Part shown: positions 1 to 56,792 of the stretch, piece after piece | Position numbering within the stretch: position 1 is the stretch's first letter | Layout: every line of letters begins with the position of its first letter | Origin: [Phormidium] sp. ETS-05 | Lineage (GTDB): Bacteria; Cyanobacteriota; Cyanobacteriia; Cyanobacteriales; Laspinemataceae | Assembly (NCBI RefSeq): GCF_016446395.1 | Contig: NZ_CP051168.1 | Location: 3,564,787-3,621,578 of the forward strand | Direction of reading: 5' to 3' | DNA: 56,792 nucleotides | The notes under the pieces: generated by a model | Told to the model about the DNA's origin: nothing | The model's input: only the letters and a program-made list of their open reading frames with translations | Database searches by the model: none | Position numbers and translations under genes: made by a program

Positions 1-20
1 CACAACAACTTGCCCTTTTC

Positions 21-111
21 TGTGAAAAAACACCCGATTTGTTGTGGAAAAACACCCCCCTTGCTGTGGAAAATTCATCCCCTTAGAGCAGTTTTCCACA
101 GTTTTTCCACA
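21..111. promoter_or_regulatory. Cluster of five DnaA-box-like 9-mers, putative oriC upstream of dnaN
   Basis: TGTGAAAAA (21-29), TGTGGAAAA (44-52, 65-73), TTTTCCACA (92-100, 103-111). They match the TTTTCCACA cyanobacterial variant of the TTATCCACA DnaA box, sit in opposing orientations and lie immediately 5' of dnaN. Confidence 0.55.
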
Positions 112-248
112 GGCAGCTACCCCAGAGGAGTGCTAAAATATACCCTCCCAGATGGGCGTGTGTAGCAGCGCTCCAATCGGCAACTCCGCCTCCTGCGGAC
201 GCTGTTCGGCACTCAATCGGCCCCAACCTTCATAACCAGACACACCTG

Positions 249-1397
249 ATGAAATTTCTCTGCAACCAAAGCGACCTAAACACTCACCTCTCTTTCGTCA
301 GTCGCGCCGTTCCCTCCCGTCCTGCTCAACCAGTCCTAGGCAATATCCTGGTTAAAGCTGATAGTGACACCCAGCAGGTAGAATTAACCGCCTTTGACCT
401 CAGCCTCGGACTGCGCACAGCTTTTGCGGCGAAGGTCGAGGCTGGGGGGGAAATCACTATCCCCGCCAAGCTGCTCCACGACATCGCCGCTAGATTGCCT
501 GCTGGCGAAGTGACGATCGACAATGACGCCAGCGAGAATACCGTTAATCTCACTTCCCAGTCAGGACGGTATCAAGTGCGGGGGATGAGTGCGGAAGAAT
601 TCCCATCCATGCCAGAGATTGAAAATGACCAATTTGTGCAACTGAGTGCAGAATCACTCCTAGAAGGCTTGCGCGGTTCGGTGTTCGCCACCAGCAGCGA
701 CGAAACCAAACAAGTGCTGACCGGCGTTCACCTGATCCTGGGAGAGGATACCCTGGAATTCGCCGCCACTGACGGACACCGTTTGGCTGTGGTGGAAACC
801 GAGAATTCCAGTGAAAGCGATACTGGCGAAGAATTTGAGGTGACGATTCCTGCTAAGGCTTTGCGGGAATTAGAAAGGATGATTGGCACCAAGCAAAATA
901 CCGCCTCTGACCAACCGTTATTAGTCAATCTTCACCTGGACCAAGGACAGGTAGTTTTTGAACTGTCCGACCAACGTCTTACCAGCCGCACCATTGAGGG
1001 GCAATACCCCGCTTATCGCCAACTCCTGCCCGATCGGTTCCAAATTACGGTCACGGTTGACCGCCGCCTGCTCATCGGCGCACTCGATCGCATCGCCATT
1101 TTGGCCAGCCAAAAAAACGACATCGTGAAATTTATTATTGACAGCGAAAACCAACAATTATCTCTCACCGTAGAAGCCGCCGATGTTGGCAGCGGTAGCG
1201 AATCCATGCCCGCCCAAATTTCTGGGTCTAGCCTCGACATTGCTTTTAACGCGAAATATGCAATGGAATCCTTAAAAAACCTGCCTTCCACCGAAATTTC
1301 CATGCAGCTAAATTCGGCTAACTCCCCTGTAGTCATCGTCCCCCTCGGTGGCGTCAAAATGACCCATTTACTCATGCCCGTACAGTTACGCGGCTAA
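249..1397 (+). CDS. dnaN: DNA polymerase III beta subunit (sliding clamp)
   Basis: 382 aa with a typical DnaN length and three-domain pattern. The N-terminal MKFxCxxxxL...L.NILV signature is present. Confidence 0.93.
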   Translation: MKFLCNQSDLNTHLSFVSRAVPSRPAQPVLGNILVKADSDTQQVELTAFDLSLGLRTAFAAKVEAGGEITIPAKLLHDIAARLPAGEVTIDNDASENTVNLTSQSGRYQVRGMSAEEFPSMPEIENDQFVQLSAESLLEGLRGSVFATSSDETKQVLTGVHLILGEDTLEFAATDGHRLAVVETENSSESDTGEEFEVTIPAKALRELERMIGTKQNTASDQPLLVNLHLDQGQVVFELSDQRLTSRTIEGQYPAYRQLLPDRFQITVTVDRRLLIGALDRIAILASQKNDIVKFIIDSENQQLSLTVEAADVGSGSESMPAQISGSSLDIAFNAKYAMESLKNLPSTEISMQLNSANSPVVIVPLGGVKMTHLLMPVQLRG

Positions 1398-1398
1398 T

Positions 1399-1440
1399 GC
1401 TTTAGTCATTTGTCATTTGTCCTTTGTCCCCCAGGGGTTT
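1399..1440. repeat. Short STRR-like heptamer tract (TTTGTCA / TTTGTCC)
   Basis: tagtcatttgtcatttgtcctttgtccccc lies directly after the dnaN stop. Confidence 0.7.
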
Positions 1441-2129
1441 CTACGCAATATCTCGGATCTCAACAGAGATTCTCCGCAGAAACCCGGTTTCTTATCCAAG
1501 GAACAAGGGACAAATGATTAATTTTTATAAAAGCCAAGAAAATATTTGTTTATCCAGAAAAATTCGGATGTCGATTGCATAAGGCTTTGGATAATGGGAT
1601 AATTTTAGTAGGTTAATTAAAAATTTCAATATTTGAATAATAAGTGCCATTGTTTGGAATATTTGATATGATTTATGGGCTAATAATCCTGATTTGATGA
1701 TGGCGGATAGTGTAAATTCCTGAAACTGGGAGCCAACGGGAAAAAGGGGGAAAGCAGAATTCCCCTATAATTTAACCTATGGAGGAGGAAAGACTGTCAG
1801 AAGAGATGGAAAACTTGGCGTAGTGGCAACGAAACCACCAGGAGTAAATAAATTCACATAATTAAACAGGATGTCCGTTGGGTTCTGTAGGGTGGGCAGT
1901 AGGGGCTTTTGGCCATTCGCCCCTACATAACACTGGTTATAAAAATCATTCTCCGTCAGGCGCTGCCCACCCAAGTGAGGCTCAATATTAACGTTTTTGA
2001 AGGTTGATCTACTTATGAGGCAAGCCAGAAACCACCGCTGTAGATGAAATTAGAAAGCAGATCGACCAAAACCAGGGCAATTTAGAGGAAAATAGAGAGT
2101 AGCATCAGGCTAAACATAGGAGATAATCT

Positions 2130-2501
2130 ATGGCAGAGCAATTCCAGCCCCTTAGTGGCGGCGAAGTGGTTTTCCTGAAACAGGCTGCGGATACAATGCC
2201 GATCGCCCACAGTACCTTCAAAGTGAGCGAACTCACCGCCGTCCTCAAACAAAAGTTCCTCGGTGATGCGATCGACACCGAAGCCGCCATTAACAAGCTG
2301 TTTAGCTCCGGCGTCGAGTGCGAAATCCTCGCACCCTACAAAAACTGGCAAACGGGCAAAATCAGAATCACCCTAGAATTTTGCCCCGACACCCCACCGC
2401 TGCCAGAGACACTCCCAACCCCATCCTATCCCCAACCATCGGGCGTCAACCCGGACCTATCCCTAGAGGAAATCCGGCGGATGCGTGCGGAAAACCCTTA
2501 A
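2130..2501 (+). CDS. Hypothetical protein (123 aa)
   Basis: Clean ORF with a Pro-rich C-terminus and no recognisable motif. Sits between dnaN and a large repeat block. Confidence 0.45.
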   Translation: MAEQFQPLSGGEVVFLKQAADTMPIAHSTFKVSELTAVLKQKFLGDAIDTEAAINKLFSSGVECEILAPYKNWQTGKIRITLEFCPDTPPLPETLPTPSYPQPSGVNPDLSLEEIRRMRAENP

Positions 2502-2508
2502 ACTTCAC

Positions 2509-2815
2509 TGGTTCAATGTCCTTTGTCCTTTGTCCAAGAGTCCTTTGTCCTTTGTCCAAGAGTCCTTTGTCCTTTGTCCTTTGTCCCCTATGCGCTTCGC
2601 GCAGGCTTCGCCAACGGCAAGCTCAGGGCAGGCTTTGTCCTTTGTCCAAGAGTCCTTTGTCCTTTGTCCAAGAGTCCTTTGTCCTTTGTCCAAGAGTCCT
2701 TTGTCCTTTGTCCAAGAGTCCTTTGTCCTTTGTCCTTTGTCCTTTGTCCTTTGTTCTTTGTCAATTATCAATTGACAATTGTCAATTATCAATTATCAAT
2801 TGACAATTGTCAATG
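2509..2815. repeat. Large heptamer tandem-repeat block with a 22-bp higher-order unit, plus a CAATTGT-family tract
   Basis: The unit tcctttgtcctttgtccaagag recurs about 7 times. It is interrupted at 2585-2635 by a GC-rich insert carrying gctcagggcaggc, and followed by caattatcaattgacaattgtcaa repeats (2761-2815). All six-frame ORFs across this block are repeat translations. Confidence 0.85.
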
Positions 2816-2839
2816 GTATCTTTTTGTGTAAACCCCAGA

Positions 2840-3499
2840 ATGCTTTCCCCGATGAACGAACCTCAACTCGCTGCCGAAACCCCGATTTTGCTTAGCGAAA
2901 CCCTGGTGAAACTGCCAGAACACAAGTTTTACCGCCAAACCTTTATCTTTGACGAGCTACTCGCCATCATGCTCTGGGCTGTGACCCGGATATCCTATGA
3001 TGTCAACTGTTTGGTGGATGGCACTAAAGCTAAAGCAATTCAGCCCGCCGGGGGATGGGAGCGGGGGACGATTCGCCTTCTCGCCATTGTCAGCCTCAAA
3101 GCATCACACTCTTTGGGCGACAGCGAGACCCAGTATATAGAAATCGACTGCAAAACCAAACAGCCCCCCAACTGGTTGCTCCCAGAGACGGCAGTGATTC
3201 AATCAGACACCAACCTAGTTTGCCGCGAACCCCGCCAAGTGGGAGCGATTTTGCGGGAACTCAAGCAGGAATTGCAAGCCGCCTGTGTGGAAACTACCGA
3301 TTTTTTGGTGCCCACGCGGTTGGGTTTTCCTTCGGTGGAGCTGCTAGAACCCGGTAGAGAATGGCGTCATGCTCAAATGCGTTTGGGCTTAGAAATCAGC
3401 TTTATCTCCGATAACCCCAGAGATGGCAAAACCCCCGGTCGCACTTCTACCGCCTTGCCTCAGCCGATTTTGCCCTTGGGAGAAAACCTGATGCGCTAA
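2840..3499 (+). CDS. Hypothetical protein (about 220 aa)
   Basis: Long ORF. An ATG at 2840 lies just outside the repeat block, whereas the track start at 2807 lies inside the repeats. No recognisable domain. Confidence 0.45.
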   Translation: MLSPMNEPQLAAETPILLSETLVKLPEHKFYRQTFIFDELLAIMLWAVTRISYDVNCLVDGTKAKAIQPAGGWERGTIRLLAIVSLKASHSLGDSETQYIEIDCKTKQPPNWLLPETAVIQSDTNLVCREPRQVGAILRELKQELQAACVETTDFLVPTRLGFPSVELLEPGREWRHAQMRLGLEISFISDNPRDGKTPGRTSTALPQPILPLGENLMR

Positions 3500-3620
3500 C
3501 CAAAAAGTTCTTAGTGGTCCGTGCCCACTGAGATGGGCAAATTTGCTCTATCCCTTTGAACCTTTCTGATCACCCCCTGGTCTAAACCCGATAGATACCG
3601 ATCGTCGGTGAGGGAAACAG

Positions 3621-4205
3621 GTGTTAACACTGCCGGACCTTGCATCCATTCCCCAGCCTTCGGACGCTAATTTGGTCCGAGAGTGCTTGCTCGGCAACAG
3701 CGACAAGTTTCGCCAGCTCTACCACCGGTATGAGCATAAAGTCAGGTCTAGTCTTTACCAGTTGTGCGGTGCAACCGTCCTGGATGATTTGGTGCAAGAG
3801 GTGTTTATCCGAGCGTGGAAAGGGTTGCCCAAACTGAAGCAACCAGAGCTATTTTCCACGTGGCTCTACCGCATCGCCTGGAATGTGGCGACTAACCAAA
3901 GGCAGGCTTTTGCCCGGGAGCGCAGTCTTCAGGAGCAAAGTCAGGCCCATTCATCCTTCACCGCCTCGGGGACTAACTCAGAGCAGGCTCTCCAAGAGCT
4001 GCACTATCAAGACATGGTAAAGCGGGGACTAGCTCGGCTCAGTCTAGAACACCGCAGCGTGTTGGTACTCCATGACTTGCAGGATATGCCGCAAAAGGAA
4101 GTGGCAGCAATTTTAGGCATACCGGAAGGTACGGTAAAATCACGCCTGTTCCATGCCCGTAAGGCAATGCGGCAATTTTTGCAAGAGGAGGGAGTTGAGC
4201 TATGA
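3621..4205 (+). CDS. ECF-family RNA polymerase sigma-70 factor
   Basis: Region-2 motifs (LVQEVFIRAWKGL, STWLYRIAWNVA) and a region-4 HTH (LHDLQDMPQKEVAAILGIPEGTVKSRL). GTG start. The stop overlaps the next gene (ATGA). Confidence 0.85.
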   Translation: MLTLPDLASIPQPSDANLVRECLLGNSDKFRQLYHRYEHKVRSSLYQLCGATVLDDLVQEVFIRAWKGLPKLKQPELFSTWLYRIAWNVATNQRQAFARERSLQEQSQAHSSFTASGTNSEQALQELHYQDMVKRGLARLSLEHRSVLVLHDLQDMPQKEVAAILGIPEGTVKSRLFHARKAMRQFLQEEGVEL

Positions 4206-4555
4206 ATCAGCAGGTGCCAAAAGATGATGAACGCTTGGTGGCTTTTCTGCGCCACCACCGTCCCGAAACACCACCAGCATCGCCGGATGTGGAGGAAAGG
4301 ATATTTGCCGCTGTGGCGGCACAACCCCTCACATCCCGCCGCCGTCGGTTGTGGTTGCTGGCTTCCGCTGCGGCGGCTGGTTTGCTCTTGGCGGTGGGTG
4401 GATATACTTGGGGGCAGAAGTTTGCCGATCGCCCCCCTGCGACGCCACCAACCGATGCGGAATTAGCCAGACTAGAAGCGTTTTTGGAAAGTTCTTGGGA
4501 TGGGTTGCTTTACCCAGAAGAAAACTCAGATGCGACTTTTCCCCCTGGGTCTTGA
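4202..4555 (+). CDS. Putative anti-sigma factor (single transmembrane helix)
   Basis: Translationally coupled to the ECF sigma gene. 117 aa with a cytoplasmic N-terminus, an RRRRLWLLASAAAAGLLLAVGGY transmembrane helix and a short periplasmic tail. Confidence 0.6.
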   Translation: MNQQVPKDDERLVAFLRHHRPETPPASPDVEERIFAAVAAQPLTSRRRRLWLLASAAAAGLLLAVGGYTWGQKFADRPPATPPTDAELARLEAFLESSWDGLLYPEENSDATFPPGS

Positions 4556-4600
4556 TTTCTGAGTGCCCATCATATTGTCCTAGACAAGGAAATTAGTTTT

Positions 4601-5167
4601 ATGTTGATGCGTCGTCTTAGTGCTTTGGCTATTTTGCTTGTGGCTTTTAGCGGTACGGCTGTCTCTGCTGCTCCTGCGCATCGCCCACAAAATGAGCAAA
4701 CTGTAGCTCAGCGTCAGCAACGCCCCGGAAACCAGGGTGGGGGTCAAGGAAACCGGGGTAATGGCTCTGGAATGGGGCGCGGACAAGGAGGCGGAATGGG
4801 GGGCGATCGGCTCCTGCAACAGCTCAACCTCAGCCAAGAGCAAATGCAGCAAATCGAAAACATTCGCACCCAGTACCAAAGCCAGTTTCAGGCGCAAATG
4901 GAACAAATGCGAACCGAGCGAGAGCGGATGCAAAACCTCCTCGCCTCCGACGCCTCCGAGGGCGACTTGCGCAACCAGCATAACAAAATGACCCAATTGC
5001 ACCAAAAAATGGGTGAAATGCGGTTCAATCAAATGATGGAAATTCGCCGCGTCCTCACCTCAGAACAACGCCGCCAGATGGCGCAACTCATGCAGCAGCG
5101 CGGACCTGGTGGCGGACGCGGAAACCAGGGAGATATGGGCGGACCATCCCCGGAAGGCGATTTCTAA
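4601..5167 (+). CDS. Secreted Spy/CpxP-like (LTxxQ-type) periplasmic protein with Gly/Gln-rich low-complexity segments
   Basis: Signal peptide (MLMRRLSALAILLVAFSGTAVSA). Repeated LxxxQxxQ helices (LNLSQEQMQQIENIR, LTSEQRRQMAQLMQQR) typical of the Spy/CpxP/ZraP family. Lies directly downstream of the sigma/anti-sigma pair. Confidence 0.6.
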   Translation: MLMRRLSALAILLVAFSGTAVSAAPAHRPQNEQTVAQRQQRPGNQGGGQGNRGNGSGMGRGQGGGMGGDRLLQQLNLSQEQMQQIENIRTQYQSQFQAQMEQMRTERERMQNLLASDASEGDLRNQHNKMTQLHQKMGEMRFNQMMEIRRVLTSEQRRQMAQLMQQRGPGGGRGNQGDMGGPSPEGDF

Positions 5168-5195
5168 CCCTCTCATCCGGGAGCGGGGGGGCTGT

Positions 5196-5228
5196 AGGGG
5201 CAATCCCCCCGTGGTTGCCCCCTCACCC
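5196..5228. repeat. Small palindromic element GTAGGGGCAAwCCCCCGTGGTTGCCCCCTA
   Basis: Stem AGGGGCAA/TTGCCCCT around a C-rich loop. A near-identical copy sits at 19577-19608 inside the coding sequence of the 861-aa membrane protein. Confidence 0.55.
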
Positions 5229-5244
5229 TAAAGGGGACCGGGTA

Positions 5245-5285
5245 TAATTGACAATTGATAATTGATAATTGATAATTGATGATTG
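5245..5285. repeat. ATTGATA/ATTGACA heptamer tract
   Basis: gacaattgataattgataattgataattgatgattg. Confidence 0.8.
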
Positions 5286-5465
5286 CCTAAAAAAGCATTT
5301 AAATGGCCAGTTGTTAGCTGTTGTTGGCTGGTTTTGAACTGACTTAGCTTTTTAGGCAAAGATTACTCTGACTCAATTGTAGTATCCTAATTGTTCCCCC
5401 CGCGTCCAAAAGACGAGGAAAAGACAATGCAATCTAGATGTTTAAAATTTAGGAGATTAGAGAGT

Positions 5466-5530
5466 AAGTATCAATTATCAATTATCAATTATCAATTATC
5501 AATTATCAATTGTCAATTATCAATTGTCAA
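5466..5530. repeat. CAATTAT/CAATTGT heptamer tract (9 units)
   Basis: caattatcaattatcaattatcaattatcaattatcaattgtcaattatcaattgtcaa. Confidence 0.85.
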
Positions 5531-6261
5531 CGCCAATCTTCCCAAGAATTATTGAAAATAGAAGTATTGGGGAAAGCCGTGGGATTGCCATTGGCTTCTA
5601 GGCGTTGCTGGAACAGGGCTAATTCTGGCTCTGGGCGGGTGAGGTCATCCACCATTTGGTAAGGCATGATGCCTTTTTCCAGGGCAAAAGCCGCCGCCGT
5701 CCCCGCTGCCGCACCGGCGGACCATTCAAATGAATGGACGCGGTAAGCCGCCGCTGCCACGTGACTGGTGGCAATGCTCTTGCCAGCTACGAGCATATTA
5801 TCGATTTTTTGGGGAATCATCGCCCGCATCGGAATTTGGAAGGGGTAGGCGGTGCCTTGACCCCGGCGGTCCCCATCTCGCTCGCTGTTACCAGGGGCTT
5901 CTGGAGGGCTGAGAGTCATGCAGGGGTGAAAGTCGATCGCGTAGTGACCGATCCCCACAGAATCTGGGAAAACCGTTCCCCGTCCCCGCTTCTCGATATC
6001 TTCTACCTGGGGTTGGGTGCGCACCACCTCCGTAGTTTCTAAACCAGCCAGAGCCTGCCACAGGCGGCGATAATCTTCTGGTAACAAGCTGAGGCGGTAA
6101 AATTCATCCCGGTAGTCCCGGCGAGAGATATCCACTTCCCACACTGTGAAACCGTCGGGATGCGCCCAACTAGGACGACCAATAATCCGCCGTCCCTCCC
6201 GCATATAGGGGTATTTGGACAAACCGTGAACTGTTCCCATTGGTGAATCTAAACCGGTCAT
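5527..6261 (-). CDS. FAD-dependent oxidoreductase, C-terminal part (possibly one gene with the preceding ORF)
   Basis: 244 aa continuing the same family. Contains a VAGKSIATSHVAAAAYRVHS-like C-terminal FAD-binding segment. Reading frame differs from the upstream ORF, with a 4-nt overlap. Confidence 0.6.
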   Translation of the reverse strand: MTGLDSPMGTVHGLSKYPYMREGRRIIGRPSWAHPDGFTVWEVDISRRDYRDEFYRLSLLPEDYRRLWQALAGLETTEVVRTQPQVEDIEKRGRGTVFPDSVGIGHYAIDFHPCMTLSPPEAPGNSERDGDRRGQGTAYPFQIPMRAMIPQKIDNMLVAGKSIATSHVAAAAYRVHSFEWSAGAAAGTAAAFALEKGIMPYQMVDDLTRPEPELALFQQRLEANGNPTAFPNTSIFNNSWEDWR

Positions 6262-7595
6262 AAACCGGTGATTTGGGTAGGTTTTTTCACCCCATCCCCT
6301 AACTGGGAGTCAGTAGTACCGGCGACTAACCAGTAAAAATAGCCTTTGGCGTGGTCTTCGCCAGCACGGAGGGTTTCGGCCCGCAGTCCCCCCATCCAGC
6401 CCCCCGGTTCTAACTGACCCATTTCTTGCAGTTGCTCTCGGGTGTAAATCAGGTTATCGGCGGCGGTTCCCGGTCGGTAGTCATTACCCCAAGTCCAGTT
6501 TTGCATGGAAATGTCACCAGGGTTAATTGGCCACTGGCGGACATTGCTGGGGAGATTTTCTGTATGTGTGGCGCTCCAAATCCGGCGGTAGGTGTAAACT
6601 AGGTTAAAGTCTGCTAGGCGTTCTAGCTCATAGCTATAGTAGGGTGCATAGCGCTCGTAGTATGGTGGCAGGTCGTGGGTTTGGGGCTCGGCGGTCGCCT
6701 GCATAGCAAAGGTGTAGGTGAAGCCTTGGGTGCAGTAGGGGTCGCCGGTTTCGCTGGCTGAGGATGGTTCTAAGTGCGATCGGGCATCGATACCCAGACG
6801 GTAGGGTACATCTGCTAAACCAATAATTTCCCCGGTTTCCGTAGCATCTACTACATACCATTCCGCCGGACGCGGTGGCAGTTGTTGCCCCCGTTTTGGC
6901 ACTGGCGGCGGCGATGGAATGAAGCGGATAATGGTTTTGTCCAACTGGGGCGAGTTTTCATAACGGTAGGCTTCTAGGATAGTTTGGGAGAGGGGGAAAG
7001 TGTTCAGCGACGGCGCCCCAGGAGCCGGTTGATGCTGAATGGCTATAGCACTTTTGATTTGCCCAGAGGCGATATCCACATCCTTGATGACTGTGTTGGG
7101 ATACCATTTGAGTGTGCCTTTGCCCTTTTTGGCGGCTGATTGCAAAATTTCAAATAGCAGCTTATGGCCGTCGTAAGGCAAAAAGCATGACTCGCTGACC
7201 CAACATTGACCGGGGTTGAGTCTGCCATAATACTTTTGAATCCGATCGCGGAATTCCAGATAACCCCGGGGGAAAAAGCGCAACTGTCGCTGCGTCGGGC
7301 GTTCGTCCAATGCAGAAGTGCCTTGGGCCGATATCTGACCCCCCACCCAGTCTGTAATTTCCGTCAAACAGACTGTGCGACCGGCGTGCAAAGCTTCATA
7401 AGCCGCAGCAGCGCCAGATAGTCCTCCTCCCACCACCAACAGGTCACAAGTCACCTCCCGATCGGGATTTCTCGGCGGTGCTGACAAAGCTGGCTGCCCT
7501 ACAGCCATAGCAATCAAACTGCAACTTATGCTCAGCAGGCGCCGATACATCCGGCGGTTTAACTGTGGTTTTTGGTGGACAAAAAATTGCTGCAT
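6258..7595 (-). CDS. FAD-dependent oxidoreductase, N-terminal part (secreted; GGGxxG FAD-binding fold)
   Basis: Signal peptide, then DLLVVGGGLSGAAAAYEA (Rossmann dinucleotide-binding motif). The stop overlaps the next ORF start as ATGA. Confidence 0.7.
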   Translation of the reverse strand: MQQFFVHQKPQLNRRMYRRLLSISCSLIAMAVGQPALSAPPRNPDREVTCDLLVVGGGLSGAAAAYEALHAGRTVCLTEITDWVGGQISAQGTSALDERPTQRQLRFFPRGYLEFRDRIQKYYGRLNPGQCWVSESCFLPYDGHKLLFEILQSAAKKGKGTLKWYPNTVIKDVDIASGQIKSAIAIQHQPAPGAPSLNTFPLSQTILEAYRYENSPQLDKTIIRFIPSPPPVPKRGQQLPPRPAEWYVVDATETGEIIGLADVPYRLGIDARSHLEPSSASETGDPYCTQGFTYTFAMQATAEPQTHDLPPYYERYAPYYSYELERLADFNLVYTYRRIWSATHTENLPSNVRQWPINPGDISMQNWTWGNDYRPGTAADNLIYTREQLQEMGQLEPGGWMGGLRAETLRAGEDHAKGYFYWLVAGTTDSQLGDGVKKPTQITGL

Positions 7596-8066
7596 AGTAG
7601 ATGTATTTGCTTTTAACTTCCAATAACAAATGCCAAATCGCCCAAATATTTATTTTCCTCTATTCGGGCGCTTCGCCAAAACAACTGGAACTTTTTGGCA
7701 TAATGCCAAGAACCAATTAGTCCCACGCCCAAACCCTCCGCTTCGGCTCCCTAGCTTATAACAGAAAATGTCCCGCAAATGTTCCTTTTCTCTATAATTT
7801 CCCTGAATTAGCTGCCTCCCTAGCTCTGACTCCGCTACCATAGGGTAAACCATGAGCTGCCAATTTTATCAAATTTATGTATAAGATTAATTTGATGCTT
7901 GATATAATTTCAAACCAAGATTATGCTGATTCTCTTCAGCCATTAGTGAATCGTGCCGAATCCCTTGCCAGGTCAGTCAGCATCCCATGACTGAACCAGA
8001 GCCTCTATATCCTACAGAGGCCATCAGGCATTCCTGTAAGTCATCAGATGAAAAACCCTGTTATCA

Positions 8067-9863
8067 TTGCCATTATTTATGTTACCATTATTCCTCAGTA
8101 TTTCAGTACTCACATTTATTCCCCACGGACATTGTTACTTGTGGCACTGGGATTTGGTTAGTTTGCACGTAGTTTCTGATGCAGTGATTGGATTTTGCTA
8201 TTATTCCATCCCCGTCCTGATTACCTATTTTGTCCGCAAACGTCTCCAAGACATCCCCTACCCAGCCTTTTTTTTACTGTTTGCCGCTTTCATTCTCTGC
8301 TGCGGCACCAGTCACCTGCTAGAAATATGGACTCTGTGGTATCCTCATTATTGGCTCTCCGGTGCCATCAAAGCGGTAACTGCAGCAGTATCCTTAGCTA
8401 CCGTCTTGATGATATTCCACATCATGCCTTCAGCTATGGCACTACCTAGTCCTGCACAACTAGAAGAAGCCAACCGCCTCCTGGCAGCGGAAATTCAGGA
8501 ACGCCAGGAAGCCGAAGCCGAACTAATGCAAGCCCATCAAACATTAAAATTTCACTTTGAAAATACCCCCTTAGCTGTGGTAGAATGGGACAGTCAAATG
8601 CGGATTAATCGCTGGTCCCAACGAGCGGAAAAAATTTGGGGTTGGCGAGCTGAGGATGTCCTGCATAAGCAACCCAGTGACTGGGAATTTATCTACCCAG
8701 AAGATTTACCAGAAGTCACCAAAATTATTAATCATTTATTAGACGGCAGTCAACCCCGCAACACGATCGCCAATCGCAACTACAAAAAAGATGGCTCTGT
8801 AGTTCATTGCGAGTGGTATAACTCTGTCCTGTTCGACGATGAAGGTAAGTTAGTTTCCGTCCTTTCCTTGGTTCAGGACGTGACGCAACGGGTGCAGGCG
8901 GAGGAAAAATTACGAGAAAAAACTACAGAGCTGGAAACAGCTATTTCCCATCTCCAACGGACTCAAGCCCAGCTTATTCAAAGTGAAAAGATGTCCTCTC
9001 TCGGTCAGCTAGTGGCTGGAATTGCCCATGAAATTAATAATCCAGTGAATTTTATATACGCCAACCTCATCCATACTCATCAATATTTAGATTCCTTGTT
9101 AGACTTGTTGGGTGTTTATCACAAATATTACCCGCATCCAGGAACAGAAATCCAAGAAAAAATCGAGGAAATAGATTTAGAATATTTGCTCTTAGACCTG
9201 CCTAAAATGATATATTCTATGCGCAGCGGGGCGGAGCGCATCCGGTCGATCGTCACATCTTTGCGGACCTTCTCGCGATTGGATGAATCTGACCTCAAAC
9301 AAGTTGATATTCACAGCGGCATTGACAGCGCTTTAATGATTATACAACACAGACTAACTCCTAATAATGGCCAGCAAAAACCTGGGTTTACCGGTATTAT
9401 TGTGATGAAAGAATATGGGGATTTACCCGAAGTTGAATGCTATCCAAGTCAGCTTAATCAAGCAATTATTAACATCATCAATAATGCAATTGACGCTCTA
9501 GAAGAATCTCAAGGCTTCATAGCTGAATGTAACCCAAATAATCTGGCTGATTCGCCCGGTAGTTTTCCTTGGTCATTGCCCACTATCATCATTAAAACTA
9601 AAGTTGTCGATGCCCAGAGAGTTGCGATTGACATTGCTGATAATGGGCCGGGAATTCCAGAGGCAGTGAAACAGCGGATGTTTGACCCCTTCTTTACTAC
9701 TAAACCAGTGGGGAAGGGTACGGGGTTGGGGCTGTCGATTAGCTATCAGATTGTGGTGGAGAAACATCAGGGTAGGCTAGAGTGTTTCTCTACCCCTGGA
9801 CAAGGGACTCAGTTTACCATCGAATTACCGGTACAACAAAAATTGAGCGCACTGGCAGGTTAA
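8067..9863 (+). CDS. Sensor histidine kinase with an N-terminal ethylene-binding-like (ETR1-type) transmembrane domain, a PAS domain, HisKA and HATPase
   Basis: Three transmembrane helices. Helix 2 carries the conserved Cys/His pair (AAFILCCGTSHLL; compare ETR1 GAFIVLCGATHLI). Helix 1 reads YYSIPVLITYFVRK (compare ETR1 YFSIPLELIYFVKK). Followed by a PAS domain, a phospho-acceptor AGIAHEINNPVNFI, and the N/G1/G2 ATP-lid motifs (NLLSNAIDA, DNGPGIP, GTGLGLSIS). Confidence 0.75.
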   Translation: MPLFMLPLFLSISVLTFIPHGHCYLWHWDLVSLHVVSDAVIGFCYYSIPVLITYFVRKRLQDIPYPAFFLLFAAFILCCGTSHLLEIWTLWYPHYWLSGAIKAVTAAVSLATVLMIFHIMPSAMALPSPAQLEEANRLLAAEIQERQEAEAELMQAHQTLKFHFENTPLAVVEWDSQMRINRWSQRAEKIWGWRAEDVLHKQPSDWEFIYPEDLPEVTKIINHLLDGSQPRNTIANRNYKKDGSVVHCEWYNSVLFDDEGKLVSVLSLVQDVTQRVQAEEKLREKTTELETAISHLQRTQAQLIQSEKMSSLGQLVAGIAHEINNPVNFIYANLIHTHQYLDSLLDLLGVYHKYYPHPGTEIQEKIEEIDLEYLLLDLPKMIYSMRSGAERIRSIVTSLRTFSRLDESDLKQVDIHSGIDSALMIIQHRLTPNNGQQKPGFTGIIVMKEYGDLPEVECYPSQLNQAIINIINNAIDALEESQGFIAECNPNNLADSPGSFPWSLPTIIIKTKVVDAQRVAIDIADNGPGIPEAVKQRMFDPFFTTKPVGKGTGLGLSISYQIVVEKHQGRLECFSTPGQGTQFTIELPVQQKLSALAG

Positions 9864-9870
9864 GGTAGAG

Positions 9871-9909
9871 GGGCAATTGGGGTGAGAGTTTGTCTCACCC
9901 CAGTTGCCC
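9871..9909 (+). terminator. Strong hairpin after the kinase gene (17-bp stem, 5-nt loop)
   Basis: gggcaattggggtgaga gtttg tctcaccccagttgccc. No clear U-tract, which is common in cyanobacteria. Confidence 0.45.
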
Positions 9910-10007
9910 GATCGGTTACGGTATCTTAATCTACAGATAAATTTTGTCAATAAGCTGAGGATAAAAATGGGCTTGAAATCTTGATGGAGATTGGGTAAAA
10001 TCAAAAA

Positions 10008-11870
10008 ATGTCCATGAAGCAGCCCGATCGTCCCATACCATCGCTCTTGCCACTAAGTACAAACCAGCAAATTATGACCACCCAACAGCAAAACCCCCCG
10101 CCAATTACCACCTATCCCTTAGCGGATCAAGATTTACCCGCATCTTTGGCCCTCTTGCAGGCTACTCTAGAAGCTACCGCCGACGGAATCGTAGCTTTTG
10201 ATTTAGCCGGTTCTATTACTCACTACAATCGTCGGTTTGTAGAAATGTGGGGCATCCCCGATACCTTATTAGTCGCAGATGGGAGAGAATCCCCGCATCG
10301 GGAAGCTGTCCTCGCCCATATCCTGGAATGTTTAGAGGATCCAGAAAAATTCTTAATTGATATCCGCCAACTCTACGCCCAGCCAGAGGCAGAATACTGT
10401 CAAGTGTTAGAATTAAAAAAAAGTGATGGCAGGATTATCGAGTGCCATTCTCTTCCCTTTCACCTGGGCAGCCAGATAGCGGGGCGGGTTTGGAGTTTCA
10501 GCGATATTACCAAATTGCGCTTAACCGAATCCCGGCTGCGGCAATCGATTAAGGAATTATCTGATATCAAGTTAGCTCTAGACCAAGCGGCTATTTTGGC
10601 CATAACTGATGCTAATGGTGTTATTACTTATGTCAACAATAAATTTTGTGAATTATCTCAATATTCCCGCAAAGAGTTACTGGGCAATACTCATAAGTTA
10701 GTAAATTCCGGCTATCATTCTGGTGATTTTTTTGCCAATTTATGGGGCACAATCACTCGCGGCAATATTTGGAAAGGAGAAATTAAAAATCGGGCGAAAG
10801 ATGGGAGTTATTATTGGGTGGATACCACTATTATTCCTTTTATCGACGAAGCCGGGAAGCCGTTTCAATATTTTGCGATTCGCTTTGATATCACGGGGCG
10901 GAAGCAGGTGGAAGAAGCCCTACAGGAATCTCAAGCTAAGCTGAAGCGGCAAACCGAGCAGCTCCAGGGTACTTTGTCGGAGCTGGAGCGGGCACAAATT
11001 CAGTTAGTCCAAAATGAAAAAATGACGGCTTTAGGTCAAATTGCCGCTGGTTTAGCCCATGAAATTAATAATCCTGTTAGTTTTATTTTTGGCAATATTG
11101 CTCACGCCGATAGTTATATTAAAGATTTGCTGCATCTGGCTGAACTTTACCAAAAGTATGGGGGAACGCCAGCACCGGCTATTATGGAGCATCTCGAAGA
11201 TATGGATTTGGAGTTTATGAGGGAAGATTTGCCGAAGTTGCTGGCTTCGATGAAGGTGGGAGCGGAGCGGATTCGGGAAATTGTCTTGTCTCTGCGCAAT
11301 TTTTCTCGCCTGGATGAGTCGGGGAGAAAGCGGGTGGATATTCACGAAGGGATTGAGAGTACGTTGCTGCTGCTACAAAATCGCCTGCATGGGATGCCAG
11401 AGGCTGAAATTGCGGTGATTAAGGCATATGGGAATCTGCCAGAGTTGGAATGCTGTGCGGCGGATATGAATCAGGTGTTTATGAGTATTCTTTCTAATGC
11501 GATCGATGCTCTGGAATCTCAACCGGGTCCCAAGCAGATTACGATTCGCACCGAGTTGGTGGATGCAGGTGATACTCAGGAATATTTGCCCTTGGAAGCT
11601 GGCCCCTACGCCGTGATTCGCATCGCTGACAATGGACCGGGGATGCCTGTGGAGGTGAAAAACCGGATTTTTGACCCGTTTTTTACCACAAAACCCGTGG
11701 GTTACGGTACAGGGATGGGTTTGTCTATCAGCTATCAAATTGTGGTGGAAAAGCATGGCGGTCACTTGCGCTGCATCTCAGAACCCGGTAAGGGGACGGA
11801 GTTGGTGGTTGCTCTTCCCGTGAATGGGCCAACAACCCCCGATTCATCGCTCCTCCAGAAACCTTGGTAA
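10008..11870 (+). CDS. Multi-PAS sensor histidine kinase, paralogous to 8067-9863 in its kinase core
   Basis: At least two PAS/PAC domains. HisKA motif GLAHEINNPVSFIFGNI. HATPase motifs ILSNAIDALE, DNGPGMP, GTGMGLSIS. The C-terminal 250 aa align closely with the upstream kinase. Confidence 0.8.
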   Translation: MSMKQPDRPIPSLLPLSTNQQIMTTQQQNPPPITTYPLADQDLPASLALLQATLEATADGIVAFDLAGSITHYNRRFVEMWGIPDTLLVADGRESPHREAVLAHILECLEDPEKFLIDIRQLYAQPEAEYCQVLELKKSDGRIIECHSLPFHLGSQIAGRVWSFSDITKLRLTESRLRQSIKELSDIKLALDQAAILAITDANGVITYVNNKFCELSQYSRKELLGNTHKLVNSGYHSGDFFANLWGTITRGNIWKGEIKNRAKDGSYYWVDTTIIPFIDEAGKPFQYFAIRFDITGRKQVEEALQESQAKLKRQTEQLQGTLSELERAQIQLVQNEKMTALGQIAAGLAHEINNPVSFIFGNIAHADSYIKDLLHLAELYQKYGGTPAPAIMEHLEDMDLEFMREDLPKLLASMKVGAERIREIVLSLRNFSRLDESGRKRVDIHEGIESTLLLLQNRLHGMPEAEIAVIKAYGNLPELECCAADMNQVFMSILSNAIDALESQPGPKQITIRTELVDAGDTQEYLPLEAGPYAVIRIADNGPGMPVEVKNRIFDPFFTTKPVGYGTGMGLSISYQIVVEKHGGHLRCISEPGKGTELVVALPVNGPTTPDSSLLQKPW

Positions 11871-12089
11871 TACTTTTCTGTGGGAAAGCCGGTCGATCGC
11901 ATCTGGATCAGTCAGATGACGATCGGTGTGGTGCTTTTTCATCATCAGATATGATATCAATAGTCAAATCTGGGGGAAAACTAGGGTATAGGCCACCAAA
12001 GTCAAGGGAGCTATCCCACTGACTGTACCGGAACAATCGGGACCGCTGCCCTGCTCCGTCTCTGAGGCGGGCAACCCAATAGCTATTGA

Positions 12090-12986
12090 TTGCGGATCGT
12101 TTTCAGATTGAGGAAACTTGCCGTGGCAGATGATAAAATTATCTATTTCTTCATCGAGGAAGCTAAAGAACACCTCGATACCTTGGAAAAAGGGCTATTA
12201 GACCTGCAATCGACTATGGCTGACCAGGAAATGGTCAATGAGTTGTTTCGTGCGGCGCACTCGGTGAAAGGGGGCGCGGCGATGTTGGGTTTTATCAGCA
12301 TTCAGAAAGCGGCGCATAGATTGGAGGATTCTTTTAAGATTCTCAAAGAAAATCCGATCGAGGTTGACCAAAAACTGGAATCTCTGTTTTTAAAGGGTTA
12401 CGACACTCTCCAGGAGTTGGTGCAACGCTTGCAAAGCCCCGGGGGCCTGGTGCCGGAGGAGGGGGAGAAAATTGTCAAGCAAGCGGAGCCGGTGTTTGAA
12501 GAGTTGCAAGATTACCTCAACCGCTTGGTGAGCGGGGAAACTGGGGAGGAGGACTCCTCGGATGTGCCGCGAGATTTTGCTAATCATGCGATCGACCTGC
12601 TGCGCCAGATGCTGCAGCTATTCAAGCAAAAAGAAGACGCCAAGAACCGCGCTGCTCTGCAGGCTCTGTGCGATCGGCTCCTGGCACTCCTCCCCAATAA
12701 TGAAAACTGGCTGCAGTTAGTCACTACCTCTCGCGCCAGTATCGGTAATCCCAAAAACTCCTATCTGGTGCTGGCGCCTCTGGTGATTAAAGAACTTAAA
12801 CAAGCGGTGGACTTTCTCATAGCTGGGGGTGCTGACTTCGCAGCCAGTCCGGCTCTGCTTTCCTTATCTGGTGCCACCAAGGGCAACAGCCTCCCCGCCG
12901 GGACGATCGCCCTCCCCACCGAACCCAAAGCCGCCGCTAAATTACTCTTGGAAAGTTTCGACAAAAAGACCTCACCGTGTTGGTGA
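12090..12986 (+). CDS. Hpt (histidine phosphotransfer) domain protein
   Basis: N-terminal Hpt/CheA-P1-like signature (FFIEEAKEHLDTLEKGLLDL ... ELFRAAHSVKGGAAMLGF ... AAHRLEDSF). About 200 aa of C-terminal sequence is uncharacterised. Confidence 0.6.
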   Translation: MRIVFRLRKLAVADDKIIYFFIEEAKEHLDTLEKGLLDLQSTMADQEMVNELFRAAHSVKGGAAMLGFISIQKAAHRLEDSFKILKENPIEVDQKLESLFLKGYDTLQELVQRLQSPGGLVPEEGEKIVKQAEPVFEELQDYLNRLVSGETGEEDSSDVPRDFANHAIDLLRQMLQLFKQKEDAKNRAALQALCDRLLALLPNNENWLQLVTTSRASIGNPKNSYLVLAPLVIKELKQAVDFLIAGGADFAASPALLSLSGATKGNSLPAGTIALPTEPKAAAKLLLESFDKKTSPCW

Positions 12987-13123
12987 AGTTGTTGGCTAAG
13001 GCGATTAAATCTCCCTAACTTCTTCTGTGCCCTCCCTTGTGCCCTCTGGGCCTCTGTGGTTCACCCCACAAAGACACCAAGGACACAAAAAAACATGGGC
13101 TCTGGGCAATTAACCAGATGTGA

Positions 13124-13561
13124 TTAGCCAAGCTGCACTTTGACTACTTTGTTTTTCTCGGCTTCCGCCTTGGGGAGGGTGAGATGAAGAATGCCGTTTT
13201 TATATTCCGCTGTCACTTGGGTATTTTGAATCCGCTTGGGTAGAGAGATTTGGCGGCGGAATTTACCATAGCGGAATTCGCTTTTGAACAGGGCTTTTTC
13301 TGCGGGCTGGATGCCTTGCCGCTCCCCAGTCACCGTCACCGACTCAGCCGTAGCTTGGATATCGATATCTTTTGGCTCCAAACCAGGAATTTCTAATCTC
13401 AGGAGCAAGGCTTCTGCTGTTTCTTCTAATTCCGCTGGTGGCACGTAGTCAAATCCCACTGGCTCGCCATCAGCATAAGGATAAAGATTTTCAAACAACC
13501 GGTTCATCTGCCGCTGCATATTATCGATTTCGCGTAAGGGGTAATAGCGCATCAGAGCCAT
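13124..13561 (-). CDS. Hsp20/alpha-crystallin family small heat-shock protein
   Basis: 145 aa. The alpha-crystallin domain carries the conserved ...FRYGKFRRQISLP...AEYKNGILHLTLPK C-terminal pattern. Confidence 0.85.
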   Translation of the reverse strand: MALMRYYPLREIDNMQRQMNRLFENLYPYADGEPVGFDYVPPAELEETAEALLLRLEIPGLEPKDIDIQATAESVTVTGERQGIQPAEKALFKSEFRYGKFRRQISLPKRIQNTQVTAEYKNGILHLTLPKAEAEKNKVVKVQLG

Positions 13562-13684
13562 ATGTTTGTCCTCCTGGATGATTGGTGGTGGTGTTGTTTG
13601 TTGGTATCAATCTATCCAAGTTCTGCTGCTAATTGGGTTCGGTTCTGTACCCTAGAAAAATCGCGATCGCCGAACCTTTGCAGG

Positions 13685-13775
13685 GCAGGGGACCCGGAGA
13701 CAAAGGACAAAGGACAAAGGACAAAGGACTAAGGACAAAGGACTAAGGACAAAGGACTAAGGACAAAGGACAAAT
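13685..13775. repeat. GGACAAA/GGACTAA heptamer tandem repeats
   Basis: gacaaaggacaaaggacaaaggactaaggacaaaggactaaggacaaaggactaaggacaaaggacaaata. Confidence 0.85.
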
Positions 13776-13870
13776 AACCAATTGCGTACTGGTAACAAAA
13801 TAATTGTTAGTTCTGGAATGGATTGGTGAGATAATTATCCCGAGTCTATCTGCTTTCGTTACCAGCAAAA

Positions 13871-16303
13871 ATGAATCAAACCCAACCGGAATGTCAAAAT
13901 TTGGCAGCATCTGTAGATACTTTGCTGCAACTGCTCCATCAAGAGCCATCTTTACGACTTTCCCAAGACACCACCACGGTGCAAGCATCCCTAAGAAAAG
14001 CGATATCGCCGAAATTTGAAATCGTCTTTGCGGGGGCCTTCAGCGCGGGTAAATCGATGCTCATAAATGCGCTGCTAGAAAGAGAATTGCTCTATAGCGC
14101 CGAAGGACACGCTACGGGGACAGAATGTCGCATAGAATATGCGGAACCGAATGCAGAACGGGTGGTGTTGACTTTTCTCAGTTTAGCAGAAATCCATACC
14201 CAAGCGGTGGCTTTATGTCAGTATTTAGGGGCGGAGTTAACCAACCAAGTCAGTCTGAACCAGCCAGATGTGATTGCTTTGTTGCGGAAAGCTGCGGAAA
14301 CTATTATTCAACTGGAAGGGGGGGAAACTAAGTCCGATCGGGCGAAGCAAGCGAAAGCCTTGATTTTTTTGCTAGATGGGTTTGAAGCCAATAAAGAATA
14401 CATCCATCCCAGCAAAAATAACACCTATTCAATGGAGCAATTGAAGTTTAACAACCTCAAAGAAGCCGCCAGCTATGCTCGTCGGGGACGCAACAGCGCC
14501 GTTTTAAAGCGAATTGAATATTATTGTTATCATTCTCTCCTAGAAGATGGTAACATTTTAATAGATTTACCCGGTATCGATGCCCCGGTGAAAAAAGATG
14601 CGGAACTCAGCTATGAAAAAATCGCCGATGAGGAAACCTCGGCGGTGGTATGTGTCCTCAAACCAGCATCAGAAGGGGAAATGACCACAGAAGAAACAGA
14701 GATGCTGGAAAAAATTCGGGATAATGCGGGGATTCGAGACCGAGTATTTTATGTGTTTAACCGCATCGATGATACTTGGTATAATACCCAGTTACGCCGC
14801 CGCTTGGATGATTTGATTAATACCCAATTTCGGGATAGCAGTCGCACCTACAAAACCAGCGCTCTGCTGGGATTTTATGGCAGTCAAATCAAGCAAACGA
14901 GCCCGGGCGATCGATTCGGACTAGATAGCGTATTTGCCGCCAGCGTCACCCCCGACAGCGACAGCGAAGAAGAAACCCCCCAATTCGTTTACGCCTTCAA
15001 CAACTATTGCAGCAACTCCCGCAAACTACCCAGCCAGTTTCGCATCTCCGTCAACAGCTATGAAACCCCGAATCAAAACTACCTCCGCATTCTCAGCGAG
15101 TGGGGAAACGACCTGATTAATCAGCTTATCCAAGATAGCGGGATAGAAGACTTTCGCCAAGGTATCACCCGCTACCTCACCCAAGAAAAGCGCCCCCAAC
15201 TATTCGCATCCCTCGCCAACGACTTACAGCCAATTTGCCTCACCTTACAACAAGGATACCTGCAGCAATACCGCGCCATTGACAGCCAACCTCGCGAAAT
15301 TCAAGGCATCAAATCCCGGCGGATAGAAATGCTCAACCAAGAATTACAACGCCTGGGTAGTGCTTTGAGTCAGCATATCAGTCAGGAAGTCAACCAAATC
15401 ATTACTAATGACTGCCGCACCTTTGAAGAGAGCTTCCGCAAGCTGAAAGTTAAAATGGTATCTAAGCTGGACGAACTCCTGAAGAGTTTCTCAGTGGAAG
15501 AAGCCTATAAACTGGCTACTGCCAGCCATCCGCGCAATTCCACCGCCCCGCTGCTGGCGATTTTAGTGGAAGCATTTTATTATCTTTCTAATCAGCTAGA
15601 GGATGTTTTAGCCGCCGCCGCTGCAGAAGTGATTACCACCACTTTTGCCTACTTAAACGAACAAATTCGCCGTCAAGACTATTACCGAGATTTATCTCGG
15701 TTAATTGGCAGTGATGCAGGGATAGAAACTGCTCTCCAGAAACTAGAAACGCAAATCCAGCTAGCCATTCGGGCGGCGGCGAGTGCCGAATGTGACCGAT
15801 TTGTGCGGGAAAGTCCCCGGTTTTATGATGAAGGGACGTTCTCGATTTACCAATTTCGCCAAGTGTTGCAACAAACCTCCCAGGGTTACGATGCGCTGAA
15901 TGTGATTCAGGCGGAAGATGGGATTCGCGAACTGCTGAAACTGGACTTTGAACCGAAGGTGGGTAAGACGATCGCCAGTACATTTCGCCAAACCATCAAC
16001 CAAATCATCAAAACTGAACTTTTGCCCTTGGCCAAAACCTTGGAAGATGGTATTATGCAGCAATACAACCGCGCTCGCGCCCATGTAGAGAAAACCTTAG
16101 AACAAGAAGCCCAAGAGCAGTTAACCGAGAACCAAAATCAACTGCAGGAACTGCGCCAAAAAATCGCCACTTATAATCAAGCGGTGACGGACATTAATCA
16201 ATGTTTATCGGCTCTGAATTTGGGGCGGTATCAGCTCCCTGGGGTAGATGTAGCTGGAGAAGAGAACCCCGCCACCCCCCCGTCCCCCGACGTAGAATTT
16301 TAG
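13871..16303 (+). CDS. Bacterial dynamin-like GTPase (810 aa)
   Basis: P-loop FAGAFSAGKSMLINALL near the N-terminus. A G4-like NRID motif (VFNRIDD) further on. Long helical C-terminal stalk/paddle region. No paired second dynamin gene is adjacent. Confidence 0.7.
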   Translation: MNQTQPECQNLAASVDTLLQLLHQEPSLRLSQDTTTVQASLRKAISPKFEIVFAGAFSAGKSMLINALLERELLYSAEGHATGTECRIEYAEPNAERVVLTFLSLAEIHTQAVALCQYLGAELTNQVSLNQPDVIALLRKAAETIIQLEGGETKSDRAKQAKALIFLLDGFEANKEYIHPSKNNTYSMEQLKFNNLKEAASYARRGRNSAVLKRIEYYCYHSLLEDGNILIDLPGIDAPVKKDAELSYEKIADEETSAVVCVLKPASEGEMTTEETEMLEKIRDNAGIRDRVFYVFNRIDDTWYNTQLRRRLDDLINTQFRDSSRTYKTSALLGFYGSQIKQTSPGDRFGLDSVFAASVTPDSDSEEETPQFVYAFNNYCSNSRKLPSQFRISVNSYETPNQNYLRILSEWGNDLINQLIQDSGIEDFRQGITRYLTQEKRPQLFASLANDLQPICLTLQQGYLQQYRAIDSQPREIQGIKSRRIEMLNQELQRLGSALSQHISQEVNQIITNDCRTFEESFRKLKVKMVSKLDELLKSFSVEEAYKLATASHPRNSTAPLLAILVEAFYYLSNQLEDVLAAAAAEVITTTFAYLNEQIRRQDYYRDLSRLIGSDAGIETALQKLETQIQLAIRAAASAECDRFVRESPRFYDEGTFSIYQFRQVLQQTSQGYDALNVIQAEDGIRELLKLDFEPKVGKTIASTFRQTINQIIKTELLPLAKTLEDGIMQQYNRARAHVEKTLEQEAQEQLTENQNQLQELRQKIATYNQAVTDINQCLSALNLGRYQLPGVDVAGEENPATPPSPDVEF

Positions 16304-16317
16304 GGGATTTAATTGGT

Positions 16318-16440
16318 AGGGGCACGGCATCATCAATATCTCGCTTTCACGAAAAATATTGATAACGCCGTGCCCCCCATATGATTGGGTTTTCCGGTTT
16401 TATCCGTGGGGGGCACGGCAGTATTAATATCTCGGTTTGA
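16318..16440. other. Three copies of a GGGGCACGGCrTyATyAATAT half-site: an inverted pair forming a roughly 20-bp hairpin, plus a third direct copy
   Basis: 16318-16338 and its inverted partner at 16352-16378 form a stem-loop right after the dynamin stop, so it may act as a terminator. A third copy at 16411-16433 abuts the cas2 fragment. Confidence 0.45.
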
Positions 16441-16446
16441 GGCGCT

Positions 16447-16643
16447 ATGTTAACGCGGGTGCAGTATAGTGTATTTGAGTGTCAGCTTACAGATACTCAA
16501 TATGAGGAACTCAGGTCCCGCTTGAGTAAGTTGATTAAGCCGGAGGACAATATCCGTTTTATTCCCTCTGCGCTTGTTGCTTTGGTAAGGTCGATCGGAT
16601 TGGCGGACCGTCGCCGGTGGATAGGACCATCTTCTTTGCTTAA
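16447..16643 (+). pseudogene. cas2: Truncated, frameshifted cas2 fragment (a duplicate of the 3' two-thirds of cas2 at 40287-40559)
   Basis: RVQYSVFECQLTDTQYEELRSRLSKLIKPEDNIRF aligns with Cas2 residues 28-62 of the intact copy. The N-terminus is missing. A 1-nt deletion relative to the intact copy (cgtttt att vs cgttttt act) shifts the frame. The original stop is preserved at 16641-16643. Confidence 0.8.
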
Positions 16644-16900
16644 CCCGATTTTGCGCGGAGGGGTAGGTGTTGGGAGAGGGCAATCAAAATTTTCGCCTGG
16701 AACCGTTGACGGGCAAGGTTTTGCACCCTCCCCGATAAAAAAACGAGCCGCGCAAATCCTGAAACCCTGATGAAACAAGCATTGCAGCGAAATTTTTTTT
16801 CAACCCCCTTGACAACCCAGGAGCTGAAATGGTATTTTTAGATCGATTAGCGCAAATGCACCTTGAAAACCGCATATTCCAAGGGTTCCAGGAGGCCGCC
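16644..16900 (+). promoter_or_regulatory. CRISPR leader (duplicate copy) with a putative promoter (-35 TTGACA at 16809-16814)
   Basis: About 93% identical to the leader at 40560-40816. Ends directly at the first repeat. TTGACA is followed about 18 nt later by an AT-rich -10 (GGTATTTTT). Confidence 0.7.
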
Positions 16901-17905
16901 CCCGAAATTTACCCGAATCCCTTTCAGGGATTGAAACTAACTGGTAATGGCAACAATCACAGCAACCAAAGTATCCCGAAATTTACCCGAATCCCTTTCA
17001 GGGATTGAAACGAGTACCGTTGAAAATTCTCATTTCCTTTTCCTTTTTCCCCGAAATTTACCCGAATCCCTTTCAGGGATTGAAACAGCAGCTTCCCCAG
17101 AAAGCTACTATCTTCATTGCGGCCCGAAATTTACCCGAATCCCTTTCAGGGATTGAAACCTCATCTCCCCCCCACACCAGGGCTATGCTTGCCCCTCCCA
17201 GTCCCCCGAAATTTACCCGAATCCCTTTCAGGGATTGAAACTTTAATTTTGCAATCAGCGGGACGTTAACGCGAACCTGCCCGAAATTTACCCGAATCCC
17301 TTTCAGGGATTGAAACATCATTGCTGCACAAATGTCAACGCTAATAACTTTTTCCCGAAATTTACCCGAATCCCTTTCAGGGATTGAAACTAACTATTGC
17401 CTTTACCGTAGTCTTCATGTTTGAGAACCCGAAATTTACCCGAATCCCTTTCAGGGATTGAAACTCGGCAGTCGCTAGGACTTGGCCGAATCGATCGGCG
17501 CCCGAAATTTACCCGAATCCCTTTCAGGGATTGAAACCAGTCATCGCGATCGCCGAAAGCTGCTTCGACAATGAACCCGAAATTTACCCGAATCCCTTTC
17601 AGGGATTGAAACCGAAAAACCAGATCAGATATTGTGTCGTTTTCTTCCCGAAATTTACCCGAATCCCTTTCAGGGATTGAAACGTGGATGTTGGCTCTGC
17701 CCAACCCTCCACATAAAAAAGCCCGAAATTTACCCGAATCCCTTTCAGGGATTGAAACGTGCTGTGGGTGGGGAGTGAGCTTGCCCTGATGTTCTATCCT
17801 CGAAATTTACCCGAATCCCTTTCAGGGATTGAAACGCCCTGCTTTGAAATCTGTAACATCATTCAAAACCGGAAATTTACCCGAATCCGTGAAAGGGATT
17901 GAAAT
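16901..17905 (+). CRISPR. CRISPR array 1: 14 repeats of 37 bp (CCCGAAATTTACCCGAATCCCTTTCAGGGATTGAAAC), 13 spacers of 33-45 bp
   Basis: Repeat starts at 16901, 16975, 17050, 17123, 17205, 17280, 17354, 17428, 17501, 17576, 17647, 17722, 17799 (one mismatch) and 17869 (degenerate terminal repeat ccggaaatttacccgaatccgtgaaagggattgaaat). The 3' end ATTGAAAC matches the canonical 8-nt crRNA handle. Leader is on the 5' side. Confidence 0.95.
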
Positions 17906-17932
17906 ATACAATGTATAGCACTAAAAATACTA

Positions 17933-17973
17933 AAAGCCGAAACCTCTACAGCATAAAGGTTTCGGCTTTTTTT
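17933..17973. terminator. Bidirectional intrinsic terminator between array 1 and tRNA-Phe
   Basis: aaagccgaaacc-tctacagcataa-ggtttcggcttt followed by T5 on the plus strand and A-rich on the other. Lies downstream of both the array (+) and the tRNA (-). Confidence 0.6.
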
Positions 17974-17980
17974 GGTGGAA

Positions 17981-18053
<73 letters not shown>

Positions 18054-18064
18054 TTAACTTTCTC

Positions 18065-18093
18065 ATGCTTAATTAGCATAACTCAATAATTCC
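18065..18093 (-). promoter_or_regulatory. Putative sigma70-type promoter of tRNA-Phe (-35 TTGACA, 17-nt spacer, -10 TATGCT)
   Basis: The minus-strand sequence TTGACAagctggaattattgagtTATGCT ends about 12 nt upstream of the tRNA 5' end. Confidence 0.45.
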
Positions 18094-18152
18094 AGCTTGT
18101 CAACCCCTATTTCAAAAAATTTTTTGGGGGGATGCTGAGCCTAGAACTACAC

Positions 18153-18204
<52 letters not shown>

Positions 18205-18277
18205 TTCATTTTTCATGCTTAACCGGCATAAAATTTTTTTGGGGACGTGGAACCCTGGTCCCACGCCCCTTTTACCT

Positions 18278-18730
18278 CTAGATAGGACGCAGGCGGGTGA
18301 CTTTGAGCTGGAACTCACCCACGCCGCCTTCCCCGAAAGCCCGCACTCGGACGATGTAATCGCCAGCGGTGGTAATACGGGAGAAAAGGAGAGAGTTGGT
18401 GGTGCCGTCCGGACCGTCGTCATTTTCGGCTACGGTGGTGCCGTCGGGACCGAGGAGAGAGACGATCGTATCGAAGCTCTCCGAGAGCAAGTCGATCGCC
18501 ACTTGGTCGCCCTCTTGCAGCTTCACCACATAATCACGCGCAAACCCGCCTTGCCCAGTGGGGATGTCTTTTTCCGTAAGGATATCGGTAATCTCCTTTT
18601 TCCCCTCCATCGAGACGGGGTTGTACATATTCTGGGCATTGACTTTCAGCGCCCCCATGCCCAAAGCCACCACAGCGGCGGGAATAATCAGGAGCTGACG
18701 GGATTTCATCGCAAGGGCAGTTAAATTCAT
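18278..18730 (-). CDS. Secreted protein with a bacterial pre-peptidase C-terminal (PPC)-like domain
   Basis: Signal peptide MNLTALAMKSRQLLIIPAAVVALGMGALKVNAQ. The beta-rich C-terminus (GDQVAIDLLSESFDTIVSLLGPDGTTVAENDDG ... GDYIVRVRAFG) resembles PPC domains. Confidence 0.5.
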   Translation of the reverse strand: MNLTALAMKSRQLLIIPAAVVALGMGALKVNAQNMYNPVSMEGKKEITDILTEKDIPTGQGGFARDYVVKLQEGDQVAIDLLSESFDTIVSLLGPDGTTVAENDDGPDGTTNSLLFSRITTAGDYIVRVRAFGEGGVGEFQLKVTRLRPI

Positions 18731-18902
18731 GGAAAAACTCTATATAGGAAACTCGAGTAACTCTAACAAAAAGATACTGAAACCAATGATGCTCGTCGGG
18801 GAGGTAGTGGGAGACGGGGAACCTGATGCCCGGAAATTATCCCGATCGCGGCGAAATTTAGCATAAAATTGTTACCGCTGGTATGGGAGTAGGAGTGTTA
18901 GG

Positions 18903-21488
18903 GTGAAACAGCAAGATAACCGAATGCTTCACAGACCGATCGGCTCGCCAAATCTGCTCCCCTTAGTGCTGCTGTGGTTGGTGGCGGCGGTAGCCGATCG
19001 CCTGTGGTTTGCCCTAGACAAATCCATCCCCGGTTGGGACCAAGCGGACTATCTCACCGGCGCCCTCAACTACTGGCGTGCCCTCCAAACCCCCCAATGG
19101 CTAGACCCCCAGTGGTGGCAAAACCTATGGTTGCTCTCCTCAAAAATCCCACCCGGCACCTACATCGCCACCGCCGCCATCCACAACATCTTTGGCACCG
19201 GAGCCCATGCCGCCACCCTCATCAACCTATGCTTTAGCGCCATTCTATTATATGCAGTGTTTGGACTCGGCACCAAGCTATTTAACCCTACCGTCGGCTG
19301 GTGGGCAGCCCTATTCTGCCTCATCTTCCCCGGCTTACTCCTCATCCGCTTAGACTTCCTACTAGACTATCCCCTCACCGCCACTTGCACCCTCGCCTTT
19401 TACCTCCTCACCCTGTGGCGCAGCAGCGAACCATCAACCCGTACCGCATGGCTGCTGGCGATCGGATTTGGTTTCACCCTCGGAGCCGCCCTCATGGTGA
19501 AACAAACCGCCATCCTATTCTTACTCATCCCCTGCCTCTGGGCAATCATCACCACCATTCGCCGCCGCCAAGTAGGGGCAAACCCCCCGTGGTTGCCCCT
19601 AGTCCAACTCGGAATATCATTCCTCATCGCCTTAGTCATAACCTACCCCTGGTATCGCACCAACTGGCTACTCATACTCACCGGCAGCAAACGCGCCACC
19701 GTCGATGCTGCCATAGCCGAAGGAGACCCAGCCCTCAACACCCTAGCCGCCTGGACCCACTACCTGCAACTGCTGCCCGAGCAAATCTCCTGGCCCTTAT
19801 TGCTCATCCCCTTACTCGCAGCCCTCCTCTATGGCAGGAGGCGACCCCAAGCCGAACTAGAGTCACTGCAATGGCTGGCAGGTTTCTGGCTCGGAGCCTA
19901 TCTGCTCTGCAGCCTGAATCTTAATAAAGATTTTCGCTATGTGCTGCCCTACCTACCCATCATGGCCGTATTTCTAGCCCAGTGTTTCACCCTTTGGCCC
20001 GGTTCTTGGGGGCGATCGTTGCGCTTTGGCACAGTAGCAGCAGCAACATTGATGCTCATACCTTCAGTTTGGCCCACAGATAGTTTGGCAGAACTAGCAG
20101 GAACCCATCGCGCCTATACTGGACCATCGTGGCCACACGCCAAAGTAGTGCAAGCAGTAGTAGAAGCAGACCCCTACCTGCAAGCCAACATAGGCGTACT
20201 ACCTTCCACCCTAGAAGTGAACCAGCACAATATTAACTACTATGGCGCCCAGGCAGATTTTCAGGTGTATGGGCGACAAGTGGGGACGCGGAGCAAAGAT
20301 GTGGCAAAAGATGCGCGGTCTATGTCCTGGTTTATCACCAAAACTGGTCCCCAAGGTTCCGTCCCCTCGGCGCAGCCAGAGATGGTGACTGCAGTGGAAA
20401 AGTCTAGCGATTTCCGCCTATACCGCAGTTGGCCATTGCCAGATAATACCACCCTCAATCTCTACCGCCGCCAGTTCAGAAATGTGCGGGTTGTGCCATT
20501 GCCAGAAACACCCAGCCGCAACCAAGTGCAGTTAGAGCGGGTGATAGTACCGCCGCGAGTCCCCCCGGGAATACCAGTTCCCGTAACATATCAGTGGTTG
20601 GGACCGGCTGAAGAGTTGCAACAGGGTTTAGTGTTGTTGGACTGGGTGCCCGTGGGGGATAGTAGTAGTAGTGGCTGGTGGAGCGATCGAGCCATTGGTA
20701 GAGGCATCTTGCACCTGCAAAACCAACTCTCCCAAGCCCAAGTCATAGAAACCACCGCCATACTCCCCCCCGCCGCTACCCCACCGGGCAAATACACCCT
20801 CACCGCCACCTACCTGCACCGCCACAGCAAAACCACATATCCCCTGAAAATACCTCCAGTCACCCTAGAAATTGACCCCAACGCCTTACCCGCAGTCGCC
20901 CCAGAACCAGAACTAATCACCCAACTGCAAACATTAGCCACCGCTCTCCCCAACGGACCCAATGCCCTCGGTCCCGTATTCGACGAAGTAGGACGCATCG
21001 CCCAATATGACCCCACCCAAGACTACCTACGTCAAGCCGAATTAACCTTAGCCCACCGACTGCAACAACAGCCAAACAATCTATCCATTGCCTATAATTT
21101 GAGTTTGGCGAGAGTATTGCGGCGAGACGCCTCTGGGGCCGCCGCCGCATTACAGCGCGTCACCGAGCTAGACCCAAAAAACCCCTATGCCCATGCCTAT
21201 CTTGCCTTTGTTAATCTTTACGATTGGCGACCTTTTGCCGCCGCCGCTCCCCTCAAAACCGCCCTGGAACTAGCACCCCAGAGCCAAGAAATCCAAATTC
21301 TCGCCGCCGTGGGCGCCCTGATGCGGGGAAATCCCTTTCAAACCTGGCATTATCTCCAAGATTTTATCCCATCTGGGGTTAAATTAGTAGTTAAGTTTAT
21401 CCTGGGCGCATCGTTACTGTTGGTGATTGTGCTAATGACTATAATTATCACCAAATTTATGAAAAATAGCAGCAGTATCAAAATCTAA
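18903..21488 (+). CDS. Integral membrane glycosyltransferase-like protein (GT39/ArnT-PMT-like N-terminal region with about 10 transmembrane helices) with a C-terminal TPR-like region and a final transmembrane anchor
   Basis: N-terminus DRLWFALDKSIPGWDQADYLTGALNYWRAL followed by many hydrophobic helices. C-terminal TPR-like helices (AYNLSLARVL ... NPYAHAYLAFVNLY). GTG start. The palindromic element at 19577-19608 is embedded in frame. Confidence 0.5.
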   Translation: MKQQDNRMLHRPIGSPNLLPLVLLWLVAAVADRLWFALDKSIPGWDQADYLTGALNYWRALQTPQWLDPQWWQNLWLLSSKIPPGTYIATAAIHNIFGTGAHAATLINLCFSAILLYAVFGLGTKLFNPTVGWWAALFCLIFPGLLLIRLDFLLDYPLTATCTLAFYLLTLWRSSEPSTRTAWLLAIGFGFTLGAALMVKQTAILFLLIPCLWAIITTIRRRQVGANPPWLPLVQLGISFLIALVITYPWYRTNWLLILTGSKRATVDAAIAEGDPALNTLAAWTHYLQLLPEQISWPLLLIPLLAALLYGRRRPQAELESLQWLAGFWLGAYLLCSLNLNKDFRYVLPYLPIMAVFLAQCFTLWPGSWGRSLRFGTVAAATLMLIPSVWPTDSLAELAGTHRAYTGPSWPHAKVVQAVVEADPYLQANIGVLPSTLEVNQHNINYYGAQADFQVYGRQVGTRSKDVAKDARSMSWFITKTGPQGSVPSAQPEMVTAVEKSSDFRLYRSWPLPDNTTLNLYRRQFRNVRVVPLPETPSRNQVQLERVIVPPRVPPGIPVPVTYQWLGPAEELQQGLVLLDWVPVGDSSSSGWWSDRAIGRGILHLQNQLSQAQVIETTAILPPAATPPGKYTLTATYLHRHSKTTYPLKIPPVTLEIDPNALPAVAPEPELITQLQTLATALPNGPNALGPVFDEVGRIAQYDPTQDYLRQAELTLAHRLQQQPNNLSIAYNLSLARVLRRDASGAAAALQRVTELDPKNPYAHAYLAFVNLYDWRPFAAAAPLKTALELAPQSQEIQILAAVGALMRGNPFQTWHYLQDFIPSGVKLVVKFILGASLLLVIVLMTIIITKFMKNSSSIKI

Positions 21489-21760
21489 ATGTCACTTGTC
21501 ATTTGTCCTTTGTCACTTGTCATTTGTCCCTTGTCCTTTGTCACTTGTCATTTGTCCCTTGTCACTTGTCCCTTGTTCGCTTGTATCAATAAACAAAGGA
21601 CGAAGGACAAAGGACAAAGCCTGCCCTGAGCCTGTCGAAGGGGACAAATGACCAATGACCAATGACCAATGACAAATGACAAATGACCAATGACAAAGGA
21701 CTAATGACAAATGACCAAGGACAAAGGACAAATGACCAATGACCAATGACAAAGGAACAA
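21488..21760. repeat. Dyad-symmetric heptamer repeat block (TTTGTCA-type arm, central CTTGTTCGCTTGTATCAATAAACAAA core, GGACAAA/TGACCAA-type arm)
   Basis: The left arm is the reverse complement of the right arm. The same central core recurs at 47869-47905. Confidence 0.85.
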
Positions 21761-21765
21761 GTTTT

Positions 21766-22050
21766 ATGTCTTTACCTCCCGCAGTTGCCGAAGTTCTCCT
21801 AAAACTGGCCAAAGATACTGCTTTAGACCTGAAAACCAAACTAGCAGAAACTGCCCCTAACGATAAAATCAAGGCAGACCCGCGTTATCTCCCAGCAATT
21901 GCTGCCTACGCCGGGGGGGAAACCGACGGCAAGGAGCTAAGCCAAACCATGATGAAATTGCTCTGGGAGTGGCAGGCACCCAAAATCGCCCTTAAGTGGG
22001 CAGAAATAGCAGAAATATGGGATAAAAAAATAATTGGTTTGGGCTATTGA
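21766..22050 (+). CDS. Small hypothetical protein (about 94 aa)
   Basis: An ATG at 21766 with AAGGA 11 nt upstream. The track's upstream extension lies inside the repeat block. The stop overlaps the next gene's start (TTGA). Confidence 0.45.
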   Translation: MSLPPAVAEVLLKLAKDTALDLKTKLAETAPNDKIKADPRYLPAIAAYAGGETDGKELSQTMMKLLWEWQAPKIALKWAEIAEIWDKKIIGLGY

Positions 22051-23648
22051 GCTGGCAGGCAACCGAACAGCTTTGGCAACAGGCGCAGCAGCATCATCAC
22101 TTACTGATTTTAACCGCTCCTCTCCGAGTTAGTAAAAGCTGTCCGCGCACTTTTCGGGAAGACCTGCCTATAGAGCTGACGGCGGAATTGCGGAGATTTT
22201 TACACCAACAGTATCCCCTAGGGAGTCCATCATCGCCGGTGGATTTTTGCGCTGACTATTTCACGAAACCAATTTCACCAGCGGATGTGGGTAAATTGCG
22301 AGAATTTTGGCAACCGATACCGGCAGTAATATTATCTCTAAGTATCACGGATTATAAAGCATATTTCCAAGTGGGGTTTTGGGGCGTGGATGGGAACATG
22401 GCCTCAATATATGACTTGCCCGGTTGGAATTGGTTGGAGGCCAAACAGGAATTAGAACAAACTGGGTTTAAGCGGGATGAAGCTCTGCGGAAAATTAGGG
22501 AAATTTTGGTGGAAATGAGCAAATTGCTGGGAGCGTTTGTGACGGATTGGCATTACCTACAGCTCAATCCAGCTTATCAGCCTCAGTTATACCGTTTGGT
22601 GACACAGCTTGGTCATTGGGGGCAGTCTTTTGCTGATGTTTTGCGCTCTTATCAGGCGGAAATCAGACCAATTCGCCACCGGGCAAAAACCGAGATAGAT
22701 ATTGGGAAAGTCACATCGTTTAAATGCGTGCAAACCTTGACGGGACATGATAGCTGGGTGGAGTCATTGGCCATTAGCCCTGATGGCAGAACTTTAGTCA
22801 GCGGTGGCTATGATAATACGATTAAAGTTTGGGGATTAGGGGGGGATACGTCCAGATCAGGATATGGGAAATTAATCCGCACGCTTTTGGGGCATGGGAG
22901 TACGGTTTATGGGCTTTCTTTCACGCCAAATGGTCAGCTTTTAGTGAGCGGTAGTGATGATAATACGATTAAAATCTGGGATTGGCAGAGTGGGGAATTA
23001 ATCAGAACTCTCACGGGACGTTTTGCTAAAGTGCAAGCGGTGGCAATTAGCCCCGATGGCCAAACTTTGGTGAGTGGCAATGATGACCGGACGGTGAAAA
23101 TTTGGCATTTGGCCACGGGAGAGTTGCGGGAGACGTTAACGGGACATGGGACGAAGGTGGTAACGGTGGCTATTAGTCCTGATGGGGAAAAAATTGTCAG
23201 TGGTGGGGAAGACCGGACGGTGAAAATCTGGGATTTGAAGGGTGGGCAGTTAATCCGCAGTCTCACGGGTCCAGTTGGGGCGGTGTATTCCGTGGCGATC
23301 GCCCCAGACGGGCAAAAAATCGTCAGTGGTGGAGCGGACCATAGTATCCATGTTTGGGATTTAGAAACTGGGGAGTTGATTCGCATCCTCAACGGTCGTG
23401 CGGGAGCGGTTTATTGCGTCGCCATTAGTCCTGATGGTAACACCCTCGCCAGTTGTGACTATAGCACGGATTCTCATAATTACACCGATGCCGCGATCGA
23501 ACTCTGGCACCTCCCCACGGGAAAGGCTCTGCACACCCTCAAAGGTCACGATAGCCGGATTTTCTCCGTCGTCTTCAGTCCTGATGGCAATACTATTGTC
23601 AGTGCTAGTGCCGATCGAACTATAAAAATCTGGCGCTCTGATTCCTAG
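22047..23648 (+). CDS. WD40-repeat protein with an uncharacterised N-terminal domain of about 240 aa
   Basis: Seven canonical WD40 blades in the C-terminal 300 aa (GH...VxSGGxDxTIKIWD repeated). N-terminal region without recognisable motifs. Start uncertain (TTG at 22047 or an internal ATG). Confidence 0.7.
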   Translation: MSWQATEQLWQQAQQHHHLLILTAPLRVSKSCPRTFREDLPIELTAELRRFLHQQYPLGSPSSPVDFCADYFTKPISPADVGKLREFWQPIPAVILSLSITDYKAYFQVGFWGVDGNMASIYDLPGWNWLEAKQELEQTGFKRDEALRKIREILVEMSKLLGAFVTDWHYLQLNPAYQPQLYRLVTQLGHWGQSFADVLRSYQAEIRPIRHRAKTEIDIGKVTSFKCVQTLTGHDSWVESLAISPDGRTLVSGGYDNTIKVWGLGGDTSRSGYGKLIRTLLGHGSTVYGLSFTPNGQLLVSGSDDNTIKIWDWQSGELIRTLTGRFAKVQAVAISPDGQTLVSGNDDRTVKIWHLATGELRETLTGHGTKVVTVAISPDGEKIVSGGEDRTVKIWDLKGGQLIRSLTGPVGAVYSVAIAPDGQKIVSGGADHSIHVWDLETGELIRILNGRAGAVYCVAISPDGNTLASCDYSTDSHNYTDAAIELWHLPTGKALHTLKGHDSRIFSVVFSPDGNTIVSASADRTIKIWRSDS

Positions 23649-23708
23649 AGAACCAGCCACAAAGGCAGAATTACGGGTAAAATAATTGTTGCAACAACTA
23701 GGTAAATT

Positions 23709-24656
23709 ATGCGCGAACTTTATCCCCCCATTCAACCATATAACCAAGGCAACTTAAAAGTTTCCGATATTCACACCATCTATTTTGAAGAATGCGGCAA
23801 CCCCCAAGGCAAACCGGCAGTATTTTTACACGGCGGTCCTGGCGGTGGCAGTATTGCCGCTTATCGCCAGTTTTTCCACCCCAATAAATGGCGGGTAGTA
23901 TTGTTTGACCAGCGGGGATGCGGTCGCAGCACCCCCCACGCCGAATTAGAAGAAAATACTACCTGGAATTTGGTTAAAGATATTGAAACAATTCGCCAGC
24001 ATTTGGGAATTGATAGTTGGGTAGTAGTCGGGGGCAGTTGGGGCAGCACATTGGCTTTAGCCTATAGCCAAACCCATCCAGAGCGCTGTCAAGGATTGAT
24101 TCTGCGCGGCATATTTATGGTGCGCTCAAAGGAAATCCGTTGGTTTTACCAAGAAGGCACCAGTTATATTTTTCCTGATGCTTGGGAAGAGTATCTCAAA
24201 CCCATTCCCGAAGCTGAAAGACACGATATGGTAGCCGCTTATTATCGCCGCTTGACCAGTGCCGATCGAGCCATCCGCCTAGAAGCAGCTCGCGCCTGGT
24301 CTATTTGGGAAGGCAGCACCAGCAAATTAATCCCCGACAACCAAAGCATCCAGAGATTTGGTCAAGATTATTTTGCCGAAGCCTTTGCCCGCATCGAATG
24401 CCATTATTTCATCAACAACTGTTTCCTAGAACAACCAGACCAACTGCTGCAAAATGTCCCCCGTATCAGTCACCTCCCCGGGGTCATTATCCACGGACGC
24501 TATGACGTAGTTTGTCCCCTCACTTCCGCTTGGGAACTCCACCGCGCATGGCCGAAATCAGAATTACACATTATCCCTGATGCCGGTCATTCTATGTTTG
24601 AACCCGGTATCCTCAGCGCCATTATTGAAGCTACGGATAAATTTGCGCAAATGTAA
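23709..24656 (+). CDS. pip: Proline iminopeptidase (prolyl aminopeptidase, S33 family)
   Basis: 315 aa alpha/beta hydrolase. HGGPGGGS oxyanion motif. GGSWGSTLALAY nucleophile elbow. C-terminal His in IIPDAGHS. Confidence 0.88.
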   Translation: MRELYPPIQPYNQGNLKVSDIHTIYFEECGNPQGKPAVFLHGGPGGGSIAAYRQFFHPNKWRVVLFDQRGCGRSTPHAELEENTTWNLVKDIETIRQHLGIDSWVVVGGSWGSTLALAYSQTHPERCQGLILRGIFMVRSKEIRWFYQEGTSYIFPDAWEEYLKPIPEAERHDMVAAYYRRLTSADRAIRLEAARAWSIWEGSTSKLIPDNQSIQRFGQDYFAEAFARIECHYFINNCFLEQPDQLLQNVPRISHLPGVIIHGRYDVVCPLTSAWELHRAWPKSELHIIPDAGHSMFEPGILSAIIEATDKFAQM

Positions 24657-24760
24657 CATAAACCAAGGCAGCTTGTCCCTTGTCCAGCAGTCACCTGTTA
24701 CTTGGTACGGGCTGTTCTTGATTAATCTCTCTGGCCACTTCTATCCTTTAAAAATCAGCT

Positions 24761-25843
24761 CTAAGGACCAACTTGTGGATACTGCTCCGGCGGGACGAAA
24801 TTGCCATCGCAGTTAAATTTTGCCCGATAATTTACTAGCTCAAATTTATTCCCATCAAACCGATATTCCGATAAGGCACCGCAATCACCAATTCCCCGAA
24901 ACTTCGTGAATACAGTTAACTGCCTCTGCCCTTCATCATAAGTAGCCAGTCCCCCAATATTGTGAACCTCGTTTCTAGTCGTTTTCCCATCTTCTTCGCG
25001 ATATTCTACTAGGTTTAGCGGTTTTACGTCAACGCCGCTAGCTGTGTTAGTCTTCTGATACAGCCAAAATTCAACGCTGGGCTGATAGGCTGCCAAAAAG
25101 CATCCCACCTTGACTAAATATTTTTGCTCATCAATTTGATAAACCTCAGAAGCAGTCCGGGAATACTCTTCATTCAGGGAAGCTGCGCAAAGATTTAAGG
25201 TGTCTTTATTAGAGTAAAAATATGCTAAAATATTAGCATTATCCTCCGATGTCGCCGCTGGACTTCCTTGGGCAATTGGCACCATTTCCTGCCGCATCAA
25301 CCTGGTGTTATCTTGGAACACATTCAGGTACATCGGTTCACTACTACCCTCTGTCCAAGAAATGGAATAAGTGTAACCTTTGTTTTCCCAACTAAATCCC
25401 CGCTGTCCCCCATCTCGCCACCCGGTGCCGCCATCTAATTCTAAGCAGTTGCCTTTGGCATCGCAACCCCGATACACATTCCCCCGTTGGTCATCCATGC
25501 CTAAAGTAATGGTAAATTCTCCCGCTTTGTAGGTTTGGGCGGCAATTTGTTCAAAATTCATCTCGCCGCTGGGAGATTGGGCAGTATTAAGGTTAGTTGC
25601 TGGTGTGGGGGGTTCCGTGGAGCAGGCGGCTGGGGTATCGCTAGCGGCGGCTCCAGTGGCACAGTCGGCGGCGGTATTGCTGGCGGCGGCGGGGGTATTG
25701 CTGGCGGCGGCGGTATTGTTGGCGGTGGCGGGGGTATTGCTGCTGGTTGCCGTGGGTGGTGATGGCGGCTGTGCCGCACAGGCAGCGGTGAAATACACTA
25801 AAGCAGCAGATAAAACCGCTCTGAATAGTTGAAGTTTAGGCAT
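24761..25843 (-). CDS. Secreted (possibly lipo-)protein with an Ala/Thr/Pro-rich linker and a C-terminal domain of unknown function
   Basis: Signal peptide with Cys (LVYFTAACAAQ). 70-aa low-complexity PT/A-rich region. Several Cys pairs in the globular part. Confidence 0.5.
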   Translation of the reverse strand: MPKLQLFRAVLSAALVYFTAACAAQPPSPPTATSSNTPATANNTAAASNTPAAASNTAADCATGAAASDTPAACSTEPPTPATNLNTAQSPSGEMNFEQIAAQTYKAGEFTITLGMDDQRGNVYRGCDAKGNCLELDGGTGWRDGGQRGFSWENKGYTYSISWTEGSSEPMYLNVFQDNTRLMRQEMVPIAQGSPAATSEDNANILAYFYSNKDTLNLCAASLNEEYSRTASEVYQIDEQKYLVKVGCFLAAYQPSVEFWLYQKTNTASGVDVKPLNLVEYREEDGKTTRNEVHNIGGLATYDEGQRQLTVFTKFRGIGDCGALSEYRFDGNKFELVNYRAKFNCDGNFVPPEQYPQVGP

Positions 25844-25924
25844 TTGGCTCTACCGGATATAATAAAAAGTTGAATTTTCCTGAGTCTGGGGCAATCATCA
25901 CCCGATTGTTACTCGGCTCCATCC

Positions 25925-26075
25925 AATCTTATCACTAAAAAAGGTTTGTAGTTGGGCTTTAGCCCAAAAAAAGGTTCGTAGTTGGGCTTCAGCCCAAAAT
26001 TCGGTTTGTAGTTGGGCTTCAGCCCAAAAAAAGGTTCGTAGTTGGGCTTTAGCTCAAAAAAAGGTTTGTACATTT
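25925..26075. repeat. Five tandem copies of a 27-28-bp unit, each carrying a GGGCTTyAGCCC mini-hairpin
   Basis: aaaaaaggtt(t/c)gtagttgggctt(t/c)agccc x5, intergenic between two minus-strand genes. The 83-aa ORF across it is a repeat translation. Confidence 0.85.
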
Positions 26076-26156
26076 TTGACTTACCCCTACCGGAATACAT
26101 CTTTTGTGGGGGGCGAACCTCGATTCGCCCCTTCTGTGCTTTGGGTATCTCTTGCC

Positions 26157-27317
26157 TCAATTTACCCCTAAGATTTTGCAGTTAACCAAATAGGGGGAGT
26201 CAAAATTGGTCATTTCTCCAGCAGTTTTACCGGGAATCAACAGCAACCGAGCTGATAGGGGTTTGTTCAGTTTAATTGCTAAACTGGCAATATCGAGTAA
26301 AATCGCTTCTATCTGAACTTCGGTGATATCTCCTGGTAGGGGTACGGTGTCTAAGCCACAACCGCAGACGGCAGAATATAATAGGAGGTTGGTGATATTG
26401 TAGGTTGACTCGTTGGCTCTCTGCGCTAGTCCCACATCTTCGCAGACTGGGAGCATTAAACCTGAGTAACCGCAGGTTTTCACGGACAGGTTTTTTAACA
26501 CTCCGGTGATGAGAGCGGAAATGGTGAGGGTTCCTGGATGTCCGAATTTGCCTAAACCGAGATTTTCATAAGCAAAGGCGAGACTTTCTGTGGGGTTGAG
26601 GGAGGGAGCTACTGAGGCGTCGATACCGCCATAGGTGATGTTAAGGGTGGTGGCGATTTCTGTGGCGATTTCGGTGGCGATCGTCTCTACTTTCCTCAAC
26701 TCTTCCTCAAACAGTATTTTCAGCTTGTCCCCTGCGGTTTCCAGGTTGTGTGTCGCCGCAAAGGCTTGGCTCACCAAGTCGCTGCACTCTAACCCAATGG
26801 CAAACATCGTTTCCCCCTGGTGATAAGATACGGGGAAAAAGGGAATTCTCGGCGGACAGTTTGCCGCCGCACAAAAGCGAAAATTACCGAAACCATTGGC
26901 GGTTTCCTGCGCCATCCTTTTGATTGCCACCGCCGCTGCTAAGGCATTTTCCCAGTTAATCCCTTCCACCGCATCCCCAATATGGCAGGAACTATATACA
27001 ATTGAGGTATTTTTATTGATTTCCGGGATTAAGGCAATTTCCGTAGGCGTCATTGCCGGACCAATATTGAAAAAATTCACTCCTAATTCTTGACAATATT
27101 TTTCAATATTGGCAAGTTCCTGTACTGCCTCCACGGGATATAATCCGGTTAAATACTCTCCCCAAGGATTAGTAGCGATTCTGGTGGTTTGCACCACATA
27201 TCCCCGTTGCTGAAAAATATCTTTTGCCTGCTGATTAAACTCAGCCGCTTGGCGGATTTTGTCGGTTTCTCCGCTATCTCTAAGGGATACACCGGTGGTG
27301 ATTGTCCTAATTTTCAT
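26157..27317 (-). CDS. Conserved hypothetical protein, possibly DUF711/UPF0210-like
   Basis: 386-aa soluble protein starting MKIRTITTGVSL. Assignment is from memory of the family's N-terminus only. Confidence 0.35.
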   Translation of the reverse strand: MKIRTITTGVSLRDSGETDKIRQAAEFNQQAKDIFQQRGYVVQTTRIATNPWGEYLTGLYPVEAVQELANIEKYCQELGVNFFNIGPAMTPTEIALIPEINKNTSIVYSSCHIGDAVEGINWENALAAAVAIKRMAQETANGFGNFRFCAAANCPPRIPFFPVSYHQGETMFAIGLECSDLVSQAFAATHNLETAGDKLKILFEEELRKVETIATEIATEIATTLNITYGGIDASVAPSLNPTESLAFAYENLGLGKFGHPGTLTISALITGVLKNLSVKTCGYSGLMLPVCEDVGLAQRANESTYNITNLLLYSAVCGCGLDTVPLPGDITEVQIEAILLDIASLAIKLNKPLSARLLLIPGKTAGEMTNFDSPYLVNCKILGVN

Positions 27318-27364
27318 GGCAAATTATCTGAAGCACCCTCTATTTTATCTGATTTTAGCATTTT

Positions 27365-27450
27365 TTACTGGTTATTTGTCACTGGTGATTTGTCATTTGT
27401 CCTTTGTCATTTGAGGCAGAACAAGTGACAAAGGACAAATGACAAAGGAC
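27365..27450. repeat. Dyad-symmetric heptamer repeat block
   Basis: tttgtcactggtgatttgtcatttgtcctttgtcatttgaggcagaacaagtgacaaaggacaaatgacaaaggacaaa. Confidence 0.85.
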
Positions 27451-27459
27451 AAACTGCAA

Positions 27460-28332
27460 TTATGGCTGGGTGGTGATGCCGTAAAGCTGGCAGATTTGCA
27501 CTAGCTGCTGTTGGAGCCGATCGCGCAGGTTCTGCGGGGATATTACCAGACATTGCTGGGCTTGGGGCATCACTTCCCGGATAAACCAGTAGGTGTTAGA
27601 GATTTTCTTGACTACTCGCAAGACTTGCCCGGAGTCTGGCAACCATTCGGTGAACTCATCTTCTGATTTTATTCGCGCCGCATAGGCAAAAGCTAGGCGA
27701 TCGAATAAGTGCATTTCCACCCGCAGCGAATCCATATGGGACCGCCAAGGTCGCTGGATGGGGGCGACGCCTGCGGTGACGATGCGATCGAGCCGCAAAC
27801 TCCAGTTATGGATTAATTCGGGCAAATCCAGATTGCCTTCGGTTTCTTCGCACCAACAATCGAGATATTGTCCTCCTTCGTGGAGGTTAATTTGGGCATG
27901 GCGGACCGTGAAGGTCCAGGGGCGACCGGTGGCGTCTTGATAGAAGAGGCGAAACGGCTGCTGGCGGCGGATGTAGCCATCAATTTCCTCCCGCCAGGGG
28001 GGCGGGGGATTTCCCACGAAGCGTTCCATTTCTTGGCGCATGGGCCATGAGGTTTCGTGGCGTTCTAGGAGCAGCTTGGCTACTACCTGGGCCTCGGCGA
28101 GCTTCCCCAGGTCCGTGAGTGCGCGGACACATTGGGCGAGAACGTCGAGGCGACTGGTGGGCCAGTCGTTATTGGGGGCGAGGGATAGCTGCTTCCGGGC
28201 AATGGCTTGCACCAGTTTGGAAATGTTGGGTCGATCGCCCCAAGTCATCCCCAATTCCAGGGCAATCGCTTCTAGCTGCTCCTTGTCTGACTGTGATAGA
28301 GATAGCGTTACTGTCTGACCCTTGCGACTCAT
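27460..28332 (-). CDS. WYL-domain transcriptional regulator, divergent from cas3' (CRISPR-associated regulator)
   Basis: N-terminal DNA-binding-like region. The C-terminus has the WYL-domain signature ...GQYLDCWCEETEGNLDLPELIHNWSLRLDRIV (the RLDRI motif). Its position mirrors WYL regulators found upstream of type I-D operons. Confidence 0.6.
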   Translation of the reverse strand: MSRKGQTVTLSLSQSDKEQLEAIALELGMTWGDRPNISKLVQAIARKQLSLAPNNDWPTSRLDVLAQCVRALTDLGKLAEAQVVAKLLLERHETSWPMRQEMERFVGNPPPPWREEIDGYIRRQQPFRLFYQDATGRPWTFTVRHAQINLHEGGQYLDCWCEETEGNLDLPELIHNWSLRLDRIVTAGVAPIQRPWRSHMDSLRVEMHLFDRLAFAYAARIKSEDEFTEWLPDSGQVLRVVKKISNTYWFIREVMPQAQQCLVISPQNLRDRLQQQLVQICQLYGITTQP

Positions 28333-28454
28333 AATGGCCCCTTAAATTTGTACGGATACTTTTTTTGGCGATAATTAGCGCAAATTCCTTGTATATTTCT
28401 ATATTCCATGCCATAATGGGGTAAATCAAGGTAACACGGACACTACTTGAACTG

Positions 28455-30635
28455 ATGGGAGATTACTACTGCACCCTCAAGCCAGTTTATTCCTGCCCCG
28501 CCACTAAGTTGCCCGCAGGAGTCAAACTGCCTCCTGGCTGGACTTTAGCTTGGCACCAGGCAGCCACCTTAGAGGCAGTGCGCGACCCGAATATCGATGT
28601 AATTATCAATATAGCCCTGACGGGGGATGGTAAAAGTCTATCCGCTTATCTGGACAGTATGCAAGGACACAGCTACGCGCTGGGACTTTATCCCACCAAC
28701 GAGCTGGCGCGGGACCAGGAGGGGCAGGTGAGAAGATATATCGAGGAATTCCAGCCACCTGGAGAACCGCGAGTGTCCCGGTTGAGCGGCCCGGAATTAG
28801 AAATTTATGCGGAAAATGAGGGATTAAGGAAAGCAGCAGCATTGGATTCTAGGTCTTCAAATTCAGAAATTTTATTGACCAATCCCGATATTTTCCACTA
28901 CCTCCATCGTGGGGCTTACTTAACTCTTAATGATACCCCAGATAAGCTGTGGAACCGAATTGATAAGGATTTTAACCTGTTCATTTTTGATGAATTTCAC
29001 ACGGCGAGTGCGCCGCAAATTGCCGGTATAATCAACACCATGCTGCTGATTCGCTGTACTAATCGCCAGAAAAAATTTCTGCTGATGTCAGCGACGCCAA
29101 ATGACCGATTAATCGAGCGATTGCAAGCGGCGGGGTTTCGGTGTCGGATAATTAATCCCCTACAGGAGAGAAAATATCAGTTTCCTGATTCTGCGGGGCG
29201 GGAAAATGAGTTAAAATTGCAGAATTGGCGGCAAGTATCGCGGCAAATTTCTCTCGAGTTTATTTCTTTAGAACCGACGGCAAAGGCTACGGAAACTTGG
29301 GTGAAAGAAAATGGCAATCTGATTTTGCGTCATTTTCAGGAATATCCGGGGAGCAAAGGGGCAATTATCCTTAATTCTATTGCGGCGGTGAAGCGGTTAG
29401 TGCCGAGGTTGCGAGATTTGCTGTCACCCCACGGTTTGGTAGTGGGGGAGAATACGGGTTTATCGGGGAAGGGGGAGAAGGAGCGATCGCTCGCCGCTGA
29501 CCTCGTAATTGGCACCAGCACTATTGACGTGGGGGTAGATTTCAAAATTAATTTTCTCATATTTGAATCCGCCGATGGGGGTAACTTTATTCAGCGGTTG
29601 GGAAGGTTGGGACGACATGACGGCTACGAACGCAATGGGGAGAAAATTGCCTTTACCAATTTCACCGCTTATGCTTTAGTCCCTAATTTTTTATTGGAGC
29701 GGCTGTTTTTGGGGAATCATCCGCCCCTGCAGTCTGGGGGAATGTACGATCGGCCCTACTTCCACCAGCAAATCAGCGACAAATATCGCCAAATCAACGA
29801 CTTTGAGGGATATTACTCCCGCTGGGGGTTGGTGCAATCATGCTTGCTGGATTCCCAGCTCAAGCATATCACAATTAAAAAGGGCTACGCCAGCAGTCGG
29901 GAGGAATTTAGCACTACTTGCCAGCGGGTATTTAAGAAAAGTTTGGGTAAAGCATATGGACAGATAAAACAATGGAATCAGGAGTGGCAAGAGCTATCCG
30001 GTCAAAAAAGCACTTCTCCGATTGTTGAAGATGCTGCCAGTTTCCGGGGAACCAGTCCGCTCCAGTGTGGTTTATACGATTTGACTGAGGCAGCGGCGAC
30101 AGACCGGTTTAAAACCTATGATTTATCGGGAATTTTGAGCAATCTGGAAATTGAACCGATAACTAAAGTGGAGTTTATGCGCCTGCTAGAGGAGACGGAA
30201 AAAACCACGGGACAACCTATTGCTAAAGGTCGATTTAATGGCTGTCTCGCTTTTATGAAATTGCGCGCTTATCGAGAGGAGCGGTTCAACTGGCAATTTA
30301 CTTATGCAGGTGATTTGCGGCCATTAGCTAGTGCTTGGAGGGTGCAAGTGTTGACGGGGATTCAGGTTTGGCAACCGGAGAATTACTGGATTAATGAAAT
30401 TAATCAGCTCTTGAAAAAGCAAGGGTTAGTGAGCTACGTGGTCCGCCATCCGGTGGGGGAGGTACGATCGCGCCTCCGCCTCCCCATGCACTTTCAGATT
30501 TACCCCATGAGCGATCGAGCCAGTTTGCACGACCGCACGGCCCCCTACTCCGTAGCCTTCGGTCAGTCGGCCCTATTACTGGACACCCTGACCCACTGGC
30601 TCAAAAGCATAGGGGGCGATATATGGATTTCCTAG
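28455..30635 (+). CDS. cas3': Cas3' superfamily-2 helicase (type I-D; no HD domain)
   Basis: Walker A ALTGDGKS. DExH box LFIFDEFH. Helicase C-terminal motifs. No HD motif, which sits instead in the downstream large subunit, as expected for type I-D. Confidence 0.75.
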   Translation: MGDYYCTLKPVYSCPATKLPAGVKLPPGWTLAWHQAATLEAVRDPNIDVIINIALTGDGKSLSAYLDSMQGHSYALGLYPTNELARDQEGQVRRYIEEFQPPGEPRVSRLSGPELEIYAENEGLRKAAALDSRSSNSEILLTNPDIFHYLHRGAYLTLNDTPDKLWNRIDKDFNLFIFDEFHTASAPQIAGIINTMLLIRCTNRQKKFLLMSATPNDRLIERLQAAGFRCRIINPLQERKYQFPDSAGRENELKLQNWRQVSRQISLEFISLEPTAKATETWVKENGNLILRHFQEYPGSKGAIILNSIAAVKRLVPRLRDLLSPHGLVVGENTGLSGKGEKERSLAADLVIGTSTIDVGVDFKINFLIFESADGGNFIQRLGRLGRHDGYERNGEKIAFTNFTAYALVPNFLLERLFLGNHPPLQSGGMYDRPYFHQQISDKYRQINDFEGYYSRWGLVQSCLLDSQLKHITIKKGYASSREEFSTTCQRVFKKSLGKAYGQIKQWNQEWQELSGQKSTSPIVEDAASFRGTSPLQCGLYDLTEAAATDRFKTYDLSGILSNLEIEPITKVEFMRLLEETEKTTGQPIAKGRFNGCLAFMKLRAYREERFNWQFTYAGDLRPLASAWRVQVLTGIQVWQPENYWINEINQLLKKQGLVSYVVRHPVGEVRSRLRLPMHFQIYPMSDRASLHDRTAPYSVAFGQSALLLDTLTHWLKSIGGDIWIS

Positions 30636-30637
30636 AA

Positions 30638-30748
30638 AGTCAATCCCTGAAAGGGATTCAACACACTGGTTATCAGTGGGAGGGCATTAGCCCGCAAGAG
30701 CGATGTACGAAATTTCAATCCCTGAAAGGGGTTCGAGTAATTTTTGCC
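30638..30748 (-). repeat. Degenerate two-repeat CRISPR mini-array in antisense orientation inside the cas operon
   Basis: 30712-30747 tttcaatccctgaaaggggttcgagtaatttttg matches the reverse complement of the array repeat at about 30 of 36 positions. 30638-30664 keeps the core caatccctgaaagggattc (19 of 19). The 74-bp spacing equals one repeat-spacer period. Confidence 0.6.
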
Positions 30749-30789
30749 CTCCTCCTCAATCATACAGCAAAAAGTCCCAAAAATTTACT

Positions 30790-30826
30790 TGTCTTCATAC
30801 ATTGTTCTTTAGTGCTGTGTATAATG
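30790..30826 (+). promoter_or_regulatory. Putative extended -10 promoter (TGTGTATAAT) upstream of the small ORF and the toxin-antitoxin pair
   Basis: gtgctgtgtataatgg at 30813-30826. Lies inside the cas operon, downstream of cas3'. Confidence 0.4.
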
Positions 30827-30957
30827 GAGGTGGTGGCGTCAGCCCGCAAGAACAAAGGCCGAAATTCGTTGGAACTGGCTAAGTGCCCTTCTGACGCTTT
30901 CATACCTTACTAAGCCAGGAGCGACCACCATAACCATCCCGGTGGAGGTTCCCATCA

Positions 30958-31146
30958 ATGATTGCATATCAGCAACTAGAACTTTTTGATACTCGCCCTT
31001 ACACATCGGAGCAGCCTATTGCGATCGATAAGGAGGAAGAGCCAGTTACAGTGACTCCCCAAATGGAGCATAAACAGCTAGAACTCAATTTGTTTCCACA
31101 AAAGTCTCATAATACTCCCCTGGAGTGGTTGAGCTTAGCTGCCTAA
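30958..31146 (+). CDS. Small hypothetical protein (62 aa) with a strong SD (GGAGG, 9 nt spacer)
   Basis: MIAYQQLELFDTRPY... No known motif. Well-placed ribosome-binding site. Confidence 0.4.
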   Translation: MIAYQQLELFDTRPYTSEQPIAIDKEEEPVTVTPQMEHKQLELNLFPQKSHNTPLEWLSLAA

Positions 31147-31246
31147 TTTTCCAAGGGGGCTACGACTAAATTAAAATCAAAAGCCCCCTGGCTTCTCAAC
31201 ACTGTATATATGCAGTTTTTCATCTTGGTGAGTTCCAGAGTTTTCC

Positions 31247-31702
31247 ATGAATACAGGCGCAGAAAAATCAACAGATATCACTAATCTTGCCGTCCAACTG
31301 CCAGAAAAATTTCAACACCTAAAAATGCTGGTGCTGTTTGGTTCCAGAGCCAGAGGTGATTTTCGTCCAAACAGTGATTGGGACTTTGCCGCTGTCTATG
31401 ATGAAGCGATTTATCAAAATTTGACAGAAAATCCGTTTGCCGTGTTTGAAATTTCGGGAATTATCAGTAATTTGTTAAATATTCCCGAATCTAAAATAGA
31501 TGTGATAGACTTAGGTAGATGTTCCGCGCTTTTGGCTCACTACGTCGCTCGTGACGGTAAAGTTTTGTATGAACAAGAACCGGGGCAGTTTGAGCAATTC
31601 CGCCGTCAGGCCCTCAAGAGTCACGCTGAAATGAAAGCAACTTACCAAAGCCTGCGCGCCAAACTTGATGAGAGGTTGCAAAATTGGGGTTATGACGATT
31701 GA
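31247..31702 (+). CDS. Nucleotidyltransferase-domain protein (MntA-like antitoxin of a HEPN/MNT pair)
   Basis: LVLFGSRARGDFRPNSDWDFAAVYD is a minimal NTase fold (GS...D.D). The 3' end overlaps the next ORF by 11 nt. Confidence 0.6.
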   Translation: MNTGAEKSTDITNLAVQLPEKFQHLKMLVLFGSRARGDFRPNSDWDFAAVYDEAIYQNLTENPFAVFEISGIISNLLNIPESKIDVIDLGRCSALLAHYVARDGKVLYEQEPGQFEQFRRQALKSHAEMKATYQSLRAKLDERLQNWGYDD

Positions 31703-32132
31703 AAAATATATAGTTATAGCAAAAATAGATTTGATGGGCAAGTATTTGGAACGATTGCAGCGGTTTGAATCTGTGACCTTAGAACAATACCTCAATGATG
31801 GGGATATGCAGTTGGTCGTAGAAAGACTATTACAGCTAATCATTCAAATGGCGATCGACCTGAATCGGTACTTTTTGAAAGAATTAGGGATTGACCAACC
31901 AGAAACCAACGCTGAAGCATTCCACGCCGTCAGCCAATGTGGCATTATTCCCGATAATTTAGCCAAAAACATCGCTGGTTCGGTCAGCTTGCAAAATCGT
32001 TTGGTTCACGGCTATGATACAATCGATAGTGTTATCGTGCATGGTAGCATCAAGAAAGTATTGCAGTATTTTCCCATGTATCAAAAACAAGTCGGCAATT
32101 ATTTGGATTCTTTGGAGGACAAAAATGGCTAG
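31692..32132 (+). CDS. HepT-like HEPN-domain protein (DUF86-type toxin)
   Basis: The C-terminal NRLVHGYD fits the R-x2-H-x-Y part of the HEPN Rx4-6H motif. Size and tight coupling to the upstream NTase are typical of HepT/MntA modules. Confidence 0.5.
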   Translation: MTIEKYIVIAKIDLMGKYLERLQRFESVTLEQYLNDGDMQLVVERLLQLIIQMAIDLNRYFLKELGIDQPETNAEAFHAVSQCGIIPDNLAKNIAGSVSLQNRLVHGYDTIDSVIVHGSIKKVLQYFPMYQKQVGNYLDSLEDKNG

Positions 32133-35100
32133 AAAACGCAAGCAGCAAGATGAAGACAAGGAGCAGCAACTATCTTTATTTGATATTTTGCCCACGGCTC
32201 CCATATCTGAGCCGTCACATGATGATGATTCAGAGTTAGATGATAATGGGGATGATAGTGATTATGATGATGTGGAGCTTAGCTTTGACCCATCAGACCG
32301 AACCATAGAGCCAAAAGCGCCGGAGTTGCTGACGCTGAAACTGCTGCGAAAAGCTATTCTCGCGCAAAATCCCGATGATGCAGTGATGGAAGATTTCGCC
32401 GAATATGTGTTACCAAACCTGCTGCGAGTTGCCATCGCCGTCACCGCCAAAGGGGGTAAGTTTTTTGATAAACTTGATGCCCAGCGGCTGGCTGCAGGAA
32501 AGCCAAAACCTCGGCGTGATAATGCGGCTGACCAGTCGCTAAATAGTCATTTACTCAATGGCATATTTCCGGCGAATTTAATTGAGCAACGCCTGGAAAA
32601 GCTCGATACTACAGTGCGGCGATGCGTCAGGGAGCGGGAGCGCCGGTTACTAATTGCTGGGTTTATTCTCCACGACTTTGAGAAGTTTAATTATGACATA
32701 TTGCCCCAAATGCCCCAGAAATATCGGGACATTAGCAATAGCCAAAATCAGAAGATTCGGGACTTATCTGTGGCGGAACATCGGGAGATTGTGCAGGTCA
32801 TCGCTGATGAATTGCATCTGGGGCAGTTGATAGACCCGGAAAACCCAGAAGCATATCAGGAATATTTGGATGATTTGCTCGTTTTGGCGTATAATGCCCA
32901 GGTGCGGGAGGATACGAATTGGAATTTTTCGGTAGCGCACGGACTGCAGCCGGTATTGGACGATCGCACCCTCCGCTGTCTCGCTGCACTCACTTGCTTG
33001 GCAGATTCCTTTGCCTCAATTATCAAACACCCTCAAGATGCTGAACATAGGCGGTTTCAAGAACTATTACACAGTCTTAGTGATGGCCAACTAAAGCTAA
33101 GCTATCACGGCTTGACCGAAAATCGGGGAGTGTTGACAAACGCCGTGAATAACTCCCTCATCGAGGCTCACACCGCACTCAATACAAAAAACTGCACCTA
33201 CTATGAACCCCTGTTGTATTTGCCAACTGGTGTCATCTACTTGGCGCATAGAAATGCGCCACCAGTGCGGCTGGAAGACTGCCCCGAAAAAGTTGTCAGC
33301 CAGATTAAAAAACTCTGCGCCGGTCAGTTACGCGACAGACAAACCGGTTTTGGCCGCGATGGCAAAGGCATGAAATATGCCGAATATTATAACCTATTTT
33401 TTGACGATGTGGAGTTGATGCAAGTAGCTCTTAATGCCACCATGCGGATTTTGCCTAAAGGCAAATCTTCCGTAGCCCAAGACCGCAGCGACAATCTGAT
33501 AAAATTTCAGAAACAGGGGGTCTTACCCGCCGATTGGGATTTCCAGTTTGCCAACGATATCCGCATCGACCAACTGGCAGAATTTGGCGACCTAGTGAGC
33601 CGGAAAATTTGGGGCGATCGGGTCAGCAAAATTGAAAATTTCCGCAAACAAGACAAAAAAAATAAAAACCTGCCCCCAGTTCCCCCCTTGCAGATTATCG
33701 AAGAAGTTGCTAAACTATGGCAACTGTCGGATTATCTGCCCCAAATTCGGGAAATCCAGCGGCTGAATGAAAGGCTGAAGGAAAATAAGCTCAAAGGTAA
33801 CACTGGCGGCATACCCTACGAATGGTATTATTTAGCTGCCAAGTATCTAGAACGGCACCCAGGAGTTGAGGAGGTGCGGGAGATTTGCCAGCAAGCAATA
33901 GCACATATTGCCCAACTGATTCGACCCATCACCGCTCAGTATCAACTCCCCGATGGTTGGGAAGACTTGTGCCTATGGGTGCAGCGAGTTATCATACTCC
34001 CCAGCCAGCCAGAGTCCAACGCATCATTAGCAGTATTTGCCGATGAATTCCAGCGCTACATGATGGCGAAAAAATCTGGGCGAGGCAGGCAGTTAATCTG
34101 CTCAATTTCTCATTCCGCTTACACGGTGACAGAGCAAATGGAGTCAGCGGTTTTGTTTACCCCCCAGGTTTATACTAACAAACAAATGCTGGGAGGTTCT
34201 AACGCCAAGCGCAATATCTCCAGTATTGCCGGTATCGAGATGATGCTACGGCAAATCTTGATGAACCAAACCCAGGCGGTGGGCAAGAATTTTGAGGATG
34301 GCAAGTATCGTTATCTGTATTTCTATCCTACTTATTACTTCACCCCAGAAACTAACAAGTTTTTGCATCAAGCCTACACCGATATCGCCCAAACTCGTTT
34401 TACGCCTACTCTGCGCAATCACTTTATTAGCTCGGATTTGCAGGCAGATTTTACCAAAACCCGCTACCAAACTGTTGATAGTTTTTTGCTGGATGAAGCT
34501 ATTAAACCAGAAAAAGACCGCACATTTAAACTGTCTTATCCAGAAGACTTGCCCGTAACGTTTTACTTTATGGCACTGCCCACGCCGAAAAAAAGTAAAG
34601 ACCACAAACCCACGGATACGGAATCTTGGATTATGCCAGCTTGGTTGGCGTTTGCTTTCCCCATCATTATCGATGTGAAAACTGCGGTGTCTGAGTCTCC
34701 CATTCCGCCTTTTACTGATGGGGCGGAGTTTGAGGAAAGCGTATTTCTGGACAGTCCACCCCCAGCATTCCGGGTTTTGACCCAGCGCGATCGCTTCCGC
34801 ATTGACTACATCCTAGAAGGTTGGCAAGAAAACGGCAAGGAATATCCCTCACCTTTGAATGTCCTCACCGCCGCTTATGCCATTCATCTCGACGTGAATG
34901 CTCGCCAAGGCAAAAAAGGTTATGATGCCAACTGGGGTAAATTTGCCGAGTTAGCCACGGATTTTGAAACCAGCCCCCTCTCCGTATTTACTTATCTCAG
35001 TAAGTGGGGACGCCGCCAAGAAGCTGAAACCGCCAGCATTAAGAAAATTAAGCTCTATGCTTATCAATTTTACCCCTGTTTTGACCCCTACGTTCAATTT

Positions 35101-35631
35101 AAACCAGAATCGGAGGAATTAATTGTGGACGAAAAATCGCCATTACACCACCCCAAGCGATTGACCGAACTCTATCGCCAATTTTACCGAGCCAACAAGT
35201 TGTATAATCCTAAAGCTAACGCCGTGCTAAAACCCATTGATATTGCTGCCGATGTAATTCTCAAAGTTGACCCCTGTTTTTCGGGCGAAGCTCTCCCCGA
35301 TATGGTCGCTGCGGAAATCTGTAAACTGATGGATCGGGTTCACAGTTCCACCGCCGAAGGGCGTTGGGTATTTAAACGCGATGAACGAGAGCAAGAACGG
35401 GAAAAAATCGCCGAATTCGCTGCCTACTTTGTCCACGAGGTATTTGAGAATTCTTTTGGGGGCGATCGCGCCCGTTTAGCCGGACGACAACTAAACTACC
35501 TCCGCGACACCTGCGAATACCTGTATCGCTTAGAAAACGACAAAGAAATCCGCGCCAAAAAAGAACAATCCCCAGATAATGCGGAGGATAATTTTGACAA
35601 CGAAGAGGAAACAGAAGATGAAACACCATAA
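32125..35631 (+). CDS. cas10d: Cas10d large subunit (type I-D) with an N-terminal HD nuclease motif
   Basis: 1168 aa from the ATG at 32125 (GGAGGA SD), which overlaps the hepT stop. HD motif LIAGFILHDFEKF. Size and its position before csc2/csc1/cas6d are diagnostic of I-D. Confidence 0.7.
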   Translation: MARKRKQQDEDKEQQLSLFDILPTAPISEPSHDDDSELDDNGDDSDYDDVELSFDPSDRTIEPKAPELLTLKLLRKAILAQNPDDAVMEDFAEYVLPNLLRVAIAVTAKGGKFFDKLDAQRLAAGKPKPRRDNAADQSLNSHLLNGIFPANLIEQRLEKLDTTVRRCVRERERRLLIAGFILHDFEKFNYDILPQMPQKYRDISNSQNQKIRDLSVAEHREIVQVIADELHLGQLIDPENPEAYQEYLDDLLVLAYNAQVREDTNWNFSVAHGLQPVLDDRTLRCLAALTCLADSFASIIKHPQDAEHRRFQELLHSLSDGQLKLSYHGLTENRGVLTNAVNNSLIEAHTALNTKNCTYYEPLLYLPTGVIYLAHRNAPPVRLEDCPEKVVSQIKKLCAGQLRDRQTGFGRDGKGMKYAEYYNLFFDDVELMQVALNATMRILPKGKSSVAQDRSDNLIKFQKQGVLPADWDFQFANDIRIDQLAEFGDLVSRKIWGDRVSKIENFRKQDKKNKNLPPVPPLQIIEEVAKLWQLSDYLPQIREIQRLNERLKENKLKGNTGGIPYEWYYLAAKYLERHPGVEEVREICQQAIAHIAQLIRPITAQYQLPDGWEDLCLWVQRVIILPSQPESNASLAVFADEFQRYMMAKKSGRGRQLICSISHSAYTVTEQMESAVLFTPQVYTNKQMLGGSNAKRNISSIAGIEMMLRQILMNQTQAVGKNFEDGKYRYLYFYPTYYFTPETNKFLHQAYTDIAQTRFTPTLRNHFISSDLQADFTKTRYQTVDSFLLDEAIKPEKDRTFKLSYPEDLPVTFYFMALPTPKKSKDHKPTDTESWIMPAWLAFAFPIIIDVKTAVSESPIPPFTDGAEFEESVFLDSPPPAFRVLTQRDRFRIDYILEGWQENGKEYPSPLNVLTAAYAIHLDVNARQGKKGYDANWGKFAELATDFETSPLSVFTYLSKWGRRQEAETASIKKIKLYAYQFYPCFDPYVQFKPESEELIVDEKSPLHHPKRLTELYRQFYRANKLYNPKANAVLKPIDIAADVILKVDPCFSGEALPDMVAAEICKLMDRVHSSTAEGRWVFKRDEREQEREKIAEFAAYFVHEVFENSFGGDRARLAGRQLNYLRDTCEYLYRLENDKEIRAKKEQSPDNAEDNFDNEEETEDETP

Positions 35632-35637
35632 ATTGTA

Positions 35638-35800
35638 GAGATTGTAGGGTGGGCATTGCCCACACCGAGAGTTCAAACATCCTGAATCCAAATTATCTGG
35701 TGGGCAATGCCCACCCTACGATAAACTGCTGGGCAATGCCCACCCTACTTTAAACCAGACACAGACCAATTTGGACAAGGCAATGCCCTGTCCCTACAAA
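35638..35800. repeat. Three to four copies of the palindromic element GTAGGGTGGGCAwTGCCCACCCTAC
   Basis: 35642-35663, 35698-35722, 35730-35750 and a degenerate copy at 35775-35797. The same family occurs at 39117-39146, 55486-55515 and a degenerate copy at 1877-1930. Confidence 0.75.
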
Positions 35801-35818
35801 CCTTAAAGGAGACTAATC

Positions 35819-36832
35819 ATGGCTTTTTTAACCACCGTCGATGCCAAATATTTTCACACAGAAATCCCCTACAAACCGATGGGTAAATACGCCCACTTTC
35901 TCACCGTGCGCGTCACCGAATCTTATCCCCTATTTCAAACTGACGGCGAACTAAATAAAGCACGAGTCCGCGCCGGAATCCAAGACCCCACACCTATCAG
36001 CCGCCTTACCATGTTCAAGCGCAAACAGTCCACCCCAGAGCGGTTAGTAGGGCGGGAACTGCTGCGCAACTACGAACTAATGACCGCAGAAGAATGCGAA
36101 TATAACGTAAAATTCGCAATGGATAACCCCGACTGCATTATTTACGGCTTCGCTATTGGTGAATCCGGCTCAGAAAAATCCAAAGTGGTAGTAGATACCG
36201 CCTTCTCCATCACTCCTTTTGACGCCGCTCACGAAACTTTCACCCTCAACGCCCCCTATGAAAATGGCACAATGGCATCAAAGGGAGAAGGAGATAAAAA
36301 ACTGGGCGAAATCACCAGCCGCATCAACCAGCAAGACCACATCAAGCCACAAGTATTTTTCCCCAGCATCGTCACCCTGAAAGACCCCACCGAAGCAGGA
36401 TTTTTATACGTTTTCAATAACATCTTGCGCACCCGCCACTACGGCGCCCAAACCACCCGCACCGGGCGGGTTCGTAACGAATTAATTGGCGTCGTATTTG
36501 CCGACGGAGAAATTACCAGCAATCTCCGCTGGTCTCAGGCAATTTACGACGACATAAAAGCCAAAAACCTGCTGGGTTCTTTAGACCCCCTCAATGAAGA
36601 TGACGTTATCCAATCAGCCCAAAACACGATCGTAGCCCTCATGGCGGAAGAATTTATCGTTCACAGTGATTTTGTCGGCGACACCTTTGCCCCTTTGCTT
36701 CAAGAAGTGAAAGCTCTCACCAAAAGCGAAGCGGGAATCCGGGCGATTTTGCAGCAAGCCGATGCGGAAGCCAAAGCCTATGCTAAAAAGCACATCAAAC
36801 CGAAAAAAGCAGCCACAGCAGGGGAAAAATAA
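35819..36832 (+). CDS. csc2: Cas7d (Csc2) backbone subunit
   Basis: 337 aa, the typical Csc2 size. Position between cas10d and csc1. N-terminus MAFLTTVDAKYFH... is characteristic of the family. Confidence 0.65.
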   Translation: MAFLTTVDAKYFHTEIPYKPMGKYAHFLTVRVTESYPLFQTDGELNKARVRAGIQDPTPISRLTMFKRKQSTPERLVGRELLRNYELMTAEECEYNVKFAMDNPDCIIYGFAIGESGSEKSKVVVDTAFSITPFDAAHETFTLNAPYENGTMASKGEGDKKLGEITSRINQQDHIKPQVFFPSIVTLKDPTEAGFLYVFNNILRTRHYGAQTTRTGRVRNELIGVVFADGEITSNLRWSQAIYDDIKAKNLLGSLDPLNEDDVIQSAQNTIVALMAEEFIVHSDFVGDTFAPLLQEVKALTKSEAGIRAILQQADAEAKAYAKKHIKPKKAATAGEK

Positions 36833-37536
36833 TGGCAATTATTCATCGCTGTATGGTGGAACTACACGACAGTCTGTATTTTGCGACACGGGAAATTGGG
36901 CGGCTCTATGAAACTGAAGCCATCCTGCACAATTATGCTCTCTGTTACGCCCTCGGATTGGTGGATAACGCCGCCTATACTACCCAAGTAGCGGAAGAGG
37001 ATTCCTGCCGGTATTTTTGCGCGGAACAAGTGCCAAAATATGAACAGCATTTAACTGCCTTAAACCAAGCAGGCATTTACATCACGCCGGGACGCCCTGT
37101 CTCCCACGCTACCACCCTCACCACTTGGAAGTATGCCAACAACAACTATCACGTGGAGATGGAAAAAACCCAGAAAAACATTCCCAGTTTTGGCCGCAAC
37201 AAAGAAATAGCCCCAGAAAGCCAGTTTGAATTCTTCGCTATTTCCCCACAGCGGCTCAAATTCCCCCGCTGGATCCGCTTGGGCAAATGGGCGAGCAAAG
37301 CTGAGGTAGCAATTTTGGCCACTGAGGAGGTGAAACCATCGGCCAAAGAACAAGAGTTTACCTTTCCCTATCCCCTGAATCCTCTAGATGTGATGTTTAC
37401 CCATCAAATTTTCAGTTACGATACCATTAATATGCCCCCCGTTAGCCTGATTAGAAATGTAAAAATGCGCGGGCACTGCTATTATTGGGAAGAGCTGAAA
37501 CTGAAAATTCCCGCGATGATGCAATATCGGTTTTGA
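36832..37536 (+). CDS. csc1: Cas5d (Csc1) subunit
   Basis: 234 aa. 1-nt overlap with csc2. Conserved gene order. Confidence 0.6.
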   Translation: MAIIHRCMVELHDSLYFATREIGRLYETEAILHNYALCYALGLVDNAAYTTQVAEEDSCRYFCAEQVPKYEQHLTALNQAGIYITPGRPVSHATTLTTWKYANNNYHVEMEKTQKNIPSFGRNKEIAPESQFEFFAISPQRLKFPRWIRLGKWASKAEVAILATEEVKPSAKEQEFTFPYPLNPLDVMFTHQIFSYDTINMPPVSLIRNVKMRGHCYYWEELKLKIPAMMQYRF

Positions 37537-37614
37537 TATTTAGCATCATTCCAATCGGTAGGGACACAGCAATGGTGTCCCTACATCACCAAAAAAACCA
37601 CTTTTGATATCACC

Positions 37615-38484
37615 ATGCCACACAGTCTCGTCCTCAACATCCTACCCAAATCCCCCATCCCCCCCCAGTTTCTCACTGGGAGGCACTTGCACGCCCTTTT
37701 CCTCACCTTGGTTAGTGCTGTAGATAAAGATTTAAGCGACTACCTCCACAACCAAACTAATGATAAAGCCTTTACCTTGAGTCCTTGGCAAATTGCCGGA
37801 CAAAGGCGGTTTGAACATGGCATTTATTCCCTGGAATGGGAACATCAACAACCTATCCCCGCCGGGACGCAATGCTGGTGGCGCATCTCTCTGCTAGATG
37901 ATAGTTTATTCAGTCAACTGACCAAACTTTGGCTCAATCTTAATCCCCAACATCCTTGGCATTTGGGGCCAGCAGATTTGCTGATTACCAGCATTTTGGG
38001 AACACCGCAACCGGCGCAACCTTGGGCGAGTTTTGCTCCCTACGCTACCTTGTATGAAATGGCTTCGGAAACCGATCGGCAAATTGCTTTTAATTTTACC
38101 ACACCTGCCACTTTTCGGCAAGGGGAAAGTGATATGGCTCTCCCCACCAGGGAAGCAGTGTTTCACAGTCTGATTCACCGGTGGAATAAATACAGCGGCA
38201 TTGAGTTTTCCCATGATTTGAGTGAAAAAATTTTTCCCAGCTTTTTCAATATCCGCACCGCTGTAGTCAGCAACTACAAGAGCAAGTTAATTGGCTGTAT
38301 CGGTCAAATTAGCTACCGAATTTTGGGGGCTGCTGACACTTTGGCGATTAAGCAAATTAATGCTTTAGCTGATTTCGCTCTTTACGCGGGAGTGGGGCGG
38401 AAAACCCCGATGGGGATGGGGATGGTGCGGCGAGTTGATCCGAATCAAAAAACATCTAAACAGTCAGGACAAAATTATGCTTGA
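37615..38484 (+). CDS. cas6: Cas6d repeat-processing endoribonuclease
   Basis: 289 aa. C-terminal glycine-rich loop GVGRKTPMGMGMV is typical of Cas6. Position before cas4-cas1-cas2. Confidence 0.7.
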   Translation: MPHSLVLNILPKSPIPPQFLTGRHLHALFLTLVSAVDKDLSDYLHNQTNDKAFTLSPWQIAGQRRFEHGIYSLEWEHQQPIPAGTQCWWRISLLDDSLFSQLTKLWLNLNPQHPWHLGPADLLITSILGTPQPAQPWASFAPYATLYEMASETDRQIAFNFTTPATFRQGESDMALPTREAVFHSLIHRWNKYSGIEFSHDLSEKIFPSFFNIRTAVVSNYKSKLIGCIGQISYRILGAADTLAIKQINALADFALYAGVGRKTPMGMGMVRRVDPNQKTSKQSGQNYA

Positions 38485-39070
38485 TATTGATTATATTCCC
38501 ATTGCGGCGCTGAATCAATATGCTTACTGCTCTCACCGCTGCTGGCGGATGTTTTGCGCTGGGGAATTTGTGGATAATCATTATACCATTGAAGGCACGA
38601 GTTTGCATAGTCGGGTTCACAGTTTTGGCGAAGGTATCCGGGAAGATGTGGAGCAAATTCGCGCCATTTGGCTGAAGTCGGAGCAGTACAAGTTGATTGG
38701 TAAATCGGATTTGATTGAAACTGTGGATGGGGAGTGGTATCCCGTGGAATATAAACGGGGACGCAAGGGAGAATGGGATAATGATGAGTTGCAGGTAGCA
38801 GCCCAGGCTTTATGTTTGGAAGAAATGACGGGTAAAACCATTACTGGCGGCTATATTTATTATGCCAGTTCTTACCAGCGGCAGTTGGTGGAAATTTCCC
38901 CAGAATTGCGGGGGCAGACTCTGGCAACTATTGCGGAAGTTGCCAAGTTATTCGCGACGGGGGCAATGCCGAAACCTACTTATAATCCCCGTTGTCGTGG
39001 GTGCAGTTTGTCTGCTGCTTGTTTGCCCCAAGCTGCCGCGAAAATTGGTCGTTATCAAGAATTGAATTAG
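38477..39070 (+). CDS. cas4: Cas4 (RecB-like nuclease with a four-Cys cluster)
   Basis: Start at the ATG at 38477, overlapping the cas6 end. N-terminal Cys (YAYCSHRCW) and C-terminal CRGCSLSAAC form the Fe-S cluster ligands. Confidence 0.8.
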   Translation: MLDIDYIPIAALNQYAYCSHRCWRMFCAGEFVDNHYTIEGTSLHSRVHSFGEGIREDVEQIRAIWLKSEQYKLIGKSDLIETVDGEWYPVEYKRGRKGEWDNDELQVAAQALCLEEMTGKTITGGYIYYASSYQRQLVEISPELRGQTLATIAEVAKLFATGAMPKPTYNPRCRGCSLSAACLPQAAAKIGRYQELN

Positions 39071-39146
39071 TCATTGGTCATTGGTCATTAGTCCTTTGTC
39101 TTTTGTCTGATAAAAGTAGTAGGTGGGCATTGCCCACCCGACAAAA
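39061..39146. repeat. TTGGTCA/TTTGTCT heptamer tract plus a copy of the GTAGGTGGGCATTGCCCACCC palindrome
   Basis: tcattggtcattggtcattagtcctttgtcttttgtc ... agtaggtgggcattgcccacccgac. Confidence 0.8.
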
Positions 39147-39174
39147 ATTCAGAAGTAGCCTTTAGGAGGTAATC

Positions 39175-40179
39175 ATGGGAACTGTTTATGTGGTGCAAGA
39201 TGATGCTTTTGTGGGAAAAACTGATGAACGGTTGACGGTAAAAGTCGGGAAAGATAAGCCCCTAGAGGTGCCTTTACTGATGATAGATGGGCTGGTTGTG
39301 TTGGGACGAGCGACGATTTCTCCCGCAGCTATTCTGGAGTTACTAGAGCGGCATATTCCGGTATCTTTTCTCAGTCAGAATGGGCGTTATTTGGGAACGC
39401 TAGAACCAGAGTTGAGTAAAAATATTTTTGTGAGAGCTGCTCAGTGGCAAGCTGCGGGTCATTCTGAACTGGCGGTGGGGGCTGTGCGGGGTTTTGTGCG
39501 GGGTAAGTTGAAGAATTACCGCCATATTTTGCAGCGGCGAGAGCGGGAAAATGCAGACCTGAATTTAGCTGATGGGATTGCTAAGTTAGAATCGGCGATA
39601 TCGCCGATTAATGCTACTGATAATATTGACAGTCTCCGGGGATTAGAGGGTGCTGGTAGCGCGGCTTATTTTGGCTGTTTTAATCAGCTAATTCGGGGGG
39701 ATGGGTTTGAATTTACTGCAAGGCGGCGGCGTCCTCCTACTGACCCAGTAAATGCGCTGTTGAGTTTTGGTTATGCTTTGCTGCGCCATGATGTGCAAGG
39801 GGCGGTAAATACGGTGGGTTTTGACCCCTATTTGGGCTATCTCCATTACCAGCGTTATGGTCGCCCTTCTTTGGCGCTGGATTTAATGGAGGAGTTTCGG
39901 CCTTTGGTGGTAGATACAATTGTTTTAGCTGCGATTAATAAGCGGACTCTGACCGTGAATGATTTCGTTACCGAGCCTTTGAGCGGTGCGGTTTCTTTGA
40001 CTCAAGAAGGATTGCGCACTTTTCTGCGGCTTTATCAGGAGAAAAAGCAGTCTAAGTTTAAGCATCCGGTGATGGGGCGGCAATGTACTTATCAAGAAGC
40101 CTTTGAGATTCAAGGGCGCTTGTTGGCGAAGTATTTGATGGGGGAAACTGACCAATATCCGCCCCTGGTTTTGAAATAA
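39175..40179 (+). CDS. cas1: Cas1 integrase
   Basis: 334 aa. N-terminal beta-sandwich MGTVYVVQDDAFVGKTDERL. Conserved catalytic-region residues (E...H...E pattern). Sits immediately upstream of cas2. Confidence 0.88.
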   Translation: MGTVYVVQDDAFVGKTDERLTVKVGKDKPLEVPLLMIDGLVVLGRATISPAAILELLERHIPVSFLSQNGRYLGTLEPELSKNIFVRAAQWQAAGHSELAVGAVRGFVRGKLKNYRHILQRRERENADLNLADGIAKLESAISPINATDNIDSLRGLEGAGSAAYFGCFNQLIRGDGFEFTARRRRPPTDPVNALLSFGYALLRHDVQGAVNTVGFDPYLGYLHYQRYGRPSLALDLMEEFRPLVVDTIVLAAINKRTLTVNDFVTEPLSGAVSLTQEGLRTFLRLYQEKKQSKFKHPVMGRQCTYQEAFEIQGRLLAKYLMGETDQYPPLVLK

Positions 40180-40185
40180 GGGTTG

Positions 40186-40265
40186 GTCATTGGTCATTGG
40201 TCATTGGTCATTTGTCCTTTGTTTGGATAGAACAAGGGACAAATGACAAGGGACAAAGGACAAAG
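40186..40265. repeat. Dyad-symmetric heptamer repeat block
   Basis: ttggtcattggtcattggtcattggtcatttgtcctttgtttggatagaacaagggacaaatgacaagggacaaaggacaaagg. Confidence 0.85.
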
Positions 40266-40286
40266 GAAATCAGTTTAGGAGTGGTT

Positions 40287-40559
40287 ATGAATGTTGTGAT
40301 TTCTTATGATGTTTCTGAAGATAAGCGCCGCAATAAAATCCATAAAGTGTTAAAATCTTATGGTCAGCGGGTGCAGTATAGTGTGTTTGAGTGTGAGCTT
40401 ACGGATACTCAATATGCGAAACTCAGGTCCCGCTTGAGTAAGTTGATTAAGCCGGAGGAGGACAATATCCGTTTTTACTCCCTCTGCGCTTGTTGCTTTG
40501 GTAAGGTCGATCGGATTGGCGGACCGTCGCCGGTGGATAGGACCATCTTCTTCGCTTAA
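40287..40559 (+). CDS. cas2: Cas2
   Basis: 90 aa, MNVVISYDVSEDKRRNKIHKVLKSYGQRVQYSVFEC... with the conserved N-terminal Asp. The track's upstream extension lies in the repeat block. Confidence 0.88.
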   Translation: MNVVISYDVSEDKRRNKIHKVLKSYGQRVQYSVFECELTDTQYAKLRSRLSKLIKPEEDNIRFYSLCACCFGKVDRIGGPSPVDRTIFFA

Positions 40560-40816
40560 CCCGATTTTGCGCGGAGGGGTAGGTGTTGGGAGAGGGCAAT
40601 CAAAATTTTCGCCTGGAACCGTTGACGGGCAAGGTTTTGAGCCCTATTAGAGAAAAAATCGAGCCGCGCAAATCCTGAAACCCTTATGGCACAAGCATTA
40701 GAGCGAAATTTTTTTTCAACCCCCTTGACAGCCCAGGAGCTGAAATGGTATTTTTAGATCGATTCGCGCAAATGCACCTTGAAAACTGCATATTCCAAGG
40801 GTTCCAGGAGCCCGCT
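40560..40816 (+). promoter_or_regulatory. CRISPR leader with a putative promoter (-35 TTGACA at 40725-40730)
   Basis: AT-rich. Ends at the first repeat. A duplicate of this leader precedes array 1. Confidence 0.7.
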
Positions 40817-43800
40817 CCCGAAATTTACCCGAATCCCTTTCAGGGATTGAAACCTCCGCAAATACAATTACTCATCCCCTGCTCGCTGTACCCGAAATTT
40901 ACCCGAATCCCTTTCAGGGATTGAAACTGGAGGAGGCATACCTCTGGTAATTTCGATCACCCTCCCGAAATTTACCCGAATCCCTTTCAGGGATTGAAAC
41001 CTGGATATCCAGGGATTGGGCGGGGATGAAAACCGTCCCGAAATTTACCCGAATCCCTTTCAGGGATTGAAACCCCCCCGTGCTAATTAGTCTCCGGTGG
41101 TGTAGCTCCCGAAATTTACCCGAATCCCTTTCAGGGATTGAAACCTCAGAGATGAGGAGGAAAAGGCCCAGAAGTTGGGCAAACCCGAAATTTACCCGAA
41201 TCCCTTTCAGGGATTGAAACTCTGAATACCAGACAGTCACATGCTGATATCCCTTGGACCCCGAAATTTACCCGAATCCCTTTCAGGGATTGAAACCAAG
41301 CTCACATCAAGAAACTGGCTTTCGATTATGACCCGAAATTTACCCGAATCCCTTTCAGGGATTGAAACGACTAGCAGGCAAAGCCTTAATCCCATTGCCT
41401 TTGGACCCGAAATTTACCCGAATCCCTTTCAGGGATTGAAACCATTCCCACCACTGAAGTACCTCCCAGTCGGGGAAACCCGAAATTTACCCGAATCCCT
41501 TTCAGGGATTGAAACTCATCCCAGGATTCTTTTGGTGGTTCCATTCCATACCCGAAATTTACCCGAATCCCTTTCAGGGATTGAAACTAAGAAACAACGT
41601 GCCGGGGAGAGGGGAGCGATCGCCCCGAAATTTACCCGAATCCCTTTCAGGGATTGAAACAAAAAATGTCCCCACGGCGTCGGGGGAGGCAAAGGGGCCC
41701 GAAATTTACCCGAATCCCTTTCAGGGATTGAAACTTTGAGGCTGTCGAGCCTCAACACCACCGCCGTATCCCCGAAATTTACCCGAATCCCTTTCAGGGA
41801 TTGAAACCTTTGGGGGCTTCTCTTTCTCCTAGGACTGCGCCGTGCCCGAAATTTACCCGAATCCCTTTCAGGGATTGAAACATTGTTGGCCCACTCCCCC
41901 CACTCAAACTGTAGTCGGCCCGAAATTTACCCGAATCCCTTTCAGGGATTGAAACAAGGCTGGCGTGACGGCTAAATTTGGCGGTTTCCGCCACCCGAAA
42001 TTTACCCGAATCCCTTTCAGGGATTGAAACGCGTCCCCGATGCCGGCCCCCATCACGGGCCCCTATTTCCCGAAATTTACCCGAATCCCTTTCAGGGATT
42101 GAAACTTGAGAAGTATCTGATAAATCGCTAAATAATGCGACCCCCGAAATTTACCCGAATCCCTTTCAGGGATTGAAACACACGGTTTTTGGTGGTGTCA
42201 CATAGGGACTACATACCCCGAAATTTACCCGAATCCCTTTCAGGGATTGAAACATGGTATAATCCCGTTAGCAGATAGACTAAAAAGCGGCCCGAAATTT
42301 ACCCGAATCCCTTTCAGGGATTGAAACGGGGGGACTTTGTTTTTTGTTACGGGAATCAAACATCCCGAAATTTACCCGAATCCCTTTCAGGGATTGAAAC
42401 TTAAAGACGGTGAGGAATTTTTCATCCGAGCATCAAACCCGAAATTTACCCGAATCCCTTTCAGGGATTGAAACGAGCAACAACCCAATCAACCAGATTC
42501 GCCATACTTTCCCGAAATTTACCCGAATCCCTTTCAGGGATTGAAACCTCACTTTGCCCCATCTGCAGCTGGCGACGAGCCGCACCCCCCGAAATTTACC
42601 CGAATCCCTTTCAGGGATTGAAACGCGCTTCATTTCTAGTTCGCGCTTTACCCAATACCACAGCCCGAAATTTACCCGAATCCCTTTCAGGGATTGAAAC
42701 TAAATTCCCACGGTGTTTCACCTACAGGCGATCGCCCGCCCGAAATTTACCCGAATCCCTTTCAGGGATTGAAACATCACCTTGGGTAGCGATGACCTGC
42801 CCCCGCAAAAAGAAGCCCGAAATTTACCCGAATCCCTTTCAGGGATTGAAACCATTAATTTCGGCGTCGAAATTCCCACGGTGGTTCCCGAAATTTACCC
42901 GAATCCCTTTCAGGGATTGAAACCAGTCAATTGAACTAGCTTTAACAACAGGCGACAACATCCCGAAATTTACCCGAATCCCTTTCAGGGATTGAAACAG
43001 GATGACGGTGTTGGGGGGGACCCCCTCAGGTATGGGTCCCGAAATTTACCCGAATCCCTTTCAGGGATTGAAACAAATTTCCCGTCGTGGCCGCGCTTCA
43101 TTTCTAGTTCGCCCCGAAATTTACCCGAATCCCTTTCAGGGATTGAAACACATCATCTAACTTGTTTGAGGGGGAGACAGCAACAAAGCCCGAAATTTAC
43201 CCGAATCCCTTTCAGGGATTGAAACTAATAGATAGTGCGGACATATCCGCATATACCCTTCCCCGAAATTTACCCGAATCCCTTTCAGGGATTGAAACTC
43301 GGAAAAAGTCCGAGCCACAGTGCCGGTCGCGGTAGCGCCCGAAATTTACCCGAATCCCTTTCAGGGATTGAAACTAGTCGTACTGATTGATAGTCCCCAC
43401 AATTGATGGTGTCCCGAAATTTACCCGAATCCCTTTCAGGGATTGAAACAGCAGTAAGGGCAGACTTGATGGCCTCAGCCTTGGTGCCCCGAAATTTACC
43501 CGAATCCCTTTCAGGGATTGAAACTGGTTTCCCTTCGTGAGGCGATCGCGCAGATACCGGATCCCGAAATTTACCCGAATCCCTTTCAGGGATTGAAACC
43601 CAACCTAGAACAAGTTTCAGTAACTCCATCAACCGACCCGAAATTTACCCGAATCCCTTTCAGGGATTGAAACCCTTTACGTTTATCCCTGCCAAGATTG
43701 CGGATAACCAAGCCCGAAATTTACCCGAATCCCTTTCAGGGATTGAAACTCTCCAGTCTGGCATCCCGCCAAGACCACACCCACCCGAAATTTACCCGAA

Positions 43801-45442
43801 TCCCTTTCAGGGATTGAAACCAGTTATCGGGCCGGCCTTCAACCATTCCTAGAGGCCTCGAAATTTACCCGAATCCCTTTCAGGGATTGAAACCTCAGCT
43901 CCGTCTAATTTGTACCACAAATCAAACACCCGAAATTTACCCGAATCCCTTTCAGGGATTGAAACTATTTGCCCTGACTCATAAGCCACAATGCCATCAG
44001 ATCCCGAAATTTACCCGAATCCCTTTCAGGGATTGAAACAGTCTCTGTGGCTCCAGCGCAGCCACTGCCACGACTCCCGAAATTTACCCGAATCCCTTTC
44101 AGGGATTGAAACCTTATGGGATAGTGTGTACGCCATAAGAAATAGTGTACCCGAAATTTACCCGAATCCCTTTCAGGGATTGAAACTGCATCCGAGTAGT
44201 GACTGCTTGGTATTGTCCCACCACCCGAAATTTACCCGAATCCCTTTCAGGGATTGAAACATCGGCGAAACAACTCTGTGGCAGCTTTGCCTGTACCCCG
44301 AAATTTACCCGAATCCCTTTCAGGGATTGAAACGGCCATTCTTTATCGTCTGGCGCTTTACGAAGGTTGGCCCCGAAATTTACCCGAATCCCTTTCAGGG
44401 ATTGAAACGTACACCTGATTCTTGGCACGCCGAAATCGGCGAGCCCGAAATTTACCCGAATCCCTTTCAGGGATTGAAACAAGTTTTTTCTTTGGGTTTG
44501 TTTTTCTCCTTATTTGCCCCCGAAATTTACCCGAATCCCTTTCAGGGATTGAAACCGCGTAGCTTCTCACCCACGATTTGAAGTGTGAGCGATCCCCGAA
44601 ATTTACCCGAATCCCTTTCAGGGATTGAAACTCATTAAAAGCGACTGCATTTATCTGGGCTGCTCTGTACCCGAAATTTACCCGAATCCCTTTCAGGGAT
44701 TGAAACTAATTTTCGGTGTAATTATCCTCCTATTTGTAAGCCCGAAATTTACCCGAATCCCTTTCAGGGATTGAAACAAATGTACTCATGTTTTTCCTCT
44801 CCTATTTTTAGCCCGAAATTTACCCGAATCCCTTTCAGGGATTGAAACTTGCAGTTCGCCAAACAGGCCATTCGCTGTCCCCTCCACCCCGAAATTTACC
44901 CGAATCCCTTTCAGGGATTGAAACAAACCAGTCTATATTTGTGCCTTGCACCTGCTGGATAAGTCCCCGAAATTTACCCGAATCCCTTTCAGGGATTGAA
45001 ACCTTACTCTGATTGTTGGTATTAAGCTGATTAAGACCCGAAATTTACCCGAATCCCTTTCAGGGATTGAAACTGCAAATATTGAGGCTTCATCTAGCAG
45101 ATAAATCACCCGAAATTTACCCGAATCCCTTTCAGGGATTGAAACATATTCAGGAAAGCGGTAGGCGCGCAAACGCCTGCCGACCCGAAATTTACCCGAA
45201 TCCCTTTCAGGGATTGAAACATATTCAGGAAAGCGGTAGGCGCGCAAACGCCTGCCGACCCGAAATTTACCCGAATCCCTTTCAGGGATTGAAACCAAGG
45301 TAAACACAGATGTATCGTTATTTCACCGCATGCACCCGAAATTTACCCGAATCCCTTTCAGGGATTGAAACACATACCCCACAAATATGCGGTTCATTCA
45401 GCCGTCCCGAAATTTACCCGAATCCCTTTCAGGGATTGAAAA
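40817..45442 (+). CRISPR. CRISPR array 2: about 63 repeats of the same 37-bp repeat, about 62 spacers of 34-40 bp
   Basis: Regular period of about 74 bp from 40817. Terminal repeat (45406-45442) ends ...GATTGAAAA. One internal variant repeat (about 43857, cTcgaaattt). One duplicated repeat-spacer unit (45146-45258). Confidence 0.95.
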
Positions 45443-45443
45443 T

Positions 45444-47850
45444 TCAGGAAATAGGGACGATACAGTGGGGAAATTGGCTTTTTAATGCCGGAATCACTGG
45501 ACAAGGAGCTTGAGTTTCGGTTGATTCGGGTTTAGTCCAACTAAAAGGGGCGTTCTTAGCTGCTGACATCCACAGCAAACGTTTTGCTCGGGTCATCGCC
45601 ACATAAAGTAACCGGTATTCTTCCGCAGTTTTCAGGTCTTGAGCTTGTTTCCAGGCAGTTTCTGGGTCGGGTAGTTCTTTCCCGTGCAGGTGGGCGCGAA
45701 TTTGCGCCCTCGCTACTTCGGCGAGGGAATATTCCCCCAGAAATTGTCTGGGTGGGGGCACCCAAAGATTACCAGGGATAACCTTTTCATGCAAAAAAGG
45801 GAGAAACACCCAGTCCCAGTCCAGTCCTTTGGCTTTGTGCATGGTGATGATGGTGAGGCGACCTTTTTTGGTGTAAACAGACTCGTGGGGGTCTTCTTCT
45901 GTATCCACCGGCTCGAATTTTTCGGTGTTGACAATTTCCTCGAGCAGTTCTAAAACGGCGGTGAGGGAATGTTGGCGATAGGTTTGCCTGGAGACTCGAT
46001 CGGCCACTTTATCGGCGGTAGCGAGTTCGGCGGGGCTGTAGTTCAGATTAAAAGCGATCAAGGATATGAGCTGATATAGGGGGACTTCTAGGCGTCCGTG
46101 GAGGAGGTTGATGCAAAACTGGCGGGCTTGGTTGACAGTTTCTGACTGTTTTGGGTCTAGGGGTCCGGGGTAGAGGAATTGTTCGGGGGCAGCGGCGAGG
46201 GCGTTGGTGTCTAGGGAGGCAATGATATTTCTATCGATGAAGACTCGCAAGGCGGCTTTCAGGTAGTCGGGGGAATGGGGGCGGTGGAGAAATTGCAGGA
46301 TAGCGAGGAGTTCGGCGGGGACTTGGGAACGTCGATCGCCCCCGCCACTTCATATACTTCTATCCCCTGCTGCGCCAAATTAACTTTAATGTTGTAACTC
46401 TCTGGGTTAGCCAGGATATCGGCGATAAATTTCCCCTGGCGGTTTTCCCGTACCAACACGGCAGCCGATCGGTCTTTCTCCCGCCCAAATAACTCTACCA
46501 CCCGCCGTCCTATCAACTCCACCGTATGATAAATATCTCTGGGAGTGTAAATTTCCAATCCCAACCCCGTGGGAGCCGGGTTAGCATCTTTTGCGGGTCT
46601 CCCGCTGACACAGATTTAATATCCTGCGGCTCAAACGGCGTCTCGCGTTTTGTATTTGAATTATCTTTTCTGTTTAGCTCGCGGCTCCTACCCCCGCCCA
46701 GATAATTATCTCCCTCATCGCTGATTTTCGCCCTGCGATTATTTACCCAATGCAGCATAAAATTAGCCGCATCAATAATAATTTGGCTACTGCGTCCCGC
46801 CCTATCCATACGAGCAAACCGGCCTTCCTTTTGGCATTCCTCACAGAAACGGCGAAAATAAATCGGGTCAGCGGGAGTAAAAGTAGAGTTAATCGCTTGA
46901 TTCGGGTCGCCAACCCGGATTAAATTAGGTGGGGCATCGGGATTTTCCGGGTCAGTGGCGAGGATTTCTAGGAGTTTGGTTTGTAACGGGGTCGAGTCTT
47001 GGGCTTCATCTTCAAACACAGCCAAAATTTTCTGCTGCCAAATTTTCCTCGCTTCCGGGTTATCTAAAACCCGCTCACCGGCGATAATCATATCATCATA
47101 ATCAATAACCTGTCTGGCTCTGAGGAGATTTTCGTATTCTGTATAAAGTCCCGCCGCAATTTCCATAACTTGATACTCATCTGGGGGCACTTGTGCCGCC
47201 AACTCCCGCAACTTCCCTGGCAATAAACCGGAAGATTTCGCCTCGTGAATGACTGTAGTGGCCAATTCTGGTAAAACTTCTGTGCGTAATACAGACATCC
47301 GCCGCAGTCTTTCCGTCTCTTCCCCGTCAAAATTAATTTCTACCAGTAATTGATAGTGGCGGGGATGGGCTGTTATCCACTTTTCCACGCAAGTTTTGAT
47401 TAATTGATTGCTCTTGTTGGGTGAGATTACAGTTACTTCCTCGGAACTGATACCGGAGATTTGGGGATGTTGGACAGCAATATGGAACGCTAAACCGTGG
47501 AGGGTATAGACAAAAAACCCCCTTGGTGGTACGAGCAACTGTTTAAGGGCTTCTCGGATTTTAGCTTTGATGTTAGCAGCAGCCGATCGGGTAAAAGTCA
47601 CCACAACCAAATCCCCCTGAGAAGAGAAACCCGACAAATTTCTCGCCGCCAGGGTAAGAGCCGCCGCATCCGCCATCCCCTTAGACTTTCCCGCTCCGGG
47701 AACGGCAGAAACTGCCAAAGGACCACCCCGCCAGTCCGCCATCTCTCGCTGTCCAGAACGTAACCCCTCCCGCAGGCGTTGTTTCGCCTGCTCCCGCTGT
47801 GCTTCTAATGTCAATTTGTCTTTTGTCACTTGTCCTTTGTCCTTTGTCAC
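45444..47850 (-). pseudogene. UvrD/PcrA-like superfamily-1 helicase, fragmented into three ORFs (45444-46250, 46259-46564, 46513-47850) plus an uncovered gap
   Basis: N-terminal Walker A AVSAVPGAGKS and a VFEDEAQD motif. C-terminal TIITMHKAKGLDWDWVFL (UvrD_C). Frame changes at about 46255, 46565 and 46690, and the ORF C-termini read as out-of-frame garbage. Confidence 0.6.
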
Positions 47851-47960
47851 TTGTCACTTGTCCTTTGTCACTTGTCACTTGTCACTTGTCCCTTGTTCGC
47901 TTGTATGATAAACAAATGACCAAGGACAAATGACAAAGGACAAATCACCAAGGACAAATC
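47815..47960. repeat. Dyad-symmetric heptamer repeat block with the conserved CTTGTTCGCTTGTATGATAAACAAA core
   Basis: Same architecture and core as 21488-21760. Confidence 0.85.
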
Positions 47961-47965
47961 ACCAA

Positions 47966-50377
47966 CTACAAAACATCCAGTAATTTATCTACTACCTGTT
48001 TCCAGGTAAAATGCTGCCGGACAAATTCTGGGCCATTGCGGCGGGCTTGTTGCCGATAACTATCCGATTCTATAATAACATTCATTTGGTGAATTAAACT
48101 ATCTAAATCAGGATATAATAACCATAAATTATCTTCACCGAATTTCAATTGATTAAGACGGCTATCTATGGGTAAAGCAAAATCTGGATGAGTGAAATCA
48201 TCGGTAGAACCGCCTTGAGTGCAGATAACGGGTAAACCGCAAGCTGCAGCCTCCAAAACTGGCATATTAAACCCTTCGGCTAAATAAGGAGAAACATAAG
48301 CATCCGCCGCTTGATAGAGGCGAATGATTTCCGCCGCTGATAGGCTTTTGCCGATATAGGCGAGGCGCGGTTCTACTAGGGCAATTTCTGCATCGTTGAG
48401 GACAGACTGAGCCGCATCGGTTAAAAATTGGGTGGATTCAAATAAAGGCTCCGCTCCTTTAAAGACTAACCTAGCTTGGGGATAGTGTTCCGCAATGGCG
48501 GCAAAAGCCTTTAACAGGGGACGGATACCTTTATTATCGGATAAAATGCCGATATTTAAAAACACGAAACAATTTTCTATCCCCATTTGTTGCCGCAATG
48601 TTTGCCGGTCTGATGGGGGCAGGGGTTTGTAGATATCCGTATCCACTCCGAGAGGCACGACAAAAACGCGATCGGCTGGGGCACCACTGCGGAGAAACCC
48701 GGATTTTGACCAATGGGAAGGGGTGATAATGATAGTCTCATTGTTGAGAGCTTCGGGAAACGAGGCCACCCCTATCCCGGCGAGCATTGATTTGGTGACG
48801 ATGCCTGCTTCCGTGGTGCAAAATACTGCTGTGCGTTGAGCATTGCCCGGTTTAAAATTATAGGGGATAGCCATGCGCAGTATCACATCGGCAAAGTGAT
48901 TAGGTGGTGGCGGGGGAATTTGATTTAATTTCGCGGCAGTATCGGCATCAAATAGGTTGATGTTTGGTTGCCAAGAGGATTTTAAATAGGGGACATCCCG
49001 ATGGAAAAGCTGAATTTGGGGACGTTGGCGCAGTTCCAGGAGCTGATATTGGTTGGCGATCGCGTAGGAATGGGGTAAAAATCGCCAACCTTCCACCACC
49101 AGGCTGCGGGTAGTGACTGGCTGGGATATCTGAGTTTGACTGGGGGGAGACAGTGACATATCTGGAGCAAGAATATTTAACAGTTGAGAAAGAGTATGTT
49201 TCCAGGTGAAACGCTGCTGCACCCACGCCGGACCGGTTTGGCGAGCTTTAGTAGTAATTTTAGTATCTAGGGCCGCCTCCATCAGAGCGATTAAACTATC
49301 TTTATCCGGGATAACGGCTAGTCCTTGGTCTTCTTCTGGGAGGATGATGGTTTTACGCTGGCTGGGGATATAAAGGGTAAAATCAGGATGAGTAAAGTCA
49401 TCCGTGGGACCGCCTTGAGTGCAGATAACGGGTAAACCGCAGGCGGCGGCTTCCAAAACTGGCAGGTTGAAGCCTTCGGCGAGGTAGGGGGAGATGTAGG
49501 CGTCGGCGGCTTGGTAAAGGCGAGCCAGTTCTGGACTAGATAAGTTATCACCGATGTAGGTTATCCGCTCTGAGATAAAAGCCGCTTCTCTATCCGTGAG
49601 TACCCGGCGGCTGATGTTTACCAGAGCTTCTCGCGAGGGAAACAGAGCATCTCGACCTTTTAACAATAGTCTGACGTGGGGATATTTTTGGGCGACTATG
49701 GCAAAAGCCTTGAGCAGTAACCCTATTCCCTGGGAACTACCGCACATTAACCCCACATTCAAAAAGACGAAGCATCCTTCTAAACCTAACTGTTGCCGCC
49801 ATAACTCCCTTTGGGCCGCATCGGCGGGGTGATAAATGCTGGTATCAACCCCTAGGGGGACAACTGCCAATTTACTCGGGTCGGCTCCACTGCGCAGTAA
49901 CCCTTCTTTGGACCAGTGGGACGGTGTGATGATAATAGCATCAGAGTTAGCCTGTGCTGCTGTGAGGAAGGAAACTCCCATCCCCCGCAACACTGCTTTT
50001 TCTAATATTCCCCATTCCACGCAGACAAATACTCCTGTGCGTTTGGCATCCCCCAACCCCCGATGATCGGGGGGCGAAAAGGAGGAAAGGTTGAAAGGAC
50101 AGTAAACCCGCCAGAGAGCGTCAGGGGAGACGGGGGAGGGGGACGGGGGGACGTTGAGAAACCCGGTTTCTAGGCTGTCCAAAACGGCGGCGGCTTCGGG
50201 ACCGAGGAGCCCTGGGACGGGTTGCCAGTCTGGGCTAAGATAGGGGGCGTCCTGATGCCAAACCTCTAGCTGCGGGTGGCGGAGCATTTCCAGGAGCAGA
50301 AATTGATTGATAATGGCATAGGAATGGGGGATGTGTCTCCATCCCTGGACAATAAGGCGTAATTTGCCCTTGGTCAT
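47966..50377 (-). CDS. Tandem-duplicated GT4-family glycosyltransferase (two complete GT-B units in one 800-aa protein)
   Basis: Two homologous halves, each starting (V)VQGWRxxPHSYAIxNQ and ending with the GT4 E-x7-E motif (AEGFNLPVLEAAACGLPVICTQGG) followed by DF(T)HPDF. Likely start at the M encoded at 50377 (MTKGKLRL); upstream codons lie in repeats. Confidence 0.65.
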   Translation of the reverse strand: MTKGKLRLIVQGWRHIPHSYAIINQFLLLEMLRHPQLEVWHQDAPYLSPDWQPVPGLLGPEAAAVLDSLETGFLNVPPSPSPVSPDALWRVYCPFNLSSFSPPDHRGLGDAKRTGVFVCVEWGILEKAVLRGMGVSFLTAAQANSDAIIITPSHWSKEGLLRSGADPSKLAVVPLGVDTSIYHPADAAQRELWRQQLGLEGCFVFLNVGLMCGSSQGIGLLLKAFAIVAQKYPHVRLLLKGRDALFPSREALVNISRRVLTDREAAFISERITYIGDNLSSPELARLYQAADAYISPYLAEGFNLPVLEAAACGLPVICTQGGPTDDFTHPDFTLYIPSQRKTIILPEEDQGLAVIPDKDSLIALMEAALDTKITTKARQTGPAWVQQRFTWKHTLSQLLNILAPDMSLSPPSQTQISQPVTTRSLVVEGWRFLPHSYAIANQYQLLELRQRPQIQLFHRDVPYLKSSWQPNINLFDADTAAKLNQIPPPPPNHFADVILRMAIPYNFKPGNAQRTAVFCTTEAGIVTKSMLAGIGVASFPEALNNETIIITPSHWSKSGFLRSGAPADRVFVVPLGVDTDIYKPLPPSDRQTLRQQMGIENCFVFLNIGILSDNKGIRPLLKAFAAIAEHYPQARLVFKGAEPLFESTQFLTDAAQSVLNDAEIALVEPRLAYIGKSLSAAEIIRLYQAADAYVSPYLAEGFNMPVLEAAACGLPVICTQGGSTDDFTHPDFALPIDSRLNQLKFGEDNLWLLYPDLDSLIHQMNVIIESDSYRQQARRNGPEFVRQHFTWKQVVDKLLDVL

Positions 50378-50560
50378 TTGTCCTTGGTCATTTGTCCTTT
50401 GTCCTTGGTCATTTGTCCTTTGTACCTTGTTTTTGTTCATACAAATGAAAACAGCGAATTTTAATGATGATTATTGGTCTTAAACTTTCATACAAGTGAG
50501 GAAACACAAGATGCAAGGGAAAAATGACAAGGGACAAGGGACAAATAACCTTTGTCCAAA
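50365..50560. repeat. Dyad-symmetric heptamer repeat block
   Basis: TTGGTCA/TTTGTCC arm, AT-rich centre, GGACAAG/GGACAAA arm. Confidence 0.8.
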
Positions 50561-50574
50561 GGTTATTTGGGGAG

Positions 50575-50639
50575 AGAAACCGGGTTTCTGCGACAATGTT
50601 GGTATTCTGACCGAGATTTGGTTAAGAAACCCGGTTTCT
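50575..50639. promoter_or_regulatory. Two direct copies of the near-palindrome AGAAACCsGGTTTCT(GCG) upstream of cysS; a third copy at 1478-1492
   Basis: 50575-50589 agaaaccgggtttct and 50625-50639 agaaacccggtttct lie 50 bp apart. 1478-1492 is identical to the second, in opposite flank orientation. Confidence 0.4.
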
Positions 50640-50731
50640 GCGGGAGTTGCTGATTTGTTCGATCGTAGTTGGGTTTCGTGCCTCAACCCAACCTACATAG
50701 CTACATAGCCTAACCTAATTGTTTCTTAATT

Positions 50732-52234
50732 ATGACTCTCTCTGTTTACAACACACTAAAGCGCAGTCTGGAAACCTTTGAGCCGGTGGAGCCGGGGAAG
50801 GTGGGGATTTATTGCTGCGGTGTCACGGTGTATGATTATTGCCATCTGGGTCATGCCCGGTCTTATATTGTGTGGGATACGGTGCGGCGTTATCTGATGT
50901 GGCAGGGCTACCAGGTGCGCTATGTGCAGAATTTTACGGATATTGATGATAAAATCCTCAACCGGGCGCGTCAGGAGCGATCGTCGATGGAGGAGGTGGC
51001 GGAACGCTACACCCAATCCTATTTTGAGGATATGGCGAAGTTGAATATTTTGGCGGCGGATGCCTACCCCCGCGCTACTCATACGATCGATGGGATCAAA
51101 CGCCTGATTTATGAGTTGGAGCAAAAGGATTATGCTTATGCGGCGGCGGGCGATGTTTATTATCGGGTGCTAAAGTTTCCTGAGTATGGCAAGCTGTCGG
51201 GGCGGAAGTTGGAGGAGATGAAGTCCGGCGCTAGCGGTAGGGTAGAGGTGGAAGACCCTGATAGTGCCAAAAAGCAAGATGCTTTTGATTTTGCCCTGTG
51301 GAAAGCTGCCAAACCAGGAGAACCGGCTTGGGAGTCGCCTTGGGGTTTGGGTCGCCCGGGCTGGCATATTGAATGTTCGGCGATGGTGCGCGACTGTTTG
51401 GGGGAAACTATTGATATTCATGCGGGGGGAGCGGATTTGGTTTTCCCACACCATGAAAATGAAATCGCTCAGTCCGAGGCGGTGACGGGGAAACCCCTGG
51501 CAAAGTATTGGATGCACAATGGCTTTGTCACGGTGAATGGGGAGAAGATGTCTAAGTCTTTGGGCAATTTCACCACGATTAGAGATTTGCTCTCTAGTGG
51601 GGTGGCACCGATGGCCCTGCGGTTATTCGTGCTGCACCAGTATCGCAAGCCTTTGGATTTTACCGAGGAGGCAATTGCTGGGGCTACTAATGCTTGGCAG
51701 ACTCTGAAAGAGGGGTTGCTGTTTGGTTATCAGTTTGGCCCGCAGTTGGGTTGGGATGTGGAGATGCTGTCTCCCCAAAACCCCCGTTTAGGGTTCGGCG
51801 CAGGGCCGTTCGGCGCGGGTCCGTTCGGGGGGTTCCACCCAGAAAAGTATTTCCGGGAAGCGATGGATGATGATTTTAATTTCCCTAACGCTTTGGTGGC
51901 TTTGTTTGAGCTGGCAAAATATTTGCGCCGGGAGGGAAATGTGTTGGTTCACGAGGGCAAAACGGATACTGATGCCCTGGTTTTATGGTCTCAATGGCAG
52001 ATTTTGAAGGAGTTAAGCGGGGTTTTGGGTTTGCAGGTGAGCCCTGATGAGGCAATATTGGAAGAGACGGGGGGTTTGACGGATGGGGAAATTGAGGCGC
52101 TGATTGCCCAAAGGACGGCGGCCCGCAAGGCTAAGGATTTTGGGGAGAGCGATCGCATCCGCGATGAACTCAAAGCCCAAGGCATTACCCTAATTGATGC
52201 TCCCGGTGGTGTCACTCGTTGGCATCGTAATTGA
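50732..52234 (+). CDS. cysS: Cysteinyl-tRNA synthetase
   Basis: HIGH motif (CHLGHARS) and KMSKS present. Zinc-binding Cys/His (CCGVTVYDYCH). 500 aa. Confidence 0.95.
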   Translation: MTLSVYNTLKRSLETFEPVEPGKVGIYCCGVTVYDYCHLGHARSYIVWDTVRRYLMWQGYQVRYVQNFTDIDDKILNRARQERSSMEEVAERYTQSYFEDMAKLNILAADAYPRATHTIDGIKRLIYELEQKDYAYAAAGDVYYRVLKFPEYGKLSGRKLEEMKSGASGRVEVEDPDSAKKQDAFDFALWKAAKPGEPAWESPWGLGRPGWHIECSAMVRDCLGETIDIHAGGADLVFPHHENEIAQSEAVTGKPLAKYWMHNGFVTVNGEKMSKSLGNFTTIRDLLSSGVAPMALRLFVLHQYRKPLDFTEEAIAGATNAWQTLKEGLLFGYQFGPQLGWDVEMLSPQNPRLGFGAGPFGAGPFGGFHPEKYFREAMDDDFNFPNALVALFELAKYLRREGNVLVHEGKTDTDALVLWSQWQILKELSGVLGLQVSPDEAILEETGGLTDGEIEALIAQRTAARKAKDFGESDRIRDELKAQGITLIDAPGGVTRWHRN

Positions 52235-52235
52235 T

Positions 52236-52375
52236 TTTGGTCATTTGTCATTTGTCCCTTGCCCTTTGTCATTTGATAATTGACAATTGATAATTGATAA
52301 TTGACAATTGTCCCTTGTTCTTTGGGGACAAAGGACAAGGGACAAGGGACAAGGGACAAATGACAAATGACAAAT
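52236..52375. repeat. Composite dyad repeat block: TTTGTCA arms flanking a CAATTGT-family palindromic core
   Basis: tttggtcatttgtcatttgtcccttgccctttgtcatttgataattgacaattgataattgataattgacaattgtcccttgttctttggggacaaaggacaagggacaagggacaagggacaaatgacaaatgacaaa. Confidence 0.85.
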
Positions 52376-52415
52376 CAGTGCTTAACTATTAATTTATTAC
52401 TCTAATTTTTGATAA

Positions 52416-53570
52416 ATGTCTTCCCAACAAAGAGTTACAATTTCGGCATCTACTGGAGTATTGATTATCTCTAGCGGCTTGCTGCTGGTGCTGCTGTGGC
52501 AGGTGAGAAGTTTGCTAGTGACCCTGATGATTTCGGTGGTACTGGCGGCTTCGATTTCTCCGGCGGTGGATTGGGCAGAAGGTCGGCGAGTGCCCCGGTG
52601 GGTGGCGGCTTTGGTGGCTTATTTCACCATCATCGCCGGGTTGACGGGGGTGTTGTTATTAATTGGTCCGACGGTATTAGACCAAATCGAATTGCTGATT
52701 AGTCAGTTTCCGGTGTATTTGGAAACTATCCAAAAGATTGCGGAGCAATTGGCGCTGCGGCTGAGCGAAGATAGTCCTAGTTTGGTGCGGGATTTATTTA
52801 ATACTCAGGCACTGACGGGGTGGGTGTTTCGCTCTTCTCAGCAGTTGCTCTTGCGCTCTTATGGGATTACCCGGGGAATTGTGGGGGGGGTGTTTACCCT
52901 GATTTTGTCCCTACTGATTTCCGGCTATATGGTGGCGGATAGTCGCACTTTGATTAAAAGTGTGGTACAGTTGTTTCCCGCTCCTTGGAACGATCGCCTG
53001 GAAGGGCAAGTGGGGGAGATATCCCGCCGTATGGGGGGGTACATCCGGGGACGCTTGCTGGTTTCAGCGATTTTGGGGGTGGCAATTACCGCTGGCTTGA
53101 CGATTTTGGGGTTGGCGGATTTTGCTCTCGGTTTGGGAGCGATCGCCGGGGTGACGAATTTGATTCCCTTTTTGGGGCCGATTTTGGGGGCGATTCCCGC
53201 CCTTATTGTAGCCATTTCTAAAGGATGGTGGTTATTTTTTTGGGTTTTGATTTTGTTTGTTATCATTCAAAATGTGGAAACATATATCTTAGACCCGCTG
53301 TTGGTTGGTTCTTCTGTGGGTATTCACCCCCTATACCAACTCCTGGCGGTGTTGTCGGGAGTGCAGGTGTTGGGGATTATTGGGGCGCTGATTGTACCGC
53401 CTTGGTTTGCTGGAGCAGCGGCGTTGGTCGAAAATCTCTACCTAAAACCTAAGTTGAAGGCAGAAATTACGGCAGCGGCTATAGCCAAAACTAGCTCTGG
53501 TACTACCTCTGAATCAATTTTGCCGCCATCACCCCCATCTGCTCTGGCAGAGGAAACCAATGATGAATGA
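52416..53570 (+). CDS. AI-2E family transporter (PerM/UPF0118-like) membrane protein
   Basis: About eight transmembrane helices with the family's conserved central loop (RRMGGYIRGRLLVSAILGV) and an LIPFLGPILGAIPALIV segment. Confidence 0.6.
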   Translation: MSSQQRVTISASTGVLIISSGLLLVLLWQVRSLLVTLMISVVLAASISPAVDWAEGRRVPRWVAALVAYFTIIAGLTGVLLLIGPTVLDQIELLISQFPVYLETIQKIAEQLALRLSEDSPSLVRDLFNTQALTGWVFRSSQQLLLRSYGITRGIVGGVFTLILSLLISGYMVADSRTLIKSVVQLFPAPWNDRLEGQVGEISRRMGGYIRGRLLVSAILGVAITAGLTILGLADFALGLGAIAGVTNLIPFLGPILGAIPALIVAISKGWWLFFWVLILFVIIQNVETYILDPLLVGSSVGIHPLYQLLAVLSGVQVLGIIGALIVPPWFAGAAALVENLYLKPKLKAEITAAAIAKTSSGTTSESILPPSPPSALAEETNDE

Positions 53571-53614
53571 CAAAATCAATAGTAATTGGTCAGTAAAAAC
53601 CTAACCTGATTCTC

Positions 53615-55432
53615 ATGTTCATCAAAACCCATTTAACTCCTGGCAAAATCGTCGCCTTGTATGCTTTGGTGGGAGGCTTTTGGATTATATCCTCGGACAA
53701 ACTCCTATCGCTGCTTTTGGCTAATCCCGGCAACGTCACGTTAAATCGCCTCCAAACTATTAAAGGTTGGTTTTATGTGTTGGCAACAGCATTGCTGTTG
53801 TACTGGTTGATTCAGCGCTATGCAGCAGCCCTTTATCGCTTTCAAAAGGAGTTGCAACTGGAGGAAGCGCGCTTAAGAGGGATTTTGGAGACCAACCGGG
53901 ATGGGATTGTGGTGTTCGATCGCGCTGGGAAAGTCACCCTCAGCAACCAAGCAGCGCGAGAAATCTTCGGACTTGAGGTGGGGAATGATTACCGCGAATG
54001 TCTCAAGCATATCAAGGCGGTTAATAGTACCTGTTTTCCTGAAACCGACCATCCTTTTGTCCAAGTAATGCAAACTGGCAAACCTCTGGCTGGGGTGGAG
54101 TGTATTGTGTCTCATGCGCACGGGGATGTGATTTTATCCGTGAACGCGGCGCCGCTTTACGATAATGCTGGTAAAATCGATGGGGTGGTGACATCGATTA
54201 CCGATATTACTGCCCATAAATTGGCAGAAGCTGCCGGACGCGATCGGGATGTTGCCCAAGCCAAAATCCGCGCCAAAACCGAATTTCTCGCCCATATCAC
54301 TCACGAACTGCGCACCCCTTTAAATGGCATTTTGGGGATGTCCCAAATGCTACAGCGGCAAATCTTCGGCGCTCTCAACCCCAAGCAACAAGACTACTTA
54401 AAACGCATCTATGGCAGCGGCGAGCATCTGCTAGAGCTAATTGATGATATCCTAGATATTTCCAAAGTTGAAGCCGGTAAAGAGCAGCTAAAATTAGCGC
54501 CAATCTCTGTCACGGACGTTTGCCAATCCTGCTTAAAATTAGTGCAAGAACGGGCTTTTGAAAAAGGTTTACAGCTCGCCAGCGATATTGAGCCAGCCGC
54601 CAAAATCTGTATCGCTGACAAACGCCGCCTCAAACAAATGCTCATCAATCTCCTTTCTAATGCCGTTAAGTTTACCCCCTCGGGCAGTATTTCCCTAATC
54701 GTGCGCCAGCTACCTGATGGCATCTATTTCACCGTCGCTGATACGGGTATTGGCATACCTCCCGAAGATATGCACCTACTGTTTCAACCTTTCCAGCAGC
54801 TAGATAACCAGCTCAAGCTCGACGTGAAAGGTACTGGTTTAGGTCTGGCCCTCACCCGCAATCTCGCTCGCCTTCACGGAGGCGATGTCACCGCCAAATC
54901 TACCTTGGGCGAAGGTTCTGAGTTTACCATTTTCTTGCCGGAAATCCCCACTGGTTATGTGCCTTCTTCTTTGCAGAAACTCCGGGTTAATCCGGCTAAT
55001 CAGGAGCTGCCTTACCAGGGGCGGATTTTAATTGTTGATGGTGATAAAGATGGGGTGATAGTCTGGCAAGACTATTTACAGTATCTGGGATTTCAGGTGC
55101 AACATCTCCCGGATGGCAACGACTTCCTGGCCGAAGTTAATGCTTTTGCTCCCAATTTAATTATACTAGAAATGACATTTTTTAGAGGATTAAGCGGTTT
55201 AGAATTGCTGGCACAGTTACGCCAACATCCCCAGTGGCAAACTCTACCGGTGGCGATTATTACGGCTACTACGGTGCCGATTTTTGGCTCGGACTCAGAA
55301 GAAACCGAATTTAGTGATACACCTTTTGAAGAAATCCAAAGCCGCTGTGTGGCTGCAGGGGCAAATGAATGTTTGAGCAAACCTCTGCCTCTGGAAGAAT
55401 TGGATGCTCTTTTAGTCCGTTTGTTGCTATAG
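53615..55432 (+). CDS. Hybrid sensor histidine kinase with a degenerate (Glu-substituted) C-terminal receiver domain
   Basis: Two transmembrane helices, a PAS domain, canonical HisKA H-box ITHELRTPLNGILGMSQML, and HATPase motifs (LLSNAVKFT, DTGIGIP, GTGLGLAL). The C-terminal REC-like fold (ILIVDGDKD ... T ... K) has Glu where the phospho-Asp would be (IILEMTFF). Confidence 0.75.
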   Translation: MFIKTHLTPGKIVALYALVGGFWIISSDKLLSLLLANPGNVTLNRLQTIKGWFYVLATALLLYWLIQRYAAALYRFQKELQLEEARLRGILETNRDGIVVFDRAGKVTLSNQAAREIFGLEVGNDYRECLKHIKAVNSTCFPETDHPFVQVMQTGKPLAGVECIVSHAHGDVILSVNAAPLYDNAGKIDGVVTSITDITAHKLAEAAGRDRDVAQAKIRAKTEFLAHITHELRTPLNGILGMSQMLQRQIFGALNPKQQDYLKRIYGSGEHLLELIDDILDISKVEAGKEQLKLAPISVTDVCQSCLKLVQERAFEKGLQLASDIEPAAKICIADKRRLKQMLINLLSNAVKFTPSGSISLIVRQLPDGIYFTVADTGIGIPPEDMHLLFQPFQQLDNQLKLDVKGTGLGLALTRNLARLHGGDVTAKSTLGEGSEFTIFLPEIPTGYVPSSLQKLRVNPANQELPYQGRILIVDGDKDGVIVWQDYLQYLGFQVQHLPDGNDFLAEVNAFAPNLIILEMTFFRGLSGLELLAQLRQHPQWQTLPVAIITATTVPIFGSDSEETEFSDTPFEEIQSRCVAAGANECLSKPLPLEELDALLVRLLL

Positions 55433-55600
55433 TCCTTTGTCCTTTGTCCTTTGTCCTTTGTTTTTCACACAAGTGATAAAAGCCTCCGTAGGGTGGGCAG
55501 TGCCTGCCCACCCTACTACAGAACTTGATATGACAAGGGACAAATGACAAAGGACAAAGGACAAGGGACAAATGACAAAGGACAAGGGACAAGCTGACTT
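55433..55600. repeat. Dyad heptamer repeat block enclosing a perfect 13-bp-stem palindrome (GTAGGGTGGGCAG tgc CTGCCCACCCTAC)
   Basis: TTTGTCC arm at 55433-55468, palindrome at 55487-55515, GGACAAA arm at 55530-55598. Confidence 0.85.
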
Positions 55601-55618
55601 GCGGACAATTCAGAACCT

Positions 55619-56178
55619 TTAAATTTGTTTAAAAACTAAAATACTCTCATAATTTGCTAAATCCAAAAATACCTCCTTTCGGAATGTGGCAATCTGTCTA
55701 AACCCTTGGCGCTGATGAAAGGCCAGGGAACGCTGATTGCCGACTGGTTTGGTGACAATGAAAGCCGATAGAACCGCTGGGGGCAGGCTTTTATATAATG
55801 AAGTATAGAGAAATTGCCCTATCCCTGACCCATATAATTGGGATTCACCGCCAGAATGTTGATATAAAAATGTTGATGAGTCAAAATTTTATCTATACAG
55901 CTTGCATCTTGCCAAGTAATTTGTGACCAAGAATCAGGTGTAATTTCTGGTTGTGTCAGCACTACAAATCCTAACAGATCATAAAGAGAATTAACCGCTA
56001 GCCAATACTGGAAACTTTTGGTTAAATTCTGATTAATTTCTTCTGCTGTCACTGGCGCCAATAAAAATCTTTTTCGGCGCCTAAAGTCTGGCGATCTAAA
56101 ACATGATGATTATCAATTTGAACAATAGAGTTAATATCGCGATTAGCCGCTAGTTGAAAATTAAGATTACCTGGTATC
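55619..56178 (-). pseudogene. GNAT-family N-acetyltransferase interrupted by two frameshifts (or assembly errors)
   Basis: Three consecutive frames read MIPGNLNFQLAANRD..., then ...LLAPVTAEEINQNL...NPNYMGQG, then IGQFLYTSLYK...NQRSLAFHQRQGF (GNAT motifs A and B). Both frame breaks are at homopolymers (AAAAAGATTTTT, GGG). Confidence 0.55.
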
Positions 56179-56434
56179 ATCGCATTAATTTTATTTGTAT
56201 TTTTTGTAATTTGTCATGTTTCCTTTGTCTTTTTTTCGCGCCACATCATCGGGACGCCTTCGGGAATTTTCGTGGTATTAATCCCCTTTCCCACTTGCAG
56301 ACCCAGATATAGCAGTAGCCACGGTAGTGAGGACAAACTCTTGGTCTGGCTTCACTAGATGTCCTAATCTCTCTGGCTACTGCTATATTATTCCTTGAGG
56401 GTTTCTGGTGGCGGGGGGCGAGAAGTTGGTGAGT

Positions 56435-56792
56435 TTAGGTGCTAGGATTGGGGGATGATGGTTGATAGTTAAATTTCTGCATTCGATCGCCACAGATGGT
56501 CTCGATGCGGCGGAGGTTTTCCGAGCCGAAAAATTCCCGCCATGCAATGGAGCGATCGCCCCGAGGCTGATACTGCACATCCACCTTGTCGCTGATATCG
56601 TTCAGCGGTTCCCACCCCAACTGGCGCGTCAAATTGCCAATAGCACCAACCTTGTCCTGCATAAAATCTTCATAACGCATCAGCACCACCCGATCGGGAT
56701 GTTGTAAATACACATCCGCCGCAATATTCCAGCGATGCGCCATCCGCTCAATATAATTATCTCCTGGCACATCCGGCAATTTTCCCTCTAGC
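56435..56792 (-). CDS. Sulfotransferase-family protein, C-terminal part (5' end outside the window)
   Basis: RVVLMRYEDFMQDKVGAIGNLTRQLGWEP resembles the conserved C-terminal segment of sulfotransferase-domain proteins. The ORF runs off the window edge. Confidence 0.45.
   Translation of the reverse strand, partial: LEGKLPDVPGDNYIERMAHRWNIAADVYLQHPDRVVLMRYEDFMQDKVGAIGNLTRQLGWEPLNDISDKVDVQYQPRGDRSIAWREFFGSENLRRIETICGDRMQKFNYQPSSPNPST

Follow-up and report, generated by a model that had tools for sequence, protein, structure and literature searches.

The stretch of DNA analysed here, 56,792 nucleotides from [Phormidium] sp. ETS-05 (contig NZ_CP051168.1; hereafter the window), carries two CRISPR arrays and a set of type I-D cas genes (Table 1). 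Array 1 stands beside a tRNA-Phe gene, behind a leader that is itself preceded by a piece of cas2, and an earlier note on this DNA had claimed that the array was created by duplication of these two elements. The locus raises the question of whether the duplicated segment founded array 1 or was added to an array that was already in place. Arrays 1 and 2 are only 23 kb apart. The relatives used for comparison are the MAG GCA_054682715.1 (L002), the closest found, at a 4-fold divergence of 8.7%, and M33_DOE_052 (M33), with the loci L013 and L023/L027. A further strain compared is L001 (SRR11282941).

Table 1. Features of the two array loci in the window
Feature	Position	Strand	Remarks
Palindromic repeats	16311-16455	+	two units of a dispersed family (GGGGCACGGC...GCCGTGCCCC)
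107-aa ORF	16447-16770	+	flank-derived ATG, then cas2 pseudogene, frameshift and leader
cas2 pseudogene	16456-16643	+	codons 28-90; 3-nt deletion, 1-nt deletion, 7 substitutions
Leader of array 1	16644-16900	+	copy of the cas-adjacent leader, 239/257 identical
Promoter-like site	16809-16838	+	TTGACA-18 nt-TATTTT with upstream TG; consensus match 10/12
CRISPR array 1	16901-17905	+	14 repeats, 13 unique spacers (33-45 nt)
Bidirectional terminator-like hairpin	17932-17970	.	T/A runs on both sides; between array 1 and tRNA-Phe
tRNA-Phe(GAA)	17981-18053	-	71.4 bits; right-hand array neighbour kept in all three lineages
Type I-D cas operon	28455-40179	+	cas3' to cas1, Pfam/NCBIfam
cas3'	28455-30635	+	
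MNT/HepT toxin-antitoxin pair	31247-32132	+	
cas10d	32014-35631	+	
csc2	35819-36832	+	
csc1	36832-37536	+	
cas6	37615-38484	+	
cas4	38435-39070	+	
cas1	39175-40179	+	
Intact cas2	40287-40559	+	90 aa; source-type sequence for the pseudogene; nucleotide-identical in L001
Leader of array 2	40560-40816	+	cas-adjacent
CRISPR array 2	40817-45442	+	63 repeats, 62 spacers

Results

A diverged copy of cas2 and leader sequence precedes array 1

The region 16456-16900 aligned with 40368-40816 at 93.5% identity in a global alignment (420/449 columns; 25 mismatches and 4 gap columns), and a BLAST search of 16200-16900 against the window gave a single other match (40367-40815, 93.8% over 449 nt, E = 0.0, 679 bits). 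By both methods, identity between the 16300-17000 and 40200-40900 regions extends beyond the repeat itself, over 449 columns, and the ~450 bp before array 1 are, as the earlier note had it, a diverged copy of the cas2 3' end and the leader of array 2. The segment comprises cas2 codons 28-90 and a 257-nt leader, with identities of 181/192 in the cas2 part and 239/257 in the leader (94.3% vs 93.0%). No homology was found 5' of 16456, the copy ending exactly at 16455/16456. Array 1 is thus an isolated array with a leader near-identical to the cas-adjacent one and with homology running on upstream. An assembly artefact is ruled out because the two copies differ at 29 of the 449 columns, and a single array split by an insertion is ruled out because array 1 carries its own copy of the leader.

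In the cas2 part, a 3-nt in-frame deletion follows 16541 and a 1-nt deletion, which shifts the frame, follows 16556. Both indels and the 7 substitutions are unique to the pseudogene copy; the cas2 of the window is that of L001. The earlier description of a pseudogene with a 1-nt deletion was borne out but incomplete with respect to the 3-nt deletion, and the copy, said to lack its first 28 codons, is kept from R28, so that 27 are missing. The substitutions are unevenly spread: the first 52 nt contain 5 of them, the remaining 136 nt only 2. The copy may thus have undergone conversion at a later time, or its source may have been the locus of a different strain. At the conflicting site 16483, the pseudogene has C as in the cas2 of M33, unlike the cas2 of the window. 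Three changes are non-synonymous vs four synonymous, which is not significant (binomial p ~0.07, by hand).

The 107-aa ORF that spans the pseudogene is annotated by NCBI as 'CRISPR-associated endonuclease Cas2' ([Phormidium] sp. ETS-05). It matched P0241 in the protein database with 100% identity, and the frameshifted form was found in no other genome of that database; an exact-protein look-up with the window copy and with P0241 found no contigs. The ORF scored 29.6 bits against TIGR01573 (cut-off 24.5), over residues 2-40 only. Because Pfam Cas2 (PF09827) matches only at profile positions 26-65 of 74, codons 1-27, including the N-terminal strand with the conserved Asp of Cas2 (PF09827/TIGR01573), are absent, and the frame is shifted after 16556, the label 'Cas2' is misleading; the ORF is a truncated, frameshifted fragment joined to the leader. 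In addition, its upstream neighbours are the dynamin-like GTPase gene and the palindromic repeats, and not cas1. The sequence gaggcgctatgttaac (to 16455), which includes the ATG of the ORF at 16447, is flank and not cas2, and is present in L002 too. A less likely possibility is that the ORF, which has its own ATG with GAGG 4 nt upstream, yields a Cas2 fragment that interferes with adaptation.

The left junction adjoins a dispersed palindromic repeat

Of the two palindromic units to the left of the copy, unit 1 (~16318-16381) is complete, and unit 2 (~16408-16455) is cut after GTTAAC, with its right arm missing. Half-sites of the form GGGCACGGC..T.AATAT occur at 16320, 16356(-) and 16411 (3 seen vs 0.14 expected); the duplication breakpoint does adjoin the triple half-site element noted previously, and the region folds with -57.6 kcal/mol (z = -3.4). 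The junction in the window reads GTTAAC/GCGGGTGCAG; GCGGG is shared, 'AACT' is missing, and there is no clean microhomology. The same element occurs at the orthologous place in L002, which has a second copy at 19920-19985, and L030 contains tandem intact units reading ...ATGTTAA(C/T)GACGCCGTGCCCC. These comparisons indicate that the palindromic element is a dispersed repeat family, also found in relatives, and not a scar of the duplication event.

Leader, repeats and cas genes

The conserved leader proper begins at TTGCGCGG, at ~16653 in array 1; the leader sequence has the form TTGCGCGGAGGGGTAGG...CCAGGAG. The promoter-like site, with its -10 hexamer at 16833-16838, is conserved in all leaders of the clade, also where these precede arrays of 37-63 repeats. 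Together with this site, the final 100 nt of the array 1 leader fall within the variation of large-array leaders. The array 1 leader (a1) has 13 unique changes vs 4 in the array 2 leader (a2); those of a1 leave the first 80 nt and the promoter/junction part untouched and are concentrated where all leaders vary. The assertion that leader, TTGACA promoter and repeat are intact can be upheld for the promoter-like site, as a consensus match only, for the leader-repeat junction and for the repeats. An Rfam scan of 16200-18300 returned the tRNA and CRISPR-DR5 alone, the latter matching array 1 on the + strand, and gave no match in the leader or the palindromic element.

Arrays 1 and 2 have an identical 37-nt repeat, CCCGAAATTTACCCGAATCCCTTTCAGGGATTGAAAC, on the + strand in both. 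The 8-nt handle predicted for the crRNAs is ATTGAAAC. Of the 14 repeats of array 1, twelve agree with the array 2 repeat at every position; a single mismatch is seen in the 13th and 6 in the terminal repeat, which is degenerate, with its loop flipped. The mean spacer length is 37.5 nt in array 1 vs 37.0 nt in array 2, and array 1 is built of constant-length direct repeats and unique spacers of similar length. No spacers were found in common among array 1 (13), array 2 (62) and L002 (2), and the spacer content of array 1 is thus independent of that of the cas-adjacent array. As for a type I-D array, it combines a leader with a promoter-like site, a degenerate far-end repeat, the repeat of the cas-adjacent array and a complete cognate cas set. 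Searches for protospacers with all 75 spacers against GenBank phages and with three array 1 spacers against IMG/VR gave zero matches, and hence no PAM or target.

The I-D cas operon upstream of array 2 is the sole cas set in the window, in agreement with the previous statement that one operon serves both arrays, and Cas3', Cas10d/Csc3, Csc2, Csc1, Cas6, Cas4, Cas1 and Cas2 all score above the NCBIfam or Pfam cut-offs. Between the arrays lie, as also stated, housekeeping genes (tRNA-Phe, PPC, PMT, WD40 and a pip-like hydrolase). No transposase or integrase was found among the ORFs scanned against Pfam or NCBIfam, and a transposon or mobile element was rejected as the carrier. Tn7-like elements that target CRISPR repeats in cyanobacteria, as described in a preprint, do not fit (bioRxiv 10.1101/2024.10.13.618069).

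Arrays at the orthologous site in relatives

In M33, locus L013 has a leader, 56 repeats, tRNA-Phe, PPC and PMT in the order of the window. Its leader is 82% identical to that of array 1 and is without the cas2 piece, and its terminal repeat (cGGAAATTT...) and trailer (..ttgtatagc) resemble those of the window. A second cas-distal leader of M33 (L023/L027) heads 43 repeats. Both of these distal leaders start at TTGCGCGG, ~10 nt past the position of the cas2 stop, with no cas2 sequence. In all, a leader heads at least three arrays in M33, of 37-56 repeats, alongside one I-D cas1-cas2 locus. In L002, the flank ...GAGGCGCTATGTTAAC is followed by 11 nt and then by an array of 3 repeats and 2 spacers, whose first and last repeats are degenerate. 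Neither pseudogene nor leader was found at this junction in L002, although L002, as a MAG, may contain errors in the assembly of its array. Array 1 and L002 have the degenerate terminal repeat and the trailer in common.

Since the orthologous site holds a 56-repeat, leader-bearing array in M33 and a 3-repeat, leaderless array in L002, the claim that array 1 was created by the duplication is not supported. These results indicate that the array 1 site is older than the copied leader, and that the duplication supplied a replacement leader only.

The leader distances also set a1 apart from its positional orthologue (a1-a2, 0.072; a1-L013, 0.181). NJ bootstrap values were 0.97 for {a1, a2, L001}, 0 for {a1, L013} and 0.99 for the two M33 distal leaders. 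The pair {a1, a2} reached 0.70, and a1 and a2 share at least 4 derived states vs L001 and all M33 leaders. The window cas2 is identical to the L001 cas2, yet there is a 7% difference between the leaders. A search of the genome contig collection with the exact leader pattern had 0 matches, suggesting that ETS-05 and its nearest relatives are absent from it, and the degenerate pattern was found in metagenome contigs of M33 type only, from one sample. An exact look-up of the dynamin-like protein of the window found no contigs, and that of its PPC yielded a single contig, which at 916 nt ends short of the array.

Age of the copy

The 7 unique substitutions in 188 nt of the pseudogene amount to 3.7% (Poisson range ~1.5-7.7%), compared with a per-lineage distance at 4-fold sites of 4.6% for L002 and 17% for M33. 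The age of the copy would thus be about 3.7% of neutral divergence, a clock that overlaps the ETS-05/L002 split. The proposal of an old duplication that has since been maintained is accordingly weak: the value is close to the per-lineage neutral divergence to the nearest MAG, and the frameshifted ORF is in no other database genome. Set against the right arm that the cut palindromic unit lacks, the 11 nt of L002 plus CCC agree at 9/13 positions with one gap, or at 6/10 without the repeat-shared CCC, suggesting that the L002 state is the older. The replacement probably occurred in the ETS-05 lineage after the L002 split, a later loss in L002 being clearly the less probable course; the clock overlap, the right-arm match of only 6/10 and the MAG status of L002 weaken this polarity.

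A probable replacement leader on an old array

It is fairly probable that the old array 1 site received its present leader, as a replacement or a restoration, with a cas2'-leader segment of cas-adjacent origin. This reading builds on direct observations, namely the copy with its extent and decay, the orthologous arrays in relatives and the placement of the leader in the tree. Array 1 would be a cas-distal array of the resident I-D system, at an old site beside tRNA-Phe. The source would be a 445-nt segment (cas2 codons 28-90 and the 257-nt leader), plus at least the first repeat, from a cas-adjacent I-D locus of its own lineage; the genome was viewed through the 57-kb window, and a leader copy outside it could be the true donor. 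The left end appears to have been joined without real homology to the palindromic unit cut after GTTAAC, and for the right end we infer, as most likely, homologous recombination between repeats of identical sequence. The cas2 piece would be a passenger that has decayed since.

The restored leader would supply a promoter-like site and a leader-repeat junction of the type that heads arrays of 37-63 repeats, suggesting that array 1 is probably transcribed and its transcript cut by Cas6. The Cas10d/Csc2/Csc1 complex would take up its crRNAs, and the array would be extended by Cas1-Cas2-Cas4 encoded at a distance of 22 kb; we infer, from these sequence features, that array 1 may be active at present. 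Conversely, array 1 could be an inert relic with a neutral leader copy, no spacer acquisition and no role in defence. Array 1 has only 13 spacers vs 62, and its leader copy is overall no more conserved than the pseudogene (93.0% vs 94.3%). However, its 12 perfect repeats are identical to those of array 2, all of its spacers are unique, and the first 80 nt of its leader, like the promoter/junction part, are spared by the a1 changes. As the array at the corresponding site in M33 has, in addition, expanded to 56 repeats, we regard an inert array 1 as unlikely.

The same observations bear on other origins of the copy. Duplication of leader and cas2' into an array-free site, seeding a new array that then grew, would account for the copy itself, which is real, and the lack of spacers shared with array 2 fits a minimal leader-plus-repeat seed; this origin is made very unlikely by the same repeat, orientation, trailer and tRNA-Phe/PPC/PMT neighbours in M33 and L002, and by the degenerate terminal repeat and trailer that L002 has in common with array 1. 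The orthologous arrays show the site to have been occupied in both relatives. Least probable of all, array 1 would be the remnant of a second complete I-D locus between the dynamin-like gene and tRNA-Phe, with its cas genes lost by a deletion ending in cas2. The truncation point does lie inside cas2, and decaying loci are known to leave cas pseudogenes beside their arrays (Haft et al. 2005, PMC1282333), but no cas remnants were found upstream of the array site in the window, in L002 or in the 35 nt before the L013 leader in M33, and no cas genes at the orthologous site. The stop of the dynamin-like gene adjoins the palindromic units, the orthologous M33 leader has a non-cas flank, and L002 has the same flank with no cas2 sequence. 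The a1 leader, moreover, nests in the lineage's own cas-linked leaders (7% distance) and is not a deep paralogue.

The same leader replacement may instead have preceded the ETS-05/L002 split, with L002 later losing the pseudogene, the leader and most of the array. The overlap of 3.7% (with its Poisson range) and 4.6% per lineage is compatible with this order, the 'GCGGGGT' of L002 could be the pseudogene start (GCGGGT), and L002 shares the GTTAAC boundary. The deletion must then have started at the exact base of the older junction, and the extra 'AACT' and the extra G are left without explanation; the 11 nt fit the palindrome right arm better, the first L002 repeat is degenerate, as expected of a long-leaderless array, and the frameshifted ORF is confined to ETS-05 in the protein database. 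We consider this order somewhat unlikely. Horizontal transfer of a cas2'-leader-array segment from another strain, recombined into the resident array, as proposed for the isolated CR3 arrays of P. aeruginosa, is quite unlikely. A preprint on P. aeruginosa argues for lateral transfer of such arrays (PMC13142298), the M33-type base at 16483 and the 13 unique a1 changes vs 4 for a2 are in line with a foreign donor, and the identical cas2 but 7% divergent leaders of the window and L001 point to recombination around the leaders. Conversely, the derived states shared by a1 and a2, with their bootstrap of 0.70, argue against such a transfer, and no mobile-element genes were found nearby in the ORFs scanned.

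Discussion

The replacement-leader reading gives the cas2 fragment the value of a fossil, which shows that the copy ran from the cas-adjacent to the cas-distal array, and not the reverse, and which provides a neutral clock. The site is seen at a different stage in each of three related genomes: with its inherited leader in one, leaderless and with a decayed array in another, and with a leader supplied anew in the third. Leader turnover is thereby documented, which is less studied than spacer turnover. It is possible, and proposed here tentatively, that the copy was a leader transplant that rescued the array: the tRNA-Phe array of the ETS-05/L002 ancestor would have lost its leader as palindromic repeats and a rearrangement were brought up against its first repeat, decayed to a few repeats, and been revived in ETS-05 by a tract of the cas-adjacent locus running from the repeats through the leader into cas2. 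If such rescue is true and common, recurrent copying of the cas-linked leader would keep the leaders of cas-distal arrays in working order, and cas2 fragments would be a searchable footprint of such copying.

Cas-distal arrays with duplicated leaders are already well known, and array 1 is a tidy example that leaves the understanding of CRISPR unchanged. As in the CR3 array of the P. aeruginosa type I-F system (PMC13142298), the distal leader resembles the cas-adjacent leader, the shared sequence extends beyond the leader (900 bp, 98% there; 445 nt, 93.5% here), the repeats agree fully or almost fully, the arrays differ in all of their spacers, and one cas operon serves all arrays. Array 1 differs in belonging to a type I-D system of a filamentous cyanobacterium, with arrays 23 kb apart, in that the upstream extra is a recognisable cas2 fragment, giving the direction of the copy, and in that an older array was already present where the copy arrived, the original leader type of this array being still found in a relative. 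The function of CR3 was shown experimentally, whereas array 1 is known here from its sequence.

Several arrays also share a leader family and a repeat in the 'long repeat' loci of M. jannaschii, where clusters of leader and repeats have spread through one genome (cited in Haft et al. 2005, PMC1282333), and in the multi-array M33_DOE_052. The M33 distal leaders begin ~10 nt after the cas2 stop position, whereas the array 1 copy includes 188 nt of cas2 and groups with the cas-linked leaders, suggesting a separate, later event.

A truncated, frameshifted cas2 directly before leader and array, as at array 1, is also seen in degraded CRISPR-cas loci that contain cas1/cas2 pseudogenes (Haft et al. 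2005, PMC1282333). In those loci the fragment was left by in-place decay, whereas here an intact cas2 with the same leader lies at a distance of 24 kb, and cas genes are in no case present at the orthologous sites of the relatives. In E. coli, cas2 remnants reportedly lie beside arrays after the loss of cas genes. Recombination between CRISPR arrays has also been reported, and array 1 is similar in that identical repeats provide the homology for exchange, as proposed for its right-hand junction; it differs in that the exchanged tract would leave the array, cross the leader and reach cas2, where it would terminate in a join made without homology.

Results

A copied cas2 fragment and leader precede array 1

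Array 1, the cas-distal array by tRNA-Phe, and array 2, the array beside the type I-D cas operon, have a 37-nt repeat in common (CCCGAAATTTACCCGAATCCCTTTCAGGGATTGAAAC), which matches CRISPR-DR5 (Rfam) on the + strand. In array 1, 12 repeats are perfect, the penultimate repeat has 1 mismatch, and the last repeat has 6. The I-D operon upstream of array 2 is complete (Cas3', Cas10d/Csc3, Cas7/Csc2, Cas5/Csc1, Cas6, Cas4, Cas1, and Cas2), and all eight proteins score above the curated cut-offs.

The duplicated segment claimed before array 1 in the earlier note was borne out: the 445 nt before the first repeat align with the sequence before array 2, with 420 of 449 columns identical (93.5%; 25 mismatches, 4 gap columns; BLAST E = 0.0). 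The segment comprises cas2 codons 28–90 (181/192 columns identical) and the entire 257-nt leader (239/257). The cas2 copy is truncated as claimed, by 27 codons rather than 28, and the frame-shifting 1-nt deletion that had been noted is accompanied by a 3-nt in-frame deletion. In the corrected frame, this pseudogene still has a C-terminus identical to that of Cas2. The feature is real and was correctly seen, and its origin was partly misread.

A 107-aa ORF runs from an ATG at 16447, which belongs to the flank and not to cas2, through the pseudogene and then, in a shifted frame, into the leader. NCBI lists the identical protein (100%) for [Phormidium] sp. ETS-05 as 'CRISPR-associated endonuclease Cas2', a name probably given because the match to TIGR01573 passes the cut-off (29.6 versus 24.5 bits) by way of residues 2–40 only. 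The ORF was absent from every other genome in a collection of 5.8 billion proteins, and it was rejected as a Cas2 protein by the membership tests.

Several other features of the cas region were observed (see table). Between cas3' and cas10d, the operon holds a type VII toxin-antitoxin pair made up of an MNT nucleotidyltransferase (Pfam Polbeta/NTP_transf_2) and a HepT RNase toxin (NCBIfam NF047751). Two units resembling degenerate repeats, aagtcaatccctgaaagggattcaac and aatttcaatccctgaaaggggttcgagtaatttttg, lie in reverse orientation just past the cas3' stop; they are spaced by 75 nt, one CRISPR period, and could be a minus-strand mini-array remnant or a crRNA-like element with a regulatory role that separates cas3' from the remaining operon. 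Upstream of cas3', a divergent gene encodes a WCX-domain protein of 290 aa, which is probably a regulator of the WYL type and a candidate for controlling the operon. In array 2, two spacer pairs have overlapping or adjacent protospacers (overlaps of 20 and 14 nt), a pattern that fits repeated or primed uptake from the same target, and one spacer is tandemly duplicated, consistent with internal repeat-spacer duplication. The UvrD-like helicase gene, a single gene of at least 766 aa in relatives, is broken into two ORFs (268 and 445 aa), and only 2 nt separate its stop codon from the final repeat of array 2. Throughout the window, many genes are flanked by tandem repeats of heptanucleotides (TGTCCTT/GACAAAG and variants), which often form inverted pairs; such repeats also lie immediately upstream of cas2.

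Coordinates of the features in the window and, where indicated, in related contigs
Feature	Position	Strand	Content
Array 1	16901-17905	+	14 repeats, 13 spacers
Array 2	40817-45442	+	63 repeats, 62 spacers
Copied segment	16456-16900		aligns with 40368-40816
107-aa ORF	16447-16770
Promoter-like site	16809-16838		TTGACA-18-TATTTT
Local tandem duplication	17968-18290		~150 nt, carrying tRNA-Phe
Second tRNA-Phe copy	18138-18204
WCX-domain protein	27460-28332	-	290 aa
Reverse repeat-like units	30637-30748	-
MNT/HepT pair	31247-32132
Compared with L001	40287-40816		cas2 and adjoining leader
Overlapping/duplicated spacers, array 2	42625-43112; 42701-42886; 45146-45258
UvrD-like helicase gene	45444-47850	-	two ORFs
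Swapped blocks	13736-24652; 45444-55433
Palindromic repeats, window	16311-16455
Palindromic repeats, L002	12985-13128; 19920-19985
Palindromic repeats, L030	2655-3168
Heptanucleotide repeats, examples	2517-2814; 13699-13774; 21490-21756; 40183-40267; 47809-47972

The array site is older than the leader copy

Protein look-ups at exact or near-exact identity, together with a scan for the repeat, provided four useful comparisons: a strain that shares 98% identity with the window downstream of array 2 (Logan contig L001); the MAG GCA_054682715.1 (L002), the closest relative found, with a 99% identical dynamin-like protein and a 4-fold divergence of 8.7% from the window; M33_DOE_052 (M33; 4-fold divergence 27%); and GCA_013573125.1 (L030).

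The M33 contig DVDU01000298 carries a leader, 56 repeats, tRNA-Phe, and the right-hand neighbours PPC and PMT in the order and orientation of the window, with a similar terminal repeat (cGGAAATTT...) and trailer (..ttgtatagc). The leader on this contig shares only 82% identity with the window leaders; homology to the cas-linked leader begins at TTGCGCGG, ~10 nt past the cas2 stop, and the upstream flank is non-cas. The leader boundary is the same in another cas-distal M33 array (L023/L027; 43 repeats), and the cas-linked M33 array (L015/L029) has cas1-cas2 immediately upstream. Therefore, several leader-bearing arrays per single I-D operon are normal in this clade. The claim that the duplication created array 1 failed, since the tRNA-Phe site has orthologous arrays in M33 and L002: the array site is older than the leader copy.

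The array 1 leader (a1) differs by 0.072 from the array 2 leader (a2), by 0.116 from the M33 cas-linked leader, and by 0.181 from its positional orthologue on DVDU01000298; the distance between a2 and the L001 leader is 0.072. Neighbour-joining with 1000 bootstraps grouped a1, a2, and L001 in 97%, a1 and a2 in 70%, both M33 distal leaders in 99%, and never placed a1 with its positional orthologue (0%). In addition, at least 4 derived states are common to a1 and a2, as against L001 and all M33 leaders. These distances, tree, and derived states, together with the attached cas2 fragment, show that a1 is not the inherited leader but a copy from a cas-adjacent locus of the ETS-05 lineage, made after the M33 split.

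The 7 substitutions and 2 indels of the cas2 part all occur in the copy alone. The cas2 of the window is identical to that of L001 at all 273 nt, whereas the adjoining leader differs at 18/257 (7%), an abrupt change suggesting recombination breakpoints at the cas2/leader boundary. The pseudogene has diverged by 7/188 (3.7%; Poisson range ~1.5–7.7%) and the neutral divergence per lineage is ~4.6% to L002 and 17% to M33; on this clock, the copying is far younger than the M33 split and about as old as the L002 split.

The orthologous site in L002

Pseudogene and leader are absent at the orthologous site of L002, where the flank ...GGGGGGCACGGCAGTATTAATATCTGGGTTTGAGGCGCTATGTTAAC gives way to AACTGCGGGGT and then directly to a 3-repeat, 2-spacer array, a single tRNA-Phe, PPC, and PMT. 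In the first and last repeats of this array, the loop is flipped (TTTC to TGAA). The flank belongs to a palindromic repeat family, of which it represents the second unit; in L030, intact units read ...ATGTTAA(C/T)GACGCCGTGCCCC. The window unit ends after GTTAAC, with cas2 codon 28 next, and the next 14 nt in L002, AACTGCGGGGTCCC, match the missing palindrome arm at 9/13 positions with one gap, dropping to 6/10 without the CCC common to the repeat. These comparisons are suggestive, not decisive, of an older L002 state from which the window state may be derived.

The palindromic family (GGGGCACGGC ... GCCGTGCCCC; two unit types) is dispersed and sometimes tandem, one L002 copy lying just beyond the end of synteny with the window, and may be a MITE-like element tied to rearrangements. 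Block order is swapped between the two genomes: L002 has UvrD...CysS-AI2E-HK and then the dynamin-like gene...pip, whereas the window has the dynamin-like gene...pip, cas/array 2, and then UvrD...HK. A KGK gene follows the dynamin-like gene in L002, M33, and the related contig L008, and is absent in the window and L030. The window tRNA-Phe lies in a local tandem duplication whose second copy looks degenerate (35.9 versus 71.4 bits); M33, like L002, has a single tRNA-Phe.

Discussion

The clock alone would be compatible both with an L002 lineage that never had the insert and with one that lost it. Three points make gain in the ETS-05 lineage the probable course: the junction, the degeneracy of the first L002 repeat, and the fact that the 107-aa ORF is unique; loss in L002 is about half as likely. 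A likely mechanism would be a break near the first repeat followed by invasion of array 2, copying toward leader and cas2, and end joining, with the identical repeats supplying homology on the right-hand side and a presumed non-homologous join at the left end. GCGGG is common to cas2 and the L002-type sequence at the left junction, but there is no clean microhomology because 'AACT' is missing. Less probably, the donor was another strain; site 16483 carries the M33-type base, and the differences are unevenly distributed.

The promoter-like site and the last 100 nt of a1 are within the variation of leaders heading 37–63-repeat arrays, and the a1-specific changes cluster in a stretch variable among all leaders, sparing the first 80 nt. 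The 13 spacers of array 1 are all absent from array 2 (62 spacers) and from the L002 array (2 spacers), so that array 1 either gained spacers after the copy arrived or turned over independently; either course would be more in keeping with an active array than with an inert one. A protospacer search found none and gave no PAM or target evidence. Tentatively, the copied leader might have revived a decayed, leaderless array, which we consider a little short of an even chance.

That leader and repeats can spread within a genome has been recognised since the first archaeal genomes, and cas2 pseudogenes are a mark of decaying loci (Haft et al. 2005, PMC1282333). Among described cases, the nearest is CR3, an isolated type I-F array of P. 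aeruginosa, which has 98% identity with the cas-adjacent CR2 over 900 bp upstream, leader included, carries different spacers, and has been shown to support interference and adaptation (PMC13142298). Array 1 is the same kind of object, but type I-D and cyanobacterial, and it adds a cas2 fragment from which the direction of copying is clear, as well as evidence from relatives that an older array had its leader replaced or restored by the copy.

Follow-up and report, generated by a model that had tools for sequence, protein, structure and literature searches.

An apparently intact type I-D CRISPR-Cas locus with two predicted regulatory layers in [Phormidium] sp. ETS-05

Positions 27460-45442 of the 56,792-nucleotide stretch of [Phormidium] sp. 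ETS-05 DNA analysed here (the window) are best explained as a complete chromosomal type I-D CRISPR-Cas system resembling CRISPR1 of Synechocystis, together with two predicted regulatory layers: a divergent WYL-WCX protein, and a mini-array that lies just after cas3'. The probability of this reading as a whole is about 0.9. Judged from the sequence, all ten genes are intact, and so, apparently, is the system. The proteins are identical to ETS-05 RefSeq entries, already under type I-D names, and the presence of dnaN and cysS in the window makes the locus chromosomal. In short, this is an ordinary cyanobacterial type I-D system, whose mini-array and cargo module is already published and widely conserved.

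The gene order claimed in the preliminary description (WYL regulator, cas3', cas10d, csc2, csc1, cas6, cas4, cas1, cas2, leader, array) was found exactly, through ORFs and profiles. Among 80 related cyanobacterial loci about 74 share it, and these belong to filamentous cyanobacteria. The cas genes are as follows.

28455-30635, plus strand: cas3' (726 aa), helicase-only type I-D Cas3; TIGR03158 and PADLOC Cas3d; RefSeq WP_199245407.1
32125-35631, plus strand: cas10d/csc3 (1168 aa), large subunit; TIGR03174, PADLOC Cas10_Id and PDB 7sba_I; RefSeq WP_199245411.1
35112-35631, plus strand: putative internal cas11d (168 aa), in frame with cas10d; Shine-Dalgarno plus GTG, and alignment with PDB 7sba_J
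35819-36832, plus strand: csc2/cas7d (337 aa); TIGR03157, Pfam Csc2 and PADLOC Cas7d; RefSeq WP_199245412.1
36832-37536, plus strand: csc1/cas5d (234 aa); TIGR03159 (209 bits) and PADLOC Cas5d (2.8e-98)
37615-38484, plus strand: cas6d (289 aa); PADLOC Cas6d (2.8e-140), Pfam and TIGR01877
38477-39070, plus strand: cas4 (197 aa from ATG); TIGR00372 (161 bits) and Pfam Cas_Cas4
39175-40179, plus strand: cas1d (334 aa); TIGR04093 cas1_CYANO, 425 bits (cut-off 385)
40287-40559, plus strand: cas2 (90 aa from ATG 40287); PADLOC Cas2d (6.1e-39) and Pfam CRISPR_Cas2 (102 bits)

The earlier type I-D call stands: HMM searches place Cas3', Cas10d, Csc2, Csc1, and Cas1d above the curated cut-offs of I-D subtype profiles, and the PADLOC I-D models concur with the TIGR profiles. 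Cas3' scores 372 bits against TIGR03158 cas3_cyano (cut-off 69), with a full-length match to PADLOC Cas3d (6e-183); it contains Pfam DEAD and Cas3-like_C_2 domains and the helicase motifs GDGKS (residue 57) and DEFH (residue 179). Csc2 is equally clear (TIGR03157, 357 bits; Pfam Csc2, 397 bits; PADLOC Cas7d, 1.7e-127), and Cas6d matches Pfam CRISPR_Cas6_N (247 bits), CRISPR_Cas6, and TIGR01877 (75.6 bits). Two mechanically called ORFs begin upstream of the starts given here. That of cas4 begins at TTG 38435. In that of cas2, the PADLOC and Pfam matches both begin at residue 31, and AGGAG lies just 5' of ATG 40287.

Cas10d scores 976 bits against TIGR03174 Csc3 and 1462 bits against PADLOC Cas10_Id. 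Its alignment with PDB 7sba_I (1.5e-57) includes the HD region, in which LHDFEK (residues 182-187; 32668-32685) aligns with LHDYDK of Synechocystis Cas10d (PDB 7SBA). Cas3' shows neither a Pfam HD domain nor an HD dipeptide within residues 1-200; the HD motif thus belongs to the large subunit rather than to the 726-aa helicase, as had been proposed. Assignment to another subtype, or to a type I/III hybrid distinct from type I-D, has a negligible probability. Cas1 does score well with the Cas1 models of I-C and I-G, as does Cas4 with a Cas4g/Cas1g model, but all of these fall under the models' own cut-offs, whereas the I-D models exceed theirs. Moreover, Csc1, Csc2, and Csc3 mark type I-D alone, the HD location fits that type, and a Cas8 replacing Cas10d was looked for at the locus and not found.

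Cas11d probably arises through internal translation of cas10d, as in the family (PMC10212523). The Shine-Dalgarno sequence GGAGGA (35112-35117) precedes a GTG start at 35125, which corresponds to Cas10d Val1001; Cas11d in PDB 7sba_J, which aligns with Cas10d residues 1008-1136, has its Met1 opposite Val1001.

Synechocystis CRISPR1 is carried on the pSYSA plasmid, whereas the ETS-05 locus is chromosomal. Gene order is shared with CRISPR1 of Synechocystis sp. PCC 6803 (sll7009, then slr7010 cas3' to ssr7017 cas2; PDB 7SBA), including the internal cas11d, and the repeat there likewise is about 37 nt long with a GAAAC end (family facts reviewed in PMC10212523). Cas10d and Cas11d are recognisably homologous between the two, although the similarity of Cas10d to 7SBA is modest (198 bits). 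The ETS-05 protein, with 1168 aa against 975 in the 7SBA chain, has an acidic N-terminal extension. This contains a QLSLF motif (QQLSLFD, 32164-32184). The ETS-05 locus also differs in its mini-array, small ORF, and MntA/HepT pair between cas3' and cas10d.

The repeats form two arrays.

40560-40816, plus strand: leader, 257 nt; promoter-like site, and similarity to the second leader
40817-45442, plus strand: main CRISPR array, 63 repeats of 37 nt and 62 spacers of 34-41 nt
16455-17905, plus strand: second array unit, with a cas2 3' fragment (16455-16643), a leader copy (16644-16900), and repeats (16901-17905)

At no more than one mismatch, the repeat CCCGAAATTTACCCGAATCCCTTTCAGGGATTGAAAC has 76 plus-strand copies in the whole window (0 expected): 63 at 40817-45442, which agrees with the count in the preliminary description, and 13 at 16901-17835. 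It terminates in the canonical handle reported there, ATTGAAAC, and its fold is a 7-bp hairpin with GAAAC on the 3' side; its core, ATCCCTnnnAGGGATTGAAAC, is also present in related loci. In the main array 60 of 63 repeats are identical, and the degenerate terminal repeat ends in GAAAA. The leader contains a promoter-like TTGACA-18 nt-TATTTT at 40725-40754 (1 site against 0.2 expected).

A second array 23 kb away had also been claimed. It does exist, 22.9 kb upstream (13 repeats, plus a 14th degenerate copy at 17869-17905), but it is not independent. In front of it lie a cas2 3' fragment, truncated and frameshifted, and a leader with 94% identity to the first; by its sequence, the unit duplicates the 3' end of cas2, the leader, and an array. 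The spacers of both arrays (62 + 13) are 33-45 nt long, with a median of 37, and none is common to the two. A shared leader without a shared spacer implies that spacers were acquired after the duplication, and since the second array retains its leader, acquisition probably occurs at both.

By family precedent, pre-crRNA would be transcribed from the leader promoter and cleaved by Cas6d at the repeat hairpin, giving an 8-nt AUUGAAAC handle. The crRNA would then assemble with Cas10d, Cas11d, Csc2, Csc1, and Cas6d into a complex that seeks a GTN PAM; Cas3' would be recruited, and the DNA degraded by the Cas10d HD domain. New spacers would enter next to the leader through Cas1, Cas2, and Cas4. (The type I-D review PMC10212523 covers Sll7009, Cas11d, and the GTN PAM.)

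Alternatively, the locus might be a genomic fossil, well preserved but inactive, with arrays that neither acquire spacers nor direct interference any longer. Searches of phage, plasmid, and tested IMG/VR sequences gave no protospacer for any of the spacers, the embedded HepT lacks its catalytic Arg, a cas2 pseudogene adjoins the second array, and the helicase gene directly downstream of the locus is split. Such decay is nonetheless very unlikely: none of the ten cas ORFs is truncated relative to its profile, the repeats are nearly uniform, the spacer contents of the two arrays point to acquisition after duplication, and unmatched protospacers are usual where cyanophages are poorly sampled.

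The first predicted regulatory layer of the preferred reading, a complete type I-D system, lies at the cas3' end.

27460-28332, minus strand: regulator (290 aa) with RHH-like N-terminus, WYL domain, and C-terminal WCX domain; profiles and AF2 fold
28352-28443, plus strand: divergent promoter region, two ACGGAYAC motifs around a promoter-like site before cas3'

The divergent gene encodes what its modelled fold indicates is a diverged WYL-WCX regulator. The earlier claim of a WYL regulator holds, as the weakest of the gene assignments: the PADLOC CRISPR-associated WYL model matches at 3.8e-12, Pfam WYL gives no match, and Pfam WCX reaches 23.7 bits, just under its cut-off of 23.9. Across the family, WCX matches 18 of 18 members and WYL, weakly, 11 of 18; the regulator's profile also matches PafC (PDB 7p5x). 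For the AF2 model (pLDDT 77.7), the top 32 PDB fold matches are all WYL regulators: PafBC, DriD, BrxR, CapW, and WYL1 (type VI-D). The ETS-05 protein would thus have WYL and WCX folds in common with these. Like genes for WYL-domain defence regulators, its gene is divergent and adjoins the defence operon it presumably controls, and 74 of 80 related loci place a homologue in the same divergent position beside cas3'. Unlike the WYL defence regulators, it is without a winged-helix domain, and its Pfam WYL similarity is sub-threshold. An RHH-plus-WYL layout is likewise that of WYL1 (PDB 6OAW; fold matches 22 and 26 of the regulator).

The ACGGAYAC copies (28352-28359 and 28436-28443) flank TTGTAT-17 nt-CATAAT (28389-28417) and are a candidate operator. 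The regulator/cas3' intergenic region carries two or more copies of ACGGACA in 51 of 55 related loci, a density 177 times that in the rest of those loci; the window has 7 copies of this motif type against 1.5 expected. Comparison among relatives suggests that the RHH-WYL-WCX protein binds both motifs bracketing the cas3' promoter, and by analogy with Sll7009 the outcome would be repression. Orthology with Sll7009, and with it the repressor role, is only putative: the N-terminus looks RHH-like, whereas a winged helix is reported for Sll7009. The protein might instead be an activator or a nucleic-acid ligand sensor of the DriD/PafBC/CapW kind, which switches the system on, rather than a constitutive Sll7009-type repressor. 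This is a credible minority view: the closest fold matches, PafBC and DriD, are activators, and WYL domains of PafBC/DriD/CapW-type proteins bind ssDNA or other ligands. Against it, the operator-like motifs lie on either side of the -35/-10 elements, one of them within the 5' UTR, a layout more typical of repression; and the one type I-D case that has been tested, Sll7009, acts as a negative regulator (PMC10212523).

The second layer of the repression model concerns the region between cas3' and cas10d (30636-32124).

30637-30748, minus strand: putative regulatory mini-array, a gene for crRNA-like RNA; two degenerate repeats and a pseudo-spacer
30791-30831, plus strand: predicted target of the mini-array RNA; PAM GTC (30791-30793) and protospacer-like site
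30826-30863, minus strand: second, PAM-less pseudo-spacer copy; 24 of 36 compared positions identical
30958-31146, plus strand: small conserved ORF of 62 aa, ending in LAA, with the motifs QLELFD and QLELNLF
31247-31702, plus strand: mntA (151 aa), type VII antitoxin nucleotidyltransferase; NF047752; RefSeq WP_199245409.1
31692-32132, plus strand: hepT (146 aa), HEPN toxin; NF047751, 104 bits (cut-off 60)

The preliminary description called these extra elements an unusual insertion. They are real, but they are no oddity, because they belong to a published self-regulation module that is widely conserved, in this clade as well. PsiR1 (30748 to 30712) has 7 mismatches in 37 to the repeat and terminates in ATTGAAAT; a 38-nt pseudo-spacer follows (30711 to 30674); and PsiR2 (30673 to 30637) keeps the 20-nt hairpin core of the repeat exactly. 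The predicted target matches the pseudo-spacer at 13 of its first 16 nt (TTCATACATTGTTCTT) and overlies a perfect -10 box, TATAAT (30820-30825), with a weak -35 element. It is the top GTN-flanked site within 27300-40820 (13.5 kb), and no shuffle equalled its score. Of the loci compared, 52 of 61 show a significant seed match.

Comparative evidence suggests that the minus-strand mini-array 3' of cas3' gives rise to a crRNA-like RNA, whose first 16 nt would pair in part with the GTC-flanked site that overlies the promoter of the orf62-mntA-hepT-cas10d...cas2 operon. Bound there without cleaving, Cascade would then repress the operon that encodes it, together with the cargo. The mini-array could also have no function and be what decay has left of the end of an earlier inverted array, with the nearby partial match a remnant of duplication. 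PsiR2 resembles the main array's terminal repeat and flank, the same-strand pseudo-spacer copy has no PAM, and the seed mismatches in the window (positions 4, 10, and 12) depart from the 6/12 pattern of most relatives. Decay is nevertheless unlikely: two minus-oriented repeat cores keep this position and orientation in 73 of 77 related loci from many genera; pseudo-spacers fall into conserved families, which real spacers do not; and the relatives' best seed match, with no PAM imposed, has a GT flank at 47 of 61 loci, where chance would give 1 in 16. Their mismatches are most frequent at positions 6, 12, and from 16 onward, consistent with Cascade geometry and with pairing that ends near nt 16.

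The regulatory reading is, moreover, already in print. Shmakov et al. 2023 (bioRxiv 10.1101/2023.03.03.530964, Figs 4, 6A) describe the type I-D mini-array and cargo arrangement, as a prediction for this type: the mini-array comes right after cas3 with opposite transcription, toxin-antitoxin cargo lies between it and cas10d, and a PAM-adjacent partial, seed-type match occurs at the cargo promoter. The present survey reproduces this arrangement (73/77 loci). The same paper also cites CreTA/CreR (type I-B haloarchaea, and other types), with a degenerate repeat-spacer-repeat RNA and the logic proposed here: a Cascade-loaded RNA, partial PAM-adjacent promoter pairing, and repression without cleavage. 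CreT is a small RNA toxin, whereas the presumed ETS-05 cargo is protein-coding (small ORF, MntA/HepT) and runs on into the Cascade genes. The small ORF, the PAM-less pseudo-spacer copy, and the 6/12 mismatch pattern have no mention in the examined text of Shmakov et al. That PAM-less copy falls outside the mini-array repression model; it sits where the presumed plus-strand transcript begins, and 41 of 61 loci have a similar copy, on the same strand, that reaches significance.

The small ORF is present in 15 of 77 cas3'-cas10d gaps. Its family (55 cluster representatives, nearly all 58-69 aa) shows protein-level conservation in alignment A3, with residues Q6, L9, Y15, L45, A61, and A62 invariant; NCBI lists the product as "hypothetical protein", and a Pfam search of the 62-aa protein gave no match. 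MntA scores 86.5 bits against NF047752 (cut-off 60) and matches Pfam Polbeta and NTP_transf_2; hepT shares 11 nt with mntA and 8 nt with the start of cas10d. An MntA/HepT pair precedes cas10d in about 30 of 80 loci. The catalytic Arg of the ETS-05 HepT is replaced (SLQNRLVH), whereas RNxxxH is kept in 25 of 25 intact HepT relatives and two relatives at 90% identity or more read SLRNRLVH; the loss is strain-specific.

The locus at 27460-45442 is a complete, ordinary type I-D CRISPR-Cas system of a well-populated cyanobacterial kind. The preliminary description had read its gene order from the sequence, and profile searches identified each of the ORFs in that order:

27460-28332, divergent from cas3': regulator ORF, 290 aa (PADLOC WYL, 3.8e-12)
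28455-30635: cas3' (TIGR03158, 372 bits)
32125-35631: cas10d/csc3 (TIGR03174, 976 bits against a cut-off of 60)
35819-36832: csc2, Cas7d (TIGR03157, 357 bits; PADLOC Cas7d, 1.7e-127)
36832-37536: csc1, Cas5d (TIGR03159, 209 bits; PADLOC Cas5d, 2.8e-98)
37615-38484: cas6d (PADLOC, 2.8e-140)
38477-39070: cas4 (TIGR00372, 161 bits)
39175-40179: cas1d (TIGR04093, 425 bits against a cut-off of 385)
40287-40559: cas2 (Cas2d, 6.1e-39)

The type I-D assignment stands on the profile matches of Csc1, Csc2 and Cas10d, and on the position of the HD motif, which in the helicase would mean another subtype. Cas3' contains the helicase motifs GDGKS and DEFH, and its Pfam matches are DEAD, ResIII and Cas3-like_C_2 alone; neither a Pfam HD match nor an HD dipeptide within the first 200 residues was found. 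The HD motif is in the large subunit, Cas10d (LHDFEK, residues 182-187), aligned with LHDYDK of Cas10d in PDB 7SBA, a structure of type I-D Cascade from Synechocystis (1.5e-57 against 7sba_I). The Cas11d chain of that structure aligns to Cas10d residues 1008-1136. Since the aligned Cas11d start coincides with GGAGGA, 7 nt, and GTG (35112-35127), a putative internal Cas11d start within cas10d is credible.

A survey of relatives, taking one genome per species, returned 80 loci whose Cas10d is 62-72% identical; 79 of these are from records with cyanobacterial titles, the exception (L054) being a MAG labelled Acetobacteraceae. The order from the divergent regulator through cas2 is the same in about 74 of the 80. 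The regulator, Cas10d, Cas3', Csc2, HepT, MntA and the small ORF discussed below exactly match proteins that RefSeq lists for [Phormidium] sp. ETS-05 on a 6.29-Mb contig, and the RefSeq entries for the locus already bear type I-D names. A search of the literature on this strain found no mention of CRISPR. As dnaN (249-1397), cysS and tRNA genes are also present in the window, the locus is chromosomal.

By sequence, the WYL regulator was the weakest part of the preliminary description; fold, PADLOC and orthologues now bear it out. Pfam WYL does not match the single sequence, and Pfam WCX falls just short (23.7 bits; cut-off 23.9). Among 18 orthologues from related loci, however, WCX matches all (best 2.4e-10) and WYL matches 11 weakly. 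A profile built from the orthologues gives a weak match to PafC, whose carboxyl terminus aligns with the WCX region. A sequence search of the PDB with the single regulator sequence returned only noise, whereas the top 32 PDB fold matches to its AlphaFold model (pLDDT 77.7) are all PafBC, DriD, BrxR, CapW or WYL1. Because of the PADLOC and orthologue matches, the PafC link and a modelled fold found only among WYL proteins, we regard the regulator as a diverged WYL-WCX protein. Members of this family typically have an amino-terminal winged helix. No helix-turn-helix profile matches the amino terminus here; the model has a short strand-helix-helix instead, and one of the 18 relatives matches RHH_1 weakly. 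This end therefore looks ribbon-helix-helix-like in the model, resembling RHH-WYL proteins.

The 122-bp region between the regulator gene and cas3' contains a promoter-like TTGTAT-17-CATAAT, bracketed by two ACGGAYAC motifs: ACGGATAC (28352-28359) and ACGGACAC (28436-28443). Of 55 related loci, 51 have ACGGACA at least twice in this region, where its density is 177 times the background, and so ACGGAYAC is the likely candidate operator of the WYL regulator. A palindrome in the same region, TTGGCGATAATTAGCGCAAA (28365-28384), was dropped in its favour because only two of the 55 loci conserve it. The counterpart in Synechocystis, Sll7009, acts as a negative regulator (review PMC10212523).

On its plus strand the window has 76 copies of the 37-nt repeat CCCGAAATTTACCCGAATCCCTTTCAGGGATTGAAAC, with 0 expected by chance: 63 at 40817-45442, the number counted in the preliminary description, and 13 at 16901-17835 (+), where a degenerate 14th repeat follows at 17869-17905. 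The repeat forms a 7-bp hairpin with GAAAC after it, and its core, ATCCCTnnnAGGGATTGAAAC, is common to 60 arrays of related loci. Mature crRNA would carry the 8-nt 5' handle AUUGAAAC. The main array closes with a degenerate repeat (GAAAA), in keeping with a leader at the cas2 end; that leader contains one promoter-like site, TTGACA-18-TATTTT (40725-40754). Spacers in both arrays are 33-45 nt long (median 37).

Against the window outside the arrays, the spacers give only chance-level matches of 11-17 nt, with no self-targeting. Protospacer searches returned zero matches for the whole main array against a phage collection (near and distant modes) and against plasmids (near mode), and for two spacer cores against IMG/VR, and so yielded neither targets nor a PAM. 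Within the main array, spacers B59 and B60 are identical (45146-45183 and 45221-45258), a duplicated unit close to the trailer end. Spacers B25 and B31 (42625-42663 and 43075-43112) have 20 nt of overlap and together tile a single 57-nt target, and B26 and B28 (42701-42738 and 42853-42886), with 14 nt in common, appear to derive from related but different targets.

The region between cas3' and cas10d had been singled out as unusual for its extra elements. The insertion is indeed there, yet it is characteristic of the clade and previously described. The minus strand carries, immediately 3' of the cas3' stop codon, a mini-array of two degenerate repeats around a pseudo-spacer, followed by its predicted target and three cargo genes:

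30748 to 30712, minus: PsiR1, upstream degenerate repeat, 7 mismatches to the repeat, ending in ATTGAAAT
between PsiR1 and PsiR2, minus: mini-array pseudo-spacer, 38 nt
30673 to 30637, minus: PsiR2, downstream degenerate repeat, 20-nt hairpin core kept, handle lost
30791-30831, plus: predicted target site of the pseudo-spacer
30958-31146, plus: 62-aa ORF, the first gene after the targeted promoter
31247-31702, plus: mntA
31692-32132, plus: hepT

The upstream repeat keeps the handle and the downstream repeat the hairpin, which is a CreR-like arrangement. In 73 of 77 relatives two minus-oriented repeat cores are found at this position, and the pseudo-spacers, unlike true spacers, form a few families conserved across genera. 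Of its first 16 nt, the ETS-05 pseudo-spacer matches 13 at 30794-30809, 46 nt from the mini-array. The promoter-like target site has GTC in front and runs over a perfect TATAAT (30820-30825), and it is the best GTN-flanked match to the pseudo-spacer in the whole 13.5-kb locus. (An overlying 96-aa ORF, orf96 at 30623-30913, matches no family and was rejected as a gene.)

The relatives support this target. A comparable match is significant in 52 of 61, and in 47 of 61 loci the best 12-nt seed match, searched for free of any PAM, has a GT flank, for which chance would give 1 in 16. This flank, with the GTC beside the ETS-05 target, lends indirect support to the 5'-GTN PAM of type I-D. Seed mismatches in the 47 loci are concentrated at positions 6 (30 loci) and 12 (29 loci), and again from position 16 on. 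Judged from sequence, this pattern is the signature of Cascade pairing confined to the PAM-proximal part, which predicts Cascade binding without cleavage. The type I-D portion of Shmakov et al. 2023 (bioRxiv 10.1101/2023.03.03.530964) reports mini-arrays after cas3, transcribed in the opposite direction, with cargo of toxin-antitoxin modules and regulators ahead of cas10d, and predicts targets in the promoter of that cargo. The mini-array-plus-cargo circuit is thus already described, as a prediction. The present survey sharpens that prediction across the clade: a GT flank, mismatch peaks at positions 6 and 12, and an end of pairing near nucleotide 16.

A second copy of the pseudo-spacer sequence lies at 30826-30863 (-), identical at 24 of 36 compared positions, with AAT in place of a PAM. 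It is just 3' of the TATAAT, at the start of the presumed plus-strand transcript, whose 5' UTR would therefore be complementary to the mini-array RNA. Similar copies reach significance in 41 of 61 loci. A structured 5' UTR before the small ORF was also considered; the consensus fold is weak (-9.3 kcal/mol; covariation term 0.7; four pairs with compensatory changes), too little to claim a structured RNA.

The cargo runs directly into cas10d: hepT overlaps mntA by 11 nt and the ATG side of cas10d by 8 nt. MntA scores 86.5 bits with NF047752 (cut-off 60) and has the GSRARG and DWD motifs; the family profile gives HepT 104 bits. About 30 of the 80 loci have MntA/HepT directly before cas10d. The catalytic Rx4-6H motif is broken in this HepT: the sequence reads SLQNRLVH, with Gln (Q101), in this strain only, in place of the catalytic Arg. 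Because of this replacement the toxin is probably inactive in ETS-05, unless the change is a sequencing error. All 25 intact relatives keep RNxxxH, as do both relatives at 90% identity or more.

The 62-aa ORF has no known domain and is named hypothetical by NCBI. Its family occupies 15 of 77 gaps; the 55 cluster representatives are nearly all 58-69 aa long, with Q6, L9, Y15, L45 and a carboxyl-terminal AA (usually LAA) invariant, and they share two motifs, QLxLFD and QLELxLF. A related motif is found in the amino-terminal extension of Cas10d, which contains QQLSLFD at residues 14-20 (window 32164-32184). In 47 of the 80 loci, Cas10d begins with a basic stretch and then QQLSL[FL][DE] (motif at residues 12-17). 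The consensus for binding the bacterial beta clamp is QL[SD]LF or QLxLxL. We take the motifs of the small protein (QLELF, and QLELNL within QLELNLF) and QQLSLFD of Cas10d to resemble this consensus, and the carboxyl-terminal LAA presumably resembles the ssrA degron.

These resemblances allow a bolder reading, in which a crRNA-like RNA keeps an unstable 62-aa protein, armed with clamp-docking motifs like those of Cas10d, under Cascade control. We consider it improbable, with roughly one chance in eight of being right, and a literature search for a link between Cas10d and the sliding clamp found nothing. If the motifs truly bind the clamp, filamentous cyanobacteria would have a type I-D Cascade anchored to the clamp of the replisome, and the small protein would be either a competitor or a CreTA-like, clamp-poisoning toxin freed when Cascade fails. 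The PAM-less pseudo-spacer copy in the 5' UTR could then add control at the RNA level, conceivable because type I-D Cascade binds ssRNA in vitro. The small-protein and QLSLF observation is a lead and no finding.

Taken as a CRISPR locus, it contributes little: its subtype, gene order, WYL regulator and mini-array with cargo have each been described before, and its genes are already named in RefSeq. It is useful because a cultivable strain here carries a clean and complete instance of the predicted type I-D self-regulation circuit, with the mini-array RNA, the GTC-flanked promoter target and the cargo running into cas10d all in one locus. A HepT that lacks the catalytic Arg, and so is probably inactive, should ease genetic manipulation. 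The survey additionally yields the candidate operator for the WYL regulator. The upside is modest: the predicted regulatory circuit and the small-protein lead.

A second array 23 kb away had also been noted as unusual. It is present, yet it is a segmental copy of the main cas2 3' end, leader and array rather than an orphan array: upstream of it lie the last two thirds of cas2, 5'-truncated and frameshifted (16455-16643), and a leader that is 94% identical to that of the main array. The two arrays have no spacer in common, so the second gained its own spacers after copying. Just 5' of the cas2 fragment, a sequence of about 30 nt (GGGGCACGGCA..ATTAATATCTCG) occurs twice (16318-16345 and 16412-16440); the pair could denote either the boundary of the duplicated segment or a small mobile element. 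The array ends beside two tRNA-Phe(GAA) genes on the minus strand, 17981-18053 and 18125-18204. The latter, 80 nt long, may be degenerate, given its weak Rfam score (35.9 bits). At gathering thresholds Rfam matches nothing beyond these two tRNAs.

Other features of the window are minor. A UvrD/PcrA-type helicase at 45444-47850 (-) is split into three ORFs and is probably a pseudogene: the amino-terminal domain lies at 46513-47850, a 101-aa piece at 46259-46564 and the UvrD_C part at 45444-46250, the last ending 1 nt from the final repeat of the main array. At 5527-7595 (-), adjacent ORFs of 445 and 244 aa match different halves of the FAD-dependent oxidoreductase family PF12831, which suggests a split or frameshifted gene. 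Short repeats include a 29-nt tandem repeat in two copies between cas10d and csc2 (35697-35755) and a 30-nt repeat in 4.5 copies upstream of the locus (25937-26070). Many intergenic regions, those between cas genes included, are filled by heptamer runs (TTGGTCA, GACAAAG and others); examples are at 40183-40267, 39066-39107 and 27367-27453.

Follow-up and report, generated by a model that had tools for sequence, protein, structure and literature searches.

A probable crRNA-like regulatory RNA gene beside cas3' in a cyanobacterial type I-D CRISPR-Cas locus

We have identified a mini-array of two degenerate repeats and one spacer, on the strand opposite to cas3' in a type I-D CRISPR-Cas locus of [Phormidium] sp. 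ETS-05, that probably serves as a gene for a regulatory crRNA-like RNA of the CreA/CreR/crlRNA kind (we put the probability at roughly 0.8). The locus lies inside a stretch of 56,792 nucleotides, referred to here as the window. The element very likely belongs to a kind already described by Shmakov et al. (2023), to which the window adds a member. It has every sequence-level feature of that class. A leaderless pair of repeat-derived sequences flanks a spacer-length sequence beside a cas operon; the upstream repeat has a hairpin and a 5' handle, and the downstream repeat has a hairpin; a partial 5' seed match lies beside a cognate PAM at a promoter of the same locus; and the element is conserved in related loci with joint change of spacer and target. 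The PAM-flanked partial match of the spacer in the adjacent promoter, which a previous sequence-only reading of this DNA had missed, points to a regulatory crRNA-like RNA gene. The repeats, their conserved position, the selected strand, the PAM-flanked seed match and the covariation of spacer and target are seen in the sequence and in comparison with related loci; we infer transcription, Cas6 processing, loading, repression and the extent of the operon. The element looks functional, yet is of a described kind, and its interest would lie mainly in a second, PAM-less match to the spacer, termed type-2.

The antisense repeat pair and its neighborhood

The features of the locus are listed in Table 1. 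The array repeat, CCCGAAATTTACCCGAATCCCTTTCAGGGATTGAAAC on the + strand, is present as 73 exact copies and three copies with one mismatch in the arrays at 16901-17835 and 40817-45442, and the degenerate terminal repeat of the upstream array lies at 17869 (31/37). Repeat-spacer units in the arrays are 71-82 nt long.

Table 1. Features of the type I-D locus, positions in the window
Feature	Position	Strand	Basis or remark
Second array, 13 repeats and a degenerate terminal copy	16901-17905	+	Array repeat copies
WYL/WCX-type regulator	27460-28332	-	Gene in the window
cas3' helicase	28455-30635	+	PF00270 and PF22590
psiR-A, downstream, more degenerate repeat	30637-30673	-	22/37 to array repeat; exact 20-nt core
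psi-spacer, guide part, TTCGTACATCGCTCTTGCGGGCTAATGCCCTCCCACTG	30674-30711	-	Between the repeat copies at array-like spacing; homologous spacers in L001, L012, L037, L041 and L052
psiR-B, upstream repeat	30712-30748	-	30/37 to array repeat; core with 1 mismatch; homologous copies in relatives
Predicted -10 box of mini-array promoter, TATGAT	30759-30764	-	Read from the sequence; putative
GTC, type I-D PAM (GTN)	30791-30793	+	G162, T163 and C164 invariant in alignment A1
Type-1 target, partial protospacer TTCATACATTGTTCTTTAGTGCT	30794-30816	+	Best GT-flanked match in the whole window, both strands
-10 box of putative cargo/cas10d promoter, TATAAT	30820-30825	+	Sequence; position conserved in alignment A1; inside the predicted Cascade footprint
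Type-2 element, same-sense PAM-less copy of the psi-spacer	30828-30863	-	24/36; AAT flank; reached by 0/300 shuffles
Conserved 62-aa ORF, first gene after the putatively targeted promoter	30958-31146	+	Homologues in L001, L012, L037, L041 and L052
mntA, nucleotidyltransferase antitoxin of type VII TA	31247-31702	+	NF047752, E = 1e-24; PF18765
hepT, HEPN RNase toxin of type VII TA	31665-32132	+	NF047751, E = 4e-30
cas10d	ORF 32014-35631, likely start 32125	+	TIGR03174, E = 2e-293
csc2 (cas7d)	35819-36832	+	PF18320, E = 7e-119
csc1 (cas5d)	36832-37536	+	csc2-csc1-cas6d block 35819-38484: PF18320; PF19308/PF10040; TIGR03159
cas6d	37615-38484	+	Within the csc2-csc1-cas6d block
cas4	38435-39070	+	Gene in the window
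cas1, cas2	ORFs 39175-40179, 40197-40559	+	By position and size only
Main array, 63 repeats	40817-45442	+	Array repeat copies

Copies of the repeat were sought by sliding the reverse complement of the array repeat, ungapped, across the whole window. The slide confirmed the two antisense copies that had been reported from the sequence, psiR-B at 30/37 and psiR-A at 22/37; the terminal array copy apart, no further site in the window scored above 22/37. Their place between cas3' and the toxin-antitoxin (TA) module was as first described, with the mini-array abutting the stop codon of cas3' on the opposite strand and psiR-A beginning 2 nt past it. The exact core in psiR-A, TCAATCCCTGAAAGGGATTC at 30640-30659, had been recognized before at 19 nt and is 20 nt long. 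At two mismatches or fewer, this core occurs only in the arrays and at the two psiR sites, and none is expected (100 shuffles). The distance from core to core (30640 to 30715) is one array unit, as had been proposed, and measures 75 nt rather than 74. Both copies point opposite to both arrays, and no leader homology was found at the mini-array, since the 300-nt leader duplicate (D10) is restricted to 16557 and 40473 in the window; these two observations of the earlier reading also held. Without a leader, with degenerate repeats and with a single inherited spacer that is homologous across genera, the mini-array is not a functional CRISPR array.

Both repeat copies retain the parts that a guide RNA would need. 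The 3' end of psiR-B is ATTGAAAT, which agrees with 7/8 of the handle and is the predicted 8-nt 5' handle; its stem has one C:A mismatch. The psiR-A stem-loop, GAATCCCTTTCAGGGATT, is intact and perfect, gives a strong hairpin in the fold and is the predicted 3' hairpin of the guide. Both hairpins are present in the predicted RNA fold of the precursor. The predicted -10 box of the mini-array lies about 11 nt ahead of psiR-B, placing the predicted start at about 30752, just ahead of that repeat. In L001, L041, L037 and L012 the box at the aligned position is one of TATAAT, TATAAA, TACACT and TACAAT. A generic consensus promoter scan called neither this promoter nor the one proposed on the + strand, both of which are proposed from conserved -10 boxes only; the + strand promoter has a good -10 box and no recognizable -35 box. 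An Rfam search of 30500-31300 in E-value mode returned a sub-threshold CRISPR-DR5 match on psiR-A (24.5 bits against a gathering score of 40 bits) and otherwise noise, so no known RNA family explains the region. The ORF called across the element (30623-30913) had been judged probably spurious, which is reasonable, as it has no Pfam hit and its frame and start codon are unconserved in relatives.

Downstream of the mini-array, the likely true start of cas10d at 32125 (MARKRK..., from alignment of the N-terminus with orthologues) overlaps the hepT stop codon. This overlap implies a single operon, in which the genes are probably co-transcribed. The 62-aa ORF matched no family in Pfam and NCBIfam searches. 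In the five family members that share its spacer type, its homologues have invariant QLELFD and QLELDLFP and a C-terminal LAA, which resemble two clamp-binding-like motifs and a degron-like tail.

Conservation in relatives and a PAM-flanked candidate target in the adjacent promoter

Seventy-eight loci with Cas3' relatives were gathered, 51 from genomes and 27 from metagenomes, and the named genome loci are all cyanobacterial except two MAGs. Cas3' identity is 61-72%, apart from one metagenome contig at 91% (L052, the nearest relative). Cores (AATCCCTnnnAGGGATT) within 350 nt of the cas3' stop codon were counted in 70 loci, comprising the window and 69 relatives with downstream DNA. Two cores were found in 39 loci, one in 12, three in a single locus and none in 18; the element is thus dispensable. 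The first core is usually 2-10 nt past the stop codon, and in relatives the second is 65-85 nt beyond the first. Position is conserved, and spacer and target vary between loci.

Conservation around the hairpins distinguishes the strands. Over 93 copies, information content is 1.2-1.5 bits in the 4-5 nt that precede the hairpin on the + strand and 0-0.3 bits in the 10 nt that follow it. The preceding bases read [G/A]TTTC, complementary to the GAAAC/T with which the crRNA 5' handle ends. Conservation of the flank on the handle side only argues that selection works on the sequence as read on the minus strand, where ATTGAAAC/T comes after a hairpin, as Cas6 processing and Cascade loading would need. 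These data bear on a sense-strand role, in which hairpins on the cas3' mRNA would be a 3'-end stabilizer, a terminator or a docking site for Cas6d that regulates or uncouples cas3'. The sequence-only reading had noted that the sense transcript would still fold a related stem-loop, which is borne out by the self-complementary stem AATCCC/GGGATT, and had considered a Cas6 site on the cas mRNA; in essentially all loci psiR-A indeed begins within 2-10 nt of the end of cas3', and such a role could coexist with guide RNA function. The extra-stem conservation lies 3' of the hairpin on the minus strand, however, with about 0 bits in the 3' flank on the + strand. Moreover, the loop is antisense with respect to the substrate of Cas6, neither hairpin has a T-run after it, and the spacer-target matches would be left unexplained. 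We consider a sense-strand role improbable; the link to Cas6 was probably right in spirit, with the strand disfavored.

The spacer-target matches begin with the 5' end of the psi-spacer, which matches a site 82 nt away, termed type-1, beside a GTC trinucleotide (Table 1); GTN is the established PAM of type I-D (PMC10212523). Matches fall at psi-spacer positions 1-3, 5-9, 11, 13-16, 19 and 21-23, and the predicted full 36-nt footprint is 30794-30829. We scored seeds over the 15 informative positions, i.e., positions 1-18 minus every sixth base. The type-1 seed matches at 12 of the 15, a score reached by none of 300 shuffled spacers (maximum 10), and it ranks first among the 5277 GT-flanked sites on both strands of the window, with the runner-up at 10. 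In an unconstrained search of 35 loci, on either strand and without a PAM requirement, 34 loci gave a best seed match of at least 11/15. This match was flanked by GTN in 29 of the 34, and about 6% would be expected by chance. Spacer and target change together, with TACAT in the window, CGATG in L041 and CCCAC/ACACAC in L001, and mismatches to type-1 sites concentrate at positions 6 and 12. In alignment A1 (the window and four members of its family), the PAM and the adjoining TTC are invariant and both divergent -10 boxes are kept. The arrangement suggests a pair of divergent promoters, of which one would serve the guide and the other, beneath a putative Cascade site, the genes downstream. The seed in the window is mismatched at two normally pairing positions, 4 (a G:T wobble) and 10, and that of L052 likewise at 4 and 7. 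Many relatives have a perfect 11-nt seed, compared with which binding of promoter DNA at the type-1 site of the window may be weak.

These comparisons also speak to a non-functional fossil, i.e., an inverted array in decay, or a repeat inserted ectopically, from which nothing useful is made. Such decay would agree with the absent leader, the badly degenerate psiR-A (22/37) and the 18 of 70 related loci that lack the element, and many stand-alone repeats, especially in type III loci, are deemed degraded in the text of Shmakov et al. (PMC10120712). Against it, the same position and orientation are kept in relatives with 61-71% Cas3' identity, the hairpin and handle are conserved where the rest varies freely, and a PAM-flanked seed match with covariation of spacer and target would be unexpected. 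A two-copy element at the same place after cas3' in these relatives must be older than genome-specific events and under selection. This placement, 2-10 nt past the cas3' stop codon, contradicts the suggestion that the pair is left over from the rearrangement that duplicated the leader. The sequence-only reading had also reckoned with absence of the element from relatives; in the orthologous loci compared, two cores are present in 39 of 70. A fossil is accordingly quite improbable.

We regard as very improbable a classical CreTA module, in which the mini-array would repress a small RNA toxin (CreT) immediately downstream rather than protein cargo or cas genes. As in CreTA, the gene for the guide adjoins the promoter that it would target and diverges from it, and about 125 nt of conserved non-coding sequence (~30832-30957) separate the promoter from the first ORF. 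However, known features of CreT, such as rare codons after a strong SD and start codon, are not found there, nothing resembling CreT was seen in 30826-30957, and the predicted fold of that sequence does not outdo shuffles (z = -0.95). What comes next is a conserved ORF, then the protein TA pair and cas10d. A structure in the 5' UTR that would hide the ribosome-binding site was predicted there too and, at the same z value, was dropped as evidence.

A PAM-less second match to the spacer

The best non-self match to the psi-spacer in the window is the type-2 element, which is poorly matched in its seed and exact over an 11-nt block at positions 13-23. The sequence complementary to it is on the mRNA-sense strand and follows the TATAAT box immediately. 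Within the family of the window, the element starts at about the predicted +1 of the putatively repressed transcript, and the 36-nt type-1 footprint and the 36-nt type-2 element adjoin to form a 72-nt imperfect inverted repeat centered on the -10 box.

Equivalents of type-2 occur in 18 of the 25 first-analyzed loci, at 116-225 nt or 457-542 nt beyond psiR-B; these loci fall into four spacer families that probably share one ancestor, and they do not amount to 18 independent observations. The score was unreached by 300 spacer shuffles in 16 of the 25 loci, and the element was recovered in 11 of 14 analyzed metagenome loci. Its place varies by family. It is in the 5' UTR in the window, and in the GAATAA and AAATAC families it follows a 65-74-aa ORF and precedes a second PAM-flanked site with its own TATAAT. 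Where the spacer has been replaced (L009, L011, L019/L073, L043 and L074), the PAM-flanked site is present and type-2 is absent, so type-2 is not obligatory.

Matching at type-2 is periodic. Match frequency was computed by position modulo 6 over positions 4-33 in the 18 loci and was 0.78, 0.76, 0.80, 0.94 and 0.97 at remainders 1 to 5, respectively, and 0.26, the chance level, at every sixth base (remainder 0). In the separate families the sixth-base value is 0.28, 0.27, 0.40 and 0.08, versus 0.84-0.86 at the remaining positions. At many pairing positions the matched nucleotide differs between loci, with two to four variants, which indicates that changes are compensated. Between L052 and the window, the spacer differs at positions 10 and 26, and both changes make type-2 matches. 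Mismatches at pairing positions are G:U/G:T-compatible in 27 cases versus nine of the reverse transitions, in counts that are phylogenetically non-independent.

A guide in a Cas7 filament pairs with just this geometry, a period of six bases in which every sixth is free. The simplest reading of the period is that Cascade with its guide pairs with the complement of type-2, which suggests that Cascade also binds at this site, possibly on mRNA. Without a PAM or seed, opening of duplex DNA should not be expected at type-2. I-D Cascade binds complementary ssRNA at ~11 nM whatever the flank (Schwartz et al. 2022, PMC9123187) and also binds ssDNA (PMC9123187, PMC10212523). Binding of ssRNA is the property that a PAM-less site would need, in their case a property in vitro and in ours a site seen in sequence only. 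A PAM-less, seed-poor site together with this PAM-independent binding leads to a tentative proposal, which we hold to be possible and on balance doubtful, that I-D Cascade would bind, besides the promoter site, either the mRNA (nascent or mature) or the non-template strand within the transcription bubble.

Other causes of the type-2 match were considered. A coding constraint was rejected, as the period is six and not three and neither the frame nor the start codon of the overlapping ORFs is the same from locus to locus. Recent duplication or gene conversion fails to explain identity at chance level limited to every sixth base in four families, and protein operators would not give a six-base period with free sixth positions. 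Type-2 is also unlikely to be the spacer of a second mini-array processed by Cas6, since no family has a flanking hairpin. A decayed three-unit array had been suggested by the 152-nt offset (2 x 76) between spacer and type-2; nothing repeat-like lies in 30788-30825, and elsewhere this distance is 116-542 nt. Type-2 is followed on the + strand by a weak repeat-like stretch, AATCTCAACCCCC, in the AAATAC and GAATAA families, and an origin of type-2 by duplication of the mini-array is possible.

Proposed mechanism and relation to known systems

We hypothesize that the element acts as a regulatory crRNA-like RNA gene in the following manner. The minus-strand promoter with its TATGAT box would transcribe psiR-B, the psi-spacer and psiR-A. 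Cas6d would cleave both hairpins to release an RNA of ~75 nt, from 30719 to 30645, composed of the 5' handle AUUGAAAU, a 38-nt guide and the psiR-A hairpin. Loaded by Cas10d, Csc2 and Csc1, the guide RNA would direct the complex to read the GTC PAM and to pair with the adjoining site over only about the first 16-23 nt. Such partial pairing would leave a bound complex without recruitment of Cas3' or cutting, covering the divergent + strand promoter at its TATAAT box. The 62-aa ORF and mntA-hepT would be repressed, as would cas10d through operon coupling and probably genes further downstream. The outcome would be negative feedback on Cascade, and loss of Cascade or its block by an anti-CRISPR would de-repress the cargo.

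The nearest described elements are those of Shmakov et al. (2023; bioRxiv 10.1101/2023.03.03.530964, PMC10120712). According to the accessible text of that study, I-D repeat-like sequences adjoin cas3, the mini-arrays run opposite to cas3 with the upstream repeat better preserved, and their targets are in the cas10d promoter; in two I-D clades, TA and regulator cargo separates the mini-array from cas10d, and the promoter of this cargo holds the target. The same text presents these I-D cases as computational only. The window resembles them in having two repeat-like units on the opposite strand between cas3 and cas10d, a PAM-flanked seed match in the cargo promoter, and a fixed position with varying spacer and target. 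The better preservation of its upstream repeat (30/37 versus 22/37) agrees with their description. It differs in its PAM-less full-length site: that text, as far as it is accessible, mentions neither such a site nor an mRNA-level target, and on this basis the type-2 feature appears to be undescribed.

Among other relatives, the degenerated mini-CRISPRs termed CreR (bioRxiv 10.1101/2023.03.10.532045) have been shown for types I-B, I-E and V-A, and I-D elements are listed there from manual searching only. The element of the window shares with CreR a degenerate repeat-spacer-repeat and, putatively, repression of its own cas promoter by partial complementarity (cas10d being coupled to the operon); unlike in CreR, TA and small-ORF cargo lies between the promoter and the cas genes. 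In CreTA (Cheng et al. 2021, PMC8501985), a mini-CRISPR of two degenerate repeats in the cas locus, CreA, represses the adjacent toxin promoter through its guide and makes the cell dependent on Cascade. The window element has the same build of two degenerate repeats, whereas CreT is a small RNA toxin and the putatively repressed genes of the window encode proteins (the 62-aa ORF and MntA/HepT).

The mini-array adds a clear, well-conserved example to the I-D class so far known computationally, and its guide gene, PAM, target, two divergent promoters and cargo lie within 330 bp, making it directly testable. Where degenerate antisense repeats lie beside cas3' in cyanobacterial I-D loci, the appropriate annotation is regulatory RNA gene rather than array debris or ORF. 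The putatively repressed cargo consists of the HepT RNase toxin, its antitoxin MntA and the small ORF, and its nature suggests that the system guards itself against loss or anti-CRISPR inhibition. We know of no natural RNA target for the ssRNA binding of I-D Cascade. If the single-strand reading of type-2 is true, the site would give this binding, without a known role since 2022, a physiological one. It would then be a natural RNA-level (or single-strand) target of a type I system alongside promoter repression, and a type I effector would regulate at both the DNA and the RNA level.

Variation of the element behind cas3' among related loci

The window was compared with 78 related loci (L-numbers) fetched by Cas3' relatedness. 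A distinct sub-clade (L015, L022, L023, L028, L029, L035, L046 and L068) has just one repeat-like unit, of a different sequence (AGTCGTGTTTCAATACCTCAGAGGCCTT), about 48 nt past the cas3' stop codon, in place of the two-copy element. It may represent one repeat unit standing alone, or else a mini-array in which the second repeat is no longer recognisable.

Two families named for their spacers, AAATAC and GAATAA, have a conserved block of ~160 nt that encloses the type-2 element (a PAM-less, same-sense copy of the psi-spacer, the guide part of the mini-array) and is bordered by the inverted repeat GAGGGAAGCT ... AAGCTTCCCTC. Within the block, a second seed site (a PAM-flanked partial match to the psi-spacer), here flanked by GTT, overlaps a TATAAT box, as in L051 (GTTGAATAAGTCACTTATAAT). 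The block may hold another promoter under regulation, or encode a structured RNA.

Coordinates of features in the window and, in the last row, in a related locus
Feature	Position	Strand	Remark
Conserved 62-aa ORF	30958-31146	+	First gene 3' of the targeted promoter
Cas10d N-terminal motif region	32125-32190	+	Shared N-terminal pattern
7-nt tandem repeat arrays	2500-2830, 5230-5520, 13680-13800, 21480-21780, 27360-27460, 39070-39110, 40170-40280, 47810-47990, 50360-50550, 52230-52390, 55520-55600		
Tandem 30-nt units, GGTTTGTAGTTGGGCTTTAGCCCAAAAAAA	25913-26092		Five to six units, between two minus-strand ORFs
29-nt element with palindrome GGTGGGCAATGCCCACC	35641-35749 and 39115-39143		Four copies
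Second CRISPR array	16901-17905		13 repeats; duplicated cas2 3' end and leader upstream
Block with type-2 element	L044 6757-6916		Equivalents in L007, L010, L014, L016, L036, L045, L050, L051

Other repeats and the second array

The window holds many 7-nt tandem repeat arrays of the types TTTGTCC, TTGTCAC or ATTGTCA and their complements GGACAAA or TGACAAA, which often form inverted pairs around intergenic regions (e.g. 21480-21590 versus 21630-21780); the pair at 40170-40280 extends over both the 3' end of the cas1 ORF and the beginning of the cas2 ORF. Each tandem 30-nt unit contains a GGGCTTTAGCCC hairpin with an A-run after it. Within the cas operon, copies of the 29-nt element occupy the intergenic regions between cas10d and csc2 and between cas4 and cas1. 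The cas2 3' end and the 300-nt leader are duplicated at 94-95% identity (16455-16856 versus 40367-40772). The second array lacks cas genes of its own; its end adjoins two minus-strand tRNA-Phe genes (17981-18053 and 18125-18204).

The 62-aa ORF and the Cas10d N-terminus

Homologues of the 62-aa ORF were found in L001, L012, L037, L041 and L052, and two motifs, QLELFD and QLELDLFP, are invariant among these and the window copy. The bacterial beta-clamp-binding consensus is QL[SD]LF, with which both motifs agree. The C-terminal LAA resembles an ssrA degradation tag. Pfam and NCBIfam assigned the ORF to no family; speculatively, it could encode a short-lived toxin or competitor that binds the clamp.

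Scanning of Cas10d starts in the fetched loci and the window identified a common N-terminal pattern, M-(A/E)-K-K-R...QQLSL[FL][DE], in 32 of 79 sequences. Its QQLSL[FL][DE] portion contains a clamp-binding-like pentapeptide of the pattern seen in both 62-aa ORF motifs. No connection of Cas10d to the sliding clamp turned up in a literature search.

Oppositely oriented seed sites in the AAATAC family

Members of the AAATAC family (L007, L010, L014, L016, L024, L036, L061 and L064) have their best PAM-flanked seed match on the minus strand, 71-97 nt past psiR-B, the upstream repeat copy of the mini-array, and a plus-strand seed site is present as well. Therefore, a single guide may address two sites in opposite orientation. 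One of these could coincide in part with the promoter of the mini-array itself; that would amount to autoregulation.

Follow-up and report, generated by a model that had tools for sequence, protein, structure and literature searches.

Introduction

Class I HEPN/MNT pairs are defined by two motifs, RX4HXY in HepT and GSX10DXD in MntA. In the Aphanizomenon flos-aquae system, MntA AMPylates the tyrosine of RX4HXY and thereby silences a tRNA-cutting HepT RNase. AfHEPN reportedly cleaves the 3′-end of tRNA, and its MNT partner is said to di-AMPylate Y109. This system, for which structures are available (PDB 7AE2, 7AE6, 7AE8 and 7AE9), has the same gene order as the pair described here and shares with it GSX10DXD and the histidine and tyrosine of HepT. 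The HepT/MntA pair of Shewanella oneidensis (SO_3166/SO_3165; PDB 5YEP and 6M6U) has the Pfam families and the motif pair RX4HXY/GSX10DXD in common, but is a distant relative which forms a 2:6 complex and has no CRISPR linkage.

Two further precedents concern the position of the pair in a CRISPR locus. In CreTA/CreR, known from haloarchaeal type I-B and from autoregulation of types I-B, I-E and V-A, a degenerate two-repeat mini-CRISPR also lies in the cas operon; its spacer is partly complementary to a PAM-flanked promoter site, which Cascade represses. For type I-D, the relevant passages of Shmakov et al. 2023 (bioRxiv 10.1101/2023.03.03.530964) describe, in the clade of Figure 6A, a mini-array after cas3 that is transcribed opposite to cas3, with toxin–antitoxin genes, regulators and other genes between the mini-array and cas10d, and targets in the cargo promoters. 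The cargo region is presented there as a gene-shuffling hot spot, and cargo toxins are proposed to be guards of the locus, or to act upon inhibition of the effector.

Here we examine a window of 56,792 nucleotides (the whole stretch of DNA analysed) from [Phormidium] sp. ETS-05. The window agrees on every point with what those passages of Shmakov et al. 2023 say of I-D loci; that study is computational, and the same passages name neither this strain, nor the orf62 family, nor dead-toxin variants. The layout is already published and the pair is an ordinary further case of the described arrangement. With HEPN–MNT pairs from the same slot solved and the I-D mini-array and cargo in print, the finding of the initial annotation, a HEPN/MNT pair embedded in the cas operon, adds little in itself. 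The locus and its 80 relatives do, however, form a clean comparative data set for cargo order, spacer–gene linkage, mismatches at positions 6 and 12, and toxin decay; they make the idea that CRISPR guards its own cargo directly testable in an I-D system, and single out orf62, an uncharacterised small protein family, as the gene under putative Cascade control. We consider it likely that the cas3′–cas10d spacer is a cargo bay under the control of the CRISPR complex, within which mntA/hepT is decaying cargo.

A HepT/MntA pair between cas3′ and cas10d

Three extra ORFs had been reported between cas3′ and cas10d, and all were recovered on the + strand at 30958-32132: a 62-aa ORF, an MntA-type nucleotidyltransferase and a HepT-type HEPN protein. 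The genes of this part of the locus are as follows.

28455..30635, + strand: cas3′ (helicase) of the type I-D operon; PF00270 DEAD, E 2e-11, and PF22590 Cas3-like_C_2
30958..31146, + strand: orf62, conserved small protein, WP_199245408.1
31247..31702, + strand: mntA, MNT adenylyltransferase antitoxin, WP_199245409.1
31692..32132, + strand: hepT, HEPN RNase toxin homologue, WP_199245410.1, 146 aa from ATG
32125..35631, + strand: cas10d, start inside the end of hepT (8-nt overlap)

The cargo is thus flanked by cas3′ on one side and by cas10d, csc2, csc1 and cas6 on the other. Identity to related loci is 63-71% for cas3′ (77 loci) and 62-72% for Cas10d (80 loci). The type I-D gene set was found (cas3′, cas10d, csc2/cas7d, csc1/cas5d, cas6, cas4, cas1, cas2 and an array): Cas3, Csc2 and Cas6 have Pfam matches in the window, the calls for Csc1, Cas4 and Cas1 come from the near-identical locus L082, and CRISPR arrays lie at 40817-45442 and 16901-17905.

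Profile searches bore out the description of the second ORF as a minimal nucleotidyltransferase (PF18765, E 5e-15; PF01909, E 2e-8) and of the third as DUF86/HEPN-like (PF01934 HepT-like, E 1.2e-22, 111/120 profile positions), with scores far beyond chance for both. The GS..D.D motif noted in the nucleotidyltransferase, GSRARGDFRPNSDWD, fits GSX10DXD and is intact (GS-RARGDFRPNS-DWD). The best solved relatives are from Aphanizomenon, namely the HEPN chains of 7AE6/7AE9 for HepT (E 2e-32; 7AE6 over residues 3-145) and the MNT chain 7AE2_B for MntA (E 1e-37), and matches to the Shewanella proteins are weak but significant (E 3e-5 and 2e-4). In Nostocales I-D loci, the same slot against cas10d is filled by pairs that share 70-78% identity with AfHEPN and AfMNT, versus 44-45% for the window pair. 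RefSeq and UniRef names for both genes agree with HepT/MntA, and the antitoxin gene lies upstream of the toxin gene, adjacent to and overlapping it, as in type VII systems. Taken together, these sequence features indicate a genuine HepT/MntA (HEPN/MNT, type VII) module, a diverged member of the Aphanizomenon flos-aquae lineage.

Both reported overlaps hold: mntA ends with TGA at 31700-31702 and hepT begins with ATG at 31692 (11 nt), whilst hepT ends with TAG at 32130-32132 and cas10d begins with ATG at 32125 (8 nt). The length of 155 aa given for the HEPN protein counts from a TTG at 31665, which yields the longest ORF, and we corrected it, since the 11-nt overlap of the initial annotation itself and RefSeq WP_199245410.1 both imply the 146-aa ATG form. 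A GGAGGA inside hepT lies 5 nt upstream of the cas10d ATG, and it is this geometry that supports a putative translational coupling of hepT to cas10d.

Conservation of the pair and loss of the HepT catalytic arginine

Comparison with related I-D loci showed that the insertion recurs and is not sporadic, with MNT>HepT placed directly against cas10d in 25/78 loci. The pair spans at least 9 classes of the mini-array spacer described below and always adjoins cas10d; the 8-nt hepT/cas10d overlap recurs in 13/24 loci, and the mntA/hepT overlap is 13 nt in most related loci. Divergence of both proteins correlates with that of Cas10d (Mantel rho 0.60 for HepT and 0.68 for MNT, p about 0.001).

The motif first read as R-x2-H-x-Y proved to be a broken RX4HXY, Q-N-R-L-V-H-G-Y, with glutamine where the catalytic arginine belongs. 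The codon is CAA at 31992-31994, giving Gln101 (assigned from one assembly), and the histidine and tyrosine are kept. The window HepT therefore lacks the RX4HXY of a type VII toxin: AfHEPN has its catalytic arginine, R102, at this position, where PDB 7AE6/7AE8 carry alanine, and the window reads SLQNRLVHGY as against G/SLRNRLVH in 22/25 I-D-linked HepT homologues. The initial annotation had let its reading depend on HEPN homology and on an Rx4-6H motif; the homology is present, and the arginine of the motif is replaced by Q101. Arginine is kept in two close relatives, 96% and 92% identical; the same codon is CGA in L081 and L082, a single-base G>A difference from the CAA of the window. In a third close relative, L083, hepT is deleted. 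In two other loci, L024 and L054, where MNT is absent, hepT is full-length and still abuts cas10d, but its motif is dead (R>I and H>Y).

With glutamine in place of the arginine, the HepT toxin is most likely dead or weakened in this strain, in which case mntA/hepT would here be decaying cargo and not an active suicide arm. Loss of the arginine need not abolish activity, since R98A and H103A barely affected the RNase activity of a Legionella HEPN protein. That arginine-independent activity would favour the role put forward at the outset, an active HepT translationally coupled to cas10d that either provides a backup abortive-infection arm or regulates Cas10d, as would the overlap that places the cas10d ribosome-binding site within hepT, the co-inheritance of the pair with the cas genes, and the guard or inhibited-effector proposal made for cargo toxins in the passages of Shmakov et al. 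cited above. We nevertheless judge an active HepT arm unlikely in this strain, where the arginine is lost by a change to glutamine seen in this strain only. The gene is missing from one close relative (L083) and its motif dead in L024 and L054; the pair is absent altogether from about two in three related I-D loci, and there cas10d has its own start context. Moreover, mntA would be co-expressed, so derepression of the cargo would raise antidote and toxin together.

The full-length, dead-motif hepT genes that abut cas10d in L024, L054 and the window could alternatively reflect a HepT kept for a non-catalytic role, be it delivery of ribosomes to the cas10d start or a structural partnership, with MntA and RNase activity dispensable. 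Synonymous and non-synonymous differences from close relatives are in line with such a role and run against decay of the toxin, in that hepT displays neither a non-synonymous excess nor relaxed constraint, on counts too small to reveal the latter. However, hepT is wholly lost in L083, most loci never had it, and the three dead-motif cases could equally be snapshots of recent decay, and we regard retention for a non-catalytic role as very improbable.

Within one species cluster, the toxin gene is found with Arg>Gln (here), deleted (one relative) and intact (two relatives).

A degenerate mini-array behind cas3′

Overlooked by the initial annotation, two degenerate CRISPR repeats in reverse orientation occupy 30637-30748, between cas3′ and orf62.

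30637..30673, - strand: psiR2, distal degenerate repeat; only the hairpin and GAUUGA (GATTGA) are retained
30674..30711, - strand: psiS, mini-array spacer; crRNA sense 5′-TTCGTACATCGCTCTTGCGGGC...
30712..30748, - strand: psiR1, proximal degenerate repeat; would give the 5′ handle AUUGAAAU
30759..30764, - strand: TATGAT, candidate -10 box of a mini-array transcript, read from sequence

The proximal repeat, psiR1, is identical to the CRISPR repeat of the locus at 30/37 bases and is the sole off-array match on either strand of the whole window; its hairpin is kept, though weakened. The distal repeat begins 2 nt past the cas3′ stop; its core, AGTCAATCCCTGAAAGGGATT, differs from that of the repeat at 3 positions and keeps the canonical 7-bp stem. 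The spacing of the two, 75 nt, is normal for a CRISPR unit, and the upstream repeat (psiR1) is better preserved than psiR2, as in CreA/CreR-like mini-arrays. Of the 78 related loci, 61 have the repeat pair and another 14 have one repeat, so that the mini-array's position is conserved in 75/78; its candidate -10 block is conserved in class-A loci and reads TATAAT in the L011 group. An Rfam search of the cas3′–cas10d gap returned nothing. The repeats would encode a crRNA-like RNA.

A PAM-flanked partial target over the putative cargo promoter

The published type I-D PAM is GTN. The spacers of the 4.6-kb array, searched as a source for the PAM of the locus itself, matched nothing in phages and only CRISPR arrays in plasmids. 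A PAM-anchored search located a site, T1, whose strand sense is opposite to that of a second psiS-like site, T2.

30791-30793, + strand: GTC, PAM of T1
30794-30829, + strand: partial protospacer of T1, overlapping the cargo promoter
30820..30825, + strand: TATAAT, putative -10 box of the cargo promoter, preceded by TGTG, read from sequence
30832..30863, + strand: T2, second, inverted psiS-like site without PAM, in the presumed mRNA leader

T1 matches psiS at 13 of the first 16 nt and then diverges. Its seed (8/10), with mismatches at position 4 (a possible G:T wobble) and position 10, falls short of the seed in most other loci, and 60 non-cognate spacers reach at most 7 seed matches on T1. A GTC-flanked partial match of the spacer over a promoter is what CreA/CreR-like regulation would lead one to expect. 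In a consensus scan for promoters and terminators, hits were no more numerous than in shuffled sequence, and the TATAAT at 30820 went uncalled because it has no -35 box; class-A loci conserve the block TGTGnTAnnnT. T2 is identical to psiS on the + strand at 23/32 nt, with 22-25/32 in class-A loci as compared to a shuffle mean near 15.7. The corresponding direct repeat (30683-30714 / 30835-30866) was rejected as a Cascade DNA target, its flank being AAT, ACT or AGT and not GTN in all class-A loci.

Spacer and target co-vary among related loci, again as in CreA/CreR. Within class A, spacers match their own site at a mean of 12.6/16, compared to 10.2/16 for cross-locus pairs; the window psiS matches 13/16 on its own site and 6-9/16 on the sites of other loci, spacer and site having diverged together. 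Of 15 independent spacer classes, 13 have a cognate site 80-250 nt downstream that is flanked by GTT or GTC, with a seed of 8-10/10, divergence after ~16-21 nt, and mismatches typically at positions 6 and 12, the type I pattern. Non-cognate spacers almost never reach the cognate score in the 12 classes with a seed of 9-10/10; in the L025/L031 class (seed 8/10), 2/59 exceed it.

The mini-array probably lets the CRISPR complex switch the cargo off. We infer from sequence that the opposite strand carries a transcript of the two-repeat mini-array, and that Cas6 would cut this transcript into a crRNA-like RNA. Loaded with it, I-D Cascade would recognise the GTC at 30791-30793 and pair with ~16 nt over the -10 box. 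Pairing this short should permit binding without recruitment of Cas3′, leaving the complex to act as a repressor, as with CreA/CreR RNAs. The repressed unit would begin at orf62 and probably extend as far as cas10d, taking in mntA and hepT; its repression would thereby also feed back on cas10d, which encodes the large subunit of Cascade. The window differs from CreTA/CreR in being subtype I-D, and in that its putative repressed genes encode proteins (orf62, MntA/HepT, possibly Cas10d), whereas CreT is a small RNA. Given the mini-array and the PAM-flanked partial target over the cargo promoter, a functional link between cas genes and cargo is more likely to be transcriptional than translational.

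The cargo itself has a fixed order: mini-array > first small gene > DUF433/DUF5615 > DUF1016/Uma2 > MNT > HepT > cas10d, and the class of the spacer and the identity of the first cargo gene are tightly linked. A close relative, L081, has mntA-hepT-cas10d with both the mini-array spacer and orf62 absent, which argues that mntA/hepT does not need control by the mini-array. This locus would also suit the view that the slot is a permissive hot spot for selfish cargo, the repeats being a functionless remnant of an array and the pair a passenger read from the cas3′ promoter; so would a gap that varies from 69 nt to 3 kb with shuffling contents, and a toxin that is decaying here and lost in L083. A neutral remnant, however, would be expected neither to keep a GTN-flanked seed and the 6/12 mismatches in 13/15 unrelated classes nor to co-vary with its target site, and the mini-array's position is itself conserved. 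We hold selfish cargo beside a dead array to be quite unlikely, and favour a cargo bay controlled by the CRISPR complex.

orf62, the first gene of the putative repressed unit

The near-consensus Shine–Dalgarno sequence attributed to the 62-aa ORF is present as GGAGG, 8 nt before the ATG. Features of this gene and of the cas10d start are listed below.

30973-30990, + strand: QLELFD motif of orf62
31075-31098, + strand: QLELNLFP motif of orf62
31135-31143, + strand: C-terminal LAA of orf62
31151..31191, + strand: GC-rich hairpin after orf62, -16.2 kcal/mol, z -2.75, without a following U-run
32167-32184, + strand: N-terminal tail of cas10d, KRK...QQLSLFD

The statement that the 62-aa protein has no recognisable family was half right: searches of Pfam and PADLOC gave no match, but the protein belongs to a conserved family of at least 86-138 clusters (138 clusters of homologues in one database, 86 representatives in another). 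The frame is open in 15 loci at a length of 62-64 aa, and differences fall mostly at third codon positions (2891, versus 2166 at first and 1750 at second positions). A spurious ORF was rejected on the conserved length, the codon-position pattern and the 138 homologous clusters; by its sequence conservation, orf62 is a real conserved protein. Invariance is confined to Q, L and F of both motifs together with LAA, and orf62 invariably comes first behind its own mini-array spacer class. Its AlphaFold model is mostly coil with low confidence (pLDDT 65), and the protein is apparently disordered.

Sequences of the QLELF and QLSLF type resemble sliding-clamp-binding motifs, and the C-terminal LAA resembles the ssrA degron. 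One reading is that orf62 is the real effector of a Cascade-repressed cassette, a clamp-blocking, replication-arresting, SocB-like protein analogue of CreT. It would be a short-lived, disordered protein with an ssrA-degron-like LAA and two sliding-clamp-type motifs (QLELF and QLELNLF); were Cascade lost or inhibited, it would build up, block the beta-clamp and arrest replication. The QLSLF tail of Cas10d, a motif of this type being found in 49/78 Cas10d orthologues, might tether I-D Cascade to the clamp, with orf62 as a potential competitor. A literature search for a link between Cas10d and the clamp found no paper, and we offer this effector role as a long shot.

For the cargo bay under CRISPR-complex control, the hairpin after orf62 is a point to the contrary, in that it could terminate the transcript upstream of mntA, which counts against co-transcription of the cargo. 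As judged from its sequence, it is possibly an attenuator or a transcript-end structure. The stem is retained in L082 and L083, and the AAGGGGGCT block is also present in the L011 group.

Gene content of the cas3'-cas10d interval

The initial annotation described three ORFs between cas3' and cas10d, and these are borne out within a complete type I-D neighbourhood (cas3', cas10d, csc2, csc1, cas6, cas4, cas1 and cas2), with a WYL/WCX-type regulator encoded upstream of the cas genes. Its account of the genes stands, whilst a mini-array at 30637-30748, made of two degenerate CRISPR repeats (psiR1, psiR2) and the spacer between them (psiS), had been overlooked.

Features of the locus
16901-17905: second CRISPR array, 14 repeats, the final two degenerate; its 37-nt repeat is identical to that of the main array
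28455-30635, +: cas3', upstream edge of the three-ORF gap
30637-30673, reverse orientation: psiR2, degenerate CRISPR repeat, starting 2 nt past the cas3' stop
30712-30748, reverse orientation: psiR1, degenerate CRISPR repeat, matching 30 of 37 repeat positions
30958-32132, +: the three ORFs (orf62, mntA, hepT)
31247-31702, +: mntA (PF18765, E 5e-15; PF01909, E 2e-8)
31692-32132, +: hepT (PF01934, HepT-like, E 1e-22)
32125-35631, +: cas10d, downstream edge of the gap
40817-45442: main CRISPR array, 63 repeats

Stop and start codons overlap by 11 nt between mntA and hepT and by 8 nt between hepT and cas10d, both as previously described, and GGAGGA, the cas10d ribosome-binding site, is situated within hepT. 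Profile searches upheld the proposed HEPN/MNT pair, for which RefSeq and UniRef give the names type VII HepT toxin and MntA antitoxin in [Phormidium] sp. ETS-05, the window's source; the 62-aa product is named hypothetical.

The mini-array matches a PAM-flanked site at the putative cargo promoter

psiR1 is the sole off-array repeat match in the window; it is spaced 75 nt from psiR2, and both retain the repeat hairpin. Read on the minus strand, psiS starts 5'-TTCGTACATCGCTCTT, and 82 nt away the + strand carries GTC-TTCATACATTGTTCTT (30791-30809). This is part of a site at 30791-30829, comprising PAM and partial protospacer (T1), in which GTC, fitting the published I-D PAM (GTN), is followed by 13 of 16 bases matching psiS and then by divergence; the 36-nt site spans a TATAAT at 30820-30825. 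Repressor RNAs of the CreA/CreR type characteristically pair with their target only in part, beginning at the seed, and the window mini-array shows a match of this kind to a PAM-flanked site.

A second psiS-like site, T2 (30832-30863), follows closely after the candidate -10 box in inverted sense and has no PAM, matching psiS at 23 of 32 positions in the window and 22-25 of 32 across all loci of the same spacer class (class A, orf62-type). Given that orientation, the mini-array RNA and the presumed mRNA leader would be complementary; in vitro, I-D Cascade needs no PAM to bind single-stranded RNA. T2 also forms a predicted leader hairpin and, with T1, an imperfect palindrome. The predicted mini-array transcript (30637-30752, -) is modelled as folding back on itself, GGAGGGCA at its 5' end pairing with UGCCCUCC in the spacer's 3' part; this fold has a z-score of -3.6, and none of 200 shuffles equalled it.

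Recurrence across type I-D loci

A Cas10d-based scan yielded 80 related loci from filamentous cyanobacteria, 77 of which, with the window, formed the sample for gap analysis (78 loci). The repeat pair is present in 61 of the 78; a further 14 have just one repeat. Among 15 unrelated spacer sequence classes, 13 have a cognate locus in which a site flanked by GTT or GTC lies 80-250 nt downstream; with the exception of one class, it is on the + strand. These sites match at 8-10 of 10 seed positions, with mismatches usually at 6 and 12, and diverge after ~16-21 nt; Cascade tolerates mismatches at every sixth position. For the 12 classes at 9-10/10, non-cognate spacers averaged ~5.5 and almost never equalled the cognate score, whilst for the L025/L031 class (seed 8/10) 2 of 59 control spacers scored above the cognate. 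The window's psiS and T1 have drifted jointly away from the class-A consensus.

The gap itself varies from 69 nt to 3 kb, but the order of its contents does not change: mini-array, a single small gene, DUF433 (alone or together with the PIN-like DUF5615), YhcG/DUF1016 or Uma2, MNT, HepT, cas10d. The small gene is of four kinds, namely orf62, a 65-aa HTH protein (PADLOC PDLC01152, E 4e-27) and unknown proteins of ~98 and ~161 aa, and each spacer class is tightly linked to one of them.

MNT followed by HepT occurs in 25 of the 78 loci, in every case as the cas10d-proximal element, and the 8-nt hepT/cas10d overlap recurs in 13 of 24. Pairwise distances correlate with those of Cas10d (HepT, rho 0.60; MNT, rho 0.68; Mantel p ~0.001; reference Cas3 versus Cas10d, 0.91), the pair evolving ~2x faster than the cas genes. 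Fixed order, proximal slot, recurring overlap and distance correlations together indicate largely vertical co-inheritance with some shuffling, and the comparison with related loci called for by the initial annotation thus argues against sporadic insertion.

The cassette is unstable inside the species cluster to which the window belongs, close relatives ~92-96% identical differing by whole modules. One (L082) has the window's layout. Another (L081) lacks the equivalent of 30660-31273 (spacer, psiR1, promoter and orf62), which 68 nt replace so that one hybrid repeat is left (its positions 5490-5583), and keeps mntA-hepT-cas10d. The third (L083) keeps orf62 and mntA and has lost hepT, replaced by ~230 nt of unrelated sequence (its positions 6562-7240).

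The window HepT lacks the catalytic arginine

The nearest solved structures are a HEPN toxin (E 2e-32) and an MNT antitoxin (E 1e-37; entries 7AE2, 7AE6, 7AE8 and 7AE9), and the pair is almost certainly HepT/MntA. These entries come from the system described for Aphanizomenon flos-aquae (Songailiene et al. 2020). That pair is 70-78% identical to the cas10d-abutting pairs of Nostocales I-D loci, which makes it an orthologue of the in-operon lineage, and 44-45% identical to the window's pair.

The MntA motif GSX10DXD is intact. The R-x2-H-x-Y motif first ascribed to HepT did not survive inspection: RX4HXY, which defines class I HepT, reads SLQNRLVHGY in the window, placing Gln101 (CAA, 31992-31994) at the catalytic Arg. 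This Arg is found in 22 of 25 I-D-linked homologues, and likewise in both close relatives (96% and 92% identical; codon CGA), of which L082 is one. The equivalent position is Ala in 7AE6 and 7AE8, the non-toxic form. Caution comes from a Legionella HEPN protein, in which the equivalent R98A barely changed RNase activity. On balance the substitution somewhat favours an inactive HepT in this strain, so that the pair would be decaying cargo. In two further loci, L024 (9574-9990) and L054 (3663-4100), the HepT homologue is full-length and has lost both catalytic residues (R>I, H>Y); neither locus has an MNT gene, yet both hepT genes abut cas10d.

Proposed regulation of the cargo

We propose that the mini-array would give rise to a crRNA-like RNA, with which I-D Cascade would occupy the cargo promoter without triggering Cas3'. 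Repression would fall on orf62 and, probably by read-through, on mntA, hepT and cas10d, with the toxin of this strain likely inactive. What is shown is the sequence relationships, whilst transcription, processing, binding, operon extent and toxicity are inferences; repression of the cargo by Cascade is quite likely, and the mechanism as a whole is probable. A hairpin following orf62, the weaker seed in the window and the relative without the mini-array (L081) weigh against it.

Shmakov et al. 2023 (bioRxiv 10.1101/2023.03.03.530964) describe I-D mini-arrays located after cas3 and transcribed oppositely, toxin–antitoxin genes and regulators between mini-array and cas10d, target sites within the promoters of the cargo, and the region as a gene-shuffling hot spot. 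The window's architecture is the same, hence already reported there. The initial observation thus stands, and its interpretation does so in part; the toxin–antitoxin pair is of modest interest, and orf62, as a candidate lead, of greater interest.

orf62 and the Cas10d tail share putative clamp-binding motifs

Motifs in the window
30973-30990, +: orf62 QLELFD
31075-31098, +: orf62 QLELNLFP
31135-31143, +: orf62 LAA
32167-32184, +: Cas10d QQLSLFD, residues 15-20, following a KRKRK patch

orf62 is open at 62-64 aa in 15 fetched loci, nucleotide differences concentrating at third codon positions. The protein had been described as having no recognisable family; it indeed has no Pfam or PADLOC match, but its profile finds homologues in 138 clusters of one database and 86 representatives of another. 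Those with a named source come from filamentous cyanobacteria and are annotated as hypothetical. Nearly all members are ~47-70 aa long; longer matches look like over-extended ORF calls, since only their C-terminal ~63 residues align. AlphaFold predicts a structure made up largely of coil (pLDDT 65, pTM 0.16). Invariant residues are Q6, L9 and F10 (QLELFD) and Q40, L45 and F46 (QLELxLFP), and nearly all members end in LAA.

Cas10d carries QQLSL[F/L][D/E] after a basic patch in its N-terminal tail in 49 of 78 orthologues, the window's included; in ~19 Nostoc-type loci the start is further downstream and the motif is absent. These motifs look like beta-clamp-binding motifs, and LAA like an ssrA-like degron. 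Our literature search found nothing linking Cas10d with the beta-clamp.

Other features of the window

The second CRISPR array, 11 kb upstream of the cas genes, is followed by two minus-strand tRNA genes (17981-18204). A UvrD-like helicase adjoins the end of the main array (45444-47850, -), split into separate ORFs, and may be a frameshifted pseudogene:
45444-46250, -: UvrD-like C-terminal domain ORF
46513-47850, -: UvrD-like N-terminal domain ORF

Tandem repeats with a heptamer unit (TTGTCAC/GACAAAG type) occupy many intergenic spaces (27367-27453, 39066-39107, 40183-40267 and many more), and also occur beside the WYL-type regulator and within the cas operon, in the cas4/cas1 and cas1/cas2 gaps.

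Follow-up and report, generated by a model that had tools for sequence, protein, structure and literature searches.

The window, a stretch of 56,792 nucleotides from the cyanobacterium [Phormidium] sp. ETS-05, carries an intact type I-D CRISPR-Cas locus, and the long array of this locus holds two pairs of partly overlapping spacers. On the simplest reading of the sequence, spacers 31 and 25 derive from a single piece of foreign DNA, on which their protospacers lie 18 nt apart and on one strand. Spacers 28 and 26 appear to stem, with a 16-nt offset, from another stretch that existed in two closely similar versions, with 2 of 18 positions different. The overlapping pairs fit primed adaptation, short of proof. 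We consider primed or interference-driven adaptation to be the best single explanation for them, at a little under an even chance.

Performing profile searches, we found that all eight cas genes of the locus score far above the cut-offs of the I-D NCBIfam models. They lie in the following order, and the 63-repeat array comes after cas2.

28455-30635, + strand: cas3', the type I-D helicase (NCBIfam TIGR03158 cas3_cyano, E 2.8e-111)
32014-35631, + strand: cas10d/csc3, the type I-D signature large subunit (TIGR03174 cas_Csc3, E 2.2e-293, profile positions 1-946 of 946)
35819-36832, + strand: csc2 (cas7d) (TIGR03157, E 6.3e-107)
36832-37536, + strand: csc1 (cas5d) (TIGR03159, E 7.2e-62)
37615-38484, + strand: cas6 (TIGR01877, E 7.2e-21)
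38435-39070, + strand: cas4, the PAM-selecting adaptation nuclease (TIGR00372, E 2.6e-47)
39175-40179, + strand: cas1d (TIGR04093 cas1_CYANO, E 1.8e-127, exceeding the curated cut-off)
40197-40559, + strand: cas2 (TIGR01573, E 3.7e-22)

The PAM-selecting role of Cas4 was described by Kieper et al. 2018 (PMC5896167). Between cas3' and cas10d the locus is interrupted by an MntA/HepT toxin-antitoxin pair and a mini-array. The cas10d coordinates are those of the open reading frame as listed, and the real start is probably further downstream, near the end of HepT. Cas10d is 63-70% identical to four annotated cas10d products on cyanobacterial plasmids and 45% identical to a fifth; the plasmid alignments begin at query residues 88-118.

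Each defining feature of type I-D that is testable here was found, and the system is a clear member of this subtype. The signature subunit Cas10d/Csc3 is present, as are a stand-alone Cas3' helicase, Csc2 (Cas7d) and Csc1 (Cas5d) (TIGR03158, TIGR03157 and TIGR03159, respectively). The adaptation module cas4-cas1d-cas2 adjoins the leader and the array, and a 5'-GTN-3' PAM stands upstream of the protospacer in six of the seven PAMs that we could read. The preliminary description of this DNA had proposed a type I system; the profile matches bear this out, define the subtype as I-D and show both the adaptation and the interference genes to be intact. The type I-D systems of Synechocystis sp. PCC 6803 (CRISPR1) and Microcystis aeruginosa have the same gene set (cas3'-cas10d-csc2-csc1-cas6-cas4-cas1-cas2), a likewise variable spacer length (33-45 nt here) and a GTN PAM on the 5' side (PMC5896167). 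The present locus differs from them in its host, a filamentous cyanobacterium of Oscillatoriaceae-like type, in having two arrays whose leaders are duplicated, and in the toxin-antitoxin pair and mini-array placed between cas3' and cas10d.

The two arrays and the leader of the longer one are placed as follows.

40817-45442, + strand: CRISPR array A2, 63 repeats of 37 nt and 62 spacers, the last repeat degenerate
16901-17905, + strand: CRISPR array A1, 14 repeats and 13 spacers, with repeat and leader as in A2, the last repeat degenerate
40560-40816, + strand: leader of array A2, between cas2 and the first repeat

The total of 13 + 62 spacers agrees with the roughly 75 claimed earlier. A cas2 fragment (16447-16770) precedes A1, and the 300 nt upstream of A1 and of A2 are 97% identical. 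The 37-nt repeat, CCCGAAATTTACCCGAATCCCTTTCAGGGATTGAAAC, has sharp boundaries: the flanking columns are unbiased over 77 copies, and the three 5' C's are almost invariant. All 63 repeats of A2 are in register and identical, save the last base of the terminal repeat. The 3' end of the repeat is ATTGAAAC, which we take to be the usual 8-nt crRNA 5' handle. The shared leader, the degenerate terminal repeats and this repeat end together indicate that both arrays are read on the + strand, so that spacer 1 of A2 (at 40854, leader-proximal) is the newest. The order of acquisition is therefore spacer 31, then 28, then 26, then 25. Spacers 59 and 60 of A2 are an exact duplicate, which shows that repeat-spacer units of this array do get duplicated. 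Among the 13 spacers of A1 we found no overlapping spacers.

The first overlapping pair joins these two spacers.

42625-42663, + strand: spacer 25, 39 nt; begins with the same 20 nt with which spacer 31 ends
43075-43112, + strand: spacer 31, 38 nt; the older partner of spacer 25

Comparing all 75 spacers against each other, we found the longest non-duplicate match to be the 20-mer GCGCTTCATTTCTAGTTCGC. In a shuffled-spacer baseline of 30 shuffles the longest match was usually 10-12 nt, and 13 and 15 nt were reached once each. The window contains this 20-mer just two times, at the start of spacer 25 and at the end of spacer 31; in 100 shuffles two matches of it never turned up. By an arithmetic estimate, the chance that a conserved motif at a random place would meet both end conditions is about 1/380. 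Since the shared segment reaches the end of spacer 31 and the start of spacer 25, the two protospacers would lie on one strand of one molecule with an offset of 18 nt. The spacer coordinates, the 20-nt segment at opposite ends and the 18-nt same-strand offset had all been put forward from first inspection of the letters, and all proved exact. The sharp repeat boundaries over the 77 copies rule out that the 20-mer is part of a mis-delimited repeat, a refutation that had been foreseen. The stretch reconstructed from this pair (stretch A) is AAATTTCCCGTCGTGGCCGCGCTTCATTTCTAGTTCGCGCTTTACCCAATACCACAG, 57 nt long.

The second pair lies inside the interval spanned by the first, and all four spacers (31, 28, 26 and 25) fall within a 7-spacer stretch.

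42701-42738, + strand: spacer 26, 38 nt; of its 18 opening nt, 16 agree with the closing 18 nt of spacer 28
42853-42886, + strand: spacer 28, 34 nt; the older partner of spacer 26

Here the suffix of spacer 28 and the prefix of spacer 26 overlap with a 16-nt offset, in the same end-to-end geometry as spacers 31 and 25, and they have in common the exact 14-mer AAATTCCCACGGTG. The two mismatches in the overlap indicate that the spacers were taken from two variants of a sequence. The overlap would imply two mismatches of crRNA 28 against the later variant. The reconstructed stretch (stretch B) reads CATTAATTTCGGCGTC[G/T]AAATTCCCACGGTG[G/T]TTCACCTACAGGCGATCGCCCG, 54 nt. The preliminary description had assigned a common motif to three spacers (42701, 42853 and 43075) and had deduced a repeat-containing target from it. 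The motif holds for spacers 26 and 28, as the 14-mer and the 16/18 match show, and fails for spacer 31, whose local alignment scores against spacers 26 and 28 rank only 1784th and 454th of 5402 spacer pairs. With its third member at chance level, the three-way motif gives no support to a repeat-containing target. A coding-repeat reading of the motif was also rejected: the frames disagree between the spacers, and the likeness of spacer 31 is at chance level.

To see how far such overlaps extend, we turned to other arrays. The same repeat was found in only two other sources, the MAG Oscillatoriaceae cyanobacterium M33_DOE_052 and two short JACCEE-accession contigs; JGI metagenome contigs Ga0209172 carry the same arrays as the MAG. 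The flank of A1 is 86-90% identical to the MAG, which points to a related filamentous cyanobacterium as the source of the window. No spacer is common to the window and the MAG, which indicates that the arrays turn over. Performing an end-overlap scan of 310 unique spacers of this repeat, we obtained four strong partial overlaps, namely the two window pairs and the first two pairs below. As an added comparison we scanned 161 spacers of three cyanobacterial plasmid I-D arrays (Stanieria, Picosynechococcus and Pseudanabaena), and these contributed the third pair alone.

Array L008, spacers 8 and 9: 22/22 overlap, same strand, adjacent in the array
Array L010, spacers 2 and 4: 18/18 overlap, opposite strands
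Array L018 (Pseudanabaena I-D array), spacers 20 and 61: 19/20 overlap, opposite strands, 41 positions apart

The first scan also returned two near-identical full-length pairs (33/34 and 36/37), which are one protospacer in two arrays and one array in two assemblies. The rest of its matches were at the 12/14 level, which shuffles also produced. Block duplications are present in the Picosynechococcus array.

Each overlap exposes the three bases upstream of one or both protospacers, and in this way we read seven PAMs.

Window spacer 26: GTC (read from spacer 28)
Window spacer 25: GCC (read from spacer 31)
L008 spacer 9: GTA
L010 spacer 2: GTT
L010 spacer 4: GTC
L018 spacer 20: GTC
L018 spacer 61: GTA

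Six of the seven are GTN (P ~4e-7), the PAM established for type I-D in Synechocystis (PMC5896167; PMC10212523). This agreement confirms the orientation of the arrays and shows that the overlaps are true protospacer overlaps. The exception is spacer 25, a non-consensus acquisition, so that one of the two newer window spacers has a GTN PAM and the other has not. In the opposite-strand pairs, L010 2/4 and L018 20/61, the PAM of each spacer lies inside the protospacer of the other.

The overlapping spacers are also close together in the arrays. All four partial-overlap pairs of the 310-spacer scan lie within one array and 1-6 positions apart; a random pair would be that close with a probability of 0.035, and all four with a probability of 1.6e-6. 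When 7 spacers are drawn uniformly from one target, the probability of at least two such pairs falls with target length, from 0.017 (2 kb) through 0.003 (5 kb) to 3e-5 (40 kb), while a sampled region of 1-2 kb gives P = 0.02-0.06 for two overlapping pairs. The probability thus stays low unless the region is about 1-2 kb or less, which argues that uniform naive sampling is insufficient and that a local source of prespacers is needed. In both window pairs the partners are on the same strand, and the newer spacer, the one closer to the leader, is displaced in the PAM-distal direction relative to its older partner. Over the five pairs in total the direction is mixed: in L008 the newer spacer lies upstream of the older, and the L010 and L018 pairs join spacers of opposite strands. 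The GC content along A2 showed no significant autocorrelation (0.06, p = 0.26) and no blocks suggesting acquisition bursts.

We also looked for the invader. Searched against PLSDB plasmids and INPHARED phages, all 75 spacers gave nothing beyond chance, and the only matches of stretches A and B were 23-mers, one of them HIP1-based and in a Nostoc plasmid, the others in enteric phages. The exact 20-mer GCGCTTCATTTCTAGTTCGC had no target in viral, genome or metagenome contigs (IMG/VR, GTDB and JGI). Other spacer segments matched viral contigs at chance level; neither of the two viral-contig matches of a degenerate 17-mer, of which one is in a giant-virus MAG, extends beyond 19 nt. Peptides from the six open reading frames of stretches A and B had no match among 5.8 billion proteins, and the overlapping pairs of the related arrays had no targets in viral contigs. 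Within the window we saw no self-target match longer than a 13-mer. Two motif matches inside cas5d (12/14 each) were considered as a self-target and dropped, as they do not extend (25/54 and 20/54 identical). The remaining spacers, 27, 29 and 30 among them, showed no end overlap of at least 9 nt beyond chance that would lengthen stretch A or B into a contig.

Priming lets type I systems renew their immunity against escaping phages and plasmids, and it has been shown for subtypes I-B, I-C, I-E and I-F. If it produced the window pairs, the crRNA of the older spacer, loaded in the I-D Cascade, would recognise the invader; in the case of spacers 28 and 26, crRNA 28 would recognise a variant with two PAM-distal mismatches. 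Degradation by Cas3'/Cas10d around the recognised site would then supply fragments, which Cas4-Cas1-Cas2 may trim at GTN, inserting a neighbouring piece at the leader. Speaking for this route are the intact I-D genes for interference and adaptation, an array orientation that fixes which partner is older, overlaps that run exactly end to end, their close spacing in the arrays, their low probability under uniform sampling, the GTN PAMs and the turnover of spacers. The two mismatches in the 28/26 overlap are also as expected if an old spacer with an imperfect match had primed. Against it stand the GCC PAM of spacer 25, which is atypical of primed acquisition, the mixed directions in the related arrays, the 41 positions between the L018 partners, the lack of a GC burst signal along the array and the failure to find a protospacer in any collection searched. 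A review from 2023 found priming data lacking for type I-D (PMC10212523).

The preliminary description had taken clustered, overlapping, same-strand acquisition as the hallmark of primed adaptation. This picture is not specific, as a naive acquisition hot spot gives the same one. In such a crRNA-independent hot spot, a single infection or the entry of one plasmid would leave a few fragments at a restriction cut, a stalled fork or a free DNA end. Cas4-Cas1-Cas2 would sample these again and again, and spacers from one region of a few dozen base pairs would enter the array close in time. Naive-adaptation hot spots have been described for types I-E and II-A at DNA ends, Ter sites and restriction cuts, and they too involve repeated sampling of one short region, with no need for a pre-existing spacer. 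The same overlaps result from any local source of fragments, and uniform sampling is unlikely. The pairs in which each PAM lies inside the partner would follow from a single ~60-bp fragment being readable from both of its ends, and naive uptake accounts better for the non-GTN PAM of spacer 25. Published work documents naive I-D adaptation that draws on repair-derived fragments (PMC10212523; PMC5896167). However, spacers 28 and 26 come from two sequence variants, which argues for two encounters rather than one fragment pool, and the L018 partners stand 41 spacers apart; in both respects the arrays differ from the I-E and II-A hot spots and suggest separate encounters. We regard a naive hot spot as rather unlikely, yet as the main rival and one to be taken seriously.

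Chance overlaps would also arise where few PAM-flanked sites are on offer, if spacers had been acquired independently at different times from a tiny or highly abundant replicon or from mobile elements related to each other. The P of 0.02-0.06 for two pairs among 7 spacers in a 1-2 kb region leaves room for this, as does the origin of spacers 26 and 28 from different variants. Such a source needs all or most of spacers 25-31 to stem from at most 2 kb, but no end overlaps of at least 9 nt link the other spacers into a contig and PLSDB holds no matching cyanobacterial plasmid; we judge it improbable. We give hardly any weight to an artefact, that is, a mis-delimited repeat, an assembly error or an array rearrangement that copied part of one spacer into another. 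Rearrangements do occur, as the exact duplicate 59/60 and the block duplications in the Picosynechococcus array show. Nevertheless, the 63 repeats are in register and identical save for the one terminal base, a suffix in one spacer and prefix in the other cannot arise by unit duplication, and the same geometry with GTN PAMs recurs in independent assemblies.

Compared with the primed adaptation known from I-E, I-F, I-B and I-C systems (E. coli, Pectobacterium, Haloarcula and others), the window pairs share several traits. An older and a newer spacer come from the same short stretch of an invader and stand near each other in the array, the subtype likewise has a Cas3 and a Cascade complex, and in one pair the older spacer imperfectly matches the source variant of the newer one. 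They differ in belonging to I-D, a subtype with no priming data according to the 2023 review (PMC10212523). Only two pairs are at hand here, they are known from the array alone, and one of the new spacers has a PAM off the consensus; from this sample one cannot read the rules of strand and direction by which known priming patterns are defined.

Overlapping spacers are an expected by-product of known adaptation routes and, as such, an ordinary CRISPR phenomenon. Beyond the hint of priming, the pairs are routine array content that adds little without the invader sequence. Bidirectional degradation has been reported for type I-D. Tentatively, and with somewhat less assurance than for the window pairs, we propose that natural arrays record primed or interference-driven I-D adaptation, in which new spacers would be taken within 12-21 nt of an older protospacer, overlapping it, sometimes on the opposite strand, with GTN PAMs. 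If true, this would be the first evidence, though indirect, for I-D priming, and would be a sign that I-D priming draws its new spacers from right at the target site, which agrees with the bidirectional degradation. Close-set overlapping spacers with correct PAMs in natural I-D arrays serve as cheap circumstantial evidence for priming in this subtype, and the reconstructed protospacer stretches of 57 and 54 nt provide concrete test sequences for it.

Directly past cas3′ of the type I-D CRISPR-Cas locus lies a mini-array, and a toxin-antitoxin pair sits between cas3′ and cas10d. The elements are as follows.
30639-30745, minus strand: mini-array, directly past cas3′
30745-30712, minus strand: degenerate repeat of the mini-array
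30711-30661, minus strand: 51-nt pseudo-spacer of the mini-array
30660-30639, minus strand: partial repeat of the mini-array
30791-30816, plus strand: putative target of the pseudo-spacer
31247-32132, between cas3′ and cas10d: MntA (nucleotidyltransferase antitoxin) and HepT (RNase toxin), a type VII toxin-antitoxin pair

Comparing the plus strand at 30794-30816 with the 5′ part of the pseudo-spacer, we find 13/16 and 17/23 positions matching. This matching stretch is immediately preceded by GTC, which agrees with the GTN PAM published for type I-D systems. A perfect TATAAT is present just downstream of it (30820-30825), and the mntA-hepT genes begin about 430 nt past this site. Such an arrangement has been described for I-D loci that carry toxin-antitoxin genes as cargo between cas3 and cas10d (Shmakov et al. 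2023, bioRxiv 10.1101/2023.03.03.530964), and the mini-array, the putative target and mntA-hepT of the window conform to it. At the position of the MntA/HepT pair, the I-D loci of Anabaena sp. 90 and of Dolichospermum plasmids also exhibit HepT-like or DUF86 genes.

The arrays themselves also carry duplications. In the long array A2 (40817-45442), spacers 59 (45146-45183) and 60 (45221-45258) have the same sequence; therefore, one repeat-spacer unit was tandemly duplicated near the trailer end. The I-D array of Picosynechococcus PCC 7117 (L017) likewise shows a block duplication, of seven spacers (spacers 9-15 = 32-38). Upstream of the shorter array A1 lies a cas2 fragment (16447-16770), and A1 and A2 share 97% identity over the 300 nt in front of them. 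Judged from this sequence identity and the cas2 fragment, a unit of the cas2 end, leader and array has been copied to another site at a distance of about 23 kb (16447-17905 versus 40516-45442). Two tRNA genes are located beyond A1.
17981-18053, minus strand: tRNA gene
18138-18204, minus strand: tRNA gene

Spacers 2 and 4 of a related array with the same repeat (L010), and spacers 20 and 61 of a Pseudanabaena plasmid I-D array (L018), derive from opposite strands. Within each pair, the overlap covers 18-20 nt at the PAM-proximal ends of the two protospacers, and the GTN PAM of each spacer lies inside the protospacer of its partner. This symmetric geometry would be expected if either end of a single short fragment could serve for its capture.

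Of the 75 window spacers, 4 (A1 spacer 9; A2 spacers 11, 26 and 37) contain the cyanobacterial HIP1 octamer GCGATCGC. Its density, from small numbers, is 1.44 per kb in these spacers, compared to 0.23 in the whole window and 0.52 in the 310 unique spacers of the window arrays and related arrays. Few as the counts are, a possible explanation is that the invaders are cyanobacterial elements rich in HIP1, or that HIP1 sites are favoured in acquisition.

Past A2 lies a UvrD/PcrA-like helicase, probably a disrupted gene, whose N-terminal and C-terminal ORFs are separated by a 101-aa ORF.
45444-47850, minus strand: UvrD/PcrA-like helicase, split over at least two ORFs, directly past A2
46513-47850, minus strand: ORF of its N-terminal part
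45444-46250, minus strand: ORF of its C-terminal, RecB-like part

Tandem heptamer tracts (TTGTCAC, GACAAAG and similar) occupy many intergenic sites of the window, frequently as facing inverted pairs, and are similar to the short tandemly repeated (STRR-like) sequences of cyanobacteria.
2517-2814, 13699-13774, 21490-21756, 47809-47972, 50363-50546, 52273-52374, 55432-55592: examples of tandem heptamer tracts
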